Below are positions 1 to 64,000 of a stretch of 64,000 nucleotides of DNA, one piece after another. Numbering within the stretch: position 1 is the first letter of the stretch; each line of letters starts with the position of its first letter. This DNA comes from an uncultured Bacteroidota bacterium. Its GTDB lineage: Bacteria; Bacteroidota; Ignavibacteria; UBA10030; UBA8401. The translations under genes and the position numbers were made by a program. The stretch spans positions 247,363 through 311,362 of the forward strand of contig CAVYWA010000014.1 in assembly GCA_963772165.1 (NCBI GenBank). Reading direction: 5' to 3'. The notes beneath the pieces are model-generated. The model was not told where the DNA came from and searched no databases. It saw only the letters and a list, made by a program, of their open reading frames with translations.

Positions 1-340
1 CGAGTGTGACAAACCACCCTATGACCGGCCATTTTCTTACGTCACTTTTTGCAACAAACAATGTTGGGAATATCGTCCCGATGACGACGACGTCGAGATA
101 ACTCTGATGGTTTGCGACAAGGAGAAAATTGTCCGTCGAATGTCCCCTCGGATTGAAGTCGTGGATCACGTGAAGGCCGAGGATCATGGCCATGGTTTTT
201 GACCACCATCGGGTAGCACCTGCGAGGAAACGCCCCTCCGCTGCCGGGATCAAAAAAAGCCCTCCCCGCCCGATCACTGCAATGAAGCTAAAAAGCAGCG
301 TGGCCGCAAGCAAGGCAAGGAACTTACAGAGCCGCCTCAC
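1..340 (-). CDS. PlsC-family lysophospholipid acyltransferase (OlsA/GlsA-like), partial; it runs off the left edge
   Basis: The minus-strand translation reads ...NFLLVANHQSYLDVVVIG...FVAKSDVRKWPVIGW, which carries the HX4D and FxxK/R acyltransferase motifs. A putative GTG start at 340-338 overlaps the stop of the upstream olsB-like gene (GTGA). The N-terminal hydrophobic segment is present. This ORF is not in the ORF track because it has no stop inside the window. Confidence 0.5.
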   Translation of the reverse strand, partial: MRRLCKFLALLAATLLFSFIAVIGRGGLFLIPAAEGRFLAGATRWWSKTMAMILGLHVIHDFNPRGHSTDNFLLVANHQSYLDVVVIGTIFPTLFVAKSDVRKWPVIGWFVTL

Positions 341-1176
341 ACCGCCCTGGCCATTTTGCAATAATGATTTTTGTATCTCTCCGTGATCTTCTCCGTTTCC
401 AGCAGAGTAAAAAAATCAGTCGTTCCAAATTGGCGGTCGTATGCCGGTTCTCCGCAGACCATTCCTCCAGCGCGTAAATAACCCTTTAAAAGGGGAGAAA
501 ATTTTTGGAAAGTTGACTTCTCGTCGGCCTCATCTCCGGGTAAATTGGCCAAGGTCATTTCGCAGGGTTGTGAGGGAAAAACCCTGTATTCTTCCGGTGC
601 AAAATGGCGGTTTTTTAGGTATGCGAATGCTTGAGAAACTTCTTTCTCACTCCTACCGTGAAAGCTTGCGCAGCCAAACATCACGCGGATATTGTGGATC
701 TCGATGTATCGTGCGATGCCCGCCCACAATAAGTTTACGACTGCAAGCGACCGATATTCTTTGGCAACGCACGAGCGCCCCAATTCCAGAGCCTGGCCCC
801 GCAGCCGCAGCCTCTTAATGCGGCTAAGATCAAATTCATTTTCCGAGTAAAACCCGAAACTTTTTTCCGCCTTTTCCTGCCGCAACAAACGATATGTTCC
901 GACAACTTTATCCAATTGCCGGTCCTTTACGATCAAATGATCGCAAAATGTGTCATAAACGTCCGAATCGAAACCAGTCTCGTAGGAAGACTCCAGCCCT
1001 TCGTGCATCTCAAGATTAAACACTTTGAAACGCAGTTTAAGAGCCGATTCGATTTCATACAAATATTCAGCGATTTTTACATCAAAAAAAGGGGTTGACG
1101 CCAAAAGATGTTGATACATATCGAGAGTCTCCGTGTTAGTTGTCTTTTTTCCAAAGGTACAGCCGCTGTGTTTCAT
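337..1176 (-). CDS. OlsB/GlsB-family N-acyltransferase (hemolysin-like GNAT-fold aminolipid synthase)
   Basis: The 279 aa ORF has motifs resembling OlsB-type acyl-ACP:amino acid N-acyltransferases (..YSENEFDL.., ..RSCVAKEYR..). It is translationally coupled to a downstream PlsC-type O-acyltransferase, the classic olsB-olsA / glsB-glsA arrangement. Confidence 0.6.
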   Translation of the reverse strand: MKHSGCTFGKKTTNTETLDMYQHLLASTPFFDVKIAEYLYEIESALKLRFKVFNLEMHEGLESSYETGFDSDVYDTFCDHLIVKDRQLDKVVGTYRLLRQEKAEKSFGFYSENEFDLSRIKRLRLRGQALELGRSCVAKEYRSLAVVNLLWAGIARYIEIHNIRVMFGCASFHGRSEKEVSQAFAYLKNRHFAPEEYRVFPSQPCEMTLANLPGDEADEKSTFQKFSPLLKGYLRAGGMVCGEPAYDRQFGTTDFFTLLETEKITERYKNHYCKMARAV

Positions 1177-1343
1177 TATTATTACCCTCCTTTAACGGTC
1201 ATGTTATCAAAAGGGGAGCACATTGATGCGAACTCGTACGTGTCCCATGACCGATGTAAGAAAGATTGAACCCGTAACCCGGCGTAAAGATTTGTTAACT
1301 CTTCCGTTATCCTGCGGTAAAGGAGAGACACTACCTTTGCATA

Positions 1344-2402
1344 GTGAAAAATTATACAAAGCGAATGCAAATAGTTTTCCGGGCTGTGTCGGTCGCGGCA
1401 GGGGGGGCGATTCTGATTCTTGTGTTTCGAGATGTAGATTTTTCGGCGATGTACTCGCGAATTGTCAATGTAGGGTATTATTTCATTCCGATTTATGCCG
1501 TTTATGGCATTGGATGCCTTCTCGATACCGCTGCATGGAAGATCATTCTCACGACTCCCTATAAAACCATTTCCTTCTCTAAGCTTTTTCAGATCCACGT
1601 TGCCGGCGAATCGATGTATCGGTTTATTCCTGTTGGTGTTGTCGTCGGTGAGGCTGCAAAAATTTTTTTGTTGACAAAGCAGAGCCGATTTGAGGGTCCC
1701 GAGGCAGTATCAAGCCTGGTTATTCGAAAATTATTAATGGGGCTGAGTCAGGGGATGTATATTGGGTTAGGTGTTCTCCTGGGAATATTGCTTTCGCAAG
1801 GGAACGAAAGTGTTCAGCTTGTTTTCGCCGGCGTTTCTGTGGTAGTGCTCGGTGCATTTTTATTGATAGGGATCAAACTTTCACGGGGGTCGTTCTTCAC
1901 TTGGTTATTCTCCTTTTTGCGGAAGTTGCCTGTTGTTGGACCCAAGGCCGCAAATAATAAACCTTTTTTTGAGCGGACTGATATTCAATTAAAGGATTTT
2001 TTTATCCGAAAAAGACGGCAAGGTGTTCTTGCTTTTTTTCTTTTTTTCGGAGGATGGTTGACAGAGGCGTTCGAAACATATCTTATTATTGCGGTTCTCG
2101 GCATGACGGTTCTGCCGTACCAGGTTATGATTTTTGAACCTATTGTTTCTTTGACCCGTTCACTCGCATTCTTTATACCGGGAGGCCTCGGTGTGATGGA
2201 TTCCGGATATGTCTCGGCTTTTGGGTCGGCTGGAATTGCAAATGTCGCAACGGCAGGTGCAGCCTTTATCCTCATCAAACGAAGCAAAGAGTTGTTCTGG
2301 ATTGTCATCGGACTTCTCTCCATGTGGCTTCAGGGACGTAACATTGCTGAAGGTATGTTCGGCCAACAAATGCAGCCGGATATTGCTGCGGAAATAGTAT
2401 GA
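1344..2402 (+). CDS. Polytopic membrane protein of the lysylphosphatidylglycerol-synthase TM-domain (flippase-like, UPF0104) family
   Basis: The 352 aa ORF has multiple hydrophobic segments. It is divergent from the olsB-like gene, and its stop overlaps the next ORF (ATGA). Confidence 0.5.
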   Translation: MKNYTKRMQIVFRAVSVAAGGAILILVFRDVDFSAMYSRIVNVGYYFIPIYAVYGIGCLLDTAAWKIILTTPYKTISFSKLFQIHVAGESMYRFIPVGVVVGEAAKIFLLTKQSRFEGPEAVSSLVIRKLLMGLSQGMYIGLGVLLGILLSQGNESVQLVFAGVSVVVLGAFLLIGIKLSRGSFFTWLFSFLRKLPVVGPKAANNKPFFERTDIQLKDFFIRKRRQGVLAFFLFFGGWLTEAFETYLIIAVLGMTVLPYQVMIFEPIVSLTRSLAFFIPGGLGVMDSGYVSAFGSAGIANVATAGAAFILIKRSKELFWIVIGLLSMWLQGRNIAEGMFGQQMQPDIAAEIV

Positions 2403-3445
2403 AAAAGAAAATCCTTTTTATTTGCGGGTCCCGTAATCAAACGACGCAAATGCATAAGATCGCGCAGGAACTCGACCGTGAGTATGATTGCTGGTTTACT
2501 CCATATTATGCTACCGGCCTGGAGGAATTCCTTCGGAAGATGAACCTGACGGAGAGGACCATCATGGGGAGCAGGATGGTCGGGCGATGTTTGCAATACC
2601 TTCACGCCTGTCATTTAAAGGTCGATTTTCGCGGGGAAAGAAATGATTACGACTTGGTCTTCACTTGTGCGGATCTTGTCATTCAAAGAAATATCAGAGG
2701 GAAGAAGATCATCTTGGTCCAAGAAGGAATGACGGACCCTGAAAATCTCGGGTTTCATCTCGTAAGGCTATTTCCGTTTCTTCCTCGATGGGTAGGCAGC
2801 ACGTCAACATTCAGCCTTAGCAACGCATATGCAAAGTTATGCGTCGCCAGCGAGGGATACCGCGACCTGTTTATCAAAAAAGGGATCCCTCCCGAAAAGA
2901 TTGTTGTTACCGGCATCCCGAATTTCGACGATTGTAAAAAATTTCTCAATAATCGCTTTCCGCATAAAAATTTTGTTCTCGTCTGTACCTCCGACTCACG
3001 TGAAACTTTCAAATTTGAAAACCGGAAAAAAATCATTCTCGATGCAGTAAAGATAGCTCGCGGACGGAAGCTTATTTTCAAATTGCATCCCAACGAAAAT
3101 ATCGAACGGGCCACTCTTGAAATTGCGGCATGGGCGCCCGGTGCGTTGGTGTTTTCAATCGGAAGCGCTGAAGAGATGGTAGCCAACTGCGATGTGCTTA
3201 TAACGCAATATTCATCGACCGTTTACGTCGGATTAGCGTTGGGAAAAGAAGTGCATTCATATTTTTCCCTTGAAGAGTTACGAAGGCTCGCTCCTATCCA
3301 AAATGGAACGGCCGCAGGCAATATTGCGCAGGTTGCGCGTGAACTGCTGTCGGCAGAATCTCAGCAAGTCGTCCATACGAATCACCGTAAGCACGTCGTT
3401 GCGGAAATGTGGCAGCAGAAGTACAGAGAAAAGTTAGCGCGATAA
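2399..3445 (+). CDS. GT-B-fold surface-polysaccharide biosynthesis protein (PseG/SpsG/KpsS-like)
   Basis: The 348 aa ORF has a C-terminal Rossmann-like half (..KLHPNE..SAEEMVANCDVLITQYSST..). It lies immediately upstream of an SpsF-like cytidylyltransferase and a NeuB-like synthase. Confidence 0.4.
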   Translation: MKKKILFICGSRNQTTQMHKIAQELDREYDCWFTPYYATGLEEFLRKMNLTERTIMGSRMVGRCLQYLHACHLKVDFRGERNDYDLVFTCADLVIQRNIRGKKIILVQEGMTDPENLGFHLVRLFPFLPRWVGSTSTFSLSNAYAKLCVASEGYRDLFIKKGIPPEKIVVTGIPNFDDCKKFLNNRFPHKNFVLVCTSDSRETFKFENRKKIILDAVKIARGRKLIFKLHPNENIERATLEIAAWAPGALVFSIGSAEEMVANCDVLITQYSSTVYVGLALGKEVHSYFSLEELRRLAPIQNGTAAGNIAQVARELLSAESQQVVHTNHRKHVVAEMWQQKYREKLAR

Positions 3446-3459
3446 TCCTCAGAGGAGGC

Positions 3460-4269
3460 ATGAAAACTCTTATTGTCGTTCAGGCGCGTACTGGTTCGTC
3501 GCGGCTTCCTAATAAAGTCCTGTTGCCGCTTGCCGGAGCACCGTTGCTTCAGCGAATGATAGAACGTGTGCAGTCTGCGGAGGGCTCATACGATACCGTC
3601 GTTGCAACGACGACAGACCGGAATGATGACCCGATTCGTTCGCTCTGCAGAGCTATCGGCGTTCGGTGCTTCAGCGGACATCCTACAGACCTCCTCGACA
3701 GGCATCTTGAGGCTGCACTGCGGGAAAAGGCGGATGTTGTTGTGAAGATTCCTTCCGATTGTCCCCTGATCGATCCTATTGTTATCGATACCGTGATAAA
3801 GTTCTTTCTCGCGCAGACGAAGCCGTTTGATTATGTCAGCAACCTGCATCCGGCCACGTATCCTGACGGTAACGATGTTGAAGTAATGACAATAGAGGCG
3901 CTGGAAACAGCATGGCGCGAAGCGGCAAAGGACTATGAGCGCGAACATACGACTCCTTTTCTCTGGGAACGGCCCGGTCGTTTTGTCCTTGGGAGCGTTT
4001 TGTGCGAATCCGGCCTCGACTATTCCATGAAACACCGATGGACCATCGACTACCCCGAGGATTACGCAATGATCAAACGCGTCTACGACGAATTATGGAG
4101 CGCTGAGCAGCCGGACTTTACAATGTATGACATCCTGCAATTGATTGCGAAGAAGCCGGAGATTCGATCGATCAACGCACGCTATATCGGCGTGAATTGG
4201 TACAGGCATTACGTCGGGCAGCTGAAAACCGTATCGGCAGCGGAAACACAGCAAGAGGTGAATTCATGA
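3460..4269 (+). CDS. CMP-sugar cytidylyltransferase (SpsF / acylneuraminate cytidylyltransferase family)
   Basis: The N-terminus reads MKTLIVVQARTGSSRLPNKVLLPLAG. An AGGAGG RBS lies at 3453-3458 before ATG 3460. The stop overlaps the next start (ATGA). Confidence 0.7.
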   Translation: MKTLIVVQARTGSSRLPNKVLLPLAGAPLLQRMIERVQSAEGSYDTVVATTTDRNDDPIRSLCRAIGVRCFSGHPTDLLDRHLEAALREKADVVVKIPSDCPLIDPIVIDTVIKFFLAQTKPFDYVSNLHPATYPDGNDVEVMTIEALETAWREAAKDYEREHTTPFLWERPGRFVLGSVLCESGLDYSMKHRWTIDYPEDYAMIKRVYDELWSAEQPDFTMYDILQLIAKKPEIRSINARYIGVNWYRHYVGQLKTVSAAETQQEVNS

Positions 4270-5123
4270 CCGATCAAGAAAAAATCGAACTCGAACTTCT
4301 CGCTCTTCGCGTACGGGAACACATCATTACGATGGCGACCGACGGAGGCTGTTTTATCGGTGCGTCGCTTTCGTGCGCAGACCTGATCGTCTATCTTTAT
4401 TCTAAAGTTCTGCATATCTCCCCCGGGACGCTGAAAGACGAGAACCGTGATTATTTTTTTCTTTCGAAGGGGCATGACGTTCCGGCTTTGTACGGTACCT
4501 TAGCGGAACTCGGGTATATTGAAAAGAGCAGGCTGGCAAATCATCTCAGCACGAACGATTTCATGTACTGGCACCCGAACAGGTCGATCCCCGGAATTGA
4601 ATTTCACTCCGGCTCACTCGGCCACTTGCTTTCGGTTGCGATAGGCGTTGCTCTTGACATAAAAATATGCGGAGGCAAGAACCGCGTTTTTGTTATTCTG
4701 GGCGACGGGGAGCTCAATGAAGGTTCCATCTGGGAAGGGTGTCTGGTCGCCGCCGCGTATAAACTCGACAACCTTGTTGCGATCGTAGACAGGAATGAAT
4801 TCCAGGCGAACGTCCGGACCGAAGAATTGATCCCGCTGGAATCGGTAGATAAAAAATTTGCCGCATTCGGATGGTCTGTGAACAGGATCAATGGGCACAA
4901 TTTTGACAAGATGGAGGTCGCGTTTTCCCGAATTCCGATGGGTCCCGACCGCCCCACGGCAATCATTGCGGATACGATCCGGGGAAAAGGTCTGCCGAGC
5001 ATCGAACGGCGCGCTGACCGATGGTTCGCCAATTTCACTCACGAAGAAGTTGAAATGCTTCTCGATGAATTATACAGCGGACAGGAGAGTTCGTTATCGT
5101 CCGAACCGCTCATGGTCCGATAA
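4266..5123 (+). CDS. Transketolase, N-terminal (TPP-binding) subunit
   Basis: The sequence reads ..GGCFIGASLSCADLIVYLY..GHDVPALYG..GSLGHLLSVAIGVAL..ILGDGELNEG. The ATG at 4266 overlaps the upstream stop. Confidence 0.8.
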   Translation: MTDQEKIELELLALRVREHIITMATDGGCFIGASLSCADLIVYLYSKVLHISPGTLKDENRDYFFLSKGHDVPALYGTLAELGYIEKSRLANHLSTNDFMYWHPNRSIPGIEFHSGSLGHLLSVAIGVALDIKICGGKNRVFVILGDGELNEGSIWEGCLVAAAYKLDNLVAIVDRNEFQANVRTEELIPLESVDKKFAAFGWSVNRINGHNFDKMEVAFSRIPMGPDRPTAIIADTIRGKGLPSIERRADRWFANFTHEEVEMLLDELYSGQESSLSSEPLMVR

Positions 5124-5144
5124 AAGTACGGTTCACTGCCAATA

Positions 5145-6104
5145 ATGACATACGAAGAGAAATTAAAAGAATTAGCCGAACTCGATCGCACGATCGTGGT
5201 CATGACGTCTGAAAACCGGGCAGCGATCCGGAACCTTCCCCAGTCGTTGGGGAAAAGATTTATCGATGTCGGGATAGCGGAACAGACGATGATCGGCGCT
5301 GCGGCGGGGCTTGCGCTTCGGGGCAAGACGCCGGTTGTCCATGCGCTCGCGACGTTTCTCACGCTCCGGGCATTTGAATTCATACGCACGGACGTTGGGA
5401 TTGCAAACCTGCCCGTAAAACTTGTCGGGGGAGTGCCGGGATTTCTCTCCGATGCGAACGGTCCGACACATCAGGCGCTCGAAGATGTATCGCTCATGCG
5501 CGGCATTCCTAACATGAAAGTGTTTTGTCCTGCCGATCAGGACGAACTCGTTGCTGGGCTTCCGCATGTCCTCCGGGATAAATCGCCGTGGTACATCCGC
5601 TTTACGGCGATGGAGCCTGTGATGGAGCATTACGATCAGTTTGCTATCGGGAAAGCCGAGATTCTTGTGGAAGGGATGGACGTTGCCTTACTGACATACG
5701 GTTTTATGAATAGAGAATCGTGGTATGCTAAAGAAATTCTCGAATCGAAAGGGTTCTCCGTCCGGTTCATTAATTTCCGGACGCTGAAACCGATCGATGA
5801 AGTGACGATTCTCTCCGCCGCAAAAGAGTGTTCGCTGCTTGTGACGATAGAAGACCATTTCCTGATCGGAGGGCTCTATTCGATCGTGAGCGAAATTCTT
5901 GTACGGCATGAAAAAACAGCGAAAGTTCTACCCATTGCACTGGATGGCCGCTGGTTCAAGCCGGCATTGCTGAACGATGTTCTAGCATACGAGGGGTTTA
6001 CGGGGGGGCAACTTGCTTCACGTATCGTTGTTGCATTAGAGGAGAGAAAGGGAATGTTCTCCCCGGAGGGATTCGAAATCGCGATGGATGACCACAGATC
6101 TTAA
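5145..6104 (+). CDS. Transketolase, C-terminal (pyrimidine-binding) subunit
   Basis: The sequence reads ..FIDVGIAEQTMIGAAAGLALRGKTPVV.., the typical split-transketolase B subunit. Confidence 0.8.
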   Translation: MTYEEKLKELAELDRTIVVMTSENRAAIRNLPQSLGKRFIDVGIAEQTMIGAAAGLALRGKTPVVHALATFLTLRAFEFIRTDVGIANLPVKLVGGVPGFLSDANGPTHQALEDVSLMRGIPNMKVFCPADQDELVAGLPHVLRDKSPWYIRFTAMEPVMEHYDQFAIGKAEILVEGMDVALLTYGFMNRESWYAKEILESKGFSVRFINFRTLKPIDEVTILSAAKECSLLVTIEDHFLIGGLYSIVSEILVRHEKTAKVLPIALDGRWFKPALLNDVLAYEGFTGGQLASRIVVALEERKGMFSPEGFEIAMDDHRS

Positions 6105-6112
6105 AAAGGTGA

Positions 6113-7453
6113 ATGATGAATTCGATAAAAGAAAATGAGCATTACCCGAACATTACAAATTCGGATGAGTTGTACGCACGAGCTCTTGGCCTGATTCCCG
6201 CAGTAACGCAAACGCTCGCAAAAGGCCCGGGTCAATATGTGAAAGGTGTTGCGCCAAAATACCTGCGGCGCGGCAAAGGGGCGTACGTCTGGGATGCGGA
6301 CGGAAACCAATTTCTTGACTACACGATGGGTGTAGGCCCGCTCTCGCTCGGCTACTGCTATGACGCAGTGGATGCCGCAATAAGAAAACAGCTGGAGGAC
6401 GGCATTACATTTTCGATGATGCATCCCTTGGAAGTTGAAGTTGCAGAGCTGCTCCGGGAGGTGATTCCCAACGCTGAATCGGTGCGCTTCAGCAAAACCG
6501 GATGCGATGTAACCACCGCTGCGGTACGACTCGCTCGTGCATTCACCGGCCGGGACAAAGTTCTCTGCTGCGGCTACCATGGATGGCACGATTGGTACAT
6601 CGCAGTGACCGACCGTAACAAAGGGATCCCGCAGGTTTCCCGCGACCTTACCTACACGTTCAACTATAACGACATTCAATCGGTCATCGATTCCATTGAC
6701 GCGGAAACGGCCTGCGTTATTCTTGAGCCCGTCGTGTTCGAAGCCCCCAGAGAAAATTTCCTTCATAAACTGAAGGAAGTCTGTCAACGGAACGGGACAC
6801 TGCTCATTTTCGATGAAATGTGGAGCGGGTTTCGTCTCGCGCTCGGCGGCGCGCAGGAATATTTTGGAGTGAAGGCGGACCTTGCCTGTTTTTCGAAAGC
6901 GGTTGCAAACGGCATGCCGATATCCATTCTCACCGGGCGGCAGGATGTCATGCAATTGCTTGAAAAAGAAGTCTTCTTTTTCACGACCTTCGGCGGCGAG
7001 GCGCTTTCGCTTGCTGCAGCAAAAGCGACCATCGAAGAATTGCGTGATAAAAAAGTTCCGGAATATCTCGCCCGTATCGGCAATATGATCAAGGAAGCAT
7101 ACAACACGATTGCCACGCGGCTTGGGATGGACTATACAAAGTGTTCGGGTTTCGGCTGCCGCACCATTGTGACGTTCGATGCAAGTGCGGGGAATCCTCT
7201 TGAAATAAAATCATTCGTGCAGCAAGAGTTGATCAAGCGCGGAATTTTATGGAGCGGGTTTCACACGATCAGCTATTCGCATTCGGATGCGGATATCGAT
7301 TATACGATAGCCGCTTACACGGAAATCCTCCCGATGGTACAAAAAGCCGTAGCAGAAAAAACTGTGCGTCAGCAACTTCGAGGCGAACCCGTAGAGCCGG
7401 TGTTTCGTAAAACGAGCAACTTCAATATGAAGCCCAAAAAGGTTCTCACGTGA
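6113..7453 (+). CDS. Class III (PLP) aminotransferase, glutamate-1-semialdehyde aminomutase-like
   Basis: The 446 aa ORF reads ..KGKGAYVWDADGNQFLDYTMGVGPLSLGY.. and ..LIFDEMWSGFRLALGG.. (the DE...G class-III motif). Confidence 0.8.
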   Translation: MMNSIKENEHYPNITNSDELYARALGLIPAVTQTLAKGPGQYVKGVAPKYLRRGKGAYVWDADGNQFLDYTMGVGPLSLGYCYDAVDAAIRKQLEDGITFSMMHPLEVEVAELLREVIPNAESVRFSKTGCDVTTAAVRLARAFTGRDKVLCCGYHGWHDWYIAVTDRNKGIPQVSRDLTYTFNYNDIQSVIDSIDAETACVILEPVVFEAPRENFLHKLKEVCQRNGTLLIFDEMWSGFRLALGGAQEYFGVKADLACFSKAVANGMPISILTGRQDVMQLLEKEVFFFTTFGGEALSLAAAKATIEELRDKKVPEYLARIGNMIKEAYNTIATRLGMDYTKCSGFGCRTIVTFDASAGNPLEIKSFVQQELIKRGILWSGFHTISYSHSDADIDYTIAAYTEILPMVQKAVAEKTVRQQLRGEPVEPVFRKTSNFNMKPKKVLT

Positions 7454-8268
7454 GCGACCTTTTTTCTCTAAAAAACAAAGTTGCAATAGTTACCGGCGCT
7501 CTTGGGTTGCTCGGCAAACAGCATTGCATCGCTCTCGCTGAAGCCGGGGCGGATGTTGTCGTCACCGATGTGGACGGAAAAGGATGTGAAGCGTTTGCCG
7601 TGCAACTCGGATTGGCAACGTCGACGCAAACAATTGGGATCGGCGCCGACATTACTCAACGTGCTTCAATCGAAATGTTGAGGGACCGCGTTTACGAAAA
7701 GCACGGCGCTATAGACATTCTCGTCAATAATGCCGCTGTCAACGATGCATTCGAAAACCCAGCCGCCGCGGCTGAACAATCGAAGTTCGAAAATTATCCG
7801 TATGAACTTTGGCAAAAATCTCTCGACGTAAATGTCACCGGAACATTTCTTTGTTCACAAGTCATCGGTGGAATGATGGCGAACCGGGGTCGGGGGAGTA
7901 TCATCAACATTGCATCGACGTACGGGATTGTAGGTCCCGATCAATCGTTGTATGCAAAGCCGGACGGCACACAATCGTTCTATAAATCGCCTTCCTATCC
8001 GACAACGAAAGGTGCCGTTATCGCTTTCACAAGGTTTCTCGCAGCGTATTGGGCCAAAAATGGCGTCCGGGTCAATGCACTTTCCCCGGGGGGAGTCGAG
8101 AATGGGCAGGATAAAACCTTCATCGATAACTATTCAGCGCGAACCCCCCTTGGACGGATGGCACAGCCCACGGACTACAAAGGGGCCCTGGTTTTTCTAG
8201 CAAGCGACGCTTCAAGCTATATGACAGGAGCAAATCTCGTTGTCGACGGCGGATGGACGGCGTGGTGA
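7450..8268 (+). CDS. SDR-family oxidoreductase
   Basis: The sequence reads VAIVTGALGLLGKQ..NNAAV.., and a YxxxK-type active site is plausible. The GTG start overlaps the upstream stop. Confidence 0.8.
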   Translation: MSDLFSLKNKVAIVTGALGLLGKQHCIALAEAGADVVVTDVDGKGCEAFAVQLGLATSTQTIGIGADITQRASIEMLRDRVYEKHGAIDILVNNAAVNDAFENPAAAAEQSKFENYPYELWQKSLDVNVTGTFLCSQVIGGMMANRGRGSIINIASTYGIVGPDQSLYAKPDGTQSFYKSPSYPTTKGAVIAFTRFLAAYWAKNGVRVNALSPGGVENGQDKTFIDNYSARTPLGRMAQPTDYKGALVFLASDASSYMTGANLVVDGGWTAW

Positions 8269-8410
8269 TAATTCGTGGATCGAGATCATTGAAGAATTAT
8301 TTCTCGCTAAGCCTCGGAGGTGCTAGGAACTTGTTGGAAGACACTTGCGCCTTTGTTCGCGCAAGCCTCACTCATGGAAAATTCGGTAGTCTAAACTTAT
8401 TTTTCTCACC

Positions 8411-9325
8411 ATGATCGCGAAGGGAATGTTTATGCAGATACCAAGAGTGCAAATTGGCAAAAGGCTGGTCGGTGAAGGCCAACCGATTTTTATCATCGCT
8501 GAGATTGGTATCAACCACAACGGTTCGCTCGAAATAGCGAAAAAATTGATCGATGGCGCCGTGTTGGCAGGATGTGACGCGGTGAAATTTCAAAAACGAA
8601 CGCCTGAACTCTGCGTTCCAAAGGAGCAGCAAGATGTCATGAGAGATACTCCGTGGGGACGGATGACGTATCTCGAGTACCGCTATATGGTGGAGTTCGG
8701 CGAGAAAGAGTATGGCGAAATCGACCGGCATTGCAGGGAACGGGGAATTATCTGGTTCGCTTCATGCTGGGATGAAGAATCGGTGGATTTCATTGAAAAA
8801 TTTAACCCTGTATGCTTCAAAGTCTCATCGGCCTCGCTCACCAATAATGAACTGCTGCAGAAAAAACGCAATACCGGTAAACCTCTCATCGTTTCGACAG
8901 GGATGTCGACGGAGGGTGAGATTGATGCCGCCGTGTCCCTTCTTGGGCGAGAAAATGTTATGATTGCTCATTCGACGTCCACATATCCATGTCCCGCAGA
9001 GGAGTTGAACTTGCGGATGATTCAAACGCTGAAACAAAAATTTCCGGAATGTCCGATCGGTTATTCAGGACACGAGACCGGCCTTGCTCCAACATGGGCC
9101 GCGGTCGCGATGGGTGCAACGTTTGTCGAACGTCATATTACTTTGGATAGAGCCATGTGGGGAAGCGACCAGGCGGCATCCGTTGAGATCGGCGGGTTGA
9201 TACGGCTTGTTCAGAATATTCGTGATATCGAAAAAGCGGTGGGAGACGGCATTAAGAAAGTGTATGAAAGCGAGCTTGGGCCGCGTAAGAGGCTCCGTCA
9301 TACCCGGGAAAAAGTGATAGCGTGA
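8411..9325 (+). CDS. N-acetylneuraminate synthase family protein (NeuB/SpsE-like), short form lacking the SAF domain
   Basis: The sequence reads ..IFIIAEIGINHNGSLEIAKKLIDGAVLAGCDAVKFQKR... At 304 aa it ends before where a C-terminal SAF domain would lie. Confidence 0.7.
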   Translation: MIAKGMFMQIPRVQIGKRLVGEGQPIFIIAEIGINHNGSLEIAKKLIDGAVLAGCDAVKFQKRTPELCVPKEQQDVMRDTPWGRMTYLEYRYMVEFGEKEYGEIDRHCRERGIIWFASCWDEESVDFIEKFNPVCFKVSSASLTNNELLQKKRNTGKPLIVSTGMSTEGEIDAAVSLLGRENVMIAHSTSTYPCPAEELNLRMIQTLKQKFPECPIGYSGHETGLAPTWAAVAMGATFVERHITLDRAMWGSDQAASVEIGGLIRLVQNIRDIEKAVGDGIKKVYESELGPRKRLRHTREKVIA

Positions 9326-9444
9326 CAACAACAGTGCCGCTTTTACTGACAGGCCCCACCCGTTGTCCCTCCTCTAACAGGGGAGCGAAATGTTTTTGCG
9401 CCGAAAGTGAGGAGAAGAAATATAGTGCTCGATTTTAGGAACGG

Positions 9445-10255
9445 ATGAGTATGCAGTTGGAAATTCTTTCACCGGTCATCGTTTCGTTGTCGGCGCTGAT
9501 TCTGATTGTTCTTGAACGTGCATTCCCGTACACAGAAGGCCAGCCTCTCTTCCGCGAGGGATTTTGGACCGATCTCGGGATGTACACGATTTTTCAAAGC
9601 TATCTGTTGAGCTGGGTGATTTTCGGGTTCATTCACTGGCTGGACGGGCAGACCTCGGTTTCGCGGTGGCATATTATTTCCGGCTGGCCGGTGTGGATAC
9701 AGTTTCTGCTTTTTTTCATCACGCATGACCTGTATATCTACCTCTTCCATCGCTGGCAGCATCACAATAAATATCTGTACAGAATCCACGAGGCTCATCA
9801 TTCCGTCCGCGATGTCGACTGGCTGGCCGGCGCCCGTTCCCATTCACTTGAAATTCTTGTCAATCAAACCATCGAATTCTACCCCGATCATTCTTCTCGG
9901 TGCGGCCCCCGAAATCGTCCTGATAAAGGGGGTCGTTGATGCCGTGTGGGGAATGTACATCCATTCTAATATTGATGTCCGTTCCGGACCGTTGCAATAC
10001 GTGTTCAACGGCCCGGAAATGCATCGCTGGCATCACGCAAAAGGGAGGGGGAACGCCATCAACTACTCTACAAAGCTTGCAGTGTGGGATTGGATATTCG
10101 GAACGGCGTACCTTCCATCCGAAAAGAAGCCCGCCTCATTTGGACTCACCTATCCGCATTTTCCAAGAACATATTTCCCACAGCAGTGGTTTGCGTTTCG
10201 CTCTTTCCGGAAAACCAGTAACGACGCACGCGAGAGTGAAATAGCAATTCCATAA
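9445..10255 (+). pseudogene. Fatty acid hydroxylase / sterol desaturase family gene, frameshifted
   Basis: Two overlapping ORFs in different frames (9445-9939 and 9725-10255) carry consecutive His-box motifs: HRWQHH and HEAHH in frame 1, HRWHH in frame 2. The frame change maps to a CCCC run near 9882-9885. Confidence 0.55.
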
Positions 10256-10402
10256 TCATTTGATCTCATCCGGTTCACAGAGCAATAATATAAACATAAC
10301 AAGCCGGTCGTATATTTGCGCGCAGTAAGTGCGACGGAGCCGCTAAAGTCCACTTCGTGAATTCTCCTGCGACTGCCTTATTTCTCATTTGCAAACTATG
10401 AA

Positions 10403-13180
10403 ATGACAAAAATATTTTACGCCTTTCTTGCCATTTTTCTTTTCAGTTCAACGCAGGAAACGCTCGCAGGAACAATTAAGGGAAACGTAAGAGAACATAA
10501 GAGTAAAGCGGCAATTGTAGGCGCGGCTGTATTCATTGAGGGAACACGTTACGGGACTGTTAGCGACACGAGCGGGGATTACGTTCTTGAGAATCTCCCT
10601 CCTGGGGAGTACGAAGTAGTTGTCCATGCGCTCGGTTACGTAAGCGCGGATGAAGAGATTACGATAAAAGAAAAATCGGCCGTCATCGTCCAAAATTTTT
10701 CCTTGAAAGAAAAGCTGATTACGCTCAATGAATCAATTATTACGGCAAGAGCGAACAACGAACTGGAAACAACGGCAAGGGCGGTGGAAAAGAACGCGGC
10801 GAATCTGGTGAACGTTATTTCTGCTCAAGCGATCGACCAGTCTACCGACCGGACTGCTGCCGATGTCCTTCAGCGCGTTTCCGGTATGTCGCTCATACGG
10901 GATCAGGGGGAAGGACGCTACGTGGTGATGCGCGGCCTTGCCCAGCAATACAATAATACCCTCGTCGACGGCATCAAAATACCGAGCCCGGAGTCCAAGG
11001 ATCGTTTTGTTCCCATGGATATTTTCCCTTCGAGTTTGTTCGAGCGCATAGAAGTGACCAAATCCATGACGCCGGACATTGCGGGAGACGCCATCGGCGG
11101 TTCCACGGATCTTATGCTTCGCGAAGCACCGGATCGGTTTGTCTTTACGGCAAGCGCAGCCAGCGGGTCTACGTCCGGTGTTTTAGGCAGTGCCTTCAGC
11201 TCGTTCGATAGAAATGCAGTCCCCGATCTTGACCCGGAACGCCTTCATGGGACAGTCAGCGATGCCGATCCAACAACGCAGATTAAACCCCGGTATAATC
11301 CTTCGAGCAGCGACTTTACAACGGCTAATTTAATTTTCACAAATAAGACAGCGCCCCCCGACGGGCTCTTTTCAGCATTGCTTGGTGATCGCTTCTTTGA
11401 CAACAAGGTTGGTCTTATGGCTGCCGGCAGTTTTCAGAATACCTACAATGAAGTCCACACGGATATTTATTCTCTCGGTTCCGATATCAATACTGTCGAC
11501 AGCGAGGGACACCTTATCCCCTATGCATCCATCTACAACAATCAAAACTATTTTATCAACAAGACACGCGGCGGAGCAGTGGCAAAGGGGGATTTTATTG
11601 CCGATGAAGGGCAGGAACTCTCTGCAACGTATTTGTACGTCCGCCAGGAAGAAGCTCAAACACGTCACGCTCTGCAGATTGAAATTGACGGGTCGCGCGG
11701 CGGCAACGATCTGACGTATACAAACCGTTCAGCATTGCGCATCCAGGACATCTCGAGCATCTCGCTGGCCGGAAGCCACTTTACCAACACTCCTCTGTCA
11801 TTGAATTGGACGCTTAATTACACAGATGCCCTGCAAGACCGCCCGGACGAAGCGGAATACTCGGTACTTCAAAATTATAATGCGAACGGAAAACTTGAAC
11901 CATTCCAGGGGCTCGGCGATATCACTCATGATTGGAGAAAGAATGATGACCATCAGAATCTCGGAAAACTTGATGCCACATGGCACGTGACCCAGGACGG
12001 AATGAATACGGTTCAAGCAGGTGTAGTGGCACAAAAGCTGAGCCGGGCCAATTACGAAGACGATTATCAGTTGAATCCGTCGATCATTAACGGAAGCACT
12101 CAGCCCTTTACTTCAATTGACAGCGCGAAGGTCACTGTCTTTGGATACGGGAGTACTTCAGGAACAACGGTCTACGGTTATCAAAACTACAAGGCAAGCG
12201 AACTCCTTCTTGCATCATATTTACAGTACACGCTCATTTTTGAAAGACTGCAAATTCTGAGCGGTGTGAGATGGGAAGAAGCAAATGACAAATATTTTAC
12301 AAGTGCGTCAGGCTCTTTCGCCGAACAGCAGTCGAATGTGAAGATGGTCAATTTTCTTCCGGGGATTCATTTTCGCTATGAGTTCACCCCCGATCAGATA
12401 GGGCGCCTCTCGATCGCGCAGACGCTAAGCCGTCCGAGCTATTTTGACCTTGTTCCAGCTGTCGACCGTGCGGACGAAAGCGAGTCGCAGGGGAATCCGA
12501 ATCTTCGCCCCGCCCGTGCAACGAACATCGACCTTCGCTACGAGTATTATCCCGATGCGTCCGATGCATTTTCCGCGGGGGTCTATTATAAGAAAATCAT
12601 CGATCCGATTGAAGATCAATTTCAATCAGTCGGTGTCCTTGTAGTAACGACAAAAGGGAATGGAGATCCTGCGACGGTCTATGGGTTTGAAAGCGTAATT
12701 TCAAAACATTTCGGCGGGCTGGGCATTTCTGCAAATTACAGCTACGTCTTTTCTCAAATTACCAGTACAAAACAAGTTTCAACAGAGGATGTTTATGGGG
12801 ACCTAATACAATCATACTATCAGCAGAAGAGGCCGCTTCAATCCCAATCCCCTCAAATTATCAACGCCGCACTTTCATATGCCAGCGAAGCCTGGGGCAC
12901 GTTCGGAAATCTCTCCTATAACTATACTGGGAGGAGCCTTCTCGCTGTCAGCAGGCTGGATGGCTATGACACCTATCAGGATGGCGTCGGCGAGCTAGAT
13001 TTCTCCGCCGACCAGCAATTGTTCTCCAATCTGAAGCTGAGCGTGAAGCTGATCAATCTTACAAATTCGAAAGCAGTGACCGAAGTTGCATCGGGCCAAT
13101 ATATTCAGCACGCTCCGATTGTTATCGAGAGGGATTTAAACAAAATGCGAGGGACCATAGGAATTAGCTATAGACTTTAA
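10403..13180 (+). CDS. TonB-dependent outer-membrane receptor with N-terminal carboxypeptidase-regulatory-like domain
   Basis: The 925 aa ORF has a signal peptide and a CarbopepD_reg-like segment (GTIKGNV..GAAVFIEGT..). Plug and barrel regions follow, and the protein ends in an aromatic residue. Confidence 0.85.
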   Translation: MTKIFYAFLAIFLFSSTQETLAGTIKGNVREHKSKAAIVGAAVFIEGTRYGTVSDTSGDYVLENLPPGEYEVVVHALGYVSADEEITIKEKSAVIVQNFSLKEKLITLNESIITARANNELETTARAVEKNAANLVNVISAQAIDQSTDRTAADVLQRVSGMSLIRDQGEGRYVVMRGLAQQYNNTLVDGIKIPSPESKDRFVPMDIFPSSLFERIEVTKSMTPDIAGDAIGGSTDLMLREAPDRFVFTASAASGSTSGVLGSAFSSFDRNAVPDLDPERLHGTVSDADPTTQIKPRYNPSSSDFTTANLIFTNKTAPPDGLFSALLGDRFFDNKVGLMAAGSFQNTYNEVHTDIYSLGSDINTVDSEGHLIPYASIYNNQNYFINKTRGGAVAKGDFIADEGQELSATYLYVRQEEAQTRHALQIEIDGSRGGNDLTYTNRSALRIQDISSISLAGSHFTNTPLSLNWTLNYTDALQDRPDEAEYSVLQNYNANGKLEPFQGLGDITHDWRKNDDHQNLGKLDATWHVTQDGMNTVQAGVVAQKLSRANYEDDYQLNPSIINGSTQPFTSIDSAKVTVFGYGSTSGTTVYGYQNYKASELLLASYLQYTLIFERLQILSGVRWEEANDKYFTSASGSFAEQQSNVKMVNFLPGIHFRYEFTPDQIGRLSIAQTLSRPSYFDLVPAVDRADESESQGNPNLRPARATNIDLRYEYYPDASDAFSAGVYYKKIIDPIEDQFQSVGVLVVTTKGNGDPATVYGFESVISKHFGGLGISANYSYVFSQITSTKQVSTEDVYGDLIQSYYQQKRPLQSQSPQIINAALSYASEAWGTFGNLSYNYTGRSLLAVSRLDGYDTYQDGVGELDFSADQQLFSNLKLSVKLINLTNSKAVTEVASGQYIQHAPIVIERDLNKMRGTIGISYRL

Positions 13181-13240
13181 ATTGAAAAAAATAAAACAGT
13201 AAATCATACAAACCATCACAACACCAATAAGGAGAAAAAT

Positions 13241-14695
13241 ATGTTCAAGAAACTTACTGCGATGCTGCTTATTGTGATTGGAGCCTTTTCGTTTGCAGAG
13301 GCACAATTGCATTCAATTTTGTCGGGATCTGTTAAGGGGACGACGCTTCCGAATCATACTTACGTTATCGCCGACAGTATAGCGATAAATGCGGGGGACA
13401 CGTTGACGGTGAGTGCGGGAGATACATTGATCATGGCAAACCCGTTGGGATGGATTCATGTTTTGGGGACATTGATCTGCGACGGGACGAAGGCGAGTCC
13501 GAACCTGATCACGGTTCCGGTGGCGCATAGGACAGGTCCCGGGCAGTGGGGCGGGATCTATGGTGATTCGTGTAAATACTTTGAGATGAAGTGGACGACG
13601 ATTCTTTGGGCAGGCGGGAGTAACACCCAAGGTCATGCCTATCGAACGATCGATATCTATTCCGATTACGCAAACACGACGACGACGGTCTTTACGGACA
13701 ATACCGTCATCGGGACTGTCGACGATTGTATCGGTCTGCACGGTGGGAATGCGAGTATCCTACGCAATACGATCAAGTGGTGCGGTGCACCGGACGGCGA
13801 CAACATCAACGTAAAGTCCGGGACGATCGGTGAGATCGCCTATAATGTGATCTGGGGTTCGGGCGGAAACGGTGTTAAGCTCAACGCCGATGTGACCTTG
13901 CCGCGGCTGACCAATATGTGCGTTCATAACAACACGATCGTTGCAGGGGGATGGCGGCGGGTTGGTGAACTGGGCTATGCGATCCTCGTGGATAAGAGTG
14001 CCCGTGCGCAGATCTACAACAACATCATGGGGGATATGTATCAGGAACTCGAGATCACAACGAAAGCGGACACCGTGCGAACCGTTTACGACAACAATCT
14101 TTTCTTTTATTCTGTCGACAGTTTAGGAGGAACGGCGCGGTATTTTCCTTCGGACGGTGTGACCAGACAAGCTCCGCACGATATTATCGATGTCCAGGCG
14201 AGCGCTCTCTTTGCCAGCTATAACCCATACTTTACCACTGATTGGTTCGGTCTTGACGGAAGCAACGATTATCATCCGCTTGCTTCGTCGCAGGCCATAG
14301 GTCATGGATTTACGCCGCCGGCAGCATGGGTCAATCCTTACTTTACCGGGAATCTCCCCGGCGACCAGAACATGGGTGCCCTCGGCGTCTACGTGACAAC
14401 GAAGGTAAAGGCTCAAAATAACGCGGTTCCAGCAAACTTCGCATTGAATCAGAATTATCCGAACCCTTTCAACCCTTCGACGGTTATTAGTTATCAGGTG
14501 CCGACCGACAGCCGCGCAACTCTCAAAGTCTATGATATCTTGGGAAGGGAAGTGGCAACGCTCTTCGATGGTTACCAAACTGCCGGAGTGCATCAAGCTC
14601 AGTTTAACGCACAGAATCTTTCCAGCGGCGTCTACTTTTATCGCCTGAGCGCGCCGGGCCAGGACTTTGTTAAGAAAATGCTTCTACTGAAATAA
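13241..14695 (+). CDS. Secreted right-handed beta-helix protein with T9SS C-terminal sorting domain
   Basis: The ORF has a signal peptide and Gly/Asn-rich repeat turns. Its C-terminus reads ..NYPNPFNPSTVISYQVP..LKVYDILGREVATLFDG..SGVYFYRL, a Por_Secre_tail-type sequence. Confidence 0.7.
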   Translation: MFKKLTAMLLIVIGAFSFAEAQLHSILSGSVKGTTLPNHTYVIADSIAINAGDTLTVSAGDTLIMANPLGWIHVLGTLICDGTKASPNLITVPVAHRTGPGQWGGIYGDSCKYFEMKWTTILWAGGSNTQGHAYRTIDIYSDYANTTTTVFTDNTVIGTVDDCIGLHGGNASILRNTIKWCGAPDGDNINVKSGTIGEIAYNVIWGSGGNGVKLNADVTLPRLTNMCVHNNTIVAGGWRRVGELGYAILVDKSARAQIYNNIMGDMYQELEITTKADTVRTVYDNNLFFYSVDSLGGTARYFPSDGVTRQAPHDIIDVQASALFASYNPYFTTDWFGLDGSNDYHPLASSQAIGHGFTPPAAWVNPYFTGNLPGDQNMGALGVYVTTKVKAQNNAVPANFALNQNYPNPFNPSTVISYQVPTDSRATLKVYDILGREVATLFDGYQTAGVHQAQFNAQNLSSGVYFYRLSAPGQDFVKKMLLLK

Positions 14696-14724
14696 TTTGT
14701 TTGAGTGACAGTTCGGATCATTAC

Positions 14725-14763
14725 TCGATGCGACCCTTCATGGGGTTGCATCGAGGATTTATT
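14725..14763 (+). terminator. Rho-independent terminator candidate downstream of the T9SS-cargo gene
   Basis: A 12-bp stem (ctcgatgcgacc / ggttgcatcgag, one G-U position) with an 8-nt loop is followed by gatttatta. Confidence 0.45.
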
Positions 14764-14786
14764 AATCATATGGAGATTGCTTTCCT

Positions 14787-15713
14787 GTGAGATCAAAGAT
14801 TTTTTCTTTTCTCGTCATTATCTTCGCAGCTTTTGGCATTGCAGCTTCGTCGGCCGTAGAGCAGGGGATCGATTCCTCTTCGGCTCGTTTTCTGATCATT
14901 GGCGATTGGGGAGGGTTTGCTTCGCAAAATCAGAAAGCGGTTGCGGCAGCAATGGCAAACGAAGCGGAAAAGAACAAAATTCAATTTGTCGTTACCGTTG
15001 GAGATAATTATCACGGCGATGGAATCGCCAGCGCAACCGATCCGCGGTGGAAGACGGAATTCGAGGATATTTACATCGACACGTCACTTCAGGTGCCGTG
15101 GTATCCGACGTTTGGCAACCACGACTACCGCGGCAGTGCGGATGCGGAACTTGCATACTCACACTATTCGAAACGCTGGAAATTTTATTCACGCTACTAT
15201 GCACAGGAAGCAAGGATCGACGATTCGACAAAGATACTGATCGTTCACCTGGATACGCCTCCCTTCGTCAAAGAATACCAACAACAGGATGAGCAATACC
15301 ATGTGAAGGGCCAGGATGTCGCTGGGCAAACACGCTGGCTCGATTCACTCCTGTCCGCATCAAACGACCGATGGGTGATGGTCGTCGGGCATCATCCAAT
15401 TTACTCGGCGGCGCCAAAGCATGGGGATACGCCCGAATTGATATCGGACGTATTGCCGGTGCTCAAACGTCATCATGTTCCTGTGTATATTTGCGGGCAC
15501 GATCATGTGATGCAGCACCTTTCGCATGGTGACATGGATTTCTTTGTCTGCGGCGGTGGAGCAGAACATCGGGATGTGAACGAGCGCAGCGATGTTGTAT
15601 TCGGGAAAGGTTCTCTCGGCTTTCTGTCGATTGCGGCGTACCATGATTCGCTAGTGTTTAGAATGATCGATGAAAAGAACGTTCTCCTCCATCAGTCGAC
15701 GATAAAAAAATAG
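14787..15713 (+). CDS. Purple acid phosphatase-like metallophosphoesterase (ACP5-type), secreted
   Basis: The ORF has a signal peptide and the motifs GDWGG, GDNYH, GNHDY, GHHP and GHDH. Confidence 0.8.
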   Translation: MRSKIFSFLVIIFAAFGIAASSAVEQGIDSSSARFLIIGDWGGFASQNQKAVAAAMANEAEKNKIQFVVTVGDNYHGDGIASATDPRWKTEFEDIYIDTSLQVPWYPTFGNHDYRGSADAELAYSHYSKRWKFYSRYYAQEARIDDSTKILIVHLDTPPFVKEYQQQDEQYHVKGQDVAGQTRWLDSLLSASNDRWVMVVGHHPIYSAAPKHGDTPELISDVLPVLKRHHVPVYICGHDHVMQHLSHGDMDFFVCGGGAEHRDVNERSDVVFGKGSLGFLSIAAYHDSLVFRMIDEKNVLLHQSTIKK

Positions 15714-15993
15714 CAGCTGCTTATTACAGCGACGCTCCCGAATTCACGATGCCGAATTAATTCTACTAGAAGCTATCTCAAAAATGGTTTCGATGTAGAA
15801 TGCATTTGTAAATGTCATGCTGAGCGTAGCGAAGCATCCACGACACTGAAGCCTCGTAGATTCACGATGCATAATTGTCATGGATTCTTCTCCCGCTCGA
15901 AGAGTCGTCGCTTTCCGGCGACCAGAAAACGGCGGGATCAGAATGACATTGTTGGGGGTTTTTGAGATGGCTTCTAATTATACCGGAGCAACC

Positions 15994-16914
15994 ATGAGAT
16001 GGAAGATCCAGCGTAGGGCTTTTGTAGCATTCGCATTTTTTCTGCTTACTTGCGTCTTATTTCACTCAGCGCTTTTTGCACAGCAGAAGGTCAAGATAGC
16101 GCTCTGGGGTGACTCACGTGAAAACATGGATAATGCCTGCTCGGATATTGCCCATATCCTGCTCTATAATATTACCGATTGGGATTTCCAAATCCACTGC
16201 GGAGATTTCACTCACGACGGAACCGATGCTGCATGGCAGACGTCTCTTCATTACCCGGGAATTGATAGTATCTTTGTCCGTGGGAAATTTTATATGTGTA
16301 CGAGCAATCATGAATTCAAGGATAGTTCGGGGAAGATGAATTTCGACAAATACACAGCCGGCGTGCTTCCGACGAATTCTGCAGACGGATCGACGCATTT
16401 CTACTCGTATCATGTTTCGAATGTCAATGTCATTTTTTGCGACGGCTATGCAACGCAAAAAGACGTCATGCAGCATTGGCTCGATAGCCTCCTCTCCACG
16501 ATCCCGAAGAATGATTGGATTATTGGCGTTTGGCATAATCCGACCTATGGCGACTTATCGTATAAAGAAAGCTATGCTGAAACCTGTATGCCCTGGGTAG
16601 AGAGCCTGTACAAACACCACTGCAAATTAATCTTCAACGGACATGCACATATTTATCTCAGGACAAAACCGTTGCGGCCGGATGGGACGGTAGATGAACA
16701 AGATGGAATTGTTCATGTCATCAATGGAACCGGCGGGGCGAGCTTCAAAGACCCCGCACCGACCACCACGAAGACTGCGTTTACTCCTTCTGAAAAGTCA
16801 TTTCCATGTATTACCTTCCTTACGATTGAAGGAAATAAGGCAGAGTTGAAAACCGTCGATGCGCGTCCGGGACATAATCTTCAGGCCATCGATACGTACG
16901 AGCTGACACGATAA
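15994..16914 (+). CDS. Calcineurin-like metallophosphoesterase, secreted
   Basis: The ATG at 15994 precedes a signal peptide (MRWKIQRRAFVAFAFFLL..), with GD...GDF, NHEF and GHAHIY motifs. The ORF-track start at 15880 is probably too far upstream. Confidence 0.7.
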   Translation: MRWKIQRRAFVAFAFFLLTCVLFHSALFAQQKVKIALWGDSRENMDNACSDIAHILLYNITDWDFQIHCGDFTHDGTDAAWQTSLHYPGIDSIFVRGKFYMCTSNHEFKDSSGKMNFDKYTAGVLPTNSADGSTHFYSYHVSNVNVIFCDGYATQKDVMQHWLDSLLSTIPKNDWIIGVWHNPTYGDLSYKESYAETCMPWVESLYKHHCKLIFNGHAHIYLRTKPLRPDGTVDEQDGIVHVINGTGGASFKDPAPTTTKTAFTPSEKSFPCITFLTIEGNKAELKTVDARPGHNLQAIDTYELTR

Positions 16915-16923
16915 GGAATTATC

Positions 16924-17928
16924 ATGAATCGCATTTCTAAAAAAGTCTTCATTATCTTTTTGATCTCCTGCGCCGCAGTCCAATTTATTTCTGCTCAAAC
17001 GCCGCTTCCGACCGTGCTTGACACGATAGCCGTTGGCGGGACGGGGGGGATGGATTACATCACGTGCGATACAACATCTCACAGGCTGTATATTTCTCAC
17101 AGTACCCGCGTCGAGGTTGTTCAATACGACACGAAAATTCATGTGGGGACGATTGGAAACACATCGGGCGTTCATGGAATTGCCCTTGCCCATGAATTCA
17201 ACAGAGGCTTCACAAGTAACGGCAAGGATAATAGCGTTACAGTTTTTGACCTCTCGACGCTGGCAATTATCGGAAGCATCGATGTTCAAGGGACCAAACC
17301 CGACGGTATTCTTTATGAGCCGGTAACGAAGCGTGTCTTTACGTTCAACGGCGGGAGCGAGAACTGCACAGCCATCGATGTTGTAACGATGAAAGTCGTC
17401 GGCATTCTTCCGCTTGGCGGCGGTCCGGAAGCTCCAGTGGCAGACGGCAAAGGCGATATCTATGTAAACATCGAGAACACGAGCGAAGTCGTCCGGTTCG
17501 ACGCCGCAACACTCACCATTCGATCGCGATGGCCTCTCGCCCCGGCAAAGACGCCGACGGGTATTTCGATGGACCGGGCAAACCGCGTTCTTTTTATCGG
17601 CGGACGGAATCAGGTATTTGTTGCGTGCAACGCGGATGATGGGAAAATTCTTGCGAGCATGCCGATCGGCCAGGGAGTCGACGGAACCGCTTTCGATTCA
17701 GCAACTGGATTGATCTATGTTTCCAACAAGGACGGAAGCCTCGATCTGATTCGTGAAGAGGGACCGTCGGCATTCACCGGCGTTGGAAAAATTCAAACTT
17801 CACCCGGAGCAAAGACGCTTGCTCTCGATCCGGAATTACACCGTGTGTATATTCCGGCAGCCCGACAGGAGGATGCAATGCAGGGTATGAAAGGGGAAAT
17901 GATGGTCCTTGTTGTCGGAGTTCGATAA
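16924..17928 (+). CDS. YVTN-family beta-propeller repeat protein, secreted
   Basis: The ORF has a signal peptide and repeated ~40-residue YVTN-like units (..RLYISH..VVQYDT.., ..TVFDL..). Confidence 0.55.
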   Translation: MNRISKKVFIIFLISCAAVQFISAQTPLPTVLDTIAVGGTGGMDYITCDTTSHRLYISHSTRVEVVQYDTKIHVGTIGNTSGVHGIALAHEFNRGFTSNGKDNSVTVFDLSTLAIIGSIDVQGTKPDGILYEPVTKRVFTFNGGSENCTAIDVVTMKVVGILPLGGGPEAPVADGKGDIYVNIENTSEVVRFDAATLTIRSRWPLAPAKTPTGISMDRANRVLFIGGRNQVFVACNADDGKILASMPIGQGVDGTAFDSATGLIYVSNKDGSLDLIREEGPSAFTGVGKIQTSPGAKTLALDPELHRVYIPAARQEDAMQGMKGEMMVLVVGVR

Positions 17929-18124
17929 GGGCGGCGTCGAGGCGGCCTTGTCCTTCCATTATCATGGGGCTTTTCATGGGGGAAAAAACGTAGTATGCTT
18001 CAATTGAATAGAGGACAGAAAGCGTAGAAACCGTTGAAGGGCGCTGAATTGACAACAGACCAAATATTTTCTATTTTCATGATCGTACCTACTACGATTT
18101 CAAAATCATTCTGGAAGAGTTTGA

Positions 18125-18955
18125 GTGGAATTAACTTTGAAAGGAACTACCGTCGCCCGATTTTTGAGGACACTTCAAAAAGCAGTTAAAAAAAATACTA
18201 TCGCGGTTTCATCACTGCATTTTCTGTATCGTTTTTCTCTTTTCTTCCTCGTTGTTTTCATCATAGCTTCCCCCGCATACGGACAGGGCGGTCCGCCAAT
18301 GATTACCGATGATCCCTTTACACCCGAAAATGGGCACTGGGAAAACAATTTTGCAATTCAATTTACCGGAACATCGTTATCGAAAGAAATTGATATCCCA
18401 CAAGCTGATATCAACTACGGCTATGGCGATCATATCCAATTAAAAATCCAAATGCCGGTTATGGAGTATTTCCACAATGGCAGCGGTTCTCTCATTGGCA
18501 CTGGAGATGTCATGATAGGCATGAAAGCTAGATTTTTGGATGAAGAGCAGAGCGGTATAGCCGTATCAACATATCCGCAATTTGAATTTAACAATTCTTC
18601 AATTACCGGAGGAGGCGAATCTCCGCAATTTTTCCTTCCCCTTGAGGCAGCAAAAACATTTGGACGATTTCATTATGATGCCGAGGTTGGCTACTCTTTC
18701 TTTGCATCGGGACCGGATGGTCTCGCATTTGGCATCGTGACGGGGTTCGATCAGTCGGAGCAGTGTCAGTTTCTTGCGGAGCTTCACGGCGATAATCAAT
18801 TCCATGTTGGACTCAACGATATTATTTTAAATTTGGGTTTAACATACGAGATTAGTACGGCCCTTAGTTTCCTTGGCTCTGCGGGAACTAGTATATATTC
18901 GTTGGAGCCGGGCAGAACGTATATCGCCTACCTTGGAATCCGCTGGATGCTATAG
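18125..18955 (+). CDS. Outer-membrane beta-barrel protein (MetA-pathway/phenol-degradation-like OMP family); the true start may be in-frame TTG 18164
   Basis: A signal peptide ends ..ASPAYGQ and is followed by ..ITDDPFTPE.. and alternating amphipathic strands. The C-terminal residues are aromatic-rich. The listed GTG start is 27 codons upstream of the signal peptide. Confidence 0.4.
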   Translation: MELTLKGTTVARFLRTLQKAVKKNTIAVSSLHFLYRFSLFFLVVFIIASPAYGQGGPPMITDDPFTPENGHWENNFAIQFTGTSLSKEIDIPQADINYGYGDHIQLKIQMPVMEYFHNGSGSLIGTGDVMIGMKARFLDEEQSGIAVSTYPQFEFNNSSITGGGESPQFFLPLEAAKTFGRFHYDAEVGYSFFASGPDGLAFGIVTGFDQSEQCQFLAELHGDNQFHVGLNDIILNLGLTYEISTALSFLGSAGTSIYSLEPGRTYIAYLGIRWML

Positions 18956-19187
18956 TATTTTCTCCCATGATGAACGGCAACTCTTGCTGATTCGCTCGCG
19001 TTGGTAAAGAATTACGGCAGAAGATTTCGTCGCATTTGAACCTTCTTCCGCAGACTGACAGCCTAGCCAAAATAGATCCCGCCGTTTTTGAGTTTTTCCA
19101 TTTGCAATCCAAGGACGATTTAGGTATATTATCTTTTGTCAAATATACTTACCGCCTCTAAATAACTGGCGAAATTTGACTAAATAT

Positions 19188-19242
19188 AGAGAGATTTCAC
19201 ACGGGGTCGTAGCTCAGTTTGGTTAGAGCGCCTGCCTGTCAC
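19188..19242 (+). repeat. attL-like 55-bp direct repeat: 15 bp upstream plus the first 40 nt of tRNA-Asp
   Basis: Identical to 50356-50410 (agagagatttcacacggggtcgtagctcagtttggttagagcgcctgcctgtcac). The sequence diverges immediately afterwards. Confidence 0.85.
19203..19242 (+). pseudogene. 5' fragment of tRNA-Asp(GTC), a displaced partial copy
   Basis: It matches tRNA positions 1-40 of the intact copy at 50371. It ends in the anticodon loop and has no 3' half. Confidence 0.8.
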
Positions 19243-19373
19243 TCGACGGGTTTGGTAATCAAAAACATCGAATCTAACTCCCGTTCGATACTTTCAGTTT
19301 CGCCACCTAACAAATCACCTAACACTTTTTCCCCTGCAAGCATCCCTCAACGCAAACCCGCGAGGAGGGAATC

Positions 19374-20375
19374 ATGGCAAGTCTCATCAAAACAAAATCC
19401 GGCATCTACTACATCGTCTTCTCCCACAAGTCAAAACACATCTGGCGATCCTTACGCACGAAGGACAAGAGAGAAGCCTACCGAAAATTTCTTGAAGAAC
19501 AAAACTCTCAACCAGGAAAGAAAGTACTGACCCTTTTTCAAGCAGAAGAAGAATACCTTGCCTTCGTCAAAACCAATCTTTCACCAAAGACATACTTATC
19601 CTATACAATTACTTTTAAAAACTTGAAGAAACATTTTGGCAATCGACCGATAGAAGAAATTACAGCAAGAGACATGGAATTTTACAAATCAAATCGCGCA
19701 GCGACAGTCTCAGCAAACACAGTCAATCACGATCTTCGTATGGTGAGAGCATTTTTCAACAAGCTTGTGGACTGGAAGATCTTGCATGAAAGCCCTTGTG
19801 CAAAAGTGAAGGATATCAGGGTTGTCGACGAAACGAGGGCTTTTTTAAGCACAGAGGAACTTGATAAGCTTTTGAAATACCTCAAAGGGTCTTTTTTGCA
19901 TGATATAGTTCTTTTCGCTGCAATGACAGGTATGAGGAGAGGGGAGATCATCAACCTCTCATGGAACGATGTCGATATAGAACGAAAAGTTATTATAGTT
20001 CGAAGCTCGGGCTCGTATCAAACAAAGGCAGGGAAGATCAGAACAATCCCCATGAACTCGACAGTATTGCAATTATTAGCAGGAAGGCCGCACACCTCAC
20101 AATATGTCTTTACCGGAAAAAAAGGGGATAGGTTGAATGGGAATTTTCTGCGAGGGAGGCTTAAAGCTGCAACAAGGGCGCTGGGCTTAGATTCAAGGCT
20201 CCATTTTCACTCTTTGAGGCATACATTTGCAAGCCTCTTGGTCCAAAGAGGAATATCGCTCTATCACGTTCAGAAGCTCTTAGGACACTCCTCGCCAAGA
20301 GTGACCGAAATCTACGCTCATCTTGGGACCTCAGAACTGAGTGGATCAGTCGAAAAACTAGGCAATAGCGGGTAA
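19374..20375 (+). CDS. Tyrosine-type site-specific integrase
   Basis: The 333 aa ORF has a C-terminal catalytic region reading ..MTGMRRGE..HSLRHTFASLLVQRG..LLGHSSPRVTEIYAHL (R..HxxR..Y). Confidence 0.85.
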   Translation: MASLIKTKSGIYYIVFSHKSKHIWRSLRTKDKREAYRKFLEEQNSQPGKKVLTLFQAEEEYLAFVKTNLSPKTYLSYTITFKNLKKHFGNRPIEEITARDMEFYKSNRAATVSANTVNHDLRMVRAFFNKLVDWKILHESPCAKVKDIRVVDETRAFLSTEELDKLLKYLKGSFLHDIVLFAAMTGMRRGEIINLSWNDVDIERKVIIVRSSGSYQTKAGKIRTIPMNSTVLQLLAGRPHTSQYVFTGKKGDRLNGNFLRGRLKAATRALGLDSRLHFHSLRHTFASLLVQRGISLYHVQKLLGHSSPRVTEIYAHLGTSELSGSVEKLGNSG

Positions 20376-20497
20376 TTAGCAACTTTAAAGGCCTAAATCA
20401 TCAAGGTGAAACGATATGTAACATGAAATAACATATTGTTTGACGTTCATACATATTTTGCTATATTTGTTACATATCATTTTTTCAATCTTATCGC

Positions 20498-21581
20498 ATG
20501 CATATGAAATTCGATCCAGATCAGCCGTTTGATTTGCCCATTCTTCCACCGGCCATGAACTTCCGGCACGAGGAATTCTTTGATATTCTAATGAAGACGA
20601 GAACCGAACTGGGGGAGCTAAACGGATATTCGTATACACTGCCCAATCCAATATTGCTACTTTCTCCCACCGGTACTGAAGGAGTCAGTTGCAAGCTCGA
20701 ATATCGAGAATATCAACACCACGATGGAAGAGGCTTTACAGGCTCAACTTTTCCCAGATGCAGAGCAGAAGAAGCCTGATAAAGAAGTGCTCCGGTACAG
20801 AGACGCCATCCAATGGGGGTTTGAAAACCTCAAAAAAATCCCAATTTCAACTCGGTTGATTCTTGGGATTGAAAGAAAACTCATGCCGGATAGAACAGAA
20901 GGATACAGGAGAACTCAGAATAAAATTACAAACCTCTCAACAGGGAAAGTCCTTTACACACCGCCAAGTGCGAACGAACTTCCGAGATTGTTAGGCAACT
21001 GGGAGAACTTTGTCAACGCTGAAGACGACGGTATTGACCCGCTTGTTAAATGCGCGATCGCTCATTACCAATTTGAGGCAATTCACCCATTTGGCGATGG
21101 CAACGGCCGCACCGGGAGAATCCTTATGGTGTTGTTCCTCATACAGCGGAAGCTTCTCTCGTTGCCGATTCTCTACGTCAGCGAATACATCAACAAAAAT
21201 CGGAATGAGTACTACCGGCTTTTGCACGAAGTGAGCACGGAAGGAAAATGGCATGAATGGATTCTCTTCATGCTAAAAGGATACCACCTGCAAGCAAAAG
21301 AGACAAAGGGAGTTATTCTCCGTATTACAGAGATGCTTGAAGAGATGAAGGAGCTTCTCCGCACGAAGCACAGAAAAATCTATTCATCGGACTTAGCGGA
21401 GGCGTTGTTTGCATATCCGATTGTAACGCCTGTCAACCTTGGTAAGAGGCTGGACGTGAACTACAGAACGGCAAGCCGTTACCTTGTGGAGCTGGAAAAG
21501 GGGAAGGTCCTTACCGAAAGCTTCGTAGGGAAGTATCATCTCTATTCAAACAAGCGATTGTTGAAAATGCTCAGATCATAA
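20498..21581 (+). pseudogene. Fic/DOC family protein, frameshifted near 20668
   Basis: The N-terminal Fic segment (..FDLPILPP..ELNGYSYTLPNPILLLSP) is in one frame. The continuation (PVLKESVASSNIENINTTMEEAL...HPFGDGNGRTGR) is in another frame. The shift lies at tctcccaccggta. Confidence 0.7.
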
Positions 21582-22156
21582 AGTGTGATCTTGGTTGAAC
21601 GCATGACGTTGCGATATATTGGAATTACACAGACTTCTCTAATTGTTGTATAACTATGGCACATTAAATTATATCTGCCATATTTATACAAATAAATCTT
21701 CTTACGAAAAGAACCGCAAAATAAGGGTATATCCTTATTTATGTATTGCAATAATAAGGGAATACCCTTGCTTTAGGCGCAACAGAAAGGCATGAAGCTC
21801 AAGTGTCGAAAGATGCACATACCCAATAACGAGAGACATCCGCTTCTTTAAGATCTCAGCAGGGCAAGGCAAACCTGTCCGAAACAACAATGCCCGGTCA
21901 TCCAAACGATAGCCGGGCATTTCCATTTCTAAAACCTCAGCAGAGGTTAATCGATGAGCTAGTCTCTCTTTCGTCGTCAATTGACAATAGATGAGTAGAA
22001 AAATGCAAGACCGGTGTTCTGGATTCGCTCATCCGCCAAGTTGCAAGAAAACAGACTCTCCGCATATTAAAAATGCAATCAACGAATCAAAAAGCACTCC
22101 GAAGATAATTCAGCCTCGGAAGTGCGGAGAAAAAATAGCAGGAGGGCCATAGCGTT

Positions 22157-22651
22157 ATGAAAACACGAAACGGAATGTACAAGTTTTCGGCTTTATACAG
22201 CTCGGATTCAATCAAAGAAGTAGTTTTGAGGTTCAAGGATGCGGAAGATCTACCACCGGAAGTAATGCAGGCGAGAAAGAGGATAGGAAGCCCTGAAGAT
22301 GTGTTTACGACGTTTAAGCCCCTCTTCGACGGGCTTACAACCGAAAGATTTGTTGTATTCTCTCTTACAGCCGATCTCAAAATAAATGCATACAAAGCGA
22401 TTTCAGAGGGAATCTTAAATACATCACTCGTTCATCCCCGTGAAGTTTTTATCTTCGCTATAGCTTGCGCAAGTGCCTGTATAATACTAGCGCATAATCA
22501 CCCTTCAGGAAACACCGAACCATCGCAGGAAGACATAGCTATAACAAAGCAACTTGTAGAAGTCAGTAAAGTCATGGGTATCAAAATTCAAGACCACATA
22601 ATCTTTGCAGGTGACACATTTACGTCGATGTCCGAAAGGGGAATTCTTTAG
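22157..22651 (+). CDS. RadC-like JAB/MPN domain protein
   Basis: The 164 aa ORF carries the ..ILAHNHPSGNTEPSQEDIAITKQL.. JAMM motif. Confidence 0.85.
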   Translation: MKTRNGMYKFSALYSSDSIKEVVLRFKDAEDLPPEVMQARKRIGSPEDVFTTFKPLFDGLTTERFVVFSLTADLKINAYKAISEGILNTSLVHPREVFIFAIACASACIILAHNHPSGNTEPSQEDIAITKQLVEVSKVMGIKIQDHIIFAGDTFTSMSERGIL

Positions 22652-22855
22652 AAGCTACGAGAACCGAGGAGTGTATTGTGTACAGCCTGATGCATGGATA
22701 GAGGAAATTATCGTTTCAAGCAAAGACGCACAAATTTTCACCCACTAAACGTTCTTAGCCGACCCACTACACACTGGAAATACGCCAATTTTGACCCACG
22801 TCAACGCTGGAATATGTGACCCTGTAGTCAGTATTGTCAAGAAAAGCTGAGTAAT

Positions 22856-23427
22856 TTAATGACCCACACTGGACAAAACATTATACGCATATATAGAGCA
22901 GAAGGGTGGAAAAGACATAAAAGAACCCACACGTTCTTCTTTCTTTTGTGGGTCTTGTCTGTTTGCAAACCCACGAAATTGTTTTAGGGTATCACTACCG
23001 TTATAAGCATTCAAAGTCTGAATAGCTGAGTACCGGCATTTCAATGTCAAAATGACTTGCCGATTGATCTTTTCGTGTCTCTTCATCGCGTCATATTGAA
23101 TCTTATGTAAAGTTGAAAAAAAGCGTGATCGACAGTTTGTCATTGTACCTCCCCCCCCACCGAGAGGTATGTCTCTCCAATTGTTAACCAATACTGCCTA
23201 ACAGGATCCTCCGGAAGTAGCCAATCAAAAGCATCATCAAAGAGAGTAGAGACGAAAGCCCGTTGAAAAGGGGACCCAATCCGAGGAGGTAACAGAATCT
23301 CCGTCGAGGGACATACTTCTCTAAATACTGCGAAATTTTTTTTCGACCAAAGAACATATGTGGTGAATGAAAAAGAGGGCACTAAATCGACTAGTACGGA
23401 GGTGACGAATTTGGCATTAAAATCCAT
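22856..23427 (-). CDS. Hypothetical protein split into two frames at a poly-G (C8 on +) tract
   Basis: The minus-strand ORFs 23140-23427 and 22856-23191 overlap exactly at the C8 run at ~23150-23157. A single merged ~190 aa ORF would result from a +/-1 change in the tract. Confidence 0.3.
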
Positions 23428-23832
23428 TTTGAACTTAATAGACAGTCAAGAAACGGATACAAATTTAGTTTGTTATTAGGTGAACCCGCGATTTTTGAGG
23501 CAATTTATTGCTATGACGACAGCTTTTACAGATGCATTTCTATTTTCGTGCCCGAGGTTGTTCAATATTAGACAAATGAATTAAGGGTTAGATAGTCGAT
23601 TATTTTCTTGACAATTCCATGGTCTTATCCTAAATTTGACCTCACATGTGCTCGGGCTTGGGGGGTAGATTGTTTAAACCTCCTGATTCGTTCGATGATG
23701 GAGGTTTTCGCGTTTTGTTGGCGCAGTATTGAATTAAGCCAATGCGTATGAAAATTTTGTTAGACACGGAAGCAGTAATAGCATTTGTGTAAGAAATGTG
23801 ACCTTGCTTTTATTTTATTCAACTAATCAAGA

Positions 23833-25206
23833 GTGCGACCTATGGAACAATATAGCAAAGATCGGTCAAATATTGTTGCAAGACTTGAACGCCTTCCACT
23901 TTCTTGGGTACATAGGAGGTTGCTTTTGGTTCATGGATTCGGTTGGCTGTTTGATGCAATGGATGTCGGCATTATAACATTTATAATAGTCGTTTTAGCA
24001 AGAGATTGGAACTTGCCAACCAATCAACTTGGCCTAATCGCGAGTGCAAGTATGGCCGGCATGTTTATTGGCGGAATAGCTTCTGGAATTGTGGCTGACT
24101 ATTGGGGACGGAAAAAAGTATTCCAAATTACTTTGCTGATATTTGCGATTGCAACCTTGTTGTGTGCCACTGCCCAAAATGTCAGTTCAATGATTATTTT
24201 TAGATTTTTCGTGGGCATTGGGCTGGGCGGTGAGTTACCAGTTGTCTCATCTCTTCTCAGTGAATTCATGCCGAGTAAGTATCGTGGTCGATATATCGTT
24301 CTTTTGGAAAGTTTTTGGGCATATGGTTGGCTCATTGCTGCGATCGTTGCATTTCTTGTTATTCCAGCATATGGTTGGCGGAGTGCTTTTATCATCGGTG
24401 CGATCCCTGCTTTCTATGTCTGGATTGTTCGACGAAAATTACCCGAATCTCCGCGTTGGCTGTATAGTAAAGAACGCTATTCGGAGGCGGAAAATGTAAT
24501 TGTCGCAATGGAAAAAGAAACGGAAAAACGCAAAAAAATATCTTTACCAATTATTGAAAGAGGTGTTGAACCAGTCCACAAATACTCATCGAAGTTTCCT
24601 TTTACTGAGCTTTGGAATAAGACTCACCGAAAGAGCACAATAATGCTCTGGATATTATGGTTCGGAATATCCTTCGGCTACTATGGAATTTTTGTTTGGC
24701 TTCCAACATTGCTTGTTAAGGAAGGTTATTCGATGGTCAACTCCTTTTACTATATTATTTGGATTACTCTTGCTCAAATCCCCGGATATTTTAGTGCATC
24801 GTACCTCGTAGAACGTGCAGGACGAAAGCCGGTCATCACAGTCTATTTGTTACTGTCTGCGATCTCCGCCTACTTCTTCGGCGAGGCATCAACCAAGGAA
24901 GGGATACTGATCTGCGCAACACTAATGTCCTTCTTTAACTTGGGTGCTTGGGGAGCTGTTTATGCCTACACACCGGAGCAATATCCTACACGAGCTCGAG
25001 CAACAGGTGCTGGTGCCGCCGCTTCTTTTGGTCGAATCGGAGGATTTTTCGCGCCGATTGTAGTGGGCGTTCTCCTTCCATTAGTTGGCCGTGATGGCGT
25101 ATTCACTTTGAACGCGGCGTTGCTATGTATAGGTGCAGTGGCGGTTACTACTCTGGGGGTAGAAACTAAAGATAAATCTCTTGAAGAAGCATCGCAGGAG
25201 AGTTAA
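23833..25206 (+). CDS. MFS transporter (sugar-porter/NiaP-like niacin transporter family)
   Basis: The 457 aa ORF has 12 predicted TM segments and the motifs GRKKV and PESPRWL. Confidence 0.8.
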   Translation: MRPMEQYSKDRSNIVARLERLPLSWVHRRLLLVHGFGWLFDAMDVGIITFIIVVLARDWNLPTNQLGLIASASMAGMFIGGIASGIVADYWGRKKVFQITLLIFAIATLLCATAQNVSSMIIFRFFVGIGLGGELPVVSSLLSEFMPSKYRGRYIVLLESFWAYGWLIAAIVAFLVIPAYGWRSAFIIGAIPAFYVWIVRRKLPESPRWLYSKERYSEAENVIVAMEKETEKRKKISLPIIERGVEPVHKYSSKFPFTELWNKTHRKSTIMLWILWFGISFGYYGIFVWLPTLLVKEGYSMVNSFYYIIWITLAQIPGYFSASYLVERAGRKPVITVYLLLSAISAYFFGEASTKEGILICATLMSFFNLGAWGAVYAYTPEQYPTRARATGAGAAASFGRIGGFFAPIVVGVLLPLVGRDGVFTLNAALLCIGAVAVTTLGVETKDKSLEEASQES

Positions 25207-25210
25207 AAAC

Positions 25211-26485
25211 ATGAAAGAAAAACAGCGGTCTTACGGTACAGTGAAAAAGAGTTACCCAGTAACTACTATCCCTAAATTTCATTGGTTGGGGGTGGAGTTC
25301 ACTGCCCATTCCAAGCCGATGATAGTTTTATTTTGGTTTATTACAATTTCCCTCACTCTTTTCTTTGTTGGGAGCTTTGCAACAAAGGTATACTCATCTA
25401 TTCGAACACCGCCATTACCGCCTCCTTCCATATGTGTTCTCTTACCTGATCCTGCCAGCTTTTCTGACGGTGCATTTTATCAGGATGGCGTCGTCCAAAA
25501 AAGAGGGTTCACCAAAGCCGAAGATGATGCGGATAAGCTGTCCAACCGTCTCCGTGTTCAATATATATATATGAGACGAGAAGTCTCAGCTGACACACTT
25601 CTCAATCAAATGAAAATGGAGTATGCCCAATCCGGCGCAACTTATTTTGTAATGACCATGAGTAGTAAGATCGAAGCAATTCGTTCTCATTTCATAAACT
25701 GGCATAACGATTGTGTCCAAATGGGTGTGCGAGAGCCAATATTGATTGCGACAGTAGCAAGTGCTCCTGATTTGGCTGACGGATCTGGAGGAATACTGCG
25801 TTGGTATGTTAGATCGCAGGAGGAAAGTGCTGCACTCGCTGAATACCTGAGTTGGAAGGAAGGTATAATGAACGCGGGTGTATTTTTCATTACTCGCCAC
25901 GTTGGGCAAACGGATGACGAATATGGCAAAGGAGGAATGGAGACATTTCGAGAGCGATTCATCAATGGTCTTGGCGGTAAAATGGTCGATCCTTATTGTA
26001 CTACTGCTGGAACAGCTAAATCCAATGTTTCAGAGTTTCTCGCAAAAGTCAAGAGAGCTCGACTGAATTCAAACAATACCGGAGTGTTCATTGTTGGTTA
26101 TGGAGATATGGTCAGAGAAGTTTTAAATGAACTTTTAAAGCAAGGATTTACAGGCCCGATAGCTTGTGCTTCAACGCTGACTGAACCGGATTGGCAGCCT
26201 AAAGAACGATCTGCGGACAATAGGATAGTGACGGTTTTGCCAAGATTGGCAAACCCACAAACAAGACTTGAAGTAGACGACCGAAATGTTGTATTCTTTT
26301 TCGCGAAGGAAGCATTATTTCGCGTGTTGGAGCTAACAGCGACCGATGCTAATTCCAAAACCTTCGTGGAACGCTGGAAAACTGAATCAAAGAAATATCT
26401 TAATCAAGAATTTTTGGCGAATGGCGATTGTGCTGTGCAATTAGACGTAGTCGGTTCGGAGGAATGGAGATGGATCGAGCACTAA
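25211..26485 (+). CDS. Membrane-anchored hypothetical protein with a periplasmic-binding-protein-like domain
   Basis: The ATG at 25211 follows the upstream stop. A single N-terminal TM helix is followed by an alpha/beta region loosely resembling type-1 PBP folds. The 3' end overlaps the pncA-like gene. Confidence 0.35.
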   Translation: MKEKQRSYGTVKKSYPVTTIPKFHWLGVEFTAHSKPMIVLFWFITISLTLFFVGSFATKVYSSIRTPPLPPPSICVLLPDPASFSDGAFYQDGVVQKRGFTKAEDDADKLSNRLRVQYIYMRREVSADTLLNQMKMEYAQSGATYFVMTMSSKIEAIRSHFINWHNDCVQMGVREPILIATVASAPDLADGSGGILRWYVRSQEESAALAEYLSWKEGIMNAGVFFITRHVGQTDDEYGKGGMETFRERFINGLGGKMVDPYCTTAGTAKSNVSEFLAKVKRARLNSNNTGVFIVGYGDMVREVLNELLKQGFTGPIACASTLTEPDWQPKERSADNRIVTVLPRLANPQTRLEVDDRNVVFFFAKEALFRVLELTATDANSKTFVERWKTESKKYLNQEFLANGDCAVQLDVVGSEEWRWIEH

Positions 26486-27048
26486 TTATCATAGACGTTC
26501 AGAGAGACTTCTGTAATGGTGGAGTTCTGGCCGCGAGAGATTCTCTTAGTTTAATTAAGCCGCTTAATGAATGCATCGCATGGTGTATTGCGCATGACGT
26601 TCTGTGCGTTTTTACACGAGACTGGCATCCCCCGGATCATTGCTCCTTTATTCCTCAGGGCGGTCCTTGGCCACCCCACTGCATCCAAGGAACACCAGGC
26701 GCAGAGTTTGCAGAAGGTCTAATAGTCCCAGACTCTGCTTTGGTCATTGACATAGAAAAGGATTCGAGCAAATCGAATATGAGTTATTCGGCTTTTGAAA
26801 ACACCAATTTATCTGATGATTTGCATCAATTGCAAGTTAGTCAAATTGCTGCTGTGGGGATTGCAACAGATTATTGTGTTCGAGCCACTGTTTTGGATGC
26901 TCTAAACATTAATCTGAGAGTCCAAGTGTTAATCGATCTTATTAGGCCAATTGACGCAAAACCTGGCGACTCCAGTAAAGCAATTGCAGAAATGCGAAGT
27001 GAGGGTGCAATTCTTTCTACAAGTAGCGATTGGATGAAATCTTCTTAG
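26464..27048 (+). CDS. pncA: Nicotinamidase/pyrazinamidase (isochorismatase-family cysteine hydrolase)
   Basis: The N-terminus reads ALIIIDVQRDFCNGG. The sequence carries ..TRDWHPPDHCSF.. and ..IATDYCVRATVLDA.., giving the catalytic D-K-C arrangement typical of PncA. Confidence 0.7.
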   Translation: MEMDRALIIIDVQRDFCNGGVLAARDSLSLIKPLNECIAWCIAHDVLCVFTRDWHPPDHCSFIPQGGPWPPHCIQGTPGAEFAEGLIVPDSALVIDIEKDSSKSNMSYSAFENTNLSDDLHQLQVSQIAAVGIATDYCVRATVLDALNINLRVQVLIDLIRPIDAKPGDSSKAIAEMRSEGAILSTSSDWMKSS

Positions 27049-27488
27049 CGGAAGGCTCGCCTAAGCCGTTCTTGATAGCAAAATTCGCTACTGCATTTGT
27101 GTGCGAGCTAGCATGATGTGAGAAGAAATATGGAGCATGCTCAAGAGTCGCTTATTAACAGATCTTTGAACTTTATCTAACATGAGATGAGAACCTAGAA
27201 GTTGACTTTGCAAGCCAGAATCTTTGAAGTGTAACATCCGTCCAAACAGGCATTCCCCGTGAACACAACCGATACTTTATTATCTCATAAATTGACGCTG
27301 GATATCGCGAGAAACTTATAAAAGGAACTATTTAAGTTATCTAAAGATGCATGTAAAATCATCGTGATTATGCTGATTTAGCGTTTAAGGCCAAGAATTA
27401 AAGGGCAGATTGGCCTAACCTCTCCCTTGCGACAATAATAGCTTTCCAGAATAAATAGAAAATATAGTTTTTTTACTTGTGTTTAATT

Positions 27489-27510
27489 TTGCGAATACAC
27501 AAATTCGCAA
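27489..27510. promoter_or_regulatory. Perfect 8-bp inverted repeat (TTGCGAAT-N6-ATTCGCAA) upstream of the lipoprotein gene
   Basis: It lies 160 bp upstream of ATG 27673 in an AT-rich intergenic region and is an operator-like palindrome. Confidence 0.3.
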
Positions 27511-27672
27511 CATGCCGGTGGGAAAATCATCTGTAGCCCCCACCCTCATTGCCAATTTTAGTGAAAATTTCTTGTCGCCACTATATAGTGATACGATTAA
27601 TTGATTCGTAGAGGTCCGTAGATTTCAAAAATAATCGCATTACAAACAGTTCTGGAAGGAGGAAGGTATCTA

Positions 27673-29343
27673 ATGAATATTTTTTACCGTTTCAAATGCT
27701 TTACAGTTTTGGTAGGCCTTGGGGCATGCATGATTTTTCCTGGATGCAGCTCTTCTAACAATCTGCTCAACTATGACCAAGAGCTTGTTAAATTTCTAGG
27801 TCTCGACCAAGACGGCTACGAAGCGACGGCTCATCCATTCACGCGCGATATCATAGGTCTTATTCCCCCAGACATGCTGGATTCATCTAATGTTAGATTT
27901 CGGTATGTCGATTCAGATGATGGCCCGCAAAACGTTAAATTTAGTGATTCAACATTCAGTAATACAAATTTTGGTTTAAGTTTTTTGTCCATTCTAGGCG
28001 TGCACTTAAATAGCAAAAGTGTAATCAATGTTCAATTCAGCTTTGGAAAAGCATACTTTTTTTCTGGATTTCAGCCATCTAATTTTTCACCGAAATTCTG
28101 CTTAAACAATACTGTTCGAAGTGCTCTGTGGATAGATCGATGGAAGCTTTCGGTCACTGCAAAAAGCGGGCACTCGGATTCCCTTAAATTAAGCCTAGAT
28201 TCTCTGAAAAAGAATTTACCTTCCCTTACAGCTAGCTTTACGAACGGAGACAGCAGTCAATTTACAGTTACATTCCCGCCAGGTTTTTATGCTTTTAAAA
28301 GGCCTGATCCTAGAACCAAGCCTACGTTCACAAGCTTGCCATTCACAACAAAGGATATACCAGATTATGATGAGTTCGATTACCAGTCGGGACCATTGCA
28401 TAATTCGCAGGGTGATACAATTCTAACAGGCAAGAATTTCACAATACGTTGTCAGATCGGGAGTAAATTCGATCCGTCACTTGACTCACTTTCTATATCT
28501 CTTAATTCGATGCCAATAAATAATTCAGATGGGGTAATGCAAGCAAAAACCCTTAACTTAGACACCTGCGGTTGCAGCACTGTGACCTTGTGTGAATTGG
28601 ATATTCAGGGTTTTACCCCGATGCGGCGGTCGATCAATAATGCGCTTAGATCCCATTTGTACCTGAAACTTCTAGATCCTACGTTACCCCGCGCAGAAAT
28701 AACCAGCCCCACTAAACAGACAGAATATATCGCTAAAGATTCTCTGCTTCTTCAATCTCTTGGATTTAAAATTCAGAGTAATAGCTATAACATCGTTTCT
28801 ATTACCATCACAGCAAATGAGATTGGAAAGAATGGTAGTGGAAAGAAATTCGTAATTGCCAGCAAGCTTGTAAACTTACCACCCTCTATCAGTGCTACCC
28901 AAGACTCAATTCAATTTAATAATGTCGATCAGTTTGTGGAGGGACATGAGTATCAAATATCAGGTGAGGTTCAGGACCAGGATCACAATAGTTACCCAAT
29001 TGTTAATTCAAAATTTTTAGTTGTCAAAAAAGAATTTCCGATTATTGTGCCCAGCTTTGATCTGAGCACAATCATCATCAAATCAGATTCAGATGAACTT
29101 GCACTTGATGGGATTGTAATACCAGATCCTGCTCGCATAACCGCTGTTGTACTGAGAGCTGGAGATGCAACCGTCGATTCTTCAAGCTATGATCTCCCGG
29201 ATACGGATAAAATAAATTTGATGACGATGTTTCCCCGGTTAAAGTTGTCACAGGATGTCTTTTTAAAAAATAGAAGTTTACAAATGACATTCTATGCATA
29301 TACACCTTGGCACAGTAAGGTATTAGTCAACCCCACACGATAA
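27673..29343 (+). CDS. Hypothetical lipoprotein (lipobox ..IFPGC)
   Basis: The 556 aa ORF has a signal peptide with Cys after ..MIFPG. It is AT-rich and Ser/Asn/Thr-rich. Confidence 0.5.
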   Translation: MNIFYRFKCFTVLVGLGACMIFPGCSSSNNLLNYDQELVKFLGLDQDGYEATAHPFTRDIIGLIPPDMLDSSNVRFRYVDSDDGPQNVKFSDSTFSNTNFGLSFLSILGVHLNSKSVINVQFSFGKAYFFSGFQPSNFSPKFCLNNTVRSALWIDRWKLSVTAKSGHSDSLKLSLDSLKKNLPSLTASFTNGDSSQFTVTFPPGFYAFKRPDPRTKPTFTSLPFTTKDIPDYDEFDYQSGPLHNSQGDTILTGKNFTIRCQIGSKFDPSLDSLSISLNSMPINNSDGVMQAKTLNLDTCGCSTVTLCELDIQGFTPMRRSINNALRSHLYLKLLDPTLPRAEITSPTKQTEYIAKDSLLLQSLGFKIQSNSYNIVSITITANEIGKNGSGKKFVIASKLVNLPPSISATQDSIQFNNVDQFVEGHEYQISGEVQDQDHNSYPIVNSKFLVVKKEFPIIVPSFDLSTIIIKSDSDELALDGIVIPDPARITAVVLRAGDATVDSSSYDLPDTDKINLMTMFPRLKLSQDVFLKNRSLQMTFYAYTPWHSKVLVNPTR

Positions 29344-29896
29344 CGATACTAGATCAACGACCGGTTCACCTTATAGCGCAAGGCCTTAACACGATGTTCA
29401 TGAAAGACTCTTCAATTTCCATAAAGGTTCAAAGCGATAGCGTAAAAACAATTGACGCAGTCCTTGTCGATTCACACGGGAATACAACTCTTCTTACGCG
29501 GACGCCAGTAGATTCTCAAAAAGTGGTTAAGATTGCCATTCCGGACTCCCTGAGTTTGAATACGGCCACATCGTTATTACACAATTCGATATCTTGGTCG
29601 CTAAGGACAATCTTGGGGATACGTTAAAGACCTATGAACTGAGCCGCAGTGCCGCCACCAGCTCTATTAATTTTCAAGCTAAGAACCCTTAACCTAAGAG
29701 ACGTTACGCCGCTCATTCAGAATATTGATAACTAACTCCATTATAAATTTTTAGCTATGAGCAAGGTCAGTAAGATATAGTCCCACAATCTAATTAAGTA
29801 GAAATTGGCTTAGATTGCTCTCCTCTAGGAGTGTCGTGATGTCTCATAGGTAATTTTAGAACTCTTGACAGTTGTTTAATTAAACAATATTATAGA

Positions 29897-31192
29897 ATGA
29901 AAAACGCCTTAGCTTTGTTCATAAACATTTTTCTAATGTCCCTCTGTCTTAATGCTCAAGCACAATTTCAACGTCTTTCGATTTTGCCCCAAGCCAACAT
30001 AATAATAACTGGTAGTCAACCAGCCAAGGTTAAAGTACTCAGCATTGATTATTACAGAGACGCGCCCAAAAGCACGGATACTGTTTCTGGAGTGAAATAT
30101 AATCAAGTGTATTCTACTGGTGAAATAATTATTAAAATCAATGGAAAAGTCACAGCCAGGACGTTTCAGTCATTGGTTGAGCCCGATGATTCTCTGATCC
30201 TCATAGAGCCAGCGTTTGCAGGTGAAGCTTGCATAAAACTAAACAAATCTAATCCCGAAACTAAGACTATTAAAAACATTGAACTTGAAGTAAAGACACA
30301 TACTGAAATTGGAAACATACCTGATGATAGGTGTGTTCAACAAACATCAATAATATTTCATAATTGGGGTCAAAATATATCGCAAGAAGAGTATTGGAAT
30401 AGAGCAAAGTGTTTAGATATTCTCCAAAAGAGTGGGCAATTGTCTACAGATAATAATGGCATCCTGTCACACGCATCAATGAACATTATGAATCTAGTTT
30501 ACAATAGATATGATTCCATTCCGCGTAATAACAAGACTTTTAAAGTTTTAATTGATAGGGGCTTCATTCTTGTCGATGAAAAGGGAGAACTTACAAAAGA
30601 GAGCAGGGAACGATTAAAGCAGTTTTATTATTATAAGTATGCTCTTTCTGATGCAAAGCGATTGGATACATTATGGCGTGAATATTCGGCAATAGGAACT
30701 AACCATAGAGCTGACTCCTTGACAGTCTCAAATAATGCAGAAGCCGCTTATTATAACAATGACTCTGTCTTAACAACTCTAGATTCGCGGAATAAAGAAC
30801 TCAGAGATACTTTGATACGCGATGCTAGATATGTTTTAATGGTAGCCTGGAAGCCGGTTGATTTCAATAAATATGTGCAGTGCGGTTCGTATCAATCAAA
30901 TAAGGGACTATTTACCTCTCATCCTCTGTTCCTAACCTCGGACTATGATATGGAGCAAATAGGAAAGAAGATTCATTTCGACACGTTATCTGATTCAGAA
31001 CGCAAAACAAGACTTGAACAATTATTAGGGTTACCTCCTACTGCAGACAACGACCTTTTTTGTGAGTTTTGGGTTAGAGAAGGAGATGTATTTCGGCCTA
31101 CGATTGATTCGACTCTCAATTTTAGCTACGCGGCCTCTAGGGTAAGTGAAGCATACCTAGAAGAGTTCGCTACTTTTTCAGATAATTCGTAG
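29897..31192 (+). CDS. Hypothetical secreted protein
   Basis: The 431 aa ORF has a signal peptide reading MKNALALFINIFLMSLCLNAQA. It is AT-rich. Confidence 0.45.
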   Translation: MKNALALFINIFLMSLCLNAQAQFQRLSILPQANIIITGSQPAKVKVLSIDYYRDAPKSTDTVSGVKYNQVYSTGEIIIKINGKVTARTFQSLVEPDDSLILIEPAFAGEACIKLNKSNPETKTIKNIELEVKTHTEIGNIPDDRCVQQTSIIFHNWGQNISQEEYWNRAKCLDILQKSGQLSTDNNGILSHASMNIMNLVYNRYDSIPRNNKTFKVLIDRGFILVDEKGELTKESRERLKQFYYYKYALSDAKRLDTLWREYSAIGTNHRADSLTVSNNAEAAYYNNDSVLTTLDSRNKELRDTLIRDARYVLMVAWKPVDFNKYVQCGSYQSNKGLFTSHPLFLTSDYDMEQIGKKIHFDTLSDSERKTRLEQLLGLPPTADNDLFCEFWVREGDVFRPTIDSTLNFSYAASRVSEAYLEEFATFSDNS

Positions 31193-32162
31193 AAAACGAA
31201 GTGATTTTGAATCAATTTCCATTCACTGGATTGGGGTACACCTGGGATTACAATCCTAAAAACACTAGTCATATCGGAGTTACTGAATTCGTGTTAAACG
31301 AGAAAAGGAAAGTCTATGTCAGACAAACATTGAGTACTTAATGACTATTTAAATGCTCTTGCCAAAAGGCTGTCAAGCGATAGAAGATGACGAGAAAAAC
31401 GGTAGGGTATAAGATCGCCGAATGACACAATGTTTCCGTTGCTTACGGATGCAGCCTAACAAGAAGGGAAATCTATTCATATTATCTGTTTTCTTTGTCA
31501 GTCAATACTGCTGCCTTTCTAACGATATTAAAGCCACCGAGCCCCCCATCTTTTCTCTAAATTTTCCCTTGAATGAGTGGTGGATGTCTCCTAATTGGTG
31601 ATTGCAGCAGCCCTATTAAATCAGGACTCGCAGCGGTAAATGCGAATTATTACGCGACTTTGTTACAATTTGGTTACATGAGCGTTCATTTCATGCAAAA
31701 GCCGGTGTAATTACAGGGGCTTTATGTTGATCCGACGGTCTTAGAAGGCGAGTGCTCTATTCTGCTGAGTCAATTAAGCGAAATAGCTCTTCTGGAAATC
31801 TCGTTGGCATTTATGATCGGACCTTATTAGTAAACAGATTTCGTAGCTCAAAATCTAACCAGAATTCCCCCAGTGCAATGCAAAGAAACTTTACCGGCCA
31901 TTCATTCTAAGTTCTATTCCCGACTGAAGGACATTCTAATAACCTCATGCAATGTCTGTTTTCCTTCCAAAAAATACCTGATTTATGCTATTGCATGTTT
32001 CTGGCCAAAAGAATATGATTTGGACATTCAATTAACCTTTTGAATTTGTCGTTGACAGCATTAGGTCGAGAATAAAGTGCATAGGGCCTCAGTTTGTGCG
32101 GTTGCAACCATCCTTCCAATTTCCTACATTTGTGCATTATTTCAGGCGGAAAAAGCGGTCTT

Positions 32163-34953
32163 ATGAACACCCACTCCCCGGGGCAATCCAAAACGAATAA
32201 TTCATATCGAGTTACCGAAGCTCAAACGCGGTTTAGCCTTATTGATCCCGAGCTTCAAAAAGCTGGATGGAATCTCTCTGATCGAACGCAAGTTAAATTC
32301 GAGATTCCGGTTGACGGGTATGACGGCTCGGGCGGTGGCGGATTCACCGATTACACTTTGTATAGAACAAATGGCGAAATCCTCGCGGTGGTAGAAGCAA
32401 AGCGAACAAGCCGTGACCCGCGAGAAGGGGAGAAACAGGTTCTTGAATACGTTACTGCGATAGAGAAGAAGCAGAGCTTCCGTCCATTCGCATTCATGGC
32501 GAATGGTGAGGATGTATTCTTCTGGGAGAGTGATACCACAGCCCAACGCCACGTTGCGGGATTCTTCTCGCGTGAGAATCTTGAGCGCCTTCTTTTCTTA
32601 AAGCAAAATAAAAAGCCGCTCAACTCAGTCCTTCCGAATAAAACGATCATCGACCGGAGCTACCAGGTCGAAGCGATTCGTAGAATCTCCGAAGCAGTTG
32701 AAAAGAAAAAACGAAAAGCTCTCCTCGTGATGGCGACGGGGACCGGCAAGACCCGCACGATCATGGCGTTGATCGATGTCTTCCTGCGGGCTCACGCCGC
32801 GCAGAAGGTTCTCTTTCTTGCCGACAGGGACGCTCTTGTCGACCAGGCGCTCAGCGACGGCATCAAGGCCCATCTCCCTCACGAATCGCGGACGAGGATA
32901 CGAACCTATTCGATCGACACAACCGCACGACTCTACGTCTCCACGCTTCAAACCCTCGAGATGTGTTACGATAAATTCACTCCAGCAGATTTCGATCTCG
33001 TCATAACTGACGAATGCCACCGTTCGATTTACAATAAATTCACCGACGTGCTGGCTTATTTCGATGCTGTGCACATCGGACTGACCGCGACGCCTGCGGA
33101 ATTCATCGACCGAGATACGTTCAAGTTTTTTGATTGCGAGGGGAGAGTGCCGACATTTCTCTATCCGTTTGATAAGGCAGTGGAGGAGAAGTATCTGGTA
33201 GACAAAAATGTTTATGCTGCACAGACAAAGTTTCAAAGGGAAGGAATAAAAGGGGCGAATCTCAGCGAAGTAGATAAAGAGACCCTTCGCAGCCGCGGGA
33301 TCGATCCCGATGATCTCGACTACGAAGGGACCGATCTTGAACGCAAGGTGACAAACAAGGACACATTGCGGAGTCAGTGGGAAGAGTTTATGGATGTCTG
33401 CTACAAAGACTCCACAGGCCAGCTTCCAGGGAAATCGATTATTTTTGCCATCACACACAATCATGCGATGCGTTTGTCTGAAACTTTCGACGAGATGTAT
33501 CCCGAGTATGAAGGGAAGCTCGTTCAGGTAATTGACTCAAAGATGGAACGTGCCAAGACGCTTCTTGACGATTTCAAGAAGCAGAATTTTCCTCGCATTG
33601 CAATTTCTGTAGACATGCTCGATACAGGCGTGGACGTTCCCGAAGTGGTCAACCTTGCCTTCATGAAGCCGGTCAATTCGCAGATCAAATTCTGGCAGAT
33701 GATTGGACGTGGCACGAGGAACCAGGAGGCCTGCAGGCACTATGAGTGGCTGCCGAACAGAAATAAAGAAGAATTCCTAATCGTTGATTATTGGGAGAAC
33801 TTCGAGCACTTCAATATGATGCCGGCTCAGGAGGAGGGAGTTTCGCAAATCCCGGTTCTGGTGACAATTTTCAACACGCGATTAGATAAGCTTCGCATCT
33901 TTCAGGGAAATCAGACATTCCCCGATGCGCTGCGGGTCATTCGCGACCTGAGAAGTGACATCGCGCGGATCCCGCTACAATCCTTTTCGGTGAAGAAAGT
34001 ATTCAACGAAGTGCGTGAAGCGTGGGAAGACGAGTTCTGGAAGTACTCTCACCGAGCAAAAGATAGAATTTCTGCGGATGAAAGTTGGACCGCTTCTGCG
34101 GTATGTTCCCAACGTGCGTCCGGTTGAGGCATCTTTATAAGTAAGATGGAGCGCTGTGGACTTGCACACCTCCAGCACAAAGATCTCGCTTCTTATATAA
34201 CCTCAATTCGCGAAGATGTAGGGTTACTTCCGACGACATTGGGCGAAGTGCAATCGAGGCAGAAATACGTCGATCAGCTTATGTCGAACGATTTCTGGGT
34301 GAACCACACGCTTGCAACAATTGACGAAGCGAAAGAGGCGCTCTCCCCAGTAATGAAGTTCAAACGCGAGCGACCGTCGTTCGTTTTCGAACTGGGGCTT
34401 GACGATGTGATTGCAATGCGCAAGTGGGTCGTGGTAAGAAAAGATTCTCAAAAGATGTATATCGAAGAGTACCGAAAACTAGTAGAAGCGAAGATCGAGA
34501 AGATCGCTGCCGAGCATCCGACAGTAAAGAAGATTAAGAATAAGGTTGAGATTGACAATGAGGATATGATACGATTGGAGGAGACGCTCGAAGCGGAGCT
34601 TGGAACGGACGAGATTAGCCTCGACGATGAGAATATGCTGAAGGCGTTTGGTGTGCGCGTTGGAAGCTTGGTGGACTTCCTTAAACATGTGCTCGGACTT
34701 GAAGCGCTCCCCTCGTACGAAACTGTTGTGAGGAAGGCATTCGATGCCTTCATCCTTGAGCACAACTACAATTCAGATCAGTCAAGGTTCCTGCGTGTAA
34801 TGCAGAGTGTGTTTTTGCAGCGGAGAAAAGCTGCAGCTTGCGGATCTGTATGAAGAGCCGTTTACGAACTTCGGTGCGAATGCGGTAGAGAAACTGTTTG
34901 CGGGAAATGAAATTACTGAACTAATTGAGTTGGCAAAGAGATTGGCGCCGTAA
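32163..34953 (+). pseudogene. hsdR: Type I restriction enzyme R subunit (HsdR), disrupted by an in-frame TGA at 34125-34127 and a frameshift near 34801-34853
   Basis: The N-terminal region has the HsdR_N motif (TEAQTRFSLIDPELQKAGW). The helicase region reads MATGTGKT..VITDECHRS. After the in-frame stop the same frame continues into the EcoEI_R_C-like domain (34146-34853). The final ~30 codons (..EEPFTNFGANAVEKLFAGNEITELIELAKRLAP) lie in a third frame. Confidence 0.7.
34862..34884 (+). repeat. Left copy of the 23-bp imperfect direct repeat (tttacgaacttcggtgcgaatg) at the hsdR 3' end
   Basis: It matches 38082-38104 (tttacgaactttggtgcgaatg) at 22 of 23 positions. Both copies encode ..PFTNFGAN.. 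Confidence 0.7.
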
Positions 34954-34999
34954 AATCCTGCATGACACAATTTGAATTAACATTAAGGAGGAAACTAAT

Positions 35000-35371
35000 A
35001 TGGGAAGTTCTGGAACAGGTAAGCTAAGTGATTATTCGGAAAAGACTGAAAAGAAAGGGGGCGGGAAGGCTTCTGGTGCCAGCGGCAAAGATCCTTGTGA
35101 TAACGCATTTGCAACTACACTGGAAGATGTTGATCGATGTGAGTACTTTAAAAATCACAAGTCGGTTCCGCCTATTGGCACAGAAGTCATCGTCTCTCTT
35201 AAAGGCCGCCTTTTGGTTGATACATTGGCCGGCGAGACTATTGGCTACTTACCCACGGAGTATAACTATTTGGCTGGATGTATGAAGAAAAAACGTTCAT
35301 ATGGAGGTCAGGTCTCTTCAGCTACCACGAAACCTGTAATTAGAGTTAGGGTTGACATCGGACCACAATGA
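35000..35371 (+). CDS. Small hypothetical protein with Gly/Lys-rich N-terminus (first gene of the 4-gene cassette)
   Basis: The 123 aa ORF has a strong AAGGAGG RBS 7 nt upstream. Its N-terminus reads MGSSGTGKLSDYSEKTEKKGGGKASGASGK.., and it has a ~80-aa C-terminal domain. Confidence 0.45.
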   Translation: MGSSGTGKLSDYSEKTEKKGGGKASGASGKDPCDNAFATTLEDVDRCEYFKNHKSVPPIGTEVIVSLKGRLLVDTLAGETIGYLPTEYNYLAGCMKKKRSYGGQVSSATTKPVIRVRVDIGPQ

Positions 35372-35372
35372 C

Positions 35373-36740
35373 ATGACGGAAAAGTCTTCGGCAATCTTGC
35401 TCATCGGAGAGACCTGCCTTGATGTGACCCTTTTTCCTGCAGGCACATTGGAAAGGAAGCTTAGGCTCGGCGGAGTGGTACATGCTGCTCGATGTCTTTG
35501 GGGACTTGGGGCTTCATATCAACTGGCATACTTGGCACCAAGTTACTTGTTTCGCCAAATCGAAGACTACGCCCTAGCCCACGGCTGTTCCAACGTCTCA
35601 CAGATCGCGACAATTGAGGGTGCACCCTGCGTTATGCTTATTGAAGAAGCCACTGAAGCGGGTAGTCAGGGATATGACTATCTACTACGAGACGAATTGA
35701 AGTGTGATATCGATACACCAAGATTGGAAAGCATAGTCACAAAAACGGAAATATCTGACATCTTGGTGTTTCCGGGCAACTATGATCTCGCCAAGGTGCT
35801 CGTTGCATGTTCTAAATCAAAGGCTCGGATACATATTGATATCGCAAACGGTGTCAGTAATCTCAGTGTCCTGAAAAAGTTTGTGAGAAAATTTGACACG
35901 GTCATTACTTCCACATCATCAGAAATCTTCTTGGACAAATTTAAGGGGAGTCCCGAGCGCCTTTGCCAAGAAGTTCTTGATATCTATGGTGAGTCTTTCT
36001 TATTGAAAGAGAATCGTGGAGGCTCAAGATTTTACTCGAGCAGAGCACAGAAGAAGCCCATCGAAATCGGGGCTCAGTTGAGACCCATTGTCCACTCTGT
36101 TGGAGTGGGAGATGCGTTCGACGCAGCATTTGTTAATCTTAGGCAGACGCGCGATGACGAATCTGCCCTTACTTGTGCTTCATGGATTGCTGCAGAATAC
36201 GCGGCAACTACGTTCATGGACGACTTTACAGATGGCTGTAGTCGTGTTTTGGCATTGGAACGAGACGAGATCTTATCTCTTCCAGGTGTTTCTCTTCCAT
36301 GGGAAGTCCGTAGCCAATTCAATATTTATATTGCTGCTCCTGATTTTGACTATCTGGATAGAACACACATCGATCGATTAGTCAGTTGTCTCAAGTATCA
36401 CAATTTCAATCCGAGGCTTCCTGTTCGAGAACATGGACAAAGCAGGCCAAACACAGCGAGTCATGAGAAATACGAAATGTGTGGCGCTGATTTGTCATTG
36501 CTCGATGAATGCGATATGTTAGTTGCGCTAAACTTGGGGAATGATCCAGGTACATTGATTGAAATTGGCTTAGCCAAAGGGGCTGGTAAGCCAGTAGTGG
36601 TTTATGATCCATTTGAGAAAGCTAAGAATCTAATGTTAACTCATCTGCCAGACTTCGTGTCATCGAGTCTTGACGGAATAGTGACTAAAGTGTTTGAGAT
36701 AATATCAACGATCAGGCATGCCGCATCACAGAAAAAATAG
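35373..36740 (+). CDS. PfkB-family kinase fused to a nucleoside 2-deoxyribosyltransferase-like (NDT/Rossmann) C-terminal domain
   Basis: The N-terminal half reads ..LLIGETCLD..GGVVHAARCLWGLG.. and ..VGVGDAFDAAFV.. (the PfkB GAGD-type signature). The C-terminal half reads ..NIYIAAPDF..CDMLVALNLGNDPGTLIEIGLAKGAGKPVVVYDP.., an NDT-like DxGTxxExG..GKP pattern. The ATG at 35373 lies 2 nt after the upstream stop. Confidence 0.55.
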   Translation: MTEKSSAILLIGETCLDVTLFPAGTLERKLRLGGVVHAARCLWGLGASYQLAYLAPSYLFRQIEDYALAHGCSNVSQIATIEGAPCVMLIEEATEAGSQGYDYLLRDELKCDIDTPRLESIVTKTEISDILVFPGNYDLAKVLVACSKSKARIHIDIANGVSNLSVLKKFVRKFDTVITSTSSEIFLDKFKGSPERLCQEVLDIYGESFLLKENRGGSRFYSSRAQKKPIEIGAQLRPIVHSVGVGDAFDAAFVNLRQTRDDESALTCASWIAAEYAATTFMDDFTDGCSRVLALERDEILSLPGVSLPWEVRSQFNIYIAAPDFDYLDRTHIDRLVSCLKYHNFNPRLPVREHGQSRPNTASHEKYEMCGADLSLLDECDMLVALNLGNDPGTLIEIGLAKGAGKPVVVYDPFEKAKNLMLTHLPDFVSSSLDGIVTKVFEIISTIRHAASQKK

Positions 36741-37347
36741 ATCCGTTCTTTTAGCCTCCGGGGGCCTTGACTCGACTACATTGGCATATTGGTTATGTCG
36801 AAAAAAAATTGAATTCCTCCCTGTGTTTGTAAACTATGGACAACATTGTGCAAAGACGGAGTACGAAACACTCAGAGAAGTGCTTCCGAAACATTACTCA
36901 AGACACATCCATGTCGTTGATATCTCTGATGTCTACAAGCGCTCGAAATCGCTTTTGATTCGTGAGCCAAACCTGTGGAAAGATCGAGTGAGCTACCGCG
37001 AATTGTATCTTCCTTATCGCAACTTGCTCATTCTGTCCACGGGCGCGGCATTTGCACAGTCCGTAGGTTGCAAGTGTCTCTATGCGGCATTTATCAACAG
37101 CAACCATGCGATTGAAATTGATTGTTCTGTCGAGTTCTTTGGCAGATTGGATTCCATGCTATCGAGCTATGGGTCTGTCAAACTGTTCATGCCATTTCGC
37201 ACAAAATCGAAATATCAGGTAGCAAAGATGGGTATCTCGCTTCGTGCGCCTATTGGGAAAACGTTCTCATGTCAAGTTTCATCGGTCACTCCGTGCGGCG
37301 CCTGTCCAAATTGTGTTGATCGGTTACAGGCACTTCGTCAACTTTGA
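36718..37347 (+). CDS. QueC-like PP-loop ATPase (7-cyano-7-deazaguanine synthase family)
   Basis: The sequence has VLLASGGLDSTT (the SGGxDS PP-loop). A C-terminal Cys cluster reads C-x8-C-x2-C-x2-C (FSCQVSSVTPCGACPNC), matching the QueC Zn site. It overlaps the upstream gene by 23 nt. Confidence 0.7.
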   Translation: MPHHRKNRSVLLASGGLDSTTLAYWLCRKKIEFLPVFVNYGQHCAKTEYETLREVLPKHYSRHIHVVDISDVYKRSKSLLIREPNLWKDRVSYRELYLPYRNLLILSTGAAFAQSVGCKCLYAAFINSNHAIEIDCSVEFFGRLDSMLSSYGSVKLFMPFRTKSKYQVAKMGISLRAPIGKTFSCQVSSVTPCGACPNCVDRLQALRQL

Positions 37348-37376
37348 TATCATGTAGCATCATTTTGAGAATAGTC

Positions 37377-38069
37377 ATGAACCTAATCGTTTTCGCGCGT
37401 AAACTTGCTGATTACCTTAACAAGCTTCCAGATTTTGTAATTTCTAAGCACAACGGTTACGACAAAGAGAGTATGGGTGCGATAATAGCAGATGCGGTAT
37501 TGCAGGCAGGCCTTAATTACCGGACCGTTGTTGCTCCGAGAGTCAAGAGAATTCTCAACGATTATCCAGATGCTGCGACAACTTCAGGTTTCCTAGTAAC
37601 AATCGACAGGTTCGGATGCGATGTAATCCTTCGATGGAATCACCCGGAAAAGCCGAGAAGAGTTCAATCTCTGGCTTTATTGCTTGAAAACGAACAAGTT
37701 GAGACCAAGGATCAATTGCGCGATTGGCTTAAAAATGACGTTAACAGTGAAAAGTTGAGAGCTATCCCGGGAATTGGACCGAAGACCATCGATTATCTGA
37801 AGAACTTATCCGGACTTTCAGCAATTGCCATAGACCGACACATACGTAGGTTAGCCTTCGAAGCAGGTATAATCATTACTGATTACCGTACGTTGCGAAA
37901 GGTGGTCGAGTTTACTGCGGATCTTCTTGATGTTCCGCAAAATGATCCTGACCATTCAATATGGCTCTACATGTCCAAGCCTTCACGATCATATTGTAAG
38001 AAGACCTCAGAATTTTCAGAGCAACCAGCATTCTCTCGCGAAAGAAATGGCAAAGCTTGTTTAATTTGA
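37377..38069 (+). CDS. HhH-GPD superfamily DNA-glycosylase-like protein (OGG/EndoIII-like); an alternative TTG start at 37344 overlaps the queC-like stop
   Basis: The sequence reads ..LRAIPGIGPKTIDYLKNLSGLSAIAIDRHIRRLAFEAG.., a helix-hairpin-helix followed by a Gly/Pro-rich loop and a conserved Asp. Confidence 0.55.
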   Translation: MNLIVFARKLADYLNKLPDFVISKHNGYDKESMGAIIADAVLQAGLNYRTVVAPRVKRILNDYPDAATTSGFLVTIDRFGCDVILRWNHPEKPRRVQSLALLLENEQVETKDQLRDWLKNDVNSEKLRAIPGIGPKTIDYLKNLSGLSAIAIDRHIRRLAFEAGIIITDYRTLRKVVEFTADLLDVPQNDPDHSIWLYMSKPSRSYCKKTSEFSEQPAFSRERNGKACLI

Positions 38070-38081
38070 AGCGAGGACCAT

Positions 38082-38104
38082 TTACGAACTTTGGTGCGAA
38101 TGTT
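38082..38104 (+). repeat. Right copy of the 23-bp imperfect direct repeat flanking the cassette
   Basis: See 34862-34884. It lies 13 bp after the glycosylase-like stop. Confidence 0.7.
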
Positions 38105-38253
38105 GCCGATGAGCTGTGTGGTGAACATGAGATATAAGATTTTATTGCGTTGGAGAAGTTGTTAACTTTGCCGGCGTTTTTTTGTATATTCAGGATGGAT
38201 TCTATCTAGACAACGTGATGAGTCTTCCCTATTAATAGTTTACGCATTTATCC

Positions 38254-39400
38254 ATGGAACCATTGGTATTCATACATCTGTCAGACATCCACTTTTCCAA
38301 GCCGGGGAAACTGTTTGATTTGGACAGTGAACTCAGAAATCAATTGGAATTGGATGTACAACGGATGACGAAAAACTTTGAGGGAGGAGCCAACGGCATC
38401 TTAGTTTGCGGTGATATCGCTTTCTCTGGAGGTACCGAAAAGTACCAGGAAGCAAGTCGTTGGATTAAGAAGCTACTCGGAATGGCAAAGGTTGAGAACG
38501 GCGGCGTTTGGGTGGTGCCTGGGAATCACGATATAAACTGGACGACTATTCGGAGCAGCAAATCCCTGAGAGAGGCACACACAACACTCCGTGGCACACC
38601 GCTTAGCTCAATCGACCAATGTTTCAAAGAATATCTTGATGACAATATTCTCAGACTCTTTGAACCATTGAAGGAATTCAACTTATTTGCATCTTCTTTT
38701 GATTGCGACTCAACCCCTGATCGCCTATTTTGGCAAGATGATCTTGAACTTAATGATGGCTCAATACTGAAAATAAGAGGGATGAATTCGAGTATAATTT
38801 CGAACGAGTATGATAATGATGAGGGAAAGAGTCTGATACTGACTTCATTTCAGTCAGGCTTTATTGAGGAGCCAAACATTACTTACGTTTCCATGTGTCA
38901 CCACCCACCACAAAGGATTCGTGAAGAAGATGACCTCGAAGATTGCTTGAATTCGAGAGTTGCGATCCAGCTATTTGGACACAAACATCGGCAACGATTG
39001 CGTCGGAACGGTGAAGGTCTCAGAATTTCCGCAGGAGCCAGTACACCCTGCTCGGGATGAGAGTCCATGGGAGCCATGTTATAATTGGATCTCAATTTGT
39101 GTCGATATTACCGAAAGCAATCGGAATCTCGTGGTCGATGTTTGGCCGCGCGTATGGAGACCTGCAAGTAGGACTTTCGAGCCTGAATTTCACGATAGCA
39201 AAGAATTCAGACGATTCACCCTGCCTCTAAAACCGTGGAAAGGCAGTAAGGTAAAGAAAATTCAAGCTCAGGTTGGAGACCAGACCAAAGGCCCCCTGGC
39301 TGTTATTAAGGCGAAGTACCATGGATCCCAAAAGACAATTGGTTTATCGCTTTTTAAGTCTCCCATATACCCAGATTATAGAAATCGCAGTGGGCCTTAG
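38254..39400 (+). pseudogene. Calcineurin-like metallophosphoesterase gene with a probable frameshift near 38990-39060
   Basis: The N-terminal part reads IHLSDIHF..GDIAFSG..GNHD..GHKH in frame 1 (38254-39060). Coding-like sequence continues in frame 2 (38960-39400). Confidence 0.45.
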
Positions 39401-39498
39401 GTTGCTAACGGACCAAGACAAAGGTGTCGAGGATTTGGAACTTTTCAAGCGATTCATTGCGAGAGTGAAAAGAGAGGAAGAGAAACGATGGCTCAGCT

Positions 39499-40215
39499 TT
39501 GGGATTGGGTGGAGGACAAGTACGGGAGCGAAAGAAGCACCACAAACCCCTTCAAGACAAACTGATCGGAGAAAAAACAAATGGAAATGAACCCTCTTTT
39601 TTGGAAGGGTACGGAATGGTTTACCCCAACCCATCAGTTGAGATTCTCCAAAGGCGATGGGTCATCGTGGAATCGATTGCTGATGCCCTAAGTACTCCAC
39701 ACACAGCGAGCCTCGTGGCCCTCTGCGTATGCGGCCTGAAGGAAGATTCCATAATCAACCTATTGAACGAGAAGTTCAAGGCTGAAGACGATTCATTCAA
39801 CATCCGATCTAACATAGAAGGGTTGAGATCCCTCGGAACCGCGATCTTGGCTAGGATCATAGAATATGAGAAATCACAAAACTGCACATTCACCGCTCTT
39901 GCTGTCCATTGTGCTAGTTTTGGGAAATCGAAAGGGGACGCATTCACCGCAGATATCATTGAAATTGCTGGAAAATTTCTTGCAAAAAAAACGCTGCAGA
40001 TTCGATCGCGCACTTCAACCGAATCAAGCTTGATGAAAAACAAAGACCTTGAAGGGAACGATGTAGGGACACAAGCGCTCAATCTCGCCAAAGGGCTGCA
40101 AAAGAGCACTATGGAACTTGTGAAGAAATTGAGCACTAATTTTGAATTGCTAGCTGAAGAAAGCAATATGTTCTGGTGGTTAGTCGGGGAATCAGAACAT
40201 TGGGCGAGTCTCTAA
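39499..40215 (+). CDS. Hypothetical protein, probably a fragment of a larger frameshifted gene
   Basis: This 238 aa ORF is too long to arise by chance at this GC content. It overlaps neighbouring ORFs in other frames (39273-39590 and 40176-40601). Confidence 0.35.
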   Translation: MGLGGGQVRERKKHHKPLQDKLIGEKTNGNEPSFLEGYGMVYPNPSVEILQRRWVIVESIADALSTPHTASLVALCVCGLKEDSIINLLNEKFKAEDDSFNIRSNIEGLRSLGTAILARIIEYEKSQNCTFTALAVHCASFGKSKGDAFTADIIEIAGKFLAKKTLQIRSRTSTESSLMKNKDLEGNDVGTQALNLAKGLQKSTMELVKKLSTNFELLAEESNMFWWLVGESEHWASL

Positions 40216-40601
40216 TCGACCTTCCTCATCCTGCCCGTTTGCTATTAGCGGCCAAAGAGTTGGCTGCCCTGACCACTCTTAGACCAGGACCACCATCAGC
40301 CAAGGCGATTCTTTTAAAATGTGCGAAACTGACTAAGGATAAGTCAAGCGGATCATCTTCGCTGAAGCATGCCATAAATTCGATTCCGCAGGAATGGCTT
40401 TCTGCGACTCTCAATCCGAATAGCCAAGTTCTAGAACTTGCTAACACCTCTGATGTTTGCAGGACACAGACGAATGGAAAGCGGAAGCAAAACGGCATGG
40501 TCGAGCAGCTTTTGAAAAAGAATAGGGATACCTACAGACAAGCAGATATCAGATGCAGATCTGGCATTCCAGTATTATCAAGAATGTCTGCTCGAAGCTG
40601 A
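40176..40601 (+). CDS. Hypothetical protein fragment (continuation of the preceding reading frame chain)
   Basis: The 141 aa ORF has a GTG start and overlaps the end of 39499-40215 by 40 nt in a different frame. Confidence 0.3.
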   Translation: MVSRGIRTLGESLIDLPHPARLLLAAKELAALTTLRPGPPSAKAILLKCAKLTKDKSSGSSSLKHAINSIPQEWLSATLNPNSQVLELANTSDVCRTQTNGKRKQNGMVEQLLKKNRDTYRQADIRCRSGIPVLSRMSARS

Positions 40602-40692
40602 ATTCAAAACATTGACAGAGGAGTAAAATTGGGAGACGAAGAAATCGTGAATAAAGATCAACCAACAGGTACTTGGAGAAATTAGAGAATCG

Positions 40693-42333
40693 ATGTCGGT
40701 CGCTTCAAAGGGAAAGGGAGAGGCAGATCAGGGAGAAATGCGAGAGCTGTTTTCAGGTGAAGACTTGAAGGCTGCAGACGTTGAGCGGATAATGGATTCA
40801 TCAGGAACCAGGTTGATCGTTCTTGCTGGCGCTGTGGATGCTGGCAAAACAACATTATTGCTGACGATAGTTCATCAATTCTACAAGGGCGGATTTGGGG
40901 ACTTCAACTTTGCGGGGTCAAGAACACTACTTGCGTTTGATAGAAGAGCTTTTGATTCAAATATTATATCAGGAAGAACTGTACCGACCACTCAACATAC
41001 AATTTCGAGTCTTGATAACATCAAGTTTCTGCATCTGGCAGTTAGAAATAAAGATATGAGTGGGCCAATAACCAACTTGCTATTTACAGATATCTCTGGG
41101 GAGAATTTTCGGGATGCGAGCGACTCTGTTGAGGAATGCCGCAAACTTTGGGTTCTCCGTCGAGCCGACAGATTGGTTCTTTTATTCGACGGGAACAAGA
41201 TAGCCGATCCGGCTAACGCCAGAAAGCGAAAGTAGAGGGAATGATGTTGCTGAGAAGATGCGTCGAAGCGGAAATGATTGGCGGACAATCCAAAATCGAT
41301 ATCATCTTCACAAAAAAGGATATCTTAGAAACCTCTCCAGATAAAGGAAGAGCACTTCCGTTTGTGGATGAGATAAAGGCCGAAATTCTGAGTAAGTTCA
41401 TGGGCTCTTTGGGAACTATTAGTTTCTTCTCTGTCGCGGCTCGTCCAACGATGAAGCCAATACTTGGCGAGACTTATGGCTTCAAGGAATTCCTACCAGC
41501 TTGGATTGATGAGAGTCCATTTATTCGGACGATAAAAAGAGACGTTCCGAACACGTTATCCGAAAATTCCCGAATGTTTTTATCTTCGAAGCTTGAGGAG
41601 GAATATGTGATAACTGATGTAGCAATTCATCGGTGCAGTCAACTTCTGGTCGGATTACCAGACACAGGGAAGTCGACCTTCCTTGCTGCTTTGTATCACC
41701 AGGTTGAAGGCGGTGACATCAAAGGTTCTTTGGTATTGGAGAGGTTAGGGTCTGATATCGAGTATCTAAACAGAATCAGGGAAGATTGGTTGAAATGCGA
41801 AAAGATTAGTAGAGCTACTGGTGTCAAAAGCAAAAAAGTACAATGCTTCTACGGGATCCCAACACATCATTACTTTCAGGGTCACGATTCCTGATTTACT
41901 TGGTGAGATTTTTGACCATCAATTCGAGGAGAGAAGATGGACTGATGAATTCGAAGAAATGGTTATTTATGTAATGGTCTCGTGGTTTTTATTCATCCCG
42001 ATAAAGTCACTCCGGTGAGATCTATTATGGAGGCAAACGTTGTAGTGGAAATGGTTGAAGAAAAGGACTCTCTAATGCCCCCCTTGTAACATGGACGGCA
42101 AAGGGTCCGCGACTCAGATAAAGTTGGTAGATATTCTCCAATGCATACTCGATGGTACGGCTGAGGATAAAGTTACTCCCGTTGCGATTGTAATATCGGC
42201 GTGGGATCGGGTGCTTTCATTACCTAAAGAGTGCGGCGGAAATCCCAAAAGATTCGGTCAAAAAGAGACTGCCTTTGTTGAACCAGTTCTTGGATTGAAT
42301 TACGAGAGGTTATTACAAGATATTCGGAATTAG
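40693..42333 (+). pseudogene. Double-GTPase-like (two tandem P-loop GTPase domains) gene with three or more frameshifts
   Basis: Domain 1 reads GAVDAGKTT (G1), DISGE (G3) and, after the first frame break, ..KIDIIFTKKDIL (G4). Domain 2 reads GLPDTGKST (G1), ..PDLLGE.. (G3) and ..VAIVISAWD... Frame changes occur at ~41217-41235, ~41821-41894 and 42018-42091. Confidence 0.5.
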
Positions 42334-42497
42334 TGTCAAGGAGGCGATTATACAAAGGACAAAGCAAATATTGGGTGAGGCATCGAAAAGGGTTCTTGTT
42401 TATTCAGATACCGGAGCATATGACAAGGATATTTCCGCTCCTATAATAAACAATGGGCAATGTCACTTGTTCCTTTAGAAGAACGTGGTAAATATTA

Positions 42498-43095
42498 TTG
42501 ATGGTACTACATCAAACATTACACGGTTATTGGGACTGTCATAGATTGCTTCAGTCATCATTGGATCTGGACTCTTCAGAAAAAAGAACTTTGTTGTCGA
42601 TGTCAGACATGTCAGGTCCTAGAATGGTCAATGGCTTCGAGGAAGATCTCCTCAGGGTACCCGATTCCTTAATTGAGAGTACTTTGCATTTGCCAAACCA
42701 TGGTACGCTAACGAAATGCCTCGTCCAGGTTGTGTTTGGACTCACTGGGTTATCGACCGAGAAGACGAATCTTGCCATACTTGTTAGAAATACTATTATC
42801 GCTTTTCACTCGTCCGGGTGCCGTTTCTTCCATATTATCGTATGGTCGAGATGTTGTTATTGATGAAAGCCTGACAGTAAATAGAAATGTCAAACTCGTA
42901 AGACTTGACCTTGGAAGGATCAGTCTGAATGCGAGGAACAAAACAGCCTTGTTTGCCTTACCCTACAAGCCTATATTTTTGATTTCTTCTAATGCAAGAG
43001 ATTTCGAATATGTTCCGCTAGGGATCTGGAAAGGAATCTGGCCAGGATTAAGAGTCTGTATATGTGTTTTTTGCAGTTGCTTTTTACATTCTTAA
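42498..43095 (+). pseudogene. Hypothetical gene split across two frames near 42820
   Basis: The ORFs 42498-42863 and 42730-43095 overlap, and a +/-1 shift would join them. Confidence 0.3.
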
Positions 43096-43391
43096 ACAGA
43101 GTCATTGACAATACACCTTTGGATCTTCAGATAATTCCTCGCTCAAGCCTATCTACAATAAGACGAAGCCAATAATGCTCTGTTCCTCGACGAGGAATCA
43201 AAAGGTATCGACGAACTAGGCGATGTGCGTGAAATGGCGGAACTTCAGAAATGATTACAAAAACCTAAGTTTTTCAATTTCGCCACTCAATATACCTCAG
43301 ATATGTCAGGCGGAAGAGAATTAATGATGCTCTAAGCTCGATCTTTAAACTCATAGAAGACACCAAAAATGACACTAAATCAATAAGTGAG

Positions 43392-44600
43392 TTGACCCGA
43401 GGTATAGCACTTGCGTTTCCAAGTCCAACTGAGGCAGCGAGATTGAAGAAATCCCTATATACACCATTCTCGGACACTTTATTGGATCCTATGTTGATAG
43501 ACAAGAAAGAAGCCGAATTGCTATTGGAACTGATCACAACGCCATTTATCGGTTGTATGAACACACAAGAGTTATCTATTACATATAGGACCAGGTCCTT
43601 TTGGTTGCAATCAAGGCCTGAAGCAAAGAGACTTCTTCTGGATACTCTGGAGCTTGACCACAATTCGCTGTTTGATGAGTTTCTTTCAGCTACAGCGTCA
43701 GTTCTATCACCTGAAGATATTTTAGAAATAAGTCATTCGAAACCCAAACTCTTACCTTTCTTTATTCTCAGCAATCCCAAGTTGGCAACCTCGCCTCAGT
43801 TATGGAAAACTTCAGTAGATGTGCAACGTGAGATTTTTGATGTCCTAAAAGAGTCCAAGGACAGCAGTTCTATTGATTGGAATGCAGTGGTGACAGCTAT
43901 TTTTGCTGCAGGTGCGGAACATCTGAGTGTGGTCATTGTAGAGAGAATTGGTTTGCTTCCATTTCTAGGTATTCTCGACAAAATTAAATTTTCTCCAGCG
44001 GATTTTTCACAACAATGGAAGAGGGCCACTGCTTCGAAAGATTCTCTTGTATGTAAATGGCTTGAGATCAGCAATTCTCCTTCTCAGAATATCCTTACTC
44101 TGTTTGCTCTGTCAAGTGAGCCACGTTCATGTATTTTTGACGCGTCAAACCTCGCTCCTTGGGTACGTTTAGCAGATTCCTTGGAATCCTTCAATTCAAG
44201 CATCAGAATCAGAATAGCGGCATTCTTGTTGGCATTGGGCCTCTACAATCAGGATCAAGAAACATATAAACTCGTAACACGCAGCTTCCAAATTGTCCAT
44301 GATGCAGCTGAGAAGGATAACCTCCCTTACGACTCATGGCGCCTTTTGGAAGGGTTGGTTCCTGAGTTGTCTTGGACAAAGAACTGGGACAAGTGCGAAC
44401 GCCTTATACGCGGGGTGGTGGAACGTTACTCGAACTGGAAGTGGCCCATATCTTCGTTTGTTCAAGTTACAAATCGAGAGGATACTCTTAAACGAATTCT
44501 CAAACGGTGTATGAAGAACCCCGATGGAGTCCAATTTGTGCAGCTACTCAAAAAAGAACAGTCCGGTGGACTTAAGCGAGTTATCAAAGAGGTAGAATAA
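43392..44600 (+). CDS. Hypothetical alpha-helical protein
   Basis: The 402 aa ORF has no recognisable motif. It lies between the decayed GTPase region and hsdM. Confidence 0.4.
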   Translation: MTRGIALAFPSPTEAARLKKSLYTPFSDTLLDPMLIDKKEAELLLELITTPFIGCMNTQELSITYRTRSFWLQSRPEAKRLLLDTLELDHNSLFDEFLSATASVLSPEDILEISHSKPKLLPFFILSNPKLATSPQLWKTSVDVQREIFDVLKESKDSSSIDWNAVVTAIFAAGAEHLSVVIVERIGLLPFLGILDKIKFSPADFSQQWKRATASKDSLVCKWLEISNSPSQNILTLFALSSEPRSCIFDASNLAPWVRLADSLESFNSSIRIRIAAFLLALGLYNQDQETYKLVTRSFQIVHDAAEKDNLPYDSWRLLEGLVPELSWTKNWDKCERLIRGVVERYSNWKWPISSFVQVTNREDTLKRILKRCMKNPDGVQFVQLLKKEQSGGLKRVIKEVE

Positions 44601-44785
44601 GCATCAGTCGGTTCATCACTTTCCACATTTTTTCCTCCGCAGCACTCTACTAGAAATCCAATTTTGAGAGAGTAATCTGCTTTCGCGTTAGGTAGGTGGA
44701 AGGTGGCGAACATAGTTTAACATGTAGCATCCCGACCCGAAGGTTCCTCAGTGGGGGAACGTTACTCATAACATCGTCAATACGA

Positions 44786-46286
44786 ATGCTCACCGACCCA
44801 CAACTTAAATCTAAAGTCGACGCTCTCTGGGACCGCTTCTGGTCCGGCGGCATCGCCAATCCTATTACTGCCATCGAGCAGATGTCCTATCTCATATTTC
44901 TCAAGCGGCTGGAGGATATGGACAATGCCCGTGCTGCGGGCGCGAAGAGAAAGAACGAATTATATCGTTCTATTTTCCACGGGAGCAAAGACTGTCGGTG
45001 GTCTGTACTGGAGTCAATTGCCTGGCGATCAGATGCTAAAGCATGTACGTGACAAGGTCTTCGACTTCCTGCGCGAACTTGGGAGCAACACAAGCTCGTT
45101 TACCCAGCACATGCAGGATGCCGTCTTCATCATCCCGAAGGCATCGCTGCTGCAGGAGGGGGTGAAGATCATCGACGATATGCACATTGCCGAGCAAAAC
45201 ATCGATGTGCAGGGAGATCTCTACGAATATCTGCTAATGCAGCTCACCACTGCGGGGAAGAACGGACAGTTCCGGACGCCAAGGCACATCATCCGGATGA
45301 TGGTGAAGCTGGTAAACCCGAAAGTGGGCGACCGTATCTGCGACCCGGCTGCGGGCACGGGCGGGTTTCTAGTGAACGCGTACGAGCACATACTCGAATC
45401 GAACACATCCCCCGACGTTCTTGAATACGACGACGAAGGGAAACCGCATCACTTAATCGGCGACAAGATCGCGGATAAGAAGCTGCTGAAGTTTCTGAAG
45501 AGCCAGGCGTTGACAGGTTACGACTTCGACGCGACGATGACGCGCATCGGCGCAATGAATCTGATGCTGCACGGGATCGACAATCCGAATTTTCGGTATA
45601 CAGATACACTCTCAAAGTCGTTTACCGAGAAGGGACAATACGACGTAATCCTCGCCAACCCGCCATTCAAGGGATCGATCGACAAGAGCGACATCAACGA
45701 ACGCTTCTCAACGAAGACGACGAAAACGGAATTGCTTTTTATTGAATTGATGTACGACCTCTTGGTGACCGGCGGACGTTGCGGCGTGATCGTGCCCGAC
45801 GGTGTATTGTTCGGGACGAGCAACGCACACATTGCAACGCGGCGGATTCTTGCTGACAAGTGCAAGCTCGAAGGCGTTGTCTCGATGCCATCTGGAGTAT
45901 TCAAGCCCTACGCCGGAGTCTCGACTGCGGTGCTCGTGTTCCAGAAAGGCGGCACCACGGACAATGTCTGGTTTTATGACATGAAGGCGGATGGTTTCTC
46001 GCTGGATGATAGGCGACAGAAGATAGCCGAGAACGATATTCCCGACATCGTTAAGCATTGGGGAGATCGAGGCAAATCGAAAATCGGCAATCGTAAATCG
46101 AAAATGTTTGCCGTTCCCGCCGACGAAATCCGTTCCAACAAATACGACCTATCCATTTCACGATACAAGCTAATCGAGCACAAGAAAATTGAATACGAGA
46201 AGCCGGAGGCGACGATGAAGAAGTTACTGGAGTTGGAGAGAAAAATCGGAAACGATATTGAATCAATTCAAAGAATGCTTAAATGA
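44786..46286 (+). pseudogene. hsdM: Type I R-M methyltransferase subunit HsdM, frameshifted near 44990-45020
   Basis: The HsdM_N segment (MLTDPQLKSKVDALWDRFWSGGIANPITAIEQMSYLIFLKRLED..RWS) is in one frame. The methylase core (..DPAAGTGGFL..ANPPFKG..) is in another frame (44925-46286). Confidence 0.7.
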
Positions 46287-47413
46287 CCCAGCGCAAGTTG
46301 CAACTTGGGAGCCTTGTATCAATCGTAAAAGGTAAAAAACACGATGAGGTTTCTAACATTCCGTCGCTTGGGTCCAAGAGGTATATTCAAATCGATGATC
46401 TCAGGAACAATTCCAATTTGAAGTATACGACCAATTCTGGAGTGGAAGTCGGCATTGACGACGTGATTATTGCCTGGGATGGTGCAAATGCTGGTACAAT
46501 CGGATTTGGATTGAATGGATATATTGGAAGTACTCTTGCTCGACTAAGGATTATTGATGCTCAAGTTTATTCAAAATTCTTGGGATGGTGCCTGCGCGGT
46601 CAATCAGTTTCAATAAGGGAGAAATGTACCGGCGCAACAATTCCTCATGTCAACAAGTCTTTTCTCCAATCTATCGATGTACGCCTTCCCCCTCTTCCCA
46701 TCCAAAAACAAATCGCCGAAATATTAGAGAAAGCCGATACAACTCGTGAGATGCGTCTGGAGGCTAATGAACTCACCCAACAGTTTTTACATTCGGCCTT
46801 TTTGGAGATGTTCGGCGATGGGACGCACAAGCGTGTAAAGTTGAGAGATGTTTGTCGAATCATTACGGATGGCACGCACATCACTCCAAAGTATCTAAAT
46901 CAGGGAGTACCTTTTGTCTCGGTGAAGGATGTAAGGAGTAAGAAAATTGATTTCAATAATGTAAAGTATATCTCTCGTGATGAGCATCTTTTCATTACAA
47001 AAAGGTGTAGACCAGAAAAGGGGGATATCCTTTATACAAAAGTTGGTGCGACATTTGGTAACGCTGTACTGGTTGATCTAGATACTGAATTTAGTATCTT
47101 CGTGAGTCTTGCATTACTGAAACCTAAGTTTGATATAATTGAGCCACACTTTTTGCATTACATGATGAACACTGATTTTGTGAAGAGCCAGGCACGGCAA
47201 CGGATAAAAGGAATTGCTGTTCCTGACTTACATTTGATCGAGATCAAAGACTTTGATATCTACCTGCCTGAGATGGCTGAACAGCGAAAATTTCTCGGCT
47301 TAGTCGAGAAGGTTGAATTGCTCCGTGTTAAACAGCGAGAATCGGAGAAAGAGCTAAACAATCTCTTCAACAGCCTTATGCAGAGAGCGTTTCGAGGGGA
47401 GTTGGTGGAGTGA
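46283..47413 (+). CDS. hsdS: Type I R-M specificity subunit HsdS
   Basis: The 376 aa ORF has a start overlapping the hsdM stop (ATGA). It has two TRD-like halves and the conserved central and C-terminal coiled regions. Confidence 0.7.
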   Translation: MTQRKLQLGSLVSIVKGKKHDEVSNIPSLGSKRYIQIDDLRNNSNLKYTTNSGVEVGIDDVIIAWDGANAGTIGFGLNGYIGSTLARLRIIDAQVYSKFLGWCLRGQSVSIREKCTGATIPHVNKSFLQSIDVRLPPLPIQKQIAEILEKADTTREMRLEANELTQQFLHSAFLEMFGDGTHKRVKLRDVCRIITDGTHITPKYLNQGVPFVSVKDVRSKKIDFNNVKYISRDEHLFITKRCRPEKGDILYTKVGATFGNAVLVDLDTEFSIFVSLALLKPKFDIIEPHFLHYMMNTDFVKSQARQRIKGIAVPDLHLIEIKDFDIYLPEMAEQRKFLGLVEKVELLRVKQRESEKELNNLFNSLMQRAFRGELVE

Positions 47414-47420
47414 ACCAACG

Positions 47421-48777
47421 ATGTCAACTGCAATGAACAAGCTTCTCATTCTTCTTATGTTGCTCACTTCAAACCTATACGGGCAAGTGAACGTGAGCGA
47501 GGCATTTCAGAACACACTTAAAAAAGTCGCCAAGGAACGTGTGAAGGAGGACGTTATCTCATGGATAACTGAGCAGGACGTTATCGGCGGCATTGTGGGT
47601 CGCGACCTTATCGCGCAACTGCTTGACGGAAAAGACGAAGCAACTCTCCTGCGGAGCACCACCAACGTTGTCTCCACAATGCTATTTCTAGGGGGTATCA
47701 AAGTGTACGTACAAAAAATTGGTCCAAGAAAACCCTGATGTCATTGAACAGGCAAGATCTGCTGGTTGGACGAAAGAACAACTCATCGGTTATTCATGCT
47801 TGTATTATTACTTTTCCGAAAGAATAAAGTACAAGCTTTATGTTTCTCCGGAAATACTGAAAATGTCCCAAGAAAAGTCTCGGATAGAGTCATTCAAAAC
47901 CTCAAGTGGTCGAAAATGGACGGTTGTGGTATCAGGACGATTAATTAGGGCGAGACGCGAGGACAAGAACCTTTCTGTGGATGTCAGAATTTTGGAATAT
48001 GTTGATGCGAGTCTATGGTCCCTTATTTCCGACAGGGAGAAATATTTCTCAAATTTTGAAAAAAATTTCAATTCTTTACTGCAGATGTTTGAGACCGACC
48101 AGAGGTCCCGGCAACTCATACTTGATTTGGTAGACACTTCGTCGGGTCACAGGAGCATCGAAAAACTTTTTAAACTCTACCAACAATACTTCGATTCGTC
48201 TTACACAATGGACAAGGTCTTCGTGACAACAAGCAACGAATCACGGACAGATAAAGATGTCGGTCAAAATACTGATTCCACCGACCAGGGCAGCACGACA
48301 AACCTTCTCATAGAAGCTTACTCGGGGATGGTCTCAACAGCTCAGTATGCCTTTGTCAATCAAGAACAGTATAAGACAGTCATTTTAGGGACGATCAGAG
48401 ACATTCTCGAAACCTGGATTCATCAGGCTAGGCAAAATGGCTGGAGATTTGATTATGCCGTATCTCTTTCGGCGACAGCGATTGAGCGGAACCAGAATGC
48501 TAACCTGGACTTCACTGTTCTGGATCAAATCCGATTTGTCAACTACTACGAATCCACGCGGATATTTGTGTATCTGGGAGGTTTCCTCGATCCACTTTTG
48601 AAGAGCACGGTCAATAAGGGAGGCGATAAGGTCTACTTGGGCGGAATTGGAGTTGGGTGGAATGCAGTCTTTCTTGCCGTTTCGGCTGGTGTAGAGTATC
48701 CTAATGTCGTTTTGAAAAATACACGGCTTGCGCTTTCTTTTGGTTACGAGATTCCGGTTACCGAAATATGGGAGTGA
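47421..48777 (+). pseudogene. Secreted hypothetical protein split by a frameshift at an A6 run (~47713-47718)
   Basis: ORF 47421-47738 carries the signal peptide. ORF 47719-48777 has only a TTG start. Deleting one A joins them into a ~451 aa protein. Confidence 0.4.
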
Positions 48778-48906
48778 CCTATTGACATTCACGAACGAAA
48801 TATTTATTTTTGCGAGTGAAGTTGAGCATATGCTGCCACACTACCACTACTCTACTACTACGACAGGCGCTAACCACTAACAGAGACTTTAACTACGTCT
48901 AATAAG

Positions 48907-48946
48907 AATGCTCAATTCTCAATTTAAGAATTGAGCATTTTTGTTT
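48907..48946 (+). terminator. Rho-independent terminator
   Basis: A perfect 12-bp stem (aatgctcaattc / gaattgagcatt) with a 9-nt loop is followed by tttgttt. Confidence 0.6.
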
Positions 48947-49040
48947 CTGTTAGTAAGGCCATTGTTAAGGTCTCAGGACTGAATCAGAGACTTCGACAAT
49001 GTCTCTAAACCACACTTGATGTAATAGTAGGGAAGAAACA

Positions 49041-50234
49041 ATGTATCCTTCAGAAATGCTTCCGGAAATGATCTTTGATGATCCCAGCCTCGCGCTTATC
49101 TATACTTTTTGTCTTAGTCGGATAGGAAAACCATTCGAAAGAACTCGCATCGACGGGCATATAGTCTCATTGCGGACTAATGAAACCGCTATCCGCAAAA
49201 GTGACTTCCATAGACTTCCTATAGAGGAGGACAGAATCAATGAAATTCTGTCAGAGTTACAGAATCTTCGGCTTATGGAAGTTTCACACCGTGAATCATT
49301 TGTTCTCACCTACTTTCCTAACCTTTCGCTCCCACCAGAACCAAGGAGTTCACTGTCCGAGAACGGCCCGGGTCAACTTCCCCTAATTTCATTTAACGAC
49401 TTTTCACAGCGATACCTAGCTCATTTAGATAGCAATAACTATGCTCCGAAGACAATAGAAAACGCAGAAAGAGTATGTAAGATGTTTGGCAAATGGAAGG
49501 GGACATCTATGTTGAGCCAGTTGCATTCCTCTGATCTGGAGAATTATAAGGAAGAAAGAGGATCGGTCGTGAAACCTGTGACGGTCAATATTGATTGTCG
49601 AACGCTCAAAGCTATGTTGGAACAGGCGATCCGCTGGGGCTATCTCAAAGAGAATCCCTTTAGAATAGTTCTTGAGATCCGGATTGACAGTAAATTGCCA
49701 CGGTTTCTTACAAGAGACGAATTCAAAGCAATAATTTCTCTTATTGATGATGATATGCTAATAAATGTTTGTAAATTTGGCGTCCTGACTGGTGCCCGAA
49801 GAGGAGAAATTTTGAATTTGCAGTTGAAAGACATCGACTTTGAGAATCACTTGATAACAATACAATCATCAGAAAACTATCGAGTGAAACATGGAAAAAG
49901 TAGAATCATACCATTGCCGAAAGCTGTTATGCCAATTTTGAAATCAATAGAACCTTCCGATATATTTGTTTTTGACATCGAGGGCAATTGGAAGGCCAAA
50001 GAAGAGTTTGTCACGAAAGGATTCAAGAAATTCTCGAGGGCTGCCGGGCTCGACGAGGAAGTTAAGTTTCACACGCTTCGAGCTACCGCTGCCTCATGGT
50101 GGGCACAAGCGGGGGCAACCGCTCTTCAGATCAAAGAACTACTAGGTCATAAGTACGTAAAAACAACTGAGCATTATACTCGAATTCCACCGACCGAGTT
50201 GCGCAATGTTGTGGACTCTCTTGCACCATTCTGA
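49041..50234 (+). CDS. Tyrosine-type site-specific integrase (second copy, attR-proximal)
   Basis: The 397 aa ORF reads ..TGARRGEIL..HTLRATAASWWAQAG..LLGHKYVKTTEHYTRI. It ends 120 bp before the right direct repeat. Confidence 0.85.
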   Translation: MYPSEMLPEMIFDDPSLALIYTFCLSRIGKPFERTRIDGHIVSLRTNETAIRKSDFHRLPIEEDRINEILSELQNLRLMEVSHRESFVLTYFPNLSLPPEPRSSLSENGPGQLPLISFNDFSQRYLAHLDSNNYAPKTIENAERVCKMFGKWKGTSMLSQLHSSDLENYKEERGSVVKPVTVNIDCRTLKAMLEQAIRWGYLKENPFRIVLEIRIDSKLPRFLTRDEFKAIISLIDDDMLINVCKFGVLTGARRGEILNLQLKDIDFENHLITIQSSENYRVKHGKSRIIPLPKAVMPILKSIEPSDIFVFDIEGNWKAKEEFVTKGFKKFSRAAGLDEEVKFHTLRATAASWWAQAGATALQIKELLGHKYVKTTEHYTRIPPTELRNVVDSLAPF

Positions 50235-50355
50235 AAATGTGCTTGCGATGAGTAAACAATTTTCGTATATTTTCAACAGTCAACGACACCTAACAGTCCA
50301 CCTAACAGTTTTGAGTGGATATTACAGGGTAGATAAGGTGAAAATTGGCGAAAAC

Positions 50356-50410
50356 AGAGAGATTTCACACGGGGTCGTAGCTCAGTTTGGTTAGAGCGCC
50401 TGCCTGTCAC
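50356..50410 (+). repeat. attR-like 55-bp direct repeat
   Basis: Identical to 19188-19242. Confidence 0.85.
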
Positions 50411-50445
50411 GCAGGAAGTCGAGGGTTCGAGTCCCTTCGGCCCCG
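50371..50445 (+). tRNA. tRNA-Asp (anticodon GTC)
   Basis: A cloverleaf can be drawn with acceptor GGGGTCG/CGGCCCC, D-arm GCTC..GAGC, anticodon stem CCTGC/GCAGG with loop CTGTCAC, and T-arm GAGGG-TTCGAGT-CCCTT. CCA is not encoded. Confidence 0.85.
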
Positions 50446-50806
50446 CTTGTATTCCTCAGTAAATTTGAGGACTTGTAACCTGCCTGTAAGAAAACCTCCT
50501 TGTATTTACCTCAGTAGTTACCTAAATGGTTACCGGAGTGGTTACCTGACGCCTCCAACAACGGGATCTCGAACGAGGCTTCTCTCACTTCAATTTCTCA
50601 ACCTCGTCTTCCCCGGACTCGGTCAATATGATGGTGCACTATTACCCGAAAAAGACTTCAGAGGCAACTGATAGTGAGCCTCAACCCCAAGACTCCCTGT
50701 GGAACGATCCACAAACGATGCTTCTACATGAGAGACGACGGGGATCCAACGATGCAGGTGGGGAGGAGTAAATCCTAAATTTTTATTCTGGGTTCTTAGA
50801 CAGGGC

Positions 50807-50960
50807 CTGTAAGGACTTCGCCATTTGCCAACTCCTCTATAAAGTGTGTGGCAATGGCGAAGCATAGTTCGCCATTAGGCGAATTTGTTGCCGAAGTGGC
50901 AAAATGGCAAAGTGGCTTTGCCATCACTGCAGTTCTATGAGGGAGTTGGCGAAGCGGCAA
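50807..50960. repeat. Cluster of short GGCAA(A)TGGC / GCCATTTGCC repeats and hairpins
   Basis: The copies are gccatttgcc (50811), ggcaatggc (50841), gccattaggc (50864), ggcaaaatggc (50890) and tttgccatc (50909). Local hairpins include atggcgaa-gcatag-ttcgccat. Confidence 0.4.
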
Positions 50961-51058
50961 AATTGCATACCAATCATTCAAGAAAATAGTTATCTTAACC
51001 TAACGGTCACAACTCAACTTGGCGTTCCGAATAGGTCGCCGTTAATAAGGAAATTTGA

Positions 51059-51223
51059 ATGATGAAAAAGTCTGGCAAAATGAAATATTTTTTACGAGGT
51101 GATGCAACCGACAAACAAATAGAACAGTTCGTTGACTTTATTATTGAAGATGCCGCCGTAAGAAAGCAAAACAAGAAGAAACCTGTTTCACGGAAAAAGC
51201 CAGCTAAGAAGAAGCACCAGTGA
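51059..51223 (+). CDS. Small Lys-rich ORF (54 aa) upstream of the receiver gene; uncertain
   Basis: The ATG at 51059 reads through to a TGA at 51221-51223, 8 nt before the response-regulator ATG. The C-terminus is KKKPVSRKKPAKKKHQ. It is not in the ORF track because it is under 60 aa. Confidence 0.25.
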   Translation: MMKKSGKMKYFLRGDATDKQIEQFVDFIIEDAAVRKQNKKKPVSRKKPAKKKHQ

Positions 51224-51230
51224 GATCCGA

Positions 51231-51593
51231 ATGCCAACGATTGCAATCTTAGACGACGAAGAAATGACTCGACAATTATTATCCGAGGAATTGATGAATG
51301 CGGGATATGATGTGGTAGCCCACGAAAACAAAGATGAATTCTACGACCTTATCCCTGTCCTCAAACCAGATCTCATTATTAGTGATTTGATTTCTCCAAG
51401 GATGGACGGCTTCCAGTTCCTTGGGTTGATGCGGCCAAAAGGAATCCCTATCATAATTATAAGCGGAAATATTGGTCGAACTCCAGGTTACGAAGAGGAG
51501 GCCAAAAGACTTGGCGCTGTTTCATGTTTCAAGAAGCCTTTTGAATTTGGCGAAGTCCTGGCAGAAATAAAAAGAGCACTTTCAAAAGGGTGA
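51231..51593 (+). CDS. Single-domain response regulator (CheY-like receiver)
   Basis: The sequence has ILDDEE, ..DLIISDLISPRMDG.. and ..CFKKP.. conserved positions. Confidence 0.8.
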   Translation: MPTIAILDDEEMTRQLLSEELMNAGYDVVAHENKDEFYDLIPVLKPDLIISDLISPRMDGFQFLGLMRPKGIPIIIISGNIGRTPGYEEEAKRLGAVSCFKKPFEFGEVLAEIKRALSKG

Positions 51594-51850
51594 ATGATGC
51601 ACCTTTCAGAAGAATAACTCGCCCTTTACGTCGACGCCCTGGCATCGGGCACGCAGGAGCAGCTGCCCGAGGAAATCTTGGAGCATGTCAGTAGCTCGGG
51701 TCTTTGGAGGGTCTAACCATTCGGAATTGATTTGCATTCGGGGAAAGTCCGGGATTCTCAGCCGGCATAAAAAAAGTGCCCGTCCAAAGAGTTTGAACGG
51801 GCTTTCCGTTTTCTCCCCGAGGTGTCTTTCGGAAGTCACTCCTCTGATTG

Positions 51851-52387
51851 TCAACGCGTCGCTAACGCTTCAACCTGGGTTTGTGAATACGTCTGCAAGA
51901 CTTTTCCCTGCGCATCGAGCAAGGTCATCCCGCCGTCATCGCCGGCGATGCAGCGAACAAGAATATTGTCATCGTTGTCTTTCACGACCGTTTGACCGTT
52001 TTCTTTCAACAGACGATAGGTCGTTTCTCCTTTACCGGGAATCATTCTGGCGATATCTATCTCCTGCTTCGACGAGTTAAATGTAACGCTGGTGCCGTCT
52101 TCCCCCGTAAGTTTTCCCGGAGTCGCATTTTGTGCACTCACCGGATTGCTCCCTGTCCAAAACTCAATCGAATTGAGAATAACAGCATCGACAAAGGCCG
52201 ATACGCCATACACCGGTACGATGTTCATCACAAGAAATACGACTTCGTTCGTCCATTTGCCGCCTACTTCGCCGTTAAACTTGTATACTTTCTTCACAAG
52301 ATTGAACGAACCGTAACAGCCAAACGACATGGCGAGCATTACACCAATAATAAGAACACACACGACATTTTTCAATGAGTGTCTCAT
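51851..52387 (-). CDS. Lipoprotein (DUF3332-like)
   Basis: The ORF has a signal peptide with lipobox ..AMSFGC and a conserved ..NIVPVYGVSAFVDAVILNSIEFWTG.. segment. Confidence 0.4.
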   Translation of the reverse strand: MRHSLKNVVCVLIIGVMLAMSFGCYGSFNLVKKVYKFNGEVGGKWTNEVVFLVMNIVPVYGVSAFVDAVILNSIEFWTGSNPVSAQNATPGKLTGEDGTSVTFNSSKQEIDIARMIPGKGETTYRLLKENGQTVVKDNDDNILVRCIAGDDGGMTLLDAQGKVLQTYSQTQVEALATR

Positions 52388-52712
52388 TGGAACCTCCAGA
52401 AAATGTGATTGGATTGGTCAGCATCTAACGAGCTGATTAGGGCTGACGCCGAAACTTATGGGAAAAAATCCTCTATGTCCAGTTGAGATTTTACCTCTTT
52501 CGATGATGTTGAAGCAGAACCTTGGGGGCGAAAACGAGTATGCGGATTTCCTCGACCTATTTTTCTTGGCTGTACAGGACAAGGCAATTTAAGAACTGGG
52601 TATTGGCGTCGCGTTGGAGTTCACTGCGTATCGTCTTTGCAAAATTGCATGATGGCTTAAATACTCCTATATTCAAACGCGTTTTTTCCTACCACATGTG
52701 AGGAGCAACCCA

Positions 52713-53135
52713 ATGAAAATCATCAAAGAGTTCAAAGATTTTGCTATGCGAGGAAGTGTCCTCGATTTGGCGATTGGCATAATTATCGGCGGCGCCTTCG
52801 GCAAGGTCGTTAGTTCAATGGTGAATGATATGCTGATGCCACCCCTGGGAGTGATTATGGGGGGCGTCGACTTTAGTTTTCTCGGGATTACGCTTCGGGA
52901 AGCCACGGCGGCACATCCAGCAGCTGTCTTCCGTTACGGAATCTTTATTAATAACTTAATTGATTTTACAATAGTCACCTTCGCGATTTTTCTTCTTATC
53001 AAAGGGGTGAATCACATGAAGCGGGATGTTAAAACCGTACCGGTTGCGGCAACAACGAAGGTCTGTCCGGAATGTTGCATGAGCATTCCCGTCGAAGCGC
53101 ATCGCTGTGGTTATTGTACAAGCGTTCTGAAATAA
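52713..53135 (+). CDS. mscL: Large-conductance mechanosensitive channel MscL with a C-terminal Cys4 zinc-ribbon-like tail
   Basis: The sequence reads MKIIKEFKDFAMRGSVLDLAIGIIIGGAFGKVVSSMVNDMLMPPLG. An AGGAG RBS lies at 52701-52705. The C-terminus reads CPECC..CGYC. Confidence 0.85.
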   Translation: MKIIKEFKDFAMRGSVLDLAIGIIIGGAFGKVVSSMVNDMLMPPLGVIMGGVDFSFLGITLREATAAHPAAVFRYGIFINNLIDFTIVTFAIFLLIKGVNHMKRDVKTVPVAATTKVCPECCMSIPVEAHRCGYCTSVLK

Positions 53136-53170
53136 TCCTTTAAACATTGACAACCTGAAAGCAAATAAAC

Positions 53171-54031
53171 ATGAAAATGCTCGGATGGATGCTTATGTCA
53201 TTGACCGTTGTGGCGAATGCCCAACACATCGCTGACACTTCAAAAACAGTTGCGGCTAATGCTCAACACATCGCAGACACCTCAAACTGGAAACATACTT
53301 TGGTTGCCGGTTTTACGGCGACGCAGGTAGCGTATACTGACTGGGTGCAGGGAGGCAATAACGCGCTTGCTTGGGATGCGACTTTAGATGGAAAATCTGT
53401 GTATGAACTCCCGACATACGTCTGGACCACCACGTACGACTTTGGCTATGGTGATACAAGGTTGGGAACCCAGGGCACCAGAAACACTGACGACAAAATC
53501 GATATCGCCTCTGAATTTAAGTATAAAGTTGGTGCGTATGTCAACCCCTATGCCTCGGTAACCTTTAAGTCACAGTTCGCGACCGGTTATACCTATGATG
53601 CGCTTGGGAATGGGACTGCGAACTCGGATTTCCTTGATCCGGCATTCCTCATACAAAGCGCGGGAGCAGGATATCAGCCTATTCAACAGGTGAAAACAAG
53701 GATCGGGTTAGCACTCCGTGAAATTTTTGCAAATACATACACACAATATGCCAGCGGTGAAAAAACTGAAACCGACGGAGGTCTGGAATCGGTGACTGAG
53801 GTCGAAGCGCATATCCAGGAGAATCTTCTTATCCATGCCAAGGTCGAACTCTTTTCAGCTTTTAAAAAGATGGACGAGGTCGTTGTACGAAGTGACAATA
53901 CTCTCACGGCCAAAATTACGAAGTATTTTTCTACTAATATCAATCTGCAATTAATTCAGGAAAGACCAATTTCGCCTCGTACTCAGATCAAGCAGGGCAT
54001 CGCGCTTGGATTCAGCTATGACCTTTTCTAA
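53171..54031 (+). CDS. Putative outer-membrane beta-barrel protein (DUF3078-like)
   Basis: The ORF has a signal peptide, alternating aromatic strands and a C-terminal ..GFSYDLF. An internal 14-aa tandem duplication is ANAQHIADTS(K/N). Confidence 0.4.
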   Translation: MKMLGWMLMSLTVVANAQHIADTSKTVAANAQHIADTSNWKHTLVAGFTATQVAYTDWVQGGNNALAWDATLDGKSVYELPTYVWTTTYDFGYGDTRLGTQGTRNTDDKIDIASEFKYKVGAYVNPYASVTFKSQFATGYTYDALGNGTANSDFLDPAFLIQSAGAGYQPIQQVKTRIGLALREIFANTYTQYASGEKTETDGGLESVTEVEAHIQENLLIHAKVELFSAFKKMDEVVVRSDNTLTAKITKYFSTNINLQLIQERPISPRTQIKQGIALGFSYDLF

Positions 54032-55291
54032 TCCCAATAATCTTTGTAATACTGCTTTCACATAATGCGTGAGCACGGTAAAGACGACAAATCCAAATAA
54101 AATAATCACTCCACCAACGCAGTAATAAAAAATACTGCAAGCGAATGACGGAGGTTACTATAATGTATCCTGAAAGCAGTACCGGCTTCGTAATCCTTTT
54201 GCTGATTCGAATGCATTTGTTCCTCCCTTACAATATTGGTGGTTGCGGATTAATTGTTATTCCAAAGAAATTTGAACCGGAGCAGTAATTGCCGGTACCG
54301 ATTTTAATCCATTGCATCCTTTCGTGAAATAATGCAATGGATTTTCAATACTAATCGATAAGTAACGAATGTGTTCTCACTCAACGAACAAAATAAAAAA
54401 TTCGCTGTAAGAAAATTTGAATGCCGTAGTTTGCGTGGAACGTTTTCGCCCACAAAAACCTTGGTCCGCTTGGGACAAAAAGGGATTCACGGAGTTTGTT
54501 TCCGTAAATCTTAATAACTATTTGCTAAATTTTATGGCGAGCTAATTCGGGAGGGATATACGGCGCTGTGGCGATCGCCGGCCCCGCAAAAAAAATCAAT
54601 TGTGCGAGATGATATTCCCTTCTCAATCGGCACCTCAGAAAAGGTTGTTGCTCTCCTCGGTTACAGTCATTTGCGCAAGTTTGTTTCCTCCTTTTTATCC
54701 TTTTACCGACTCCCTCAAAGGTATATTAACGACCGAATAAGAAAAATAGATCGCTTTTTTGTTTGAGATTAGACCAATGAAAATTTATATGTAAAATGGT
54801 TTGCACACAGCATTGCACAAAGGTTTCGGTGCTTTTCTAAGGGGAATGGGCCTGAGATAGCGCAGCTGATAACCGCGAAATGGAAGATCACTCACGTTTC
54901 CACTAGTCTAAAAGCATTCCTGCTCAATAGCATTAATCAATTTACTATTGTACATTCTTCCCGGGAAGTTCCCTCTATGTTCTCTATGAATGGATGTTTG
55001 TTGTGAAATATTCTCAAACCGTCGGAAAACACTGGATCATACAAGGGGAAAAAAGCAGCCCCTCCTCGGCACTGCCCGAACTTATCGGCGATGTCACTGG
55101 TCAATCTTAGGGGCTCAGTTTTATGATTATTGCTGGTTGGGGAAAAAAACGTGAAATAGATGAAAGCGCGATGTACATTATTCAATTATGAACTTGCACG
55201 GGTCAACGTGAGTATCCTTAAGCTGGTCGATGGAATAGCTGATGTTTTTATGGAGCGTAAATCTCCATTATCAGGACAATAGCCGACAAGG

Positions 55292-56635
55292 TTGATTTCC
55301 GGGATGTCCAGATCTCTAGATGACGTTATGACGATTGATGATATAGAAAAAATGGGAGTTATCGGCGCAGGAGGGGCAGGGTTTCCTAGTCACGTCAAAC
55401 TGAATTCAACTCCCGGGACCGTTATTATGAACGCGGCAGAGTGCGAGCCGTTGCTTCATAAGGATATGGAATTAATCCGTCACTACAGCGATGAAATTTT
55501 GCGCGGGTTTGAAATCGTTATGGCAATCACCGGTGCAAAAGAAGGCATTATCGGCATCAAGGAAAAACATAAGGACGAAATTGAATTACTCAAAGCTAAA
55601 ATCAAGAGTCATGGGAATATTAATATCATAGCCGTTGATGATGTGTACCCGGCCGGCGATGAGGTAACGCTAATTTACATGACGACGAAAAGAATTGTGC
55701 CTCCCGGGGCATTGCCGATTTCGGTCGGGTGTGTTGTTCAAAATGTTGAAACACTATATAATATCGGGTTGAATAAACCCGTCGCTGACAAATTTATTTC
55801 GGTGGTTGGTTCTATTGAAAACCCCGCGACAGTGCAGGTGCCGGTTGGAATGAGTTTTGCCGAGGTGCTCTCTCATTTTACAATAACTGCACCGCAGTAT
55901 GTCGTTCGATCGGGCGGTTTGATGATGGGTACGATGGAAGACGACCTTAACAACGTTGTCTCGAAACGAACCGGCGCGTTGATCGTGTTGCCGTCCGACC
56001 ACCATTGCGTAACAATGTACCGACGGTTTTCTACCGACCATGCTGTTGACGTGATCGCAAAAGCCGGATGCGATCAATGTTCTTTTTGCACTGAGCTTTG
56101 TCCTCGATATTTATTGGGGCAGCCCGTCAGGCCTGAGAGTGCAATGCGCAACCGCATGTTTACCCGCGAAGAATCTCCCATGCTCGACCCCGGTAATCTT
56201 TCCTGCTGCGAATGCAATCTCTGCACGATGTATGCCTGCCCCGAAGGTTTAGACCCGCGGGGTGCGACAGTGATGGAGAAACGTCTGTCGCGGGAACAAA
56301 ATATACAATGGACTGGGGAAGAGATGCCCGTTCATCCGATGTTCGATTATCGGAAAGTGCCTACGAAAAAACTTATGCAAAGGCTCGATGTGATGATGTT
56401 TCGGGACGAGGCTCCGTTGAGAGATTTGAACTTCAACCCGCAGACAGTTCGGATACCCTTAGATCAGCATGTCGGATCTCCGGCGAAAGCAGTGGTCATT
56501 GAAGGAGCTCCCGTTAAGAAATATGATTTAATCGCCAAAGCATCAGGCAAAATATCATGCAATGTGCATGCTTCAATCAACGGAATCGTGAAGTCAATGA
56601 CGCCGGATCATATTACTATTCAGAGAAGCCGATGA
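55292..56635 (+). CDS. RnfC-like Fe-S flavoprotein, PduS-type (BMC-associated cobalamin reductase family)
   Basis: The 447 aa ORF has a GAGGAGFP nucleotide-binding motif and two CxxCxxCxxxCP clusters (CDQCSFCTELCP and CCECNLCTMYACP). Confidence 0.65.
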   Translation: MISGMSRSLDDVMTIDDIEKMGVIGAGGAGFPSHVKLNSTPGTVIMNAAECEPLLHKDMELIRHYSDEILRGFEIVMAITGAKEGIIGIKEKHKDEIELLKAKIKSHGNINIIAVDDVYPAGDEVTLIYMTTKRIVPPGALPISVGCVVQNVETLYNIGLNKPVADKFISVVGSIENPATVQVPVGMSFAEVLSHFTITAPQYVVRSGGLMMGTMEDDLNNVVSKRTGALIVLPSDHHCVTMYRRFSTDHAVDVIAKAGCDQCSFCTELCPRYLLGQPVRPESAMRNRMFTREESPMLDPGNLSCCECNLCTMYACPEGLDPRGATVMEKRLSREQNIQWTGEEMPVHPMFDYRKVPTKKLMQRLDVMMFRDEAPLRDLNFNPQTVRIPLDQHVGSPAKAVVIEGAPVKKYDLIAKASGKISCNVHASINGIVKSMTPDHITIQRSR

Positions 56636-57201
56636 ATAACGGAAATGCAATCGGGATTATTGAATTAGGAAGTATCTATAAGGGATTTGCCGTTCAGGAT
56701 GCGGTCTTGAAGTCTGCGAATGTTGAGAAGCTTATCGCGCGCACCATTTGTTCCGGAAAATATCTGATGATTGTTCGGGGAAACGTTTCCGATGTTGAGA
56801 CTGCGATCAGCATCGCCGCGGAAGTCGGCGGATTTTCAGTTGTGAATCTCACGACGATCCCTAACATAGACCCGCGGGTTTTTCCGGCAATCACCGGGTC
56901 GACAACACTGCAGATCAATACCAATAAGAACGTTGGGGCGATGCTGGTTATTGAAACCTTTTCTGTCGCGTCTGCCATCAAAGCCGCGGACTTTGCCGTG
57001 AAGGAAGCAAAGTTGGATCTGGTAAGAGTTCATGTTGCCATGGCCGTCGGCGGTAAAGGATTTGTTGTCATGACCGGAGATGTTGCTGCACTGGAAGCCG
57101 CTGTGAAGCCTGCTCTTGAATACATCAAGCAAGACGGCATGCTCGCAGGCTATGTGATCATTAAGAATCCGCATGAAGAACTATTACGAGAACTCATTTA
57201 A
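56632..57201 (+). CDS. Tandem-BMC-domain shell protein (PduT-like)
   Basis: Two BMC repeats are present (..AIGIIELGS..GFSVVNL.. and ..GAMLVIETFSVASAIKAADFAVKEAKLDLV..). A conserved Cys (..RTICSG..) sits at the position of the PduT Fe-S ligand. The start overlaps the upstream stop. Confidence 0.6.
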   Translation: MNNGNAIGIIELGSIYKGFAVQDAVLKSANVEKLIARTICSGKYLMIVRGNVSDVETAISIAAEVGGFSVVNLTTIPNIDPRVFPAITGSTTLQINTNKNVGAMLVIETFSVASAIKAADFAVKEAKLDLVRVHVAMAVGGKGFVVMTGDVAALEAAVKPALEYIKQDGMLAGYVIIKNPHEELLRELI

Positions 57202-57212
57202 TTGAGGATAGT

Positions 57213-58019
57213 ATGATGAGCAACGAGTGGGAATTAAAGAATCTCATTATTGAAATGGGAAGACGAATTTGGATCAGAGGTTATGTCGCCTCTAATGACG
57301 GGAATATCTCCGTTAAAATGAGTGATAACGAAATTCTTACCACGCCGCACGGTGTTAGCAAAGGATTTATGACGGCGGAGATGATCATACGCGTCGATAA
57401 AACCGGAAAAGTGCTTTCGGGAAATTCAAAGTATCATCCGTCGAGCGAACTCAAGATGCATCTCGAGGCCTACAAAGAAAGACCGGATATAAAGTCCGTT
57501 ATTCATGCCCATCCTCCGTATGCCACAAGTTTCGCTGTTGCCGGTATACCGTTGAATAAATGCGTACTGCCCGAAGCGGTCATTAGCATCGGCGCTGTGC
57601 CGCTAGCGAAATACGGGCTCCCTTCAACAATGGAGCTTGTGGATACACTAAGAGAACATTTGAAGACCTCAGACGCAATTTTGATGGCAAATCATGGAGC
57701 GGTCACACTTGGAGCCGATTTATTAAGCGCGTACCATAACATGGAAACACTTGAACATACGGCGAGCATAGTTTGGAAGGCGATACAACTCGGGAATGTG
57801 AATGTGTTGCCCGAGAATGAAAGAGATCGCTTAATGGACCTACGAATGAAATTCAACCTGCAGGGTCCGATAGTACCATGCGACTCATCCCCGATGTCGA
57901 TCGGCAGGTCACCATCGGGTGCAAATAAGGAATCAAAGAACTCCGCGAACAATGAAATTACAGAACAAGATATCAGGGAGATTACTGAAAAAGTAATTGC
58001 CAAACTCAAACAAGGTTGA
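57213..58019 (+). CDS. Class II aldolase/adducin-family aldolase (fuculose/rhamnulose-1-phosphate aldolase-like)
   Basis: The sequence reads ..GNISVK..TPHGVSKG..HLEAYKERPDIKSVIHAHPPYATSFAV.. (a His metal-ligand pattern). Confidence 0.75.
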   Translation: MMSNEWELKNLIIEMGRRIWIRGYVASNDGNISVKMSDNEILTTPHGVSKGFMTAEMIIRVDKTGKVLSGNSKYHPSSELKMHLEAYKERPDIKSVIHAHPPYATSFAVAGIPLNKCVLPEAVISIGAVPLAKYGLPSTMELVDTLREHLKTSDAILMANHGAVTLGADLLSAYHNMETLEHTASIVWKAIQLGNVNVLPENERDRLMDLRMKFNLQGPIVPCDSSPMSIGRSPSGANKESKNSANNEITEQDIREITEKVIAKLKQG

Positions 58020-58230
58020 TTAGCAGTGTTTGAGTTTGGTGAAATGGAACTCGGGAATGTGTGTAATGCCCGCTAATGAAAATCCTCATCGCAGATCCTA
58101 AAGAAAATCTAATTTCTCATAAGAGTGTAAAGAGTAGGGCGGCGGTTATCCGTACGGGCAGAAAATATATCATTGTAAAGAAGTAAAGAATTCCCTGGAC
58201 ACAAATAAATACTCTACGGCTTTCAATATC

Positions 58231-59706
58231 ATGGAACATAGGTTTATCGGTTTCGATCTTGGTGCGGAAAGCGGACGTTGTATTGTGGCAACACTTCATG
58301 ATCAAAAAATTACCCTCCAGGAAGTTTATCGATTTGTGACCCCCAATGTAAAGTATGAGGAAGGATTCCATTGGGATATTTTAGCGATCTATCAAGAAAT
58401 AATCAAAGGCCTGATAAATGCCCGCAAGGCTTTTGGTGAATCATTTGACGGCATTGGGATCGACACGTGGGGAGTTGATTATGTTCTTGTGGATAAAAAA
58501 GGAAGAGTCCTCGGTTACCCGTACCATTACCGCGATGACCGCACAGATCAGATGATGGAACATGCATTCAAGATCGTACCCAAAGAGAAAATTTACGGCA
58601 AGGTTGGGATTCAGTTCGCACAGTATAATACGCTTTTCCAATTATTAGCTGAAAGTAAAAATAGTCCTAATTTTTTGGATTTTACGGGCACCATGCTGAT
58701 GATTCCGGATTTTCTGAATTTTATGCTGTCGGGAAATAAAAGAGCAGAATTCACGATCGCTTCAACGACAAGCCTTGTCAGTCCGCATACGAGAGATTGG
58801 TGCTGGGAACTCATCGATGCGTTTGGACTGCCAAGGAAAATTTTTCCAAAGATCTTGGAACCGGGAACTTCGTTGGGGGCGCTTCTCCCTTCAATTGCGG
58901 CAAAGTCGGGACTCGGTCCAACGATTCCTGTTTTTGCTACCGCCGGTCATGATACTGCATCAGCAGTGGGTTCTGTCCCTGCATTGGGCGGGAAATGGGC
59001 GTTTCTCAGTTCAGGCACGTGGTCATGTATGGGCATTGAAATTAATAAACCCCTGCTTACCCGTGAAGCAATGGCACATAACTTTACGAACGAGGGGGGA
59101 ATTCAAGGGACAACCCGTTTTCTTAAGAACATCATAGGATTGTGGCCGGTGCAGGAATGCAAACGGTATTGGCATGAACAATCCAAAGAATATGCTTATT
59201 CGGAATTAGCTGTCGCGGCAAAAGAAAACGGCTTTGCAAATGCCTGGATAAATTTAAACGACCCAAGATTCCTTAAGCCCGGCGAAATGCCGGAAAAAGT
59301 GATCGCGTATTTAGAAGAAACTAAGCAACCGGTCAAACTGGGCGTAGGGTTCATTATCAGGGTCATTCTTGAGAGCCTCGCTTTTCAATATAGAAATACA
59401 ATTAAAGAGATCGAAACCGTCTCCGGCGACACGATAGAATTAATTCATGCTGTTGGGGGCGGCATTCAAAACGAACTGCTGACAGAATTAACTGCCGATG
59501 CAACGGGCTGTACTGTCCTTGCAGGACCGGTCGAGGGAGCGATCATTGGGAATATTGGAGTGCAGGCAATCGCGTCCGGAGCTGTCCCCGACCTTCACGC
59601 CTGGAGGGAAATCGTGTGCAACTCCTTCGAGTTAAGAAAATTTGATCCGGTAAACGCCGAGTACTTTAATAAGAATGAAAAAACCTTCAACCGCATTCTT
59701 GATTGA
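58231..59706 (+). CDS. rhaB: Rhamnulokinase (FGGY carbohydrate kinase)
   Basis: The 491 aa ORF reads FIGFDLGAESGRCIVA.. and shares FGGY N- and C-domain motifs with RhaB. Confidence 0.7.
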   Translation: MEHRFIGFDLGAESGRCIVATLHDQKITLQEVYRFVTPNVKYEEGFHWDILAIYQEIIKGLINARKAFGESFDGIGIDTWGVDYVLVDKKGRVLGYPYHYRDDRTDQMMEHAFKIVPKEKIYGKVGIQFAQYNTLFQLLAESKNSPNFLDFTGTMLMIPDFLNFMLSGNKRAEFTIASTTSLVSPHTRDWCWELIDAFGLPRKIFPKILEPGTSLGALLPSIAAKSGLGPTIPVFATAGHDTASAVGSVPALGGKWAFLSSGTWSCMGIEINKPLLTREAMAHNFTNEGGIQGTTRFLKNIIGLWPVQECKRYWHEQSKEYAYSELAVAAKENGFANAWINLNDPRFLKPGEMPEKVIAYLEETKQPVKLGVGFIIRVILESLAFQYRNTIKEIETVSGDTIELIHAVGGGIQNELLTELTADATGCTVLAGPVEGAIIGNIGVQAIASGAVPDLHAWREIVCNSFELRKFDPVNAEYFNKNEKTFNRILD

Positions 59707-60013
59707 TTCGACAAATATACACGGACCAATAAATCTGTCCGCCTGGAAATACAATCCCATTCTTCACCCCATTGAGTTCCTTCAACAGGCATTGTAGTAA
59801 AAAAGCTTCTCGCCTCCATATCTACATTCCAGAATCTCTATTTTCCATCGGTTAACCATCAAAGAATATTGGACAGCCGTACGAAAAAATTTGCTTTTAA
59901 AATGAAAATGAAATTAAAGAACGGCTTCAAGGAAGGGACTTCCCACGACTGCAACTCAAACTCGGATAGAGAACGAGTCGGTTGGCAGTAAAAGTGAAAA
60001 GGGGAATATTTTG

Positions 60014-60032
60014 AAAAAAAAAAAAAAAAAAA
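60014..60032. repeat. 19-nt poly(A) homopolymer
   Basis: The run is A19 (ttg-A19-cttgtcgcg) in the intergenic region upstream of the TetR-efflux operon. Confidence 0.8.
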
Positions 60033-60346
60033 CTTGTCGCGACATCATGATAATTCGGGAGTTTAGTCGGTCGACTTATTTCCGTTATTGGTAATGATAT
60101 TTTTTAGACAATTCATCTCAGTTTTATTGAAATAGCGAAAGAATAGGCAAACCAAATGCGAAGAATGAGGAAATGTTAGCCCTGATAATACAACAATCTT
60201 GCAATTTTATCATCACAGTATCGTCATAATTTGGTAAGCGAAATATAAAGAGATATTAATGTGAAATATGCAACAAAACTACAATTTTTTCCGTATAATA
60301 TCGTCATAATAAATGACCGATAGTATAATTTATATGCGGAGAGTTT

Positions 60347-61054
60347 ATGGGTATCCCTGAACGGAAGGAAAGAGAAAAAGAGCGCAGGAAAGAGGAAATT
60401 CTCGATGCTGCCCAGCGCGTTTTCGTCGAAAAGGGGCTCATGACCGCAACAGTCGATGACATAGCTGCGGCTGCTGAATTGAGCAAAGGAACTCTCTATC
60501 TCTACTTCGAGAGTAAAGAAGATATTTACATTGCGCTAATGATGCGCGGTCTTCGTTTACTCTATACAACGTTTAACGAAATAATTTCCGGCGAGACGTC
60601 TACTGTCAGGATCCTCCACGAGATGGGTGAAGCATATACAGAGTTTTTCAACACTCAGAGGAATTACTTTCGCATGCTGGACTCTGCTTATCGTCCCAAT
60701 GTCCACAAAGAGGTCTCGGAGGAAATGAGGAAAATCTACTCCACTGAGAGTCAAAAAAATTGGGAACAGATTATCGACCTGTTCAATCGAGGTGTCCAGG
60801 AAAAGAAAATCAGGAACGACATCAACCCCGTTGACATGGCAATAATCATCTGGTCGAACACCACATCGCTCATGACTCGAATTGACCGCGAAGGAGAGAC
60901 ATGGAGGAAGGAAAGAAATATTGATCTCATGAAAACGTTGGATGTCTCATTCCATCTTCTTATGGATGCAATTCTTACTCCGGAAGGGCAGTCCGAATAT
61001 GCCGCTCTTGTAGAAGAGCAAAGTCGTTCATACCATTATACAAGGAACCGATGA
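60347..61054 (+). CDS. TetR-family transcriptional regulator
   Basis: The N-terminal HTH reads ..ILDAAQRVFVEKGLMTATVDDIAAAAELSKGTLYLYF.. Confidence 0.8.
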   Translation: MGIPERKEREKERRKEEILDAAQRVFVEKGLMTATVDDIAAAAELSKGTLYLYFESKEDIYIALMMRGLRLLYTTFNEIISGETSTVRILHEMGEAYTEFFNTQRNYFRMLDSAYRPNVHKEVSEEMRKIYSTESQKNWEQIIDLFNRGVQEKKIRNDINPVDMAIIIWSNTTSLMTRIDREGETWRKERNIDLMKTLDVSFHLLMDAILTPEGQSEYAALVEEQSRSYHYTRNR

Positions 61055-62397
61055 TGCGCAGATCATTACCAGCCATTGCGTTTTGTTTTCTTTTTTCATT
61101 CAGCGCCCAGGCCCAACAAAAGCTTACGCTGACAATCGAGGAGGCAACTCGTCTCGGGCTTGAGAACAGCAAAGCACTCCATACATCACAGTTCAAGCTT
61201 GACGCCGCTACCGCCAGAGCGGCAGCGACTAATACCCTTGCGCTGCCGTCGCTGAAATTTAACGGCGCCTATACGAGGCTGAGCGAAGTGCCGCCCGAGG
61301 CCGTGAACCTTCCGGCAAACTCATTCGGACTGGGATTCCCTCCTTCCGACCTTTCGCTGACGTTGTCACCGACGATTCTTGATAACTATTCATTGCAGGC
61401 GACCGTCCAACAACCGCTCTTTACCGGCCAAAAAATCTCCGGCGCCATCGAGGCGGCAGACTATACTGCCCGGGCGACGGAGCAGGACTTCAGGAGAGAC
61501 AAAGCAGAAATCATCTATAACATCGAGGCGGCATACTGGACGCTGTATCAGGCAATTGAAGCAAAGCGCTTCGTCGACGAGAATGTCTCACAGGTACAGG
61601 TCCATGCAACCGACGCAGAGAATCTTATGAAGCAAGGATTCCTGACGAAGAACGATCTCATGAAAGTCCAGGTTCAGCTTTCGGATGCACTCGTCCGTCA
61701 GATTGATGCGGAGAACGGCGTTCAGCTTGCAATGTACGCGCTCAACAACACCCTCGGCCTTCCTTTGCGCACAGAGATTGTGCTTGCATCTACAATCCAG
61801 GTCAACGACAGATCATGGAACACTGCCGATTCGTTGATCAAACGCGCATTGGAAAAACGTCCGGAGGTTCTCGGCATGAACGCTCGTGTAAAAGCGGGGG
61901 AGGCTGGTCTTGCGTCAGCTCGCGGGAGCTGGTGGCCGCAAATCTACCTGGTTGGTAATTACAGTTATCTTAATCCGAACCAACGCTACTTTCCGGTCAC
62001 AGACGAATTCAAAGGGACGTGGGATGTCTCGGTGTCCCTGTCATACGATATTTGGAACTGGTGGCAAACTGGGTATCAAACCGCGGAGGCACAAGCCCAA
62101 CTCGCACAGGCGCAAGAAGGTCTCTCGATCGTCCAGGATGGCGTCACTCTTGAAGTAACACAGTGCTTTCTTGCAATAGAGAAGGCAAAGGAACGCAAAG
62201 CGGTTTCTGAGCAAGGAGTGGCTCAGGCAGAAGAGAACTACCGGATCATCACCGGCAAATTTAAGCAGGGACTTGCCGCGAACTCCGACCTTCGTGACGC
62301 CGAGGTTGAGCTCCTGCAGGCAAAGTTGAATTTAACTCAATCACTGGTCAACTATGAACTCGCCATCGCTCAACTCTCCAAGGCAATCGGCGAATAG
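61051..62397 (+). CDS. TolC-family outer-membrane efflux protein
   Basis: The 448 aa ORF has a signal peptide and two repeated coiled/beta-barrel halves typical of OEP family proteins. Confidence 0.75.
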   Translation: MMRRSLPAIAFCFLFSFSAQAQQKLTLTIEEATRLGLENSKALHTSQFKLDAATARAAATNTLALPSLKFNGAYTRLSEVPPEAVNLPANSFGLGFPPSDLSLTLSPTILDNYSLQATVQQPLFTGQKISGAIEAADYTARATEQDFRRDKAEIIYNIEAAYWTLYQAIEAKRFVDENVSQVQVHATDAENLMKQGFLTKNDLMKVQVQLSDALVRQIDAENGVQLAMYALNNTLGLPLRTEIVLASTIQVNDRSWNTADSLIKRALEKRPEVLGMNARVKAGEAGLASARGSWWPQIYLVGNYSYLNPNQRYFPVTDEFKGTWDVSVSLSYDIWNWWQTGYQTAEAQAQLAQAQEGLSIVQDGVTLEVTQCFLAIEKAKERKAVSEQGVAQAEENYRIITGKFKQGLAANSDLRDAEVELLQAKLNLTQSLVNYELAIAQLSKAIGE

Positions 62398-62427
62398 GAA
62401 CGAACACTACGGAAAAGGTTATTACTC

Positions 62428-63492
62428 ATGAGCACAAGAAATCGACTATTACTCATCGGTGGCATTATCGCGGCTGTTCTCATCGCGCTGATTGCCAGGA
62501 GCAAGGCTGTGCTGAATTCCGAGACGGGCACAGGCTCAATAGCAACGGCGTATTCAGTTTCGGTCGTCACCGTCCAAAAACAACCGGTTGAAGAAAAAAT
62601 CTCGGCTGTGGGAACCCTGAACGCGATCAACGATGTCGTCGTTCTGTCGGAAACGCAGGGACGCATTCTTAAGGTGGATTGCGAGGTAGGGGATTTCAAG
62701 AAAGCCGGTTCGGTCCTCGTTGAAGTGGACAGCGAACTCAAAGAGGCCGCATACAAGACCGCGGAAGTAACCTACGAGCGGGCAAAAAAAGACCTGGAGC
62801 GGTATGAGACCCTCTCGGCCGAACATTCGATTTCCGATACGCAGATCGAACAAGCCCGGTGGTCGTGTCAGTCGGCGGAAGCACAGTTTATCACGGCGCG
62901 GCGGCAACTCACCGACACGAAGATCACGACCCCGATTTCTGGAATTGTTACTGCACGTTACGTGAACGAAGGGACGATGGTCATGGGCGCGCCTCAGGCG
63001 ACACAAATAGCAAACGTCGTTGATATTTCAAAAATGAAAGCGAAAATCTTCGTCGCTGAAAAAGACGTTTTTCGCATTCACGTCGGGGATCCTGCCGAAA
63101 TCACGACGGACGTGTATCCCGGGACTTTGTTCGAGGGGAAAGTGTTCACGATTGGCTCGAAGGGGGATGAAGGGCACACATATCCCGTGGAAGTTATTCT
63201 CAACAATGCCAAACAGCAATTGCGGGCTGGCATGTTCATCACGATCACGATCAATGCGCATTTGGACGGAGAATCGCTCGTCATCCCCCGCGCGGCAATC
63301 GTCGGAAGTATCCAGAATGCAAAAGTGTTTGTCGTGAAAAACAAGATTGCCTCTTTGCGTTCTGTTGTAGCGGACAAAGAAATCGGAATAAACGTGGAAA
63401 TCTCGAGCGGCCTTCAAGCCGGCGAGGCAGTGGTAGTCGACGGCATGGATAATTTGAGCGATAACACTCCGGTCATCGTTCGCAACGAATGA
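62428..63492 (+). CDS. Efflux RND periplasmic adaptor subunit (HlyD/MFP family)
   Basis: The ORF has an N-terminal TM anchor followed by coiled-coil, lipoyl-like and beta-barrel segments. Confidence 0.75.
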   Translation: MSTRNRLLLIGGIIAAVLIALIARSKAVLNSETGTGSIATAYSVSVVTVQKQPVEEKISAVGTLNAINDVVVLSETQGRILKVDCEVGDFKKAGSVLVEVDSELKEAAYKTAEVTYERAKKDLERYETLSAEHSISDTQIEQARWSCQSAEAQFITARRQLTDTKITTPISGIVTARYVNEGTMVMGAPQATQIANVVDISKMKAKIFVAEKDVFRIHVGDPAEITTDVYPGTLFEGKVFTIGSKGDEGHTYPVEVILNNAKQQLRAGMFITITINAHLDGESLVIPRAAIVGSIQNAKVFVVKNKIASLRSVVADKEIGINVEISSGLQAGEAVVVDGMDNLSDNTPVIVRNE

Positions 63493-63511
63493 CCTCTGAA
63501 GGGAAAATGAA

Positions 63512-64000
63512 ATGACCATTACTGAATTATCAATAAAGCGGCCGACGCTCGTCGTTGTCGTTTTCACCGTACTGGGAGTGCTCGGTCTCTTCAGCTACTT
63601 CCAACTCAACTATGAACTGTTGCCGAAATTGTCCATTCCCGTCGTGACGATTACGACCGTCTATCCGGGCGCATCACCGTATGAAGTGGAGAACAATGTC
63701 AGCAAAATCATCGAGGACGCGATCTCGGGCATTGACAAAATAGACGATGTGCGCACGACGTCGATGGAGGGTCTGTCGCTCGTCATTATCGAGTTCAAGC
63801 AGGATGCCAATATCGATTTCGTGGTGCAAGATGCATCGCGCAAAGTCAACGCCATCCTTGCAAACCTTCCGACCGACGCAAAGCTGCCGACGGTTTCTAA
63901 GATTGCGTTTGACGAAATCCCCGTGTTGCGTATGGGCGTGACGAGCCGGATGGATGCGCGCCAATTCCATCAATTTATGACCGACCAGGTCCAGCCGCGG
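63512..64000 (+). CDS. RND efflux permease (AcrB/HAE1 family), N-terminal part; it runs off the right edge
   Basis: The sequence reads MTITELSIKRPTLVVVVFTVLGVLGLFSYFQLNYELLPKLSIPVVTITTVYPGASPYEVENNV... It is not in the ORF track because it has no stop in the window. Confidence 0.8.
   Translation, partial: MTITELSIKRPTLVVVVFTVLGVLGLFSYFQLNYELLPKLSIPVVTITTVYPGASPYEVENNVSKIIEDAISGIDKIDDVRTTSMEGLSLVIIEFKQDANIDFVVQDASRKVNAILANLPTDAKLPTVSKIAFDEIPVLRMGVTSRMDARQFHQFMTDQVQPR

Follow-up and report, generated by a model that had tools for sequence, protein, structure and literature searches.

The window, the whole 64-kb stretch of DNA analysed, carries a 31,168-bp island inserted at a tRNA-Asp(GTC) gene, and the insertion is polymorphic between strains. 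It is probably a single element, integrated by a tyrosine recombinase, whose attP contains the 5' part of the tRNA and whose likely cognate enzyme is the left-hand integrase, Int1. All features described below lie on the + strand.

Boundaries and empty site

ARAGORN found one tRNA in the window, tRNA-Asp(GTC) at 50371-50446. The longest repeat of the window (family D1 of the repeat finder) is a 55-bp direct repeat at 19188-19242 and 50356-50410, and comparison of the end sequences gave no mismatch between the copies, as the initial annotation had stated. The repeat is composed of 15 bp of upstream sequence and nt 1-40 of tRNA-Asp, the latter at 19203-19242 in the left copy. This 40-nt 5' part is present as 2 copies in the window with 3 mismatches tolerated, where shuffles expect 0. 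The anticodon loop has 7 nt (CTGTCAC, gene positions 34-40), and the repeat stops after the last of them, at the loop/stem boundary on the 3' edge of the loop and not inside the loop as originally annotated. Because the copies are exact, the crossover cannot be placed inside the 55 bp, though we infer that it lies in the anticodon loop. The bracketed segment, which by convention begins with the first base specific to the element and includes the whole right repeat (19243-50410), has a low GC content, 0.38-0.45 over most of its length compared with about 0.49 in the flanks. The GC content within the island is mosaic.

A separate assembly of the same species (L103, ENA ERZ25039540 contig_34087) contains one intact tRNA-Asp and lacks the island. 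It matches window positions 12003-19242 with 99.72% identity and 50337-64000 with 99.58% identity, and the two matching blocks meet at the intact gene, giving exactly the uninterrupted locus that had been sought in a related genome. The empty-site junction predicted from the window differed from this contig by 1 mismatch in 600 nt. The exact empty site in a contig of the same species shows that the 31,168 bp entered by precise, site-specific insertion. The empty site also shows that the left repeat (attL core region) is native and contains the displaced host 5' half, while the right repeat (attR core region) is derived from the element. [quoted passage not shown] In a third assembly (L105) the island is a stand-alone contig of 30,970 bp, a length which fits the whole island, and its single retrieved end begins at window position 19241, 2 nt inside the core. 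This contig could represent an excised form or, equally possibly, an assembly-graph bubble. In a close relative of the host (L101), the gene block of the left flank is followed by a different island that contains an Int1-like gene, the tRNA core being unconfirmed there.

The absence of a third att copy, and hence of the mark of a tandem pair, was upheld by a systematic search. [quoted passage not shown]

Attachment-site arms and the two integrases

The 9-bp sequence CACCTAACA has 4 matches in the 64 kb against 0.23 expected, every one of them at the island ends. They form two tandem pairs, one per arm, with the same orientation and the same 12-bp spacing: 19304-19312 and 19316-19324 in the P' arm (19304-19324), and 50287-50295 and 50299-50307 in the P arm (50287-50307). 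These are candidate arm-type integrase binding sites. The P' repeats are kept upstream of Int1 homologues (L001, L003, L007, L019) and the P repeats after Int2-like genes (L007-L009, L012-L014, L016, L017). Relatives with a single integrase likewise bear tandem repeats on each arm, with sequences of their own, such as TTCTTAGTA twice per side in L052, and two-sided arm repeats are therefore the signature of a single element. Alignment of P arms also revealed a conserved block, GGTGAAAATTGGCGAAAAC, at 50337-50355. The sequence TGGCGAAA is present in the native upstream region as well, at about 19166.

The promoter-like sites described here are consensus matches only and are treated as candidate promoters. 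The native tRNA-Asp site, TTGCAA-17-TATATT (19102-19130), has the same sequence upstream of the tRNA in L103 and after integration faces the displaced 5' half and, beyond it, Int1. An element-borne site, TTGCGA-17-TATATT (50243-50271), lies 9 bp past the Int2 stop codon and faces the restored tRNA-Asp; its TTG and TAT.TT columns are invariant across 7 aligned P arms. A further site, TTGACA-17-TATTTT (48782-48810), lies upstream of Int2. No promoter-like or terminator-like site was found between the tRNA 5' half and Int1.

Two different tyrosine integrases do sit at opposite ends of the island, as first annotated. Int1 (19374-20375, 333 aa; PF00589, E 3.7e-36) and Int2 (49041-50234, 397 aa, with a winged-helix N-terminal domain; PF00589, E 9.9e-25) share 32% identity over the core-binding and catalytic domains, have unrelated N-termini and both contain the catalytic R, HxxR, H and Y residues. 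The arm-binding assignment of the Int1 N-terminus is to DUF6538, a Pfam match just below threshold (26.9 bits against a cut-off of 27).

A neighbour-joining tree of the integrases, the phylogeny proposed earlier, recovered the Int1/tRNA-Asp clade as monophyletic. Int2 belongs to a rarer clade, and each clade is linked to its own end of the element across the family. For Int1, a truncated core CCTGCCTGTCAC followed by non-tRNA sequence precedes the gene in 14 of the 15 loci whose upstream sequence extends for at least 200 bp, at 118-149 bp from the integrase start. The 5'-type arrangement is frequent in the Int1 superfamily, where complete islands of this type with a single integrase exist (L035, L052, L083, L065) and where CTAAC-core arm repeats are widespread beside genes having no Int2 partner (L036, L040, L044, L065). 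Judged from sequence, Int1 is most likely the cognate integrase. A two-tier RNA hairpin is predicted at 19335-19379, in which the Int1 Shine-Dalgarno sequence (GGAGGG) pairs with an upstream CCCTC and the AUG is paired too. Such a fold is predicted for at least nine loci, among them the window and eight relatives (L001, L003, L007, L019, L020, L024, L099, L102; z -2.0 to -4.2) and is retained when a longer leader is folded, suggesting that Int1 may be under translational control.

Wherever the sequence downstream of an Int2-clade gene could be read, it contained, on the same strand, a tRNA gene or, at a contig end, the start of one; intact tRNAs lie about 150-230 bp downstream. The target is tRNA-Asp in the window, L007-L014 and L016, and tRNA-Pro in L017. 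The two clades are documented together in only three elements, all diverged, namely the present island, L007 and L027. L007 is an 8.3-kb miniature with the order 5' half, arm repeats, Int1-like gene (58%), cargo, Int2-like gene (50%), arm repeats and tRNA-Asp, with no internal att copy, and in L027 the two integrase genes are adjacent. Islands with several integrases are common. Int2, whose catalytic residues are intact, is a lineage-specific second recombinase belonging to the same element; it may act as a partner, control directionality or provide an alternative integrase.

Integration model and its rivals

In the proposed model, site-specific recombination by a tyrosine recombinase at the anticodon loop of tRNA-Asp(GTC) would bring in the island from an attP holding nt 1-40 of the tRNA and the 15 bp upstream rather than the usual 3' part. 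The inferred circle would have the order Int2, promoter, two CACCTAACA, tRNA 5' half (core), two CACCTAACA and Int1. Integration would strand the host promoter and the host 5' half, together with the native upstream DNA, at the left end. At the right end, the element 5' half and the host 3' half would make up the working gene, probably read from the promoter of the P arm. In the integrated state the truncated tRNA, with the host tRNA promoter ahead of it, lies about 130 bp before Int1, which has no promoter-like site of its own and whose ribosome-binding site and start codon would be hidden in the conserved predicted hairpin. Two integrases without a third att are best explained by one element whose recombinase genes flank its attP.

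That no insertion took place, the repeat being an assembly duplication or the gene order being ancestral with the island lost elsewhere by homologous deletion, has a practically negligible probability. Misassembly can create exact short repeats, and a site that looks empty would also result from deletion between the 55-bp repeats. However, independent assemblies show the site with the island, the site without it and the island by itself, and the truncated tRNA core with its integrase, in the same att architecture, recurs in many unrelated flanking contexts among metagenome contigs; the arm repeats, the presence of an integrase at each end and the change in GC content all suit site-specific recombination. 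A low probability is given to the fusion of two independent 5'-type elements in tandem at tRNA-Asp, with Int1 on the left, Int2 on the right and the internal att later deleted. Tandem arrays are common at tRNA sites and hybrids form within them (PMC7192596), tandems are known in the Int1 superfamily (L079, L015, L065), and in L023 a relic P arm is followed by a new element. The mosaic GC would fit such a fusion, as would the Int1-superfamily integrases which act alone in other islands and the three loci (L013, L014, L016) where the 10 kb preceding the Int2-like gene contain no Int1-like gene. Against this, the internal att or arm relic is absent, and both outer arms have an identical 9-bp repeat in the same spacing and orientation, which is expected of the arms of one attP but not of two enzymes only 32% identical with unrelated N-termini. 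Given that the two-clade layout recurs in L007 (50-58% protein identity, no internal att) and L027, any fusion would have to be ancient, its product acting today as one element.

Which enzyme acts is likewise a matter of inference. That Int2 performs integration and excision, with Int1 an accessory or a remnant, or that the two form an obligate heteromeric pair, is given a low but appreciable probability. At every readable locus, Int2-clade genes are tightly associated with the P arm and with the 5' end of the tRNA, L017 has identical CACCTAACA repeats even though it targets tRNA-Pro, and Int2 keeps all its catalytic residues, its own promoter-like site and an additional DNA-binding winged-helix domain. 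Nevertheless, CTAAC-core arm repeats beside Int1-superfamily genes lacking Int2, the complete one-integrase islands and the constant spacing between the tRNA-Asp 5' half and Int1-clade genes all argue for Int1 as the acting enzyme.

Known systems and cargo

The arrangement was initially annotated as the mirror image of the usual one. It is indeed of the uncommon 5' type, but this is a known minority type already catalogued in Islander, and upstream integration has been noted for islands in Klebsiella and for archaeal pTN3. Islander lists 159 islands with a 5' tDNA fragment and 3,760 with a 3' fragment, 3,919 in total (Hudson, Lau & Williams 2015, PMC4383910). As here, its 5'-fragment islands are limited by an intact tDNA and an end fragment in the same orientation, the 5' fragment being upstream, and its islands carry tyrosine integrase genes within a 2-200 kb range which includes the present size. 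For the 5' type that paper gives counts only and describes neither P-arm promoter conservation, nor an int gene behind the truncated tRNA, nor a recombinase pair flanking attP.

The boundary at a 7-nt loop with a symmetric anticodon stem, the classic geometry of an overlap region with core sites, is shared with the anticodon-loop att class of Williams 2002, as summarised in PMC8371274 and bioRxiv 10.1101/2020.11.02.365908. In the classic case the identical stretch covers the gene from the loop as far as its 3' (CCA) end, and 'with very few exceptions' the original promoter is retained by the recombinant tRNA (PMC8371274), whereas in the present island the stretch extends from the loop to the 5' end and past the gene start, and the promoter is probably that of the element. 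Integrases of the pTN3/TKV4 type of Thermococcales (Cossu et al. 2017, PMC5495485; PMC8371274) also use a tRNA 5' half as attB, and the restored tRNA loses its original promoter and is transcribed from DNA of the element. They are, however, archaeal SSV-type enzymes with attP inside int, which is split on integration, while both int genes are intact here, the att is intergenic and the host is bacterial (Bacteroidota/Ignavibacteria type). The Klebsiella arg2A-VII islands are bacterial and lie upstream of the target tDNA, unlike every other island of that survey (bioRxiv 10.1101/2020.11.02.365908), but differ in their D-loop sublocation, integrase clade and Enterobacteria hosts, with no second integrase described. 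Repeated arm-type sites either side of the core recall the lambda/P4 arm-binding type of tyrosine recombinase, and in P4-like elements int likewise adjoins attP with its 5' end facing the site. The present island differs in its simple tandem 9-mers at 12-bp spacing, in the winged-helix second recombinase across attP and in that no excisionase or RDF was recognised in the island.

The cargo is mostly defence and comprises a type I restriction-modification system, Fic and RadC. The HsdR subunit is encoded by two ORFs (32094-34127 and 34146-34853, together 32094-34853) and HsdM and HsdS by 44925-46286 and 46283-47413 (44925-47413). Between hsdR and hsdMS, a cluster of nucleoside-deoxyribosyltransferase-like (NDT), QueC, OGG-like and metallophosphoesterase genes (35352-39060) is embedded in the locus as a candidate defence module. 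Fragmented and decayed double-GTPase/GAP1 genes lie at 40693-43095. Because the cargo is partly decayed, with the GTPase genes fragmented, hsdR split and the Fic gene frameshifted, the island may have lost part of its function. The Fic/SoFic-like gene (20498-21581), split here, encodes 358 aa in relatives, and the RadC-like JAB protein (22157-22651) is 99% identical in L099; the Int1-Fic(-RadC) module is kept in L001-3 and L099/100. A further block at 23833-27048 encodes an MFS transporter (23833-25206), a 434-aa protein and an isochorismatase-family protein (26428-27048).

The insertion in tRNA-Asp

ARAGORN found one tRNA gene in the whole window, tRNA-Asp(GTC), on the + strand at 50371–50446. 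Reading of both ends together with a repeat finder gave exact 55-bp direct repeats at 19188–19242 and 50356–50410, as the initial annotation had described, each consisting of 15 bp of upstream sequence and nt 1–40 of tRNA-Asp. The partial copy is indeed the displaced 5′ half of the tRNA (nt 1–40, 19203–19242, + strand), lying 31 kb upstream of the intact gene at the right end, also on the + strand. With three mismatches allowed, nt 1–40 occur exactly twice in the window and not at all in shuffled sequences. The GC content falls from about 0.49 outside to 0.38–0.45 across most of the interval. One detail of the annotation had to be corrected, namely that the block of identity ends inside the anticodon loop. 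The sequence gives a D loop of 10 nt, which places the anticodon loop CTGTCAC at gene positions 34–40, and the identity extends as far as the final base of that loop, gene nt 40, where loop and stem meet. Past nt 40 the left copy reads TCGACGG and the right copy GCAGGAA. The anticodon stem of attB, the empty host site, is symmetric (CCTGC/GCAGG).

A second assembly was reached through the DUF3078 protein of the right flank (53171–54031). This 402-kb contig, L103 (ENA ERZ25039540 contig_34087), matches window 12003–19242 over its positions 1–7240 (99.72%) and window 50337–64000 over its positions 7166–20808 (99.58%). The two blocks share only the repeat, and an intact tRNA-Asp lies at 7201–7276. 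The predicted 600-nt empty-site junction differs from L103 at one base. An uninterrupted tRNA-Asp locus in a related genome, the comparison proposed by the initial annotation, is thus provided by L103, an exact empty site with flanks 99.6–99.7% identical; the 31,168-bp interval is a real, precise insertion. Comparison with L103 also shows that the left copy keeps the native upstream sequence (...ctaaatat followed by agagag...) and that the sequence upstream of the right copy (...gaaaac followed by agagag...) is element DNA. Three GGTTACC repeats at 50517–50548, just 3′ of the tRNA, belong to the host, since the empty site has them as well (L103, about 7350–7380).

An island-only contig, L105 (ERZ25039480 contig_129480), contains both recombinase genes, Int1 and Int2, and its retrieved end begins 2 nt into the core, at window 19241. 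At 30,970 bp the contig fits the core-to-core island in length once the indel rate of the contig is allowed for, and it could be a presence/absence bubble or a circle. Near-identical Int1 and/or Int2 were found on ENA contigs of 30,970, 31,126 and 452,438 bp (P0363/P0368, P0369, P0364/P0370), and the two that are about island-sized could likewise be presence/absence bubbles or excised circles. The polymorphism is observed directly, with occupied, empty and island-only states all within one species. L101 comes from a close host relative, its left-flank proteins being mostly 78–98% identical to those of the window. The left-flank gene block is the same and the island behind it another one, encoding an Int1-like protein (78%), the small subunit of a terminase and an HTH protein; the tRNA core was not detected in this error-prone contig and the intervening gene differs from that of the window. 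The empty-site, island-only and L101 assemblies exclude both objections that the initial annotation had raised against its own reading, the same gene order without repeats and an assembly duplication.

The 5′-fragment arrangement is known but rare, and the island's membership of the 5′-fragment class of Islander is very well supported, since it has every feature by which that class is recognised. The intact tDNA and its cognate end fragment are on one replicon in the same orientation, with the 5′ fragment upstream of the intact gene. A tyrosine integrase lies inside (two PF00589 genes), the length of 31,168 bp is within 2–200 kb, and the occurrence is sporadic, the site in L103 being uninterrupted. 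The mirror-image reading of the initial annotation is supported. Such islands were 159 of 3,919, about 4%, in the Islander collection (PMC4383910). Sites in the 5′ half like that of pTN3 are ‘seldomly encountered in bacteria’ (PMC8371274; PMC5495485), in bacteria a recombinant tRNA retains its own promoter ‘with very few exceptions’ (PMC8371274), and in a Klebsiella survey one integrase clade integrates upstream of its tRNA (bioRxiv 10.1101/2020.11.02.365908). The island resembles the anticodon-loop class of Williams 2002, as later papers describe it, in an identity block bounded by the 7-nt loop and in a symmetric attB stem, but the island's block runs to the 5′ end plus 15 bp whereas that of the class runs to the 3′ end with the promoter kept. 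The island is not of the pTN3/SSV type, in which attP lies in int and the int gene is split on integration, because its int ORFs are intact and its att core is intergenic. The arrangement itself will be no great surprise to a specialist. The island is an unusually complete natural example of this minority mirror-image integration into tRNA genes in bacteria, and what is worth pursuing is its conserved element promoter, the interspersed 5′ and 3′ configurations of its relatives and the recurring winged-helix second recombinase.

Arm repeats, promoter-like sites and the Int1 leader

The 9-bp repeat CACCTAACA is present exactly four times in 64 kb (0.23 expected), always on the + strand and always at the island ends. 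One pair, at 19304 and 19316, is 12 bp apart and 62–82 bp past the core in the P′ arm, between the displaced 5′ half and Int1. The other pair, at 50287 and 50299, is also 12 bp apart and lies about 100–120 bp ahead of the loop in the P arm, between Int2 and the restored tRNA. Judged by sequence, this layout matches that of arm-type sites in one attP, on its P and P′ arms, making the repeats candidate sites, and the two-arm pattern is kept in relatives. In these repeats on both arms, and in the R-K-HxxR-H/W-Y residues kept by its enzymes, the island is like lambda-type arm-binding systems. It is unlike them in that no excisionase or recombination directionality factor (RDF) was recognised, the small ORFs scanned against Pfam and PHROGs giving no Xis/HTH_17-type match; a novel RDF in the island is possible.

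A sigma-70-like site that resembles a promoter for the native tRNA is found at 19102–19130 (+, TTGCAA-17-TATATT). A very similar promoter-like site in element DNA, at 50243–50271 (+, TTGCGA-17-TATATT), starts 9 bp past the Int2 stop and points toward the restored tRNA. The stretch from the displaced 5′ half to Int1 has no promoter-like or terminator-like site. Seven P arms of diverged elements were aligned, and the TTG, the TAT.TT, the two CTAACA motifs and, close to the tRNA, a GAA..G..A.A block are invariant among them. A search pattern with fixed spacing of promoter and arm repeats gave no match because the promoter-to-repeat spacing varies.

A relic P arm without an island body was observed at 1690–1865 of locus L023, directly 3′ of a host aldo-keto reductase gene. 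This relic contains the promoter, a single CACCTAACA and the conserved P-arm block GGTGAAAATTGGCGAAAAC, is almost identical to window 50228–50370, and now makes up the sequence upstream of a tRNA-Asp 5′ half, after which comes another Int1-like element. Evidently, element-derived promoters can become fixed at a host tRNA locus. The native upstream region of the window has TGGCGAAA and the 15 bp of the repeat in common with the arm of the element; it too may be such a relic, of greater age.

Folding predicts a two-tier hairpin that pairs both the Shine-Dalgarno sequence (GGAGGG) and the AUG of Int1. An equivalent hairpin with varying flanking bases is predicted for the window and for L001, L003, L007, L019, L020, L024, L099 and L102 (z −2.0 to −4.2). 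RNAalifold gave no consensus structure for the leader because the MAFFT alignment was out of register in the loop; the hairpin comes from per-sequence folding and so any claim of covariation is qualitative. When the whole attL leader was folded, truncated tRNA and P′ arm included, only the Shine-Dalgarno hairpin emerged (z −1.6).

These features suggest how the element may integrate. In the circular form attP would be arranged as Int2, promoter, P-arm repeats, tRNA nt 1–40, P′-arm repeats, Int1. Int1 would bind both the arm repeats and, at the anticodon stem-loop, the core, and would exchange strands within the 7-nt loop; the repeat, being exact, is compatible with a crossover at any point in it. 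The site would then be of the classic anticodon-loop type, but with the element-borne homology running 5′-ward. Integration would leave the host promoter and the 5′ half reading into Int1, the translation of which would be throttled by the leader hairpin, and the hybrid tRNA-Asp would then be driven by the element promoter. Promoter, arm repeats and core can be told apart within the att site.

The two recombinases and their relatives

The initial annotation was right that two different tyrosine integrases sit at opposite ends: Int1 (19374–20375) and Int2 (49041–50234) are both PF00589 proteins encoded on the + strand. The catalytic RRGE, HxLRxT, LGH and Tyr are kept in both and are invariant in their alignments A1 and A2. 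Residues 1–49 of Int1 match DUF6538 with 26.9 bits, just below the Pfam cut-off of 27, and the N-terminus of Int2 is a winged helix. Any likeness of the two to Xer proteins is below the family cut-offs. Heteromeric systems such as XerC/XerD and TnpA/TnpB of Tn554 need two tyrosine recombinases, which act on the two halves of one core site; what is seen of Int1 and Int2 in this respect is their co-occurrence.

Homologues of Int1 number thousands in metagenome bins of Bacteroidota/Ignavibacteria type. Contexts were taken from close relatives and from 80 loci of a metagenome scan with the Int1 alignment, and were read by tblastn, ARAGORN and blastn with a tRNA library. In a neighbour-joining tree Int1 and relatives at least 43% identical to it form one clade. 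Fifteen Int1-clade loci, from many different host contexts, have at least 200 bp of upstream sequence, and in 14 of them the truncated core CCTGCCTGTCAC, followed by non-tRNA sequence, is found 118–149 bp ahead of the start of int; the clade is associated with this end. In L001 at 9776–9852 (the same as L002 335–411) an insertion of ∼77 bp, GC-rich and partly palindromic, is present in the D loop of the displaced tRNA-Asp 5′ half; it may be a miniature element that inserted into this dead fragment.

Across the wider Int1 superfamily the break is mostly at the anticodon loop, fragments ending at about nt 28–41 and a few reaching nt 46–56. The 5′ fragment directly upstream of int derives from Asp, Val, Lys, Arg, Pro, Ser and Cys tRNAs. 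The conventional order of intact tRNA, int and 3′ fragment was found in L073, L079 and L015, and many further loci have an intact tRNA immediately 5′ of int. The 5′ and 3′ configurations are interspersed in the tree, indicating that the configuration has switched repeatedly. Complete small islands of the 5′ type, with a single integrase and the intact tRNA at the far end, are L035 (Val), L052 (Arg), L083 (Arg) and L065 (Ser). At least L035, L052 and L065 have tandem repeats of their own on both arms, TTCTTAGTA occurring twice on each side in L052. These single-integrase islands indicate that an Int1-type enzyme with two-sided arm repeats is a sufficient, self-contained module and that the 5′ type is ordinary for the family. 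A whole integrase superfamily of uncultured Bacteroidota/Ignavibacteria type has both fragment configurations side by side, so that it becomes testable what decides which tRNA half an element carries and how an essential tRNA stays expressed after a promoter swap. Software for finding islands will mis-map such elements if it takes a 3′ fragment, or a single integrase per island, for granted.

Close homologues of Int2 are rare. Wherever the downstream sequence of an Int2-clade gene could be read, it led to a tRNA gene on the same strand or, at a contig end, to its first 21–53 nt, so this clade too is observed at one end. The intact tRNA is ∼150–230 bp downstream, tRNA-Asp in L007–L014 and L016 and tRNA-Pro in L017, and a conserved promoter and a tandem CTAACA-type repeat lie between. 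The 8.7-kb contig L007 has the architecture of the window in miniature: 5′ half, two CACCTAACA, an Int1-like gene (58%), HsdM fragments with an IS, an Int2-like gene (50%), two CACCTAACA and tRNA-Asp. The two clades occur together in the window, in L007 and in L027, the last having a different layout: at L027 10001–12078 an Int1-clade gene (+) and an Int2-clade gene (−, 358 aa) are adjacent and convergent right after a tRNA-Asp 5′ half.

Two recombinase genes could mark a tandem pair of elements. The initial annotation saw no third att copy, and this holds: a 13-nt core with up to two mismatches is confined to the two ends, and the systematic search it had proposed for internal att-like repeats, a blastn at word size 7 in which the island interior was compared with the tRNA and the two arms, gave chance-level matches as the only candidates for att or arm relics. 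L007 likewise has no internal att copy. A single element with two recombinase genes is favoured over a recent tandem because the outer-arm repeats are identical, because there is no internal relic, because the layout recurs at 50–58% protein identity and because the N-terminal domains of Int1 and Int2 are unrelated. An ancient fusion of two elements is a possible origin of the Int1/Int2 island. Several integrase genes per element are frequent in the TIGER study (PMC7192596), so the pair in itself is unremarkable.

A stronger version of the single-element reading is that Int1 and Int2 form an obligate, co-evolving pair around attP in which integration rewires transcription and Int2 sets directionality without a classical excisionase; we consider this rather unlikely. 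Under it the pair may bracket attP as Int2, promoter and P arm, tRNA 5′ half, P′ arm, Int1. Int1 may capture the strong tRNA promoter of the host, with its expression restrained by the Shine-Dalgarno/AUG hairpin, tRNA expression may pass to the promoter of the element, and the winged helix of Int2 may read a separate conserved P-arm site and so set directionality. Small islands with Int1 only, such as L004, were considered as a disproof of pairing. This was rejected since the right junction of L004 lacks the P arm and the first 13 tRNA nt, and islands with such damaged junctions look like deletion derivatives. If the obligate pair were true, it would be an integration module of two recombinases without a classical excisionase, and host tRNA promoters could be permanently replaced, compare the L023 relic.

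Cargo and flanking DNA

The island is best described as a defence island, partly decayed. A Fic and RadC module adjoining Int1 is conserved in L001–L003 and L099/L100. In the window the Fic gene (20498–21581) is split by a frameshift into a Fic_N-like ORF of 93 aa and an ORF of 285 aa; in L003 and L099 it is intact (358 aa, 94% identical). A type I restriction-modification system extends over 32094–47413, with hsdR as two ORFs separated by ∼10 kb from hsdM/hsdS. Within this gap are genes for an NDT-like protein, QueC, an OGG-like protein and a metallophosphoesterase, followed by fragmented Double-GTPase/GAP1 genes. The first four resemble the accessory genes of type IV CBASS, but no cyclase was recognised. 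Further cargo comprises an MFS transporter and an isochorismatase-family protein. The unannotated ORFs were searched for excisionase, phage, conjugation and known defence functions with nothing useful found (Pfam at E ≤ 1, PHROGs, NCBIfam), and PADLOC returned from them only QueC, a weak OGG match and a metallophosphoesterase effector match.

A prophage was rejected as the identity of the island, no Pfam families for phage structure, packaging or lysis being present in the 30 island ORFs and no PHROG matches among the 10 unannotated island sequences scanned. An ICE or mobilisable element was rejected on the lack of relaxase, coupling protein and type IV secretion matches to Pfam in the same 30 ORFs; several of these are unannotated and a novel mobilisation function among them is possible. 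Excised or phage-borne forms were sought in IMG/VR with the CACCTAACANNNCACCTAACA pattern, giving 48 loci of which none had an integrase homologue or a tRNA, and a scan of IMG/VR with the Int2 alignment gave nothing above 32% identity.

By its T9SS and TonB domain content and by the names of homologues, the host is an organism of Bacteroidota/Ignavibacteria type. In the host flank at 55292–59706 there is a bacterial microcompartment locus, unrelated to the island, with an RnfC/Nuo51-like protein, a BMC shell protein, a class II aldolase and an FGGY kinase. In other loci an 88-aa GIY-YIG ORF lies just 3′ of the intact tRNA-Asp (L004 9290–9830, also L005 and L021, and L006 100–1180). The 3′ end of this ORF enters a copy of the 3′ part of the tRNA with an altered T arm, and beyond this copy the 60 bp found after the tRNA are repeated; in L006 the unit is present twice in tandem. 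The GIY-YIG unit looks like a separate, tiny tRNA-associated mobile unit.

Follow-up and report, generated by a model that had tools for sequence, protein, structure and literature searches.

The window, a stretch of 64,000 nucleotides from an uncultured Bacteroidota bacterium, carries between hsdR and hsdMS four intact, closely spaced and co-directional + strand genes at 35000-38069, as a preliminary description had reported. We refer to them as g1 to g4. The features of the region are as follows.

32094-34953: hsdR, upstream of the cassette, with at least two frame disruptions
34859..34920, + strand: left repeat copy, the genuine 3' terminus of hsdR (frameshifted), encoding ...PFTNFGANAVEKLFAGNEI...
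35000-35371, + strand: g1, 123 aa, Gly2 tail and HIRAN-like domain
35373-36740, + strand: g2, 455 aa, PfkB-like and nucleoside 2-deoxyribosyltransferase (NDT) domains
36718-37347, + strand: g3, 209 aa, QueC-family PP-loop protein, nearest to Cap9
37377-38069, + strand: g4, 230 aa, HhH-GPD glycosylase fold
38079..38140, + strand: right repeat copy, encoding GPFTNFGANVADELCGEHEI*, an orphan HsdR C-terminal fragment directly after g4
44925-46286: hsdM, downstream of the cassette, intact
46283-47413: hsdS, downstream of the cassette, intact

An in-frame TGA at 34973-34975 precedes the g1 start, which is the next ATG, and a Shine-Dalgarno sequence, AAGGAGG, lies at 34985-34991. The preliminary description gave gene overlaps of 20, 23 and 4 nt, or a spacing of 2 nt. 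The 23-nt overlap of g2 and g3 stands, as does the 2-nt spacing between the g1 stop and the g2 ATG. The other two overlaps need doubtful TTG starts. The TTG at 35352, which would yield the 20-nt overlap, is unsupported as the g2 start by the homologue alignment, and the TTG at 37344, which would yield the 4-nt overlap, is a less likely start for g4 than the ATG at 37377, which is backed by homologues and by a 230-aa database protein (P0121) and leaves a 29-nt gap after g3. The tight coupling of g1 to g4 is real.

The cassette lies in a decaying restriction-modification locus, between two imperfect copies of a direct repeat, each about 62 nt of hsdR 3'-end sequence (34840-34960 aligned with 38060-38180). 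The ends first given for the unit, 34862 and 38104, lie inside this hsdR-tail repeat. The earlier claim that every other system in the island is inactivated was overstated, as hsdM and hsdS are intact. For the accompanying claim of current selection, the argument is one of indel density and not of dN/dS. Compared with close relatives, the cassette shows 0 to 2 indels, the hsdR segment 5 to 7, and the downstream 7 kb 68 to 69. The substitutions are too few to speak for purifying selection (synonymous to nonsynonymous ratios from 5:5 to 2:9).

The four genes co-occur as one unit in other genomes. The order g1-g2-g3-g4 is kept in 80 of 80 complete loci from at least eight phyla. Across 83 loci, g1, g2, g3 and g4 are present in 80, 83, 83 and 81, respectively, and missing genes reflect contig ends except at one locus, L032. 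There is no fifth conserved gene, no other family being found in more than 11 loci. The hosts belong to the Chloroflexota, Acidobacteriota, Planctomycetota, Bacteroidota, alpha-, beta-, gamma- and deltaproteobacteria, Actinomycetes, TM6 and Verrucomicrobiota, and in addition to the Bacillota. The distribution is patchy and crosses phyla, and the flanks are variable and rich in defense or prophage genes. A dGTPase is an immediate neighbor in about 10 loci; other immediate neighbors include Septu, Gabija-like and AriA-like ATPases, AbiL, AbiE, a type I restriction enzyme, a CBASS cyclase, DISARM DrmD, BREX BrxH and SRA-HNH. The cassette is also found in integrase/IS islands and on megaplasmids, is carried as a prophage moron in Rhodobacterales, and has housekeeping neighbors at some loci. 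Its link to defense islands is one of guilt by association.

The first gene had been described as encoding a small Gly-rich protein, which is borne out and can be stated more precisely. Residues 1-30 of g1 are a Gly/Ser-rich disordered tail (AF2 pLDDT below 50), and residues 31-123 are a HIRAN-like beta domain (AF2 pLDDT about 96). The N-terminus in the window, MGSSGTGKLSDY, is invariant. The motif MGS[ST]G[ST]Gx[FL][ST]DY opens g1 in 80 of 80 locus homologues, with the start codon pinned by upstream stops, and the invariant M1, G2, S3, G5, D11 and Y12 make this the best-conserved part of the disordered tail. Gly2, after removal of Met, is the predicted acceptor. The MGSxGxG start is comparable to those of the deazaguanylation acceptors QatB (MGTS) and type IV CBASS CD-NTases (M(G/S)G(G/S)GG), in which Gly2 has been experimentally shown to be, or to be required as, the acceptor. 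Judged by its residues, the g1 N-terminus is the substrate signature common to both known QueC-family protein-deazaguanylation systems, and its invariance lends strong new support, at the level of sequence, to the initial idea of nucleobase conjugation. The folded part differs from the HIRAN domains of HLTF, Rad5 and lp_0118. Pfam HIRAN matches the g1 family weakly and below threshold (11 of 28 members), the segment that holds the 3'-OH-binding residues in HLTF looks shortened, and the domain is standalone with an N-terminal acceptor tail. The family is rare, with 312 representatives in 1.84 billion proteins.

The second protein, g2, has more than 900 relatives in the database. Its residues 318-455 form an NDT-like domain with the motifs IYIAAPDF, YHNFxPRxPVxExGQ and DPGTLIEIG, the last carrying the nucleophile Glu, and the original NDT call is well founded (PF05014, 53.2 bits against a cut-off of 28.8; E 4e-14). 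Residues from about 1 to 300 form a divergent PfkB/ribokinase-like domain in which HSVGVGD and KENRGGSR are invariant. The earlier PfkB call is weakly supported by sequence scores (E 0.22 for the window protein, and weak PF00294 matches in 9 of 22 relatives), with the GVGD motif invariant; an iolC/PfkB-type model matches at E 7e-4, and an NxxE motif is not evident. In a match of the family profile to the NDT 6evs (E 3.6e-7), the catalytic Glu is aligned; the profile also finds the ribokinase 3iq0 (E 0.029) and touches the CMP N-glycosidases MilB and BcmB. No variation is seen in the Glu nucleophile of the NDT domain or in the GxGD Asp of the PfkB-like domain. In Bacillus mycoides, g2 and g3 are joined as a single 658-aa protein.

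For g3, the QueC-like assignment is upheld by PF06508 (107.5 bits against a cut-off of 22; E 8.6e-31), yet the protein falls under the cut-off of the canonical QueC equivalog TIGR00364 (86 versus 150 bits). The PADLOC QueC (Cap9) model matches at E 8.5e-26, and the best PDB match is Cap9 (9nto_B; E 3e-9 with the single sequence and 1.9e-19 with the profile), which outranks QueC 2pg3 and 3bl5. The motifs across 80 sequences are SGGLDS, YGQHCxxxE, PYR, FINSNHAxEIDC, PFxxxxK and a zinc motif, SCQx6CGxCxNCxD. We predict from these features a PP-loop ATP-dependent ligase of the QueC family. The protein keeps the PP-loop, the zinc motif and the base-contacting Arg and Asp of Cap9. QueC and Cap9 recognize the base with a Tyr/Asp pair, but in g3 the Tyr of that pair is not kept: an invariant Glu133 and a mostly conserved Ile134 precede Asp135. 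The conjugated acid may therefore not be CDG.

The HhH-GPD, OGG-like label given to g4 also holds up, with 22 of 50 family members matching the PADLOC OGG model. Two motifs, GIGPK(136)T and D(153)RH, do not vary, and when aligned to endonuclease III they fall on its catalytic Lys and Asp; in the alignment of 50 sequences, the invariant residues are G132, G134, K136, D153, R154 and H155. The AF2 model has a pLDDT of 91. The protein has a glycosylase fold of the HhH-GPD superfamily, distantly Cap11/OGG-like, and the queuosine-5'-phosphate glycosylase QNG1 belongs to the same fold. As g4 is missing from two lineages, Bacillus and L032, we consider it accessory.

Our best explanation, to which we assign a probability of roughly 0.55, is that the cassette is a self-contained and horizontally mobile module, most likely anti-phage, of the emerging QueC-family "protein deazaguanylation" class. 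As such it is a candidate for, and probably represents, a third kind of "deazaguanylation" immune system. The chemistry that we infer would begin with loss of Met1 from g1, leaving Gly2 exposed at the tip of a flexible tail some 30 residues long. The g3 ligase would adenylate a carboxylated 7-deazaguanine-type base, presumably CDG from the host queuosine pathway, and then form an amide bond with the Gly2 amine, the same conjugation that Cap9 performs on the CD-NTase of type IV CBASS. The NDT domain of g2, in place of the TGT-like Cap10, would bind the tethered base and, through its Glu nucleophile, attach a (deoxy)ribosyl group to N9, which is free; the PfkB-like domain may phosphorylate the sugar or supply the donor. 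In this way g1 would become joined to a nucleoside or nucleotide, or to the end of a nucleic acid. The HIRAN-like domain might target or sense DNA ends, and the g4 glycosylase might reverse or edit the glycosidic link, a role proposed for Cap11. There is no obvious killing effector among the four genes.

The same enzymes could instead make a small molecule, either a nucleotide analogue with antiviral action or a modification of DNA. In that case g3 would work on the base in its free form (CDG to ADG, preQ0 or another amide), the NDT would make the 2'-deoxynucleoside and PfkB the 5'-monophosphate, and the product would poison phage replication or mark DNA, with g1 as a DNA-end-binding accessory and g4 excising the product from DNA, for self-protection or as a restriction-like glycosylase. 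An order of base, nucleoside and nucleotide is chemically natural for QueC, NDT and a kinase, the DNA-glycosylase fold of g4 has its catalytic Lys and Asp, the dGTPase recurs as a neighbor, and 7-deazaguanines are known DNA modifications (PMC6884629). We nevertheless regard this as unlikely. It leaves unexplained the obligatory g1 and its highly conserved extreme N-terminus, g3 scores below the QueC equivalog cut-off and lies closer to the protein-modifying Cap9, and neither queD/queE/folE nor DpdA-like genes accompany the cassette.

A housekeeping operon for salvage of purines or 7-deazapurines (queuosine precursors) follows a suggestion of Libby, Benda, de Crecy-Lagard and Hutinet (2026, PMC13329287), who proposed purine salvage for "Cluster 4" of a QueC sequence similarity network, a paralogue that adjoins PF00294-PF05014 fusions in 237 of 266 cases (about 89%). 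The NCBI names of the cassette genes ("nucleoside 2-deoxyribosyltransferase" and "7-cyano-7-deazaguanine synthase") and the fold that g4 shares with QNG1, a queuine salvage enzyme, point the same way. However, a salvage operon is hard to reconcile with so patchy a cross-phylum distribution, with variable flanks, with residence in integrase/IS islands, prophages and megaplasmids beside many defense genes, or with the rarity of g1, and salvage does not need a HIRAN-like protein or an invariant Gly2 tail. We think it quite improbable.

Similarly doubtful is an abortive-infection or toxin module in which the NDT-like effector would be a nucleotide or NAD+ N-glycosidase, restrained or triggered by the modification state of g1/g3, with g4 and the kinase as regulators. 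NDT-like domains are known toxic retron effectors, for example RcaT (reviewed in PMC8632793), the NDT nucleophile is invariant, the g2 profile reaches the CMP N-glycosidases, and the cassette encodes no other effector. However, the catalytic residues of kinase and glycosylase type, being invariant, favor a multistep pathway over simple regulation. The proposal overlaps with the deazaguanylation reading and differs in the output step alone.

Exceedingly improbable is a reading of the cassette as a type IV CBASS, Qat or Dpd system that has degenerated or been split, its missing parts lying elsewhere: the PADLOC CBASS-IV accessory models QueC and OGG do match g3 and g4, but no conserved CD-NTase, TGT/DpdA, TatD or QatA was found beside it in 80 loci, and the four-gene set is constant and complete by itself. 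An unrelated CBASS cyclase lies near 1 of 38 loci. None of the PADLOC and NCBIfam antiphage models covers the cassette, and when tested it did not qualify as a member of type IV CBASS, Qat or Dpd. The initial view that it echoes 7-deazaguanine immunity sets and matches none of them, with a Cap9-like g3, an OGG-like g4 and a PfkB-like/NDT fusion in the place of Cap10, is sustained.

With Dpd, the cassette shares a base-exchange enzyme, a defense setting and, presumably, 7-deazaguanine chemistry; it lacks DpdA (TGT-like), DpdB, DpdC and the Dpd helicase or nuclease genes, and g3 is not a canonical preQ0 synthase. QatABCD is likewise a four-gene operon of defense islands that combines a QueC-family enzyme with a small partner protein (Gao et al. 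2026, PMC13279940, and related papers), whose disordered N-terminus starts with MG(T/S)S and is essential for defense in Qat. However, QatC has about 400 aa, extension domains and a remodeled base pocket, whereas g3 has 209 aa and matches QatC models at E 0.014 to 0.025 only; QatB is helical, g1 has a beta domain, and the cassette is without the QatA ATPase and the QatD TatD nuclease.

The ancillary module of type IV CBASS, in which Cap9 (QueC-like), Cap10 (TGT-like) and Cap11 (OGG-like) act on the N-terminus of the CD-NTase (Wassarman et al. 2025, bioRxiv 10.1101/2025.04.06.647259), resembles the cassette in its short QueC-family ligase, Cap9 being the nearest solved relative of g3, in an OGG/HhH-GPD protein, in a partner with a flexible, Met-Gly-(Ser/Gly)-rich N-terminal tail, in having, next to the ligase, another base-handling enzyme that carries a nucleophile for covalent catalysis, and presumably in a need for host 7-deazaguanine precursors. 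The cassette differs in having no CD-NTase, cyclic-nucleotide signaling or CBASS effector, in carrying the tail on a 123-aa HIRAN-like protein, in replacing Cap10 with an unrelated NDT (SLOG/flavodoxin-like) fold fused to a PfkB-like domain, and in lacking the Tyr of the base-binding pair.

The only earlier mention of the cassette that we found in the literature is that of Libby et al. (PMC13329287), so the term "undescribed" fits in part: the QueC/PfkB-NDT pairing was recorded there, and g1 and g4 were missed. Their Cluster 4 paralogue is about 10 residues shorter than QueC and has SGGxDS and YGQ...E, and it and g3 almost certainly belong to the same or sister families. The Cys motif printed for Cluster 4 is CH(x)5CxxCxGCxK, compared with CQ(x)6CxxCxNCxD in 79 of 80 g3 sequences, and there is no mention of the small Gly-tail protein or of the gene for the HhH-GPD protein, both of which lack a Pfam model. 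To that record we add the acceptor-like Gly2 signature and HIRAN-like domain of g1, the invariant catalytic residues of g2 to g4, and the g2-g3 fusion.

Four open reading frames run in the same direction on the + strand within the interval flagged in the preliminary description, where they form a compact cassette placed between hsdR and hsdM/hsdS. The features are as follows.

34985-34991, + strand: Shine-Dalgarno sequence AAGGAGG of g1
35000-35371, + strand: g1, a protein of 123 amino acids; its ATG is the first start past an in-frame TGA at 34973-34975
from ATG 35373 (most likely start), + strand: g2, a PfkB-like domain fused to a nucleoside 2-deoxyribosyltransferase (NDT) domain, beginning 2 bases past the g1 stop
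36718-37347, + strand: g3, a QueC-family protein, with a 23-nt overlap with g2
from ATG 37377 (most likely start), + strand: g4, a protein with an HhH-GPD glycosylase fold

The starts of g2 and g4 were chosen from homologue alignments, which begin at ATG 35373 for g2 and speak against TTG 35352 and, for g4, against TTG 37344. Overlaps of 20, 23, and 4 nt between the genes had been described earlier; that of 23 nt between g2 and g3 stood, while those of 20 and 4 nt need the two TTG starts and found no support in the alignments. The 4-nt overlap is doubtful because P0121, a database relative of g4 that is 98% identical, and other homologues begin with an equivalent MN... at ATG 37377. A simple consensus scan of the cassette found no promoter- or terminator-like sites above the level of shuffled sequence. 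The cassette is bracketed by the two copies (34859-34920 and 38079-38140) of an imperfect direct repeat, some 62 nt long and about 74% identical, and the ends previously assigned to the cassette, 34862 and 38104, fall within these copies. Both copies encode the HsdR C-terminal peptide (PFTNFGAN...), reading PFTNFGANAVEKL... and PFTNFGANVADEL...*, so the 3' end of hsdR is duplicated around the cassette, the right copy being an orphan HsdR fragment. From the bracketing repeat it seems that recombination at the 3' ends of hsdR brought the cassette in.

One genome per species was scanned, which yielded 80 loci, or 83 with three Pontibacter copies, and the six-frame open reading frames of these were searched by BLAST with the four window proteins. 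The genes g1, g2, g3, and g4 were present in 80, 83, 83, and 81 of the 83 loci, respectively, in that order and on one strand, and the four-gene set proposed from the window is thus conserved elsewhere. Genes are missing at contig ends, except for g4 in one Bacteroidaceae genome (L032). The hosts belong to the Chloroflexota, Acidobacteriota, Planctomycetota, Bacteroidota, four proteobacterial classes, Actinomycetes, TM6, and Verrucomicrobiota; an Anaerolineales metagenome-assembled genome (L004) carries a 2-kb piece that is 99.9 to 100% identical, and plasmid records searched by tblastn add Bacillus cereus, B. mycoides, Cupriavidus, Proteus, and Neotabrizicola. When 795 flanking proteins were clustered, none proved to be a conserved fifth gene; the most frequent neighbour occurred in 11 loci. 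On the Bacillus mycoides plasmid p509 (L088, 6121-8974), a NUDIX gene and g1 are followed by a single 658-amino-acid PfkB-NDT-QueC protein, a fusion that speaks for joint action of g2 and g3. We regard it as all but certain that the cassette is one functional unit. It was not found in any complete E. coli genome, either by megablast or, with the Proteus copy as query, by distant blastn, and 50,697 phage records gave no match when searched by tblastn with g2. The cassette is accordingly not a typical phage gene, though it is carried in Rhodobacterales prophages, where it lies amid genes for terminase gpA, a protease-capsid fusion, and a lambda-type tape measure protein (L042-L052, L056, and L061) and is a prophage moron. 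Copies occur in culturable strains, namely Proteus mirabilis, Cupriavidus necator NH9, Bacillus mycoides, B. cereus, Pontibacter korlensis, Pedobacter, and Flavobacterium.

The smallest protein, g1, begins with MGS[ST]G[ST]Gx[FL][ST]DY in the homologues of all 80 loci, one of them with a GTG start, and the start is fixed by a stop codon lying a few codons upstream in many loci. In the homologue alignment, M1, G2, S3, G5, D11, and Y12 are invariant despite standing in a disordered tail that is otherwise of low complexity. The AF2 model gives residues 1 to 30 as disordered and residues 31 to 123 as a confident beta domain. There was no Pfam match to g1 itself; HIRAN (PF08797) was the sole Pfam family recurring among its relatives, weakly, in 11 of 28. 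A profile search of 1.84 billion proteins found 312 representatives, nearly all of 110 to 140 amino acids, in which profile position 1 is residue 1. In type IV CBASS, the QueC-like protein Cap9 ligates 7-carboxy-7-deazaguanine (CDG) to Gly2 of a CD-NTase whose N-terminus is M(G/S)G(G/S)GG (Wassarman et al., bioRxiv 10.1101/2025.04.06.647259). QatB, the small partner of the QueC-family protein QatC, has a disordered tail starting with MGTS, in which G2D abolishes defence and a short conserved stretch further along is likewise needed (Gao et al., PMC13279940). Demonstrated binding excepted, g1 has every feature that these two studies list for a substrate of the deazaguanine-type protein adduct (NDG). 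The tail and the HIRAN-like domain sharpen the reading offered in the preliminary description, which is supported as a candidate and to which the g1 N-terminus adds. A literature search for HIRAN together with QueC or deazaguanine found nothing relevant.

Two of the initial calls, QueC-like for g3 and NDT for the second half of g2, held against Pfam. The g3 protein matched PF06508 at 107.5 bits (cut-off 22; E 8.6e-31), and with its conserved PP-loop SGGLDS and zinc-binding cysteine motif CQx6CxxCxxC it is, by sequence, a QueC-superfamily PP-loop enzyme. It differs from canonical QueC in scoring below the cut-off of the equivalog TIGR00364 (86.4 versus 150.3 bits) and in its motifs, YxQxHxxE, VPxRN, and YPDC being altered to YGQHCxxxE, PYR, and EIDC. 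Its match to the PADLOC QueC (Cap9) model had an E value of 8.5e-26, and its best PDB match was Cap9 chain 9nto_B (E 3e-9 with the single sequence and 1.9e-19 with a 40-sequence profile), ahead of the QueC structures 2pg3 and 3bl5, a match that denotes homology and not orthology. Matches to QatC were poor (PADLOC E 0.025; NCBIfam 14 bits against a cut-off of 280), and no QatC chain was among the matches of the PDB search. In g3, the base-recognition Tyr of the Tyr/Asp pair is replaced: D135 is preceded by E133, which is invariant, and I134, which is mostly conserved, and the conjugated acid may for this reason differ from CDG.

The g2 protein matched PF05014 (Nuc_deoxyrib_tr) at 53.2 bits (cut-off 28.8) over residues 325 to 420 of a 462-amino-acid open reading frame, and its family profile matched a true NDT, 6evs (E 3.6e-7). 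The Glu of DPGTLIEIG is invariant and in register with the 6evs nucleophile, so that g2 is a member of the NDT family with a predicted nucleophile. The PfkB assignment is soft. PF00294 scored 11.2 bits (cut-off 25.8; E 0.22), with weak matches in 9 of 22 relatives; the N-terminal 300 residues are weakly PfkB-like, giving an iolC-type match at E 7e-4, and the g2 profile matched ribokinase 3iq0 at E 0.029. The segment HSVGVGD, with the GxGD signature, is invariant in the family, the PfkB NxxE motif was not identified in g2, and other annotators have labelled this domain as ribokinase family. The database holds more than 900 relatives of g2. Plasmid proteins of Moraxella osloensis and Methylocystis parvus (H10-H12), annotated as "PfkB family carbohydrate kinase," match only residues 240 to 411, at about 30% identity, a stretch that takes in the last part of the kinase-like domain and some of the NDT domain; perhaps they form a fusion family related to, but different from, that of g2.

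HMM matches of g4 to HhH families were all below threshold. A 50-sequence alignment yielded an AF2 model with pLDDT 91. The fold is that of the HhH-GPD superfamily, helical and in two domains, in which a catalytic Asp comes after the HhH motif; the invariant GIGPK136T and D153RH of g4 are aligned to the Lys and Asp that serve in catalysis in endonuclease III. Against the PADLOC OGG (Cap11-type) model, g4 gave E 2e-4, and 22 of 50 relatives matched it as well (best, 7.8e-7); MagIII and EndoIII are as close to g4 as OGG is. Both the Bacillus mycoides cassette and L032 are without g4, and its absence from the former marks it as accessory. Cap11 is likewise accessory for NDG installation (Wassarman et al.). 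In L032, g3 is followed, in place of g4, by a 471-amino-acid protein (8996-10411) with no sequence match in the PDB.

The genomic setting bears on what the cassette is for. Among the two nearest genes on each side of about 78 loci, strong PADLOC matches (E <= 1e-8) were to dGTPase (10), AriA/NsnB/Gabija-like ATPases (8), AbiL (4), mad3 (3), Septu PtuAB (2), AbiE (2), a type I REase, HmaA, a CBASS cyclase, DrmD, BrxH, and SRA-HNH. The Bacillus mycoides cassette adjoins a Septu-like pair of AAA ATPase and HNH genes, the Cupriavidus cassette has a Gabija-like pair on one side and a dsDNA nuclease on the other, and the Pontibacter and Proteus cassettes adjoin integrases and IS elements. The most frequent immediate neighbour, an HD/HD_assoc dGTPase (e.g., L009, 5370-6503), stands on either side and either strand at a median gap of about 110 nt, with PADLOC E values down to 5e-141. 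This adjacency may have come about by chance within islands, or it may have a functional basis in guanine-nucleotide chemistry; a conserved fifth gene it is not, being found at about 10 to 11 of about 78 loci with varying side and strand. The competing view, housekeeping salvage, draws on the finding that Cluster 4 QueC proteins neighbour PfkB-NDT fusions in 237 of 266 cases, read as purine salvage by Libby et al. (2026, PMC13329287), who did not notice g1 and g4. A distribution so patchy, mobile, and tied to islands is more in keeping with a defence module, and we put the probability that the cassette is a defence system at about 0.7.

The flanks in the window are decaying, and the cassette is not. 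Against three close relatives there were 0 to 2 indels in the cassette, 5 to 7 in the hsdR segment, and 68 to 69 in the downstream 7 kb. Sequencing error was rejected as the source of the flank frameshifts, since within the same assemblies indels are 10 to 20 times denser in the flanks than in the cassette and several of those in the flanks recur in an Illumina-derived contig. Substitutions between the cassette and its near-identical relatives were too few for a usable dN/dS. The hsdR gene (32094-34953) lies in at least three frame pieces (32094-34127, 34146-34853, and a tail at 34853-34953), and its decay looks real because relatives carry different indels (34048, 34131, 34471/34475, 34714, and 34826); hsdM (44925-46286) and hsdS (46283-47413) look intact. 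A heavily frameshifted system extends from 38254 to about 43300, with 68 to 69 indels relative to its relatives (compare L084/L085, 13254-18085). Its calcineurin-like phosphoesterase N-terminus gave matches to the antiphage models DS8/DS9 of NCBIfam and to PDC-S60 of PADLOC; after it come fragments that are labelled GAAD, GASH, DO-GTPase1/2, and GAP1-N1 in the relatives. A 285-amino-acid open reading frame at 20724-21581 matches PADLOC SoFic (E 2.5e-90) from profile position 77 on and may be N-terminally truncated. Open reading frames of 350 to 556 amino acids with no Pfam or PADLOC match lie at 25181-26485, 27673-29343, 29897-31192, 43392-44600, 47719-48777, and 49041-50234, two of them directly upstream of hsdR in the lowest-GC stretch of the window (0.37 to 0.40); these are possibly further cargo in and around the island.

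In the mechanism that we propose, g3 would adenylate a carboxylated base of the 7-deazaguanine type and ligate it to g1, whose Gly2 is probably the site that g3 modifies. The NDT domain of g2, in the position held by the TGT-like Cap10 in type IV CBASS, would bind the tethered base and glycosylate its free N9 through a Glu-linked (deoxy)ribosyl intermediate, a step that rests on established NDT enzymology: such an intermediate is typical of NDTs, and they form N-glycosidic bonds at purine N9. The N9 was described as available "for subsequent addition of ribose" (Wassarman et al.). We hold this glycosylation to be conceivable, if doubtful. The PfkB-like domain would then phosphorylate the sugar, g4 could break the new glycosidic bond, and through its HIRAN-like domain g1 might sense or target DNA ends; no effector is evident in the cassette. 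A bolder and improbable extension is that the NDT domain puts a deoxyribosyl group on the g1-linked deazaguanine, the donor being either a nucleotide or the 3'-terminal one of a DNA end that the HIRAN-like domain holds, so that a covalent protein-nucleotide or protein-DNA-end adduct would block phage replication or packaging, with the PfkB-like domain phosphorylating the sugar and g4 clearing the adduct from host DNA. If true, this would be defence by enzymatic protein-to-DNA crosslinking through a nucleobase, and the cassette would show the missing step of deazaguanylation, the fate of the free N9 of the tethered base.

Protein deazaguanylation was discovered in 2025 in type IV CBASS (Wassarman et al.) and inferred in 2026 for Qat (Gao et al.), and the authors of both systems explicitly left the downstream fate of the tagged protein as a question. 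To these two the cassette would add an independent third that uses QueC-type ligation, with the simplest conceivable substrate in the 123-amino-acid g1. Its partner enzymes make the chemistry legible: an NDT, fused to a sugar-kinase-like domain, builds N-glycosidic bonds, and such bonds are what a glycosylase is able to cut. With these partners, what NDG is transferred to becomes an experimentally askable question. The cassette would also correct metabolic labels that are spreading ("7-cyano-7-deazaguanine synthase," "nucleoside 2-deoxyribosyltransferase," and "purine salvage") and would extend the defence catalogue by the families of g1 and g4, neither of them recognised so far.

The PADLOC v2 and NCBIfam r20 collections hold no model for the system, giving generic QueC and OGG matches only, and a literature search on PfkB, NDT, QueC, and phage found Libby et al. 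as the only relevant record. The motifs printed for Cluster 4 are SGGxDS, YGQ(x)6E, and CH(x)5CxxCxGCxK (Libby et al.). The g3 family shares with Cluster 4 the PF00294-PF05014 adjacency and the P-loop, while its YGQ motif has a spacer of 5 instead of 6 and the printed Cys motif was not found in 79 of 80 g3 sequences; because of this mismatch, identity with Cluster 4 is likely but unproven. Like type IV CBASS, the cassette has a short Cap9-like QueC ligase, g3, whereas the Cap10 slot is taken by the g2 fusion and the putative acceptor motif stands not on a CD-NTase but on g1, as MGS[ST]G[ST]G. The QatB tail is analogous to that of g1, whereas QatB is helical and the g1 fold is beta and HIRAN-like, and QatC has about 400 amino acids with N- and C-terminal extensions in contrast to the 209 of g3. 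No CD-NTase domain occurs in the four proteins or as a conserved neighbour in 80 loci, no TGT domain, QatA ATPase, or QatD TatD nuclease occurs in the cassette or among its conserved neighbours, and neither the cassette of the window nor the flanks of the 80 loci carry a domain of DpdA, the TGT-like DNA transglycosylase of Dpd, or of DpdB or DpdC. The earlier view that the set is no described type IV CBASS, Qat, or Dpd system is borne out by these absences, which, together with the lack of a QatC architecture, place the cassette outside type IV CBASS and Qat. By analogy, it appears to work like the ancillary module of type IV CBASS and like QatBC while belonging to neither; among QueC-family systems for N-terminal conjugation, its architecture would be the third.

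Follow-up and report, generated by a model that had tools for sequence, protein, structure and literature searches.

Defense genes inside Type I restriction–modification (R-M) operons have long been noticed, and the architecture that we describe below also has relatives outside R-M systems. In CDI/Rhs systems, the orphan modules of cdiA and rhs consist of a 5'-truncated, conserved 3' part that lies downstream of the main gene in the same orientation and is followed by its own downstream genes; such orphans can be stacked, and it appears that a new module enters beside the main gene and displaces the older ones outward. In naturally transformable bacteria, homology-facilitated illegitimate recombination combines one homologous anchor with an illegitimate or microhomology junction near that anchor. 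Among R-M operons, TgvAB in Vibrio cholerae VPI-2 and homologues of RloF and GmrSD have been reported as defense genes embedded in Type I R-M operons (PMC11411939), and an 'R-MS' gene arrangement has been described in which the inserts were read as ancestral genes that are progressively lost (PMC12255300). Our literature search, with most subscription-journal papers outside its scope, found descriptions of hsd-embedded defense genes and none of orphan hsdR or hsdM fragments.

The 64-kb stretch of DNA analyzed here (the window), from an uncultured Bacteroidota bacterium, resembles these embedded systems in that hsdR and hsdMS share one orientation with unrelated defense genes between them, and it is an extreme case with ~10 kb of cargo. 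A short imperfect direct repeat brackets the first four cargo genes, and we argue that it is probably a recombination scar left by the homology-anchored import of an hsdR end together with its cargo. In this we differ from the two earlier studies (PMC11411939, PMC12255300), as we read serial acquisition from orphan hsdR tails and hsdM heads.

Results

The live hsdR gene and its native tail

The window encodes an EcoEI-type Type I R-M system in which HSDR_N, ResIII/DEAD helicase, Helicase_C and EcoEI_R_C domains follow one another in hsdR, with hsdM and hsdS downstream (Table 1). The gene order hsdR, hsdM, hsdS is kept in 55 loci, and our comparison set comprised 64 related loci, most of them single MAG contigs. 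Indels, which differ among three assemblies and resemble the noise of long-read assembly, break the window's hsdR into three frames. One frameshift, 35 nt 5' of the left repeat copy (frame at 34826), falls in an A-run that reads AAAA in the window versus AAA in the L077 assembly, and because the AAA version restores the hsdR frame, this frameshift is sequencing or homopolymer noise. The tail that follows agrees with the tails of 50+ homologues. The closest allele, at locus L005, follows it as far as the stop codon, where the similarity stops; since L005 has this same tail, the left tail is, on the allele comparison, native to this hsdR lineage. From the stop of the live hsdR to cassette gene 1, a simple scan detected nothing terminator-like. 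That scan overlooked a hairpin further downstream (38148-38176) owing to its G-T pairs, and DNA folding recovered it.

Table 1. Features of the hsdR–hsdS region, in positions of the window.
Feature	Position	Strand	Description or evidence
hsdR, EcoEI-type (HSDR_N, ResIII, Helicase_C, EcoEI_R_C)	32094..34953	+	Pfam on three frames
Native hsdR tail, LADLYEEPFTNFGANAVEKLFAGNEITELIELAKRLAP*	34837..34953	+	Canonical 31 residues counted from Pro
Left 22-mer copy	34861..34882	+	Codons FTNFGAN plus G
Cassette gene 1	35000..35371	+	123 aa; invariant N-terminus MGS[ST]G[ST]G..[ST]DYS
Cassette gene 2	35352..36740	+	PfkB-like kinase/nucleoside 2-deoxyribosyltransferase fusion; Pfam PF05014
Cassette gene 3, QueC-family	36718..37347	+	Pfam PF06508 at 8.6e-31; PADLOC QueC
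Cassette gene 4, HhH/OGG-like	37344..38069	+	Weak PADLOC OGG match, 2e-4
Orphan hsdR tail, PFTNFGANVADELCGEHEI*DFIALEKLL..	38078..38170	+	tblastn E = 6e-5; flank test
Right 22-mer copy	38081..38102	+	
Stem-loop (38148-38176) then T7, terminator-like	38148..38183	+	DNA fold centroid
Older cargo: metallophosphatase and GAAD/GASH/double-GTPase (GAP1-type) system	38254..44600	+	Pfam, PADLOC
hsdM (head MLTDPQLKSKVD.. at 44786, one frameshift) and hsdS	44786..47413	+	

A 22-nt repeat embedded in longer homology

The window contains exactly two copies of the pattern TTTACGAACTTYGGTGCGAATG, and these differ at a single variable position (C on the left, T on the right; 21/22 identity). No third copy was found in the 64 kb even with up to three mismatches allowed, and dinucleotide shuffles of the sequence gave no match (0/100). 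A first-pass annotation of this DNA had proposed an imperfect direct repeat bracketing a four-gene unit, and both the repeat and the four plus-strand ORFs between its copies are present; its positions had been placed 1–2 nt off, its unit is 22 nt and not 23, and the right copy lies 11 nt past the last cassette stop codon instead of 13 bp past the gene. Both copies encode PFTNFGAN, as had been stated, in one frame each and with the Pro codon just outside the 22-mer. Both copies, again differing only by C versus T, also occur in L001 and L077, two further assemblies from this organism, so that, with three independent assemblies in agreement, an assembly artefact is ruled out.

Past the 22-mer on its 3' side, the two sites stay homologous through the remaining hsdR tail, where 37/68 nt match in register and the null expectation is 17.4 ± 3.7 (p about 5e-5); on the 5' side the similarity was not significant (10/24 nt, p = 0.05). 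The continued 3' homology had been absent from the first-pass annotation. PFTNFGAN is the most conserved motif of the EcoEI_R_C tail, and the 22-mer appears to be conspicuous mainly through coding for it. A search of other genomes for the same repeat bordering different cargo had been proposed as a check; an exact 22-mer scan of the metagenome collection returned 0 matches, which argues against a widespread DNA site.

The right copy belongs to an orphan hsdR tail

The right copy sits near the start of an orphan hsdR tail, complete yet decayed, that aligns in register with 34858-34950 of the live tail. The orphan is a displaced gene 3' end: it is 5'-truncated, lies downstream of hsdR in the same orientation and ends at the natural stop position. 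The earlier derivation of the right copy from the hsdR 3' terminus is thus sound, given homology that continues for 68 nt and an alignment with the family tail. Its interpretation as a duplicated remnant of the target does not stand up, since identity outside the 22-mer is only 51–55%, residues at family-invariant positions are broken (A246V, V247A, F251C) and a premature TAA interrupts the frame (38135-38137). For the same reasons the right copy is a tail that has diverged or decayed, most likely one from another allele, instead of a duplicate created by the insertion. Nor does the orphan have the makings of an alternative, re-activatable functional module, with its premature TAA and broken invariant residues in what is a constant region of the protein. 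A degenerate scan of the metagenome collection for a functional allele with an orphan-like tail (FTNFGANV[AV]DEL) gave 0 matches.

Direct repeats flanking a discrete gene block might also be a target-site duplication, or an in-situ tandem duplication, produced by insertion of a transposable element. We consider this origin extremely improbable: the repeat sits in ~90 nt of diverged homology and not in a short exact duplication, the cassette ends carry no terminal inverted repeats, and none of the four genes has a transposase domain, while in-situ duplication is excluded in a related locus, L041, by the synonymous-biased divergence described below.

For a heavily decayed orphan, the 22-mer is surprisingly intact: under the ~45% divergence of its neighborhood, at most one mismatch among 22 positions is expected with a probability of about 4e-5. 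The objection softens if the divergence is mostly allelic, given that the last 21 codons of the tail pair at L054 are likewise just 59% identical; the 22-mer would then offer only 7 free synonymous sites, with one difference against a typical three (P about 0.1). The hairpin that overlaps the end of the orphan is, from its predicted fold, probably the old hsdR terminator, now 3' of the cassette.

The bracketed genes form a QueC-family operon

A QueC-family 'Cluster 4' operon has been described in which a QueC-like protein (PF06508) is accompanied by an adjacent PfkB-PF05014 fusion (PMC13329287), and in the window a PF06508 protein likewise lies beside a PfkB-PF05014 fusion protein in one operon. 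Cassette gene 1, which matched no Pfam or PADLOC family, is found in the equivalent position in L067, L068, L070 and L072; gene 2 has 920 homologues; and the gene 3 protein is identical in L001–L004. The real start of gene 4 is probably at 37377, and its C-terminal extension of ~25 residues (37990-38069) is not conserved in an alignment with four homologues. Short blastn searches of all loci with this extension and the post-stop spacers returned chance matches only.

The cassette gene order recurs in L067, L068, L069–71 and L072–73, and the occurrence of the four-gene operon in unrelated contexts agrees with its earlier description as a discrete, self-contained module. These copies carry no hsdR tail or other hsdR sequence, and on that ground the repeat can be taken as no part of the QueC-family operon. 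The proposal that the 22-mer acts as a mobility site is contradicted by the same tail-less copies, by the lack of the 22-mer in the metagenome collection and by orphan starts that differ between loci. Neither Pfam nor PADLOC identified a recombinase gene in the 3.2-kb unit.

Older cargo and a neighboring integrase

Downstream of the orphan, the older cargo is broken up by indels, with Pfam tags also on the L001 gene calls, and hsdM and hsdS form the right border of the cargo bay. A tyrosine integrase (49041-50234) lies 11 kb downstream and adjoins tRNA-Asp. The window thereby also holds a true tRNA-island example, with tRNA-Asp, 55-nt perfect repeats and integrases.

Given this integrase, the 22-mers could be the attL/attR cores of a trans-acting site-specific recombinase, and the unit an integron- or island-like cassette. 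The complete hsdR 3' end is preserved, as integrative islands do for their target genes, and an intact gene end together with a displaced partial copy recalls the attL/attR of tRNA-targeting islands. We nevertheless hold this to be very unlikely. The integrase pairs with its own perfect 55-nt direct repeats (19188-19242 and 50356-50410), and no homologue of it was found near any other orphan-bearing locus. Unlike tRNA-targeting islands, the 3.2-kb unit has no integrase, its repeat is imperfect and set in diverged homology, and the junctions are not fixed between loci. As for an integron attC site, the right-copy 22-mer region does not fold into a stable hairpin (z = -0.97); the terminator-like stem is the single stable one in that area, and no IntI-type gene was found.

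The hsdR–hsdM junction as a cargo bay

Empty sites in related loci, which had been put forward as a check on the insertion, do exist: in 14 of 55 loci hsdM comes directly after the hsdR stop, its start lying approximately 3–300 nt downstream (3 nt in L052, 6 nt in L055 and 303 nt in L012, from stop to ATG). The filled sites (41/55) hold 0.75–9.7 kb, mostly defense genes, and by its gene content the junction is a cargo bay in these related loci. The exact state before insertion in the window, a tail-B-like hsdR end directly before the metallophosphatase/GTPase genes (tail B being the orphan, and tail A the native tail), was found in none of the related loci, nor was the metallophosphatase/GTPase cargo itself.

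Orphan hsdR tails occur in five loci, namely the window, L007, L027 (with two), L041 and L054; weak 'orphan' matches in L015, L023, L046 and L033 were judged spurious. In the four loci other than the window, the orphans all end at the hsdR stop codon and start at differing positions 65 to about 250 nt upstream of it. In L027 both orphans share their first codon; this hints at a process with less randomness than illegitimate joining would have. In mirror image, orphan hsdM heads are present in 11 of 42 filled loci, each running from Met1 and cut off after 16–42 codons. The L041 orphan differs from the resident tail by 17 synonymous and 2 non-synonymous codons, and because this divergence is synonymous-biased, the codon comparison shows that the orphan came from a functional allele of another lineage. 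Near-tandem scars with no cargo between them are found at L007 and at L014/L015/L027. Scar-adjacent cargo is defense-related (pAgo, TIR-APAZ, a PD-T4-5-like gene and PDC-M70A). Viral contigs, scanned with the degenerate PFTNFG.NAVEK codons for phage-borne tail-plus-cargo modules, yielded 0 matches.

An orphan might instead be the last remnant of a second, tandem hsdR that was mostly deleted, the 22-mer identity then reflecting protein-level conservation only. Such an origin would suit an orphan as diverged as a distant allele would be (51% identity outside the core), the varying orphan lengths, and a 21/22 match that is only mildly unusual given the conserved amino acids (P about 0.1). However, two full hsdR genes flank cargo in 0/64 loci, L027 would require three, and the orphans are bay-facing ends only (hsdR 3' tails and hsdM 5' heads) in constant orientation, unlike the outcome of random deletion; we regard a deleted tandem gene as distinctly unlikely.

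Discussion

Homology-anchored import of an hsdR end with its cargo is, in our judgment, the probable origin of the repeat. As we infer the order of events and the precise recombination pathway, the ancestral state of this EcoEI-type family would have had hsdM a few bases past the hsdR stop codon, and in Bacteroidota and Ignavibacteriota the junction has turned into a cargo bay of defense genes. New cargo would come on DNA that also bears the conserved 3' part of hsdR. This part would provide the homologous anchor, and the opposite end of the imported DNA would join inside the recipient's hsdR 3' end via short-homology or illegitimate recombination; single-crossover integration of a circularized fragment could give the same product. 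In that product, an intact hsdR with its full tail would be followed by the new cargo, after which would come the old tail, truncated at its 5' end and joined to its terminator, and finally the older cargo. In the window the junction would fall at the PFTNFGAN codons, and because no other block of the tail is as conserved, the near-perfect 22-mer alone would be noticeable.

The structure of the locus is compatible with homology-facilitated illegitimate recombination, which would explain both the variable junctions and the scars with little or no cargo. It differs in that the window junction lies at a 22-nt near-identity, longer than typical microhomologies.

A recombinase-free mobile circle, composed of the 22-mer, tail A and the four genes, could have entered by a single crossover within the 22-bp identity and might be excised again through recombination of the two copies with each other. 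Its topology fits exactly, in that the homology of the right copy sets in at about the 22-mer and extends into a different tail, and near-perfect identity is limited to the 22-mer. We think it unlikely all the same. Tail A is congruent with the body of hsdR, the closest allele, L005, having the same tail; the resident tail B should then resemble tail A unless it had decayed, and decay leaves the intact core unexplained. Excision now would leave an hsdR with a truncated, mutated tail. The other cassette copies come without an hsdR fragment, the metagenome collection has no exact copy of the 22-mer, and the near-tandem scars of other loci cannot arise from circles. Given those cargo-free scars (L007, L014/L015/L027), a linear, one-sided event fits better than a circular cassette.

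The orphan-bearing hsd loci are like the CDI/Rhs orphans in having a truncated downstream gene end and, in L027, stacking. They are unlike them in that the duplicated piece is a non-variable enzyme tail and not a toxin domain, so that no functional swapping of tails is implied; the cargo consists of separate defense operons and is not part of the same polypeptide; and mirror-image orphans of the downstream gene, the hsdM heads, are present too.

We also offer, as a speculative extension with a small chance of being right, that the gene-end fragments are portable homology arms and the hsdR–hsdM junction a recombinase-free, integron-like capture platform. Ordinary double homologous recombination could then carry cargo that lies between an hsdR tail and an orphan tail or hsdM head to any of the family's hsd loci, arrays would form with the newest cargo beside hsdR, and the window's conserved 22-mer would be maintained as a crossover site. 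L027, with three tails of which two are orphans that share their first codon, bears on this reading.

If homology-anchored import is correct, orphan hsdR tails and hsdM heads would be the physical footprints of repeated cargo import at the hsdR–hsdM junction, in which conserved gene ends would act as recombination anchors and a dedicated recombinase would not be needed. The QueC-family four-gene operon is now placed in a defense context. For recent defense cargo a simple rule would follow, which is to search the interval from a live gene end to the orphan copy of that end, and the same orphans may order acquisitions in time.

The flanking repeat and the live hsdR gene

The window contains exactly two copies of the 22-mer TTTACGAACTTYGGTGCGAATG, which differ at a single position (C/T) and enclose four plus-strand ORFs, with no third site in the window at ≤3 mismatches and no match in 0/100 sequence shuffles. 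Two other assemblies of the organism, L001 and L077 (98–99% identical, with many indels), also hold the two copies, with the C/T difference unchanged. The direct repeat that the first-pass annotation placed around the four-gene unit is therefore confirmed, at the right site and with positions that were off by 1–2 nt.

The left copy lies in the live hsdR, an EcoEI-type gene (domains HSDR_N, ResIII, Helicase_C and EcoEI_R_C). Comparison of the C-terminal region across 56 homologues revealed a strongly conserved end, DLYEEPFTNFGxNAVEKLF...L.A, terminating 31 residues past the Pro, and the left copy is exactly this end. In the closest allele, L005 (81% amino-acid identity), similarity follows the live tail to the stop codon and does not extend beyond it. 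The window hsdR appears split into three frames by indels that vary among assemblies, and the frameshift just 5' of the left copy reflects a difference in A-run length (AAAA in the window versus AAA in L077), of which the AAA version brings back the frame ...QRRKLQLADLYEEPFTNFGAN... Assembly differences between window positions 32000–47500 and L001 or L077 cluster at homopolymers and GATC/AGCT-containing contexts, a pattern consistent with systematic nanopore error at motifs that are methylated. Because the indels are assembly-specific, the AAA run mends the frame and the differences often fall at GATC/AGCT, we treated the hsdR frameshifts as presumed long-read noise; many apparent pseudogenes of the window (hsdR, hsdM and GTPase genes) are probably artefacts.

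Positions of features in the window and in related hsd loci
Feature	Sequence	Position	Remark
55-nt direct repeat	window	19188–19242	15 nt upstream plus first 40 nt of tRNA-Asp
Integrase	window	~19512–20363	near 55-nt repeat
22-mer, left copy	window	34861–34882	live hsdR 3' end
Four ORFs	window	35000–38069	plus strand
Cassette gene 1	window		123-aa protein
Cassette gene 2	window		fusion of PfkB-like kinase and nucleoside deoxyribosyltransferase
Cassette gene 3	window		QueC-family protein
Cassette gene 4	window		HhH/OGG-like protein
22-mer, right copy	window	38081–38102	start of orphan hsdR tail
Stem-loop	window	38148–38176	followed by T7
Older cargo	window	38254–44600	metallophosphatase and GAAD/GASH/double-GTPase (DO-GTPase1/2, GAP1-N1) conflict system
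Integrase	window	49041–50234	near 55-nt repeat
55-nt direct repeat	window	50356–50410	perfect copy
tRNA-Asp	window	50371–50446	
Stacked orphan hsdR tails	L027	11365–11434; 12461–12532	after Bro-N; after RhuM/Fic
hsdR tail	L065	9995–10099	intact-looking
Cargo-free spacer	L012	2526–2828	four GTCCC(N4-5)GGGAC palindromes

The right copy begins an orphan hsdR tail

Read in frame, the right copy gives PFTNFGANVADELCGEHEI and a stop, beyond which the alignment goes on (I*DFIALEKLL versus ITELIELAKRL of the live tail). On the 3' side of the 22-mer, 37/68 nt match the live tail in register (null 17.4 ± 3.7, p ~5e-5), whereas the 24 nt on its 5' side show no significant match to the live site (p = 0.05). 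The orphan is changed at family-invariant positions (A246V, V247A, F251C) and carries a premature TAA, and its last codons, with the sequence 3' of them, build a stem-loop followed by T7 that is probably its old hsdR terminator; a simple scan found no terminator-like site 3' of the live hsdR stop. The homology past the 22-mer, the broken invariant residues and TAA, and the stem-loop together show that a complete but decaying orphan hsdR 3' end begins at the right copy. Its proposed derivation from hsdR thus stands, whereas its reading as a duplicated target gives way to that of a scar left by another allele or a decayed one. Target-site duplication was excluded because the diverged homology extends past the 22-mer and the unit has neither terminal inverted repeats nor a transposase.

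Alleles as diverged as the orphan is outside the core (~51%) usually share 12–17 of the 22 positions, and L005 shares just 19/22; were the flank divergence pure decay, an intact core would have a probability of ~4e-5. The extreme hsdR tail nevertheless evolves fast between alleles by nature, as in the L054 pair (86% identical upstream versus 59% in the last 21 codons), and conservation of the amino acids leaves just seven synonymous sites free to vary, so that one difference versus a typical three gives P ~0.1. For these reasons the core identity is suggestive of a crossover or conversion at that point, short of proof.

Cargo and orphan gene ends in the hsdR–hsdM bay

We collected 62 loci, mostly from Bacteroidota and Ignavibacteriota MAGs, by scanning species-representative genomes with the hsdR C-terminus alignment, and three more by protein look-ups. 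The order hsdR, hsdM, hsdS is conserved. The proposed search for empty sites succeeded: 14/55 loci with hsdM in range have an empty junction, or bay, with the hsdM ATG 3 nt (L052), 6 nt (L055) or up to 303 nt (L012, whose spacer palindromes look REP-like) past the hsdR stop. The other 41/55 bays hold 0.75–9.7 kb, the largest being the window's. Cargo is largely defence-related (Bro-N, RhuM/Fic, TIR-APAZ, class II pAgo, a PD-T4-5-like gene, PDC-M70A, protease), and GC content is mosaic (hsdR 0.49, hsdMS 0.475, cargo 0.435–0.448). In all three assemblies the older cargo of the window is broken up by indels, and none of the 62 related loci has a counterpart of it.

When each of 64 loci was queried with its own hsdR end, orphan tails were found in the window, L007, L027 (two), L041 and L054. 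All end at the natural hsdR stop codon, and their 5' starts vary (AVEKLF in L027, VNDLYEPP in L041, FILEHNY in L054, SDQSRFL in L007, PFTNFG in the window). The stacked L027 orphans, each following a single cargo gene, start ≤2–3 nt from the same codon, which is unexpected under independent illegitimate junctions. The L041 orphan differs from its live tail by 17 synonymous and only 2 non-synonymous codons; it therefore once belonged to a functional allele of another lineage and did not arise by in-situ duplication.

The mirror test recovered orphan hsdM heads (MLT..LKSKVDSLWDKFWSGG) in 11/42 filled loci (L008, L011, L014, L015, L016, L023, L025, L027, L029, L030 and L038), starting at Met1, ending after 16–42 codons and lying 44–80 nt (five loci) or 0.6–3.1 kb upstream of the live start; those near the start could work as short upstream ORFs and not be pure scars. 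Orphans come solely from bay-facing gene ends. For the window alone, the orphan may be what is left of a tandem hsdR lost by deletion, a model that leaves scar polarity and recurrence unexplained. Within 10 kb of the L065 tail (YEPPFTNFGVNAVEKLFSEEEVNDLVELTKKLVA and stop) there is neither an hsdR body nor hsdM or hsdS, and a 421-aa gene of no Pfam or PADLOC family lies 27 nt past the tail; this locus reflects either loss of the hsd genes or relocation of a block of tail and cargo to another setting.

Proposed mechanism of scar formation

Homology-anchored recombination is the best fit for repeat and cargo. Incoming DNA with an hsdR 3' part and cargo would pair with the resident hsdR, its far end would join inside the resident tail, by short homology or illegitimately, and the resident tail would thereby be displaced downstream. 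Scars whose copies have almost no cargo between them (L007, near-tandem hsdM heads) are better explained by linear one-sided events than by circular cassettes. Site-specific recombination is unlikely to have made the repeat, since the sole nearby integrase (the one beside tRNA-Asp) has its own perfect 55-nt repeats and no homologue near other orphan-bearing loci, junction positions differ among loci, and the 22-mer, which forms no hairpin, does not occur in the metagenome collection. The 55-nt repeats bound ~31 kb, with an integrase at each end and the whole hsdR–cargo–hsdMS locus inside; this region is probably a single integrative island at tRNA-Asp, or two of them.

The four-gene cassette

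The kinase–deoxyribosyltransferase fusion has 920 homologues, and the operon is conserved across many phyla. The same four-gene order occurs in five sampled contexts: in L067 and L072/73 it stands between housekeeping genes, in L068 a Qat-like system lies alongside, and L069–71 are from an island of Pontibacter. None has hsdR, hsdM or an hsdR tail nearby. The operon is thus self-contained and portable, as the first-pass annotation held, with the 22-mer repeat outside it and not its mobility site. Judging by the non-conserved C-terminal extension of the window's gene 4 (~25 residues), the imported DNA ends on its right side within ~37990–38080.

PADLOC v2 does not include the operon, save for QueC and weak OGG matches. 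The N-terminus of the gene 1 protein, MGS[ST]G[ST]G..[ST]DYS, is invariant. QueC-family enzymes of type IV CBASS are described as attaching deazaguanine to a protein N-terminus (bioRxiv 10.1101/2025.04.06.647259), and the abbreviations of a QueC-family survey name the QatB N-terminus among substrates (PMC13329287); by analogy, the QueC-like gene 3 may likewise modify the gene 1 product. Gene 3 matches 'Cluster 4' of that survey, which notes a PfkB-NDT neighbour and leaves function open. The Type I bay, the Qat-like neighbour (L068) and the Pontibacter defence island (L069) suggest an uncharacterised defence system.

Relation to known systems

Defence genes within Type I operons are documented (TgvAB, RloF and GmrSD homologues; PMC11411939), and the 'R-MS' arrangement is described in PMC12255300, where inserts are read as lost over time. 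Neither orphan hsdR tails nor orphan hsdM heads turned up in our literature search. The nearest analogues are the orphan CT modules of CDI/Rhs loci and homology-facilitated illegitimate recombination. The repeat marks a real hsdR remnant adjoining a discrete operon, and that much of the initial interpretation holds; it is, however, a scar that recombination left from another allele or a decayed one, and the duplicated target and mobility site do not stand. As a single feature the repeat is ordinary; the family-wide orphans at both bay borders are modestly new within known phenomena.

Follow-up and report, generated by a model that had tools for sequence, protein, structure and literature searches.

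A tailed HIRAN-fold protein is the candidate acceptor of a putative QueC-family conjugation cassette

Introduction

Does the small protein with a glycine-rich tail that heads a gene cassette containing a QueC-like enzyme receive the product of that enzyme? Nucleobase-to-protein conjugation by the QueC family was first described in 2025 for type IV CBASS, in which Cap9 installs NDG on Gly2 of CdnD (N-terminus MGGSGGSFGSGFD; 10.1101/2025.04.06.647259), and was inferred in 2026 for QatABCD, in which the MGTS tail of QatB is required for defense and has been modeled in the QatC active site (PMC13279940). Cap9, Cap10, and Cap11 are also found alongside TIR proteins (10.64898/2025.12.03.692087), so one target protein can take the place of another.

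The cassette studied here lies in a window of 64,000 nucleotides, the whole stretch of DNA that was analyzed. A preliminary description of this DNA had taken the small protein for a possible substrate or carrier rather than an enzyme, on the premise that in type IV CBASS the QueC-like enzyme carries out conjugation together with a TGT-like partner. The premise is right for the QueC-like enzyme but not for the TGT-like protein: Cap9 alone conjugates, and Cap10 binds the product.

The small gene is genuine and heads a conserved four-gene cassette

The gene for the small protein (forward strand, 35000–35371, stop codon included) encodes 123 amino acids beginning MGSSGTGKLSDYSEKTEKKGGGKASGASGK. 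Its homologs, with E values from 1e-51 to 5e-18, establish that it is a genuine gene and no chance ORF; together with the ORF list, they bear out its earlier placement at the head of the cassette. A Shine-Dalgarno element, AAGGAGG, can be read off the sequence at 34985–34991 of the same strand, 8 nt 5' of the ATG, in keeping with the claim that the gene has a strong ribosome-binding signal of its own. The stop codon TGA (35369–35371) is separated from the next ATG (35373) by one base, so the distance given previously, 2 nt from stop to start, is essentially right. A scan for promoters and terminators across 34600–38400 yielded nothing better than shuffled sequence.

Three genes follow on the forward strand. 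The first (35373–36740) encodes a 455-aa fusion of a PfkB-like kinase domain and a nucleoside 2-deoxyribosyltransferase (NDT) domain; the latter matches PF05014 at residues 318–413 (E = 3.9e-14), and the PfkB domain is detected in orthologs. NDTs exchange bases on deoxyribose. The fusion protein finds its best solved relatives among true NDTs (e.g., 6evs, 1.4e-6), its conserved motifs comprise RLGG, KENRGG, HSVGVGD, IYIAAPDF, and DPGTxIExG, and the last of these, the NDT catalytic Glu motif, is invariant.

The second gene (36718–37347), whose start overlaps the PfkB-NDT gene by 23 nt, encodes a 209-aa QueC-like ATP-dependent ligase (PF06508, E = 8.6e-31; PADLOC CBASS QueC model, E = 8.5e-26). 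The preliminary description had named an NDT-like and a QueC-like gene downstream of the small gene, and the two Pfam matches agree with it. The ligase has the conserved motifs SGGxDS, YGQ, PYRN, DC, PFxxxxK, and CQx6CxxCxxC; the PP-loop, the Zn-Cys motif, and the DC motif are all kept, and the enzyme, highly conserved at 60–70% identity, appears to be catalytically intact. Among solved structures, the best relative of the family profile is Cap9 (9nto_B, 3.1e-16, versus 8.9e-14 for QueC, 2pg3); the enzyme is slightly closer to Cap9 than to QueC.

The last gene (37378–38069; 230 codons from the ATG at 37378, 228 aa in a separate gene call, alternative start TTG at 37344) encodes a homolog of Ogg2-type HhH-GPD DNA glycosylases. 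Its profile retrieves 8-oxoguanine glycosylase/AP lyases from the PDB (9o00, 4e-7; 3fhg, 2e-5), and its GxGxK and VAVDRH motifs are invariant. No Pfam family matches the protein; the PADLOC CBASS OGG model matches the window copy at E = 2e-4 and 15 of 23 members, the best at 1.1e-7.

A lack of conserved homologs linked to QueC-like genes would have spoken against the earlier proposal; instead, every homolog with sufficient flanking sequence is followed by PfkB-NDT and QueC-like genes and, except at L027 and L031, by an OGG-like gene. At about 80 complete loci, which record names assign to six phyla or more, the small gene heads the same cassette, ordered as tailed HIRAN-fold protein, PfkB-NDT, QueC-like ligase, and Ogg2-type glycosylase. 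All four genes stand in this order at 27 of 29 genome loci, and records from Cupriavidus, Proteus, and Neotabrizicola repeat the arrangement. The same is true of 46 loci among 58 from IMG/VR and metagenomes; contig ends cut the remaining 12. When loci were picked via the QueC-like protein, three of three carried the small gene, which was uncalled in one. Operon order is strict, with genes that overlap or nearly abut, and Bacillus cereus encodes, directly after the small gene, a single 658-aa protein that combines PfkB, NDT, and QueC.

The folded part of the small protein is predicted to be a HIRAN domain

Residues ~31–123 (codons 31–123, 35090–35368 of the forward strand) are predicted to be well folded (pLDDT >94) and are not of low complexity. 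In the model this part is a binding-type HIRAN fold and no enzyme fold, an assignment made solely by fold comparison. The window protein has no match in Pfam, PF08797 included, or in NCBIfam, PADLOC, or PHROGs. PF08797 gives weak matches in 11 of 28 relatives (best E = 0.006), the family sequence profile finds nothing significant in the PDB, and hhalign against the HLTF HIRAN domain, for which the query sequence was identical to PDB chains, returns a non-significant E of 0.51. The likeness to the HIRAN domains of HLTF, Rad5, and the bacterial lp_0118 is thus one of fold, with marginal sequence similarity.

The HIRAN fold of HLTF binds DNA 3' ends, and its NPYD loop holds the DNA 3'-OH; this loop appears to be missing from the small protein in the sole alignment obtained, the non-significant hhalign one. 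We know of no HIRAN domain that has a conserved N-terminal Gly tail or a link to QueC, and our literature search found no paper naming both HIRAN and QueC. Of the earlier proposal, the non-enzymatic character of the protein is upheld by the binding-type fold, whereas the notion of a plain Gly/Lys-rich carrier is not, because a HIRAN domain is present.

A conserved motif tips a disordered tail

The HIRAN-fold domain is preceded by a tail in which codons 14–30 (35039–35089, forward strand) specify a Gly/Ser/Lys-rich linker of variable length, disordered by pLDDT and composition. Residues 1–30 of the window protein include 8 Gly, 6 Lys, and 6 Ser, and pLDDT falls below 50 at residues 5–27 of the predicted structure; the N-terminus had been described as flexible and Gly-rich, and so it is. 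Linker composition is 27% G, 15% S, and 9% K, and the stretch before the first conserved Cys measures 19–50 residues (median 33) in 148 family members.

The tip of the tail (codons 1–13, 35000–35038, forward strand) carries the conserved motif MG(S/T)(S/T)G(S/T)GxF(S/T)DY(S/P), in which Gly2, after removal of Met, is the proposed acceptor. A profile search at E ≤ 1e-3 puts the tailed HIRAN family at 312 or more clusters (50% identity), 252 of them at E ≤ 1e-10. M1, G2, S3, G5, D11, and Y12 are invariant across 28 aligned sequences; the family alignment has 14 invariant columns, 6 of which fall in residues 1–12, where pLDDT is below 50. An MG start is found in 138 of 177 family sequences; among these 138, G5 is present in 129, G7 in 111, F9 in 107, D11 in 122, and Y12 in 132, and S/T at position 3 and G5 are nearly invariant in the family. 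Where a gene call seems to extend further at the N-terminus, an internal Met-Gly coincides exactly with the start of the profile match.

The codons for G2, S3, G5, D11, and Y12 vary synonymously over 35 loci, so the constraint acts on the protein, and a nucleotide-level cause of the N-terminal conservation was rejected. L029, the sole copy without partner genes, has lost the N-terminal motif too.

Residue 2 covaries with the QueC-like pocket in one subclade

Fourteen of the 177 family sequences (~8%), the Glu2 subclade, start with Met-Glu. Their Met would stay on, so an N-terminal Gly is not universal in the family. A metagenome scan for Glu2-type loci returned only Gly2-type loci; those with the full cassette (L102–L104) were reached by exact-protein look-ups. 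In all three of their QueC-like enzymes, 8 of 67 otherwise conserved positions are altered; of the partners, PfkB-NDT differs at 2 of 76 such positions and the OGG-like protein at 0 of 28. Four of the eight changes lie in residues 127–134, adjoining the base-binding D135-C136, a clustering with a hypergeometric P of 0.003 (three loci, one clade).

One residue of this segment, position 133, corresponds in the alignment to the Tyr of YPDC in QueC. In QueC and Cap9, the Tyr of YPDC/YxDC stacks on the base; it is Glu in the QueC-like enzyme of this cassette and Gly in the Glu2 clade. With the base-stacking aromatic replaced by Glu or Gly, the ligated molecule may not be 7-carboxy-7-deazaguanine. 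The covariation comes from three loci of one clade and probably reflects a single evolutionary event.

The cassette is related to, but distinct from, type IV CBASS and QatABCD

The MG(S/T)(S/T)G motif of the small protein resembles the MGGS and MGTS N-termini of known or proposed QueC-family substrates (10.1101/2025.04.06.647259; PMC13279940). The cassette shares with type IV CBASS a QueC-like ligase for which Cap9 is the best match among solved structures, an OGG-type glycosylase that fits the PADLOC CBASS OGG model (Cap11), and a flexible M-G-(S/G)-S-G tail with an aromatic residue and an Asp ~8–13 residues in (MGSSGSGNFSDY here, MGGSGGSFGSGFD in CdnD). It differs in that Pfam and PADLOC detect no CD-NTase (SMODS) in the four genes or their flanks, there is no TGT-like Cap10, the place of the base-exchange enzyme being held by PfkB-NDT, and there is no recognized cyclic-nucleotide effector. 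In addition, the candidate tagged protein is a 120-aa HIRAN-fold protein, and the pocket Tyr of YxDC is replaced by Glu. Assignment to type IV CBASS was rejected because its defining components, the CD-NTase and TGT-like Cap10, are absent.

QatABCD likewise pairs a QueC-family enzyme with a small non-enzymatic protein, and QatB has a long disordered N-terminal tail with a conserved Met-Gly motif that is essential for defense (PMC13279940). QatC, however, has ~400 aa and a remodeled active site, QatB is α-helical whereas the small protein is a β-rich HIRAN fold, and the ATPase QatA and the TatD nuclease QatD are absent from the cassette. The PADLOC Qat models match nothing in the cassette, and QatC is absent from the PDB profile matches of the QueC-like enzyme; with the defining components missing, this assignment was rejected as well.

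The cassette resides on mobile elements and in defense islands

Copies of the cassette are found on plasmids, on prophage-like contigs, and in defense islands; most are on chromosomes and plasmids rather than phages, and their spread is patchy across phyla, with unrelated flanks and IS-mediated decay. The small protein has no match among 50,697 phage records, and the Proteus cassette DNA has none in complete E. coli genomes. Its neighbors in the window are HsdR fragments, DO-GTPase/GAAD/GASH genes, and an Eco57I-type methylase; those in Cupriavidus include a Cap4-nuclease domain and an AAA ATPase with a helicase. On IMG/VR contigs the cassette lies just 3' of tail-fiber and lysis genes, and AbiL-like ATPases are encoded upstream at 8 of 28 loci. 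Many flanking genes at the sampled loci are housekeeping genes, some of them metabolic. The cassette contains no recognizable toxic effector, unless the NDT domain is one. That copies are spread over plasmids, prophage-like contigs, and defense islands suggests a part in conflict with phages or mobile elements rather than in housekeeping; the cassette is mobile and probably antiviral.

Discussion

Analogy, motif conservation, synteny, and covariation together suggest ligation to Gly2. We consider it reasonably probable that QueC-like ligation takes the N-terminus of the tail as its acceptor, in the manner of CdnD and QatB, and that PfkB-NDT replaces the TGT-like Cap10. With fair likelihood, the 123-aa protein would be what a mobile cassette akin to the Cap9/Cap10/Cap11 accessory module of type IV CBASS modifies, and it would probably act as the targeting subunit as well. 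Such a cassette would be a third architecture of QueC-family protein conjugation, after type IV CBASS and QatABCD.

In the proposed mechanism, removal of Met1 would expose the α-amine of Gly2 at the tip of the tail, which is disordered and ~30 residues long. The tip would enter the QueC-like active site, where a carboxylated purine-like base, by analogy 7-carboxy-7-deazaguanine, would be adenylated and then ligated to the N-terminus. An NDG adduct on an N-terminal amine adds 176 Da. In Cap10's place, the NDT domain of PfkB-NDT would be expected to take the tethered base as a ligand or, at the free N9, as a substrate, and the kinase domain to act on the sugar. The Ogg2-like glycosylase could be the Cap11 equivalent and a possible eraser, and the HIRAN-fold domain may, as its fold suggests, bring the conjugate to the ends of nucleic acids or serve to detect such ends.

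A HIRAN-fold target and an NDT-kinase in place of the TGT-like partner point to N9 glycosylation of the tethered base, with nucleic acid as the destination. A bolder extension is a protein-tethered (deoxy)nucleotide: the QueC-like enzyme would ligate a deazapurine-type base to Gly2, NDT would put deoxyribose on N9, and PfkB would phosphorylate it; the product would join or cap DNA 3' ends held by HIRAN, and this programmed protein–DNA end adduct would block invader replication, and the Ogg2-like enzyme would cut the base–sugar bond to erase the adduct. We regard this full scheme as quite unlikely; if true, it would reveal the purpose of the free N9 of NDG in type IV CBASS.

Two other readings of the cassette dispense with a protein conjugate. 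It might serve to make 7-deazaguanine deoxynucleotides or to modify DNA, with the small protein as a DNA-binding accessory and no substrate. The QueC-like enzyme would then make free ADG or preQ0, NDT would add deoxyribose, PfkB would phosphorylate the product, and the OGG-like and HIRAN-fold proteins would act on DNA. The three enzyme activities do form a coherent route from base through nucleoside to nucleotide, most canonical motifs are kept in the QueC-like enzyme, and some cassettes lie on prophage-like contigs. Phages use 7-deazaguanines as modifications of their DNA, for which 'undetected 2'-deoxyribosyltransferases' as well as routes via modified dGTP have been suggested (PMC6884629). 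Yet a near-invariant motif on a disordered tail and its covariation with the QueC-like pocket would go unexplained, the conserved cassette comes without DpdA/TGT, FolE, QueD, QueE, or a restriction partner, and copies are mostly chromosomal or on plasmids, none matching the 50,697 phage records. Dpd-type modification in particular differs in that no DpdA/TGT-family protein is encoded in or beside the cassette. We consider this reading unlikely.

The second such reading is a sensor-effector pair that uses no covalent tag: the HIRAN-fold domain would sense DNA ends, the N-terminal peptide would dock non-covalently into PfkB-NDT or the QueC-like enzyme, and NDT would be the toxic effector, an N-glycosidase depleting nucleotides or NAD+. 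NDT-like effectors occur in retron defense systems, and that of retron Ec86/Eco1 is reported to be an N-glycosidase of this kind, depleting nucleotides or NAD+. The invariance of DPGTxIExG and the lack of another candidate effector in the cassette fit such a role for NDT. But a conserved and apparently intact QueC-like ligase would be left idle, and the covariation of residue 2 tracks the QueC-like enzyme, not PfkB-NDT; we give this reading little credence.

Housekeeping salvage of purines or 7-deazapurines, with the small ORF as an unrelated or regulatory neighbor, is highly improbable: metabolic genes do occur among some sampled flanks, but the patchy spread across phyla, the unrelated flanks, the plasmid and prophage locations, the IS-mediated decay, the strict order of overlapping or near-abutting genes, and the likeness to the CBASS QueC and OGG models all speak against it. 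Salvage was suggested for QueC 'Cluster 4' from its PfkB;Nuc_deoxyrib_tr neighborhood, a fusion present in 89% of neighborhoods (Libby et al. 2026, PMC13329287). This paper, the only published treatment of the QueC cluster that we found, mentions neither a small tailed protein nor an OGG-like gene; its analysis is Pfam-based, and both proteins, lacking a Pfam match, are invisible to it.

If the tail is indeed an acceptor, the recent purine-salvage annotation of this QueC cluster would be corrected; it would have arisen because Pfam has no family for two of the four genes, and gene calling sometimes misses the small one. The conjugation cassette would be widespread, with at least 312 clusters on plasmids, prophage-like contigs, and islands, and the step after tagging would become testable in a four-gene system that has neither a cyclase nor a separate effector.

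Cluster 4 and the cassette have in common a short QueC paralog with SGGxDS, YGQ...E, and a Cys-rich C-terminus, and a PF00294-PF05014 fusion in the same operon, the latter in about 88% of cases for Cluster 4 (PMC13329287). The two sets, compared by motif only, differ slightly in spacing and sequence: the Cluster 4 motifs are printed as YGQx6E and CHx5CxxCxGCxK, versus YGQx5E and CQx6CxxCxxCxD here.

A small gene with a constrained N-terminal tail

The first gene of the cassette (35000-35371, + strand) encodes a 123-aa protein that starts MGSSGTGKLSDYSEKTEKKGGGKASGASGK, as read from the ORF list and the sequence. A Shine-Dalgarno element, AAGGAGG, lies at 34985-34991 (+), and the stop codon (35369-35371) closely precedes the next ATG (35373, +). 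A word-indexed search returned 30 relatives of 105-143 aa with 40-72% identity; a full profile search returned 312 clusters (50% identity, E ≤ 1e-3), of which 252 reach E ≤ 1e-10. These matches show that the ORF is a real gene, as the preliminary description had assumed. None of the family libraries searched (Pfam, NCBIfam, PADLOC, PHROGs) names the window protein. The gene is missing from the annotation of a Neotabrizicola plasmid record (L033:7001-7375) and is uncalled in a Chloroflexi MAG contig (L037:1124-1555); annotation-based counts of the family are thus too low.

Columns M1, G2, S3, G5, D11, Y12, C33, R70, G82, L84, P85, T86, C94, and G103 are invariant in an alignment of 28 members. 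The protein starts with MG in 138 of 177 family sequences, with the consensus MG(S/T)(S/T)G(S/T)GxF(S/T)DY. Gene calls that look extended at the N-terminus hold a Met-Gly within them at the very point where the profile begins to match, so that their starts are mis-called. Synonymous codons vary at invariant tail residues (G2, GGA/GGT/GGG/GGC; S3, AGT/AGC/TCA; D11, GAT/GAC), and thus the constraint is on the peptide. In the AlphaFold2 model, confidence is low at residues 5-27 (pLDDT < 50) and high from about residue 31 onward (pLDDT > 94). Across the family, 19 to 50 residues precede the first conserved Cys, and Gly, Ser, and Lys make up 27%, 15%, and 9% of the linker.

The folded part resembles a HIRAN domain. 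Support from sequence is marginal: the Pfam HIRAN model hits 11 of 28 members, with no E-value better than 0.006, and hhalign of the family against HLTF HIRAN, which pairs RLLVD..IGYLPTEY with AIKVNN..VGHLKKEL, is not significant. In HLTF structures, the NPYD loop binds the DNA 3'-OH; in the non-significant alignment this loop seems absent from the small-protein family. Given the marginal match and the apparent lack of the loop, binding of DNA ends may be proposed from the fold only. Among the papers searched, none contains both HIRAN and QueC as whole words.

Partner enzymes

The 455-aa product of the second gene (35373-36740) carries a nucleoside 2-deoxyribosyltransferase (NDT) domain (PF05014, E 3.9e-14) and conserves the motifs RLGG, KENRGG, HSVGVGD (the PfkB catalytic-Asp motif), IYIAAPDF, and DPGTxIExG (the NDT nucleophile motif). 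The solved structures nearest to it are those of true NDTs and CMP N-glycosidase. The fourth protein (37378-38069, ~230 aa) has no Pfam match and a weak one to the PADLOC CBASS OGG model (2e-4), which matches 15 of 23 orthologues. It is a homologue of Ogg2-type HhH-GPD glycosylases (9o00, 4e-7; 3fhg, 2e-5) with invariant GxGxK and VAVDRH motifs; the Asp of the latter is the residue changed to Asn in the variant PDB chain 9o01.

Between them lies the gene for a 209-aa QueC-family protein (36718-37347; PF06508, E 8.6e-31; PADLOC CBASS QueC, 8.5e-26). This enzyme keeps SGGxDS, YGQx5E, PYRN, DCxxxF, PFx4K, and CQx6CxxCxxCxD, a set close to the Cap9 signature listed in PMC13329287, and among solved structures its profile matches Cap9 (9nto_B, 3.1e-16) ahead of QueC (8.9e-14 and 1.9e-11). 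Residues E133-I134-D135-C136 (37114-37125) align with Y-P-D-C of B. subtilis QueC, so that the stacking Tyr of QueC YPDC and Cap9 YxDC is replaced by Glu, and by Gly in the clade whose small proteins have Glu at residue 2 (Glu2 clade). This replacement suggests a ligand or binding mode unlike that of 7-carboxy-7-deazaguanine in Cap9, and the ligated base may therefore differ.

Tail residue 2 and the QueC-like pocket

Met-Glu-Ser replaces the usual start in 14 of 177 family sequences (~8%), and one more begins Val-Glu-Ser. These sequences (P0112, P0113, P0115, P0128, P0136, and others) group together as one coherent subclade, in which G7, D11, and Y12 are retained. Met would not be removed from a Met-Glu start, leaving this clade without an N-terminal Gly. 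Three Glu2 loci have the full cassette (small genes at L102:1046-1477, L103:5001-5420, and L104:4453-4839), and two short contigs hold the small gene followed by PfkB-NDT. Among 68 unique QueC-like sequences from loci with Gly at residue 2, 67 positions are at least 95% conserved; eight of these differ in all three Glu2-clade enzymes (S76C, N127D/Q/E, H130V/L/L, E133G, I134, F141L, M158, and Q186L). Four of the eight cluster in the stretch 127-134, immediately ahead of D135-C136 (three loci, one clade; hypergeometric P = 0.003). The same comparison found changes at 2 of 76 conserved positions in PfkB-NDT and 0 of 28 in the OGG-like protein; hence the identity of tail residue 2 appears to go with changes in the QueC-like pocket rather than in the other two enzymes. 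As it comes from one clade, this covariation is suggestive only.

Conservation of the cassette

The preliminary description proposed that the small protein is a substrate or carrier of a QueC-like conjugation and called for homologues to be sought beside QueC-like genes. A genome scan found 29 loci, mostly in Bacteroidota, with a Chlorobiota MAG and a Melioribacteraceae MAG; 27 of these loci share one gene order, in which the small gene comes first and PfkB-NDT, QueC-like, and OGG-like genes follow. One locus (L027) has a different gene in place of the OGG-like gene. Another (L029) has an orphan small gene (L029:1992-2336, 114 aa); it lacks both the MG motif and the partner enzymes, consistent with a tie between tail and QueC-like enzyme. 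This orphan adjoins a dUTPase-like gene. No flanking gene of the window recurs among the 29 loci.

Plasmid pENH92 of Cupriavidus necator, Proteus mirabilis, and a Neotabrizicola plasmid also carry the cassette. In the Bacillus cereus group, plasmids encode one 658-aa PfkB-NDT-QueC fusion directly after the small gene (L031:7347-9323, NZ_CP042875.1), with a NUDIX gene immediately upstream and no OGG-like gene. A copy on Ralstonia solanacearum megaplasmid CP084739.1 is broken by IS elements: the small gene has lost its 5' end beside an IS110 element, and the stretch leading up to the NDT and QueC remnants is interrupted by IS5 copies. QueC-like homologues number 1868 with E ≤ 1e-10, the best 120 being 59-88% identical, and all three loci picked through them (Fibrisoma, Pyrinomonadaceae, and a Chloroflexi MAG) have the small gene directly upstream. 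Four IMG/VR and 54 metagenome contigs supplied a further 46 complete cassettes; contig ends truncate the other 12, in which the genes that remain keep the same order.

Comparison with known QueC systems

In type IV CBASS, Cap9 ligates 7-carboxy-7-deazaguanine to Gly2 of the CD-NTase (N-terminus MGGSGGSFGSGFD), the modified tail is bound by TGT-like Cap10, whose catalytic Asp is in position at N9, and OGG-like Cap11 is a suggested eraser (10.1101/2025.04.06.647259). Cap9/10/11 also accompany TIR proteins (10.64898/2025.12.03.692087). In QatABCD, the disordered 30-90-residue tail of QatB begins MGTS, and G2D abolishes defence (PMC13279940). Because components that define these two systems are missing, we rejected assigning the cassette to either of them, but its mode of action is probably like that of their conjugation step.

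All computational tests run favoured the substrate-or-carrier proposal, and the best-supported reading, which we hold to be fairly probable, is that the small protein is the N-terminal acceptor of the QueC-like ligase. The cassette would then be a CBASS-type-IV-like conjugation module, with a HIRAN protein in place of the cyclase and a PfkB-NDT fusion in place of the TGT-like enzyme. The ligase would conjugate the N-terminus of the small protein, the NDT domain could handle the tethered base at its free N9, the HIRAN domain may address DNA ends, and the OGG-like enzyme might reverse the conjugation. Two caveats on this reading are the absence of an N-terminal Gly in the Glu2 clade and the Glu that stands for the pocket Tyr. 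That these enzymes instead form a 7-deazaguanine deoxynucleotide or DNA-modification pathway (compare PMC6884629) is unlikely, and we find it similarly doubtful that the small protein is a non-covalent sensor with the NDT as a toxic glycosidase. Libby et al. suggested purine salvage for a QueC 'Cluster 4' whose operons include a PfkB-NDT fusion in ~88% of cases (PMC13329287); their neighbourhood analysis was Pfam-based, so the two Pfam-less genes of the cassette could not appear there, and we regard housekeeping salvage as very improbable.

Genomic setting

The window matches contig_1550 (452 kb) of metagenome ERZ25039529. Within it, the cassette is flanked by genes for a fragmented HsdR, a metallophosphoesterase, GAAD/GASH/DO-GTPase/GAP1 proteins, and an Eco57I-type methylase. 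Defence genes at 32094-34853 and 38254-43000 (HsdR, in two parts; metallophosphoesterase; GAAD/GASH/DO-GTPase2/DO-GTPase1/GAP1-N1) are broken up over more than one reading frame, and a second contig of the assembly differs by small indels; the split genes could be pseudogenes or long-read assembly errors. The four cassette genes are intact. In a scan of 28000-44000, G+C is higher over 32-43 kb (0.42-0.50) than over 28-32 kb (0.37-0.40) and 43-44 kb (0.40), which would fit an acquired island.

Flanks differ between loci. Eight of 28 genome loci have, just upstream of the cassette, a gene for an AbiL/AriA-like ATPase (AAA_15/AAA_21, ~430 aa) that matches the PADLOC AbiLi, AriA, and NsnB models (e.g. 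L001:4214-5503, L002:4176-5468, L008:4175-5467, L009:4143-5489, L013:4175-5464, L014:4138-5484). Other neighbours are HD/dGTPase-like, ResIII, SMODS-associated NUDIX, and integrase genes, and many flanks are ordinary metabolic genes. The small protein has no match among 50,697 deposited phage records. On IMG/VR predicted viral contigs (L044:24-5796, L047:457-5796), the cassette follows tail-fibre-like, holin-like, and amidase/endolysin genes, a position typical for prophage accessory genes.
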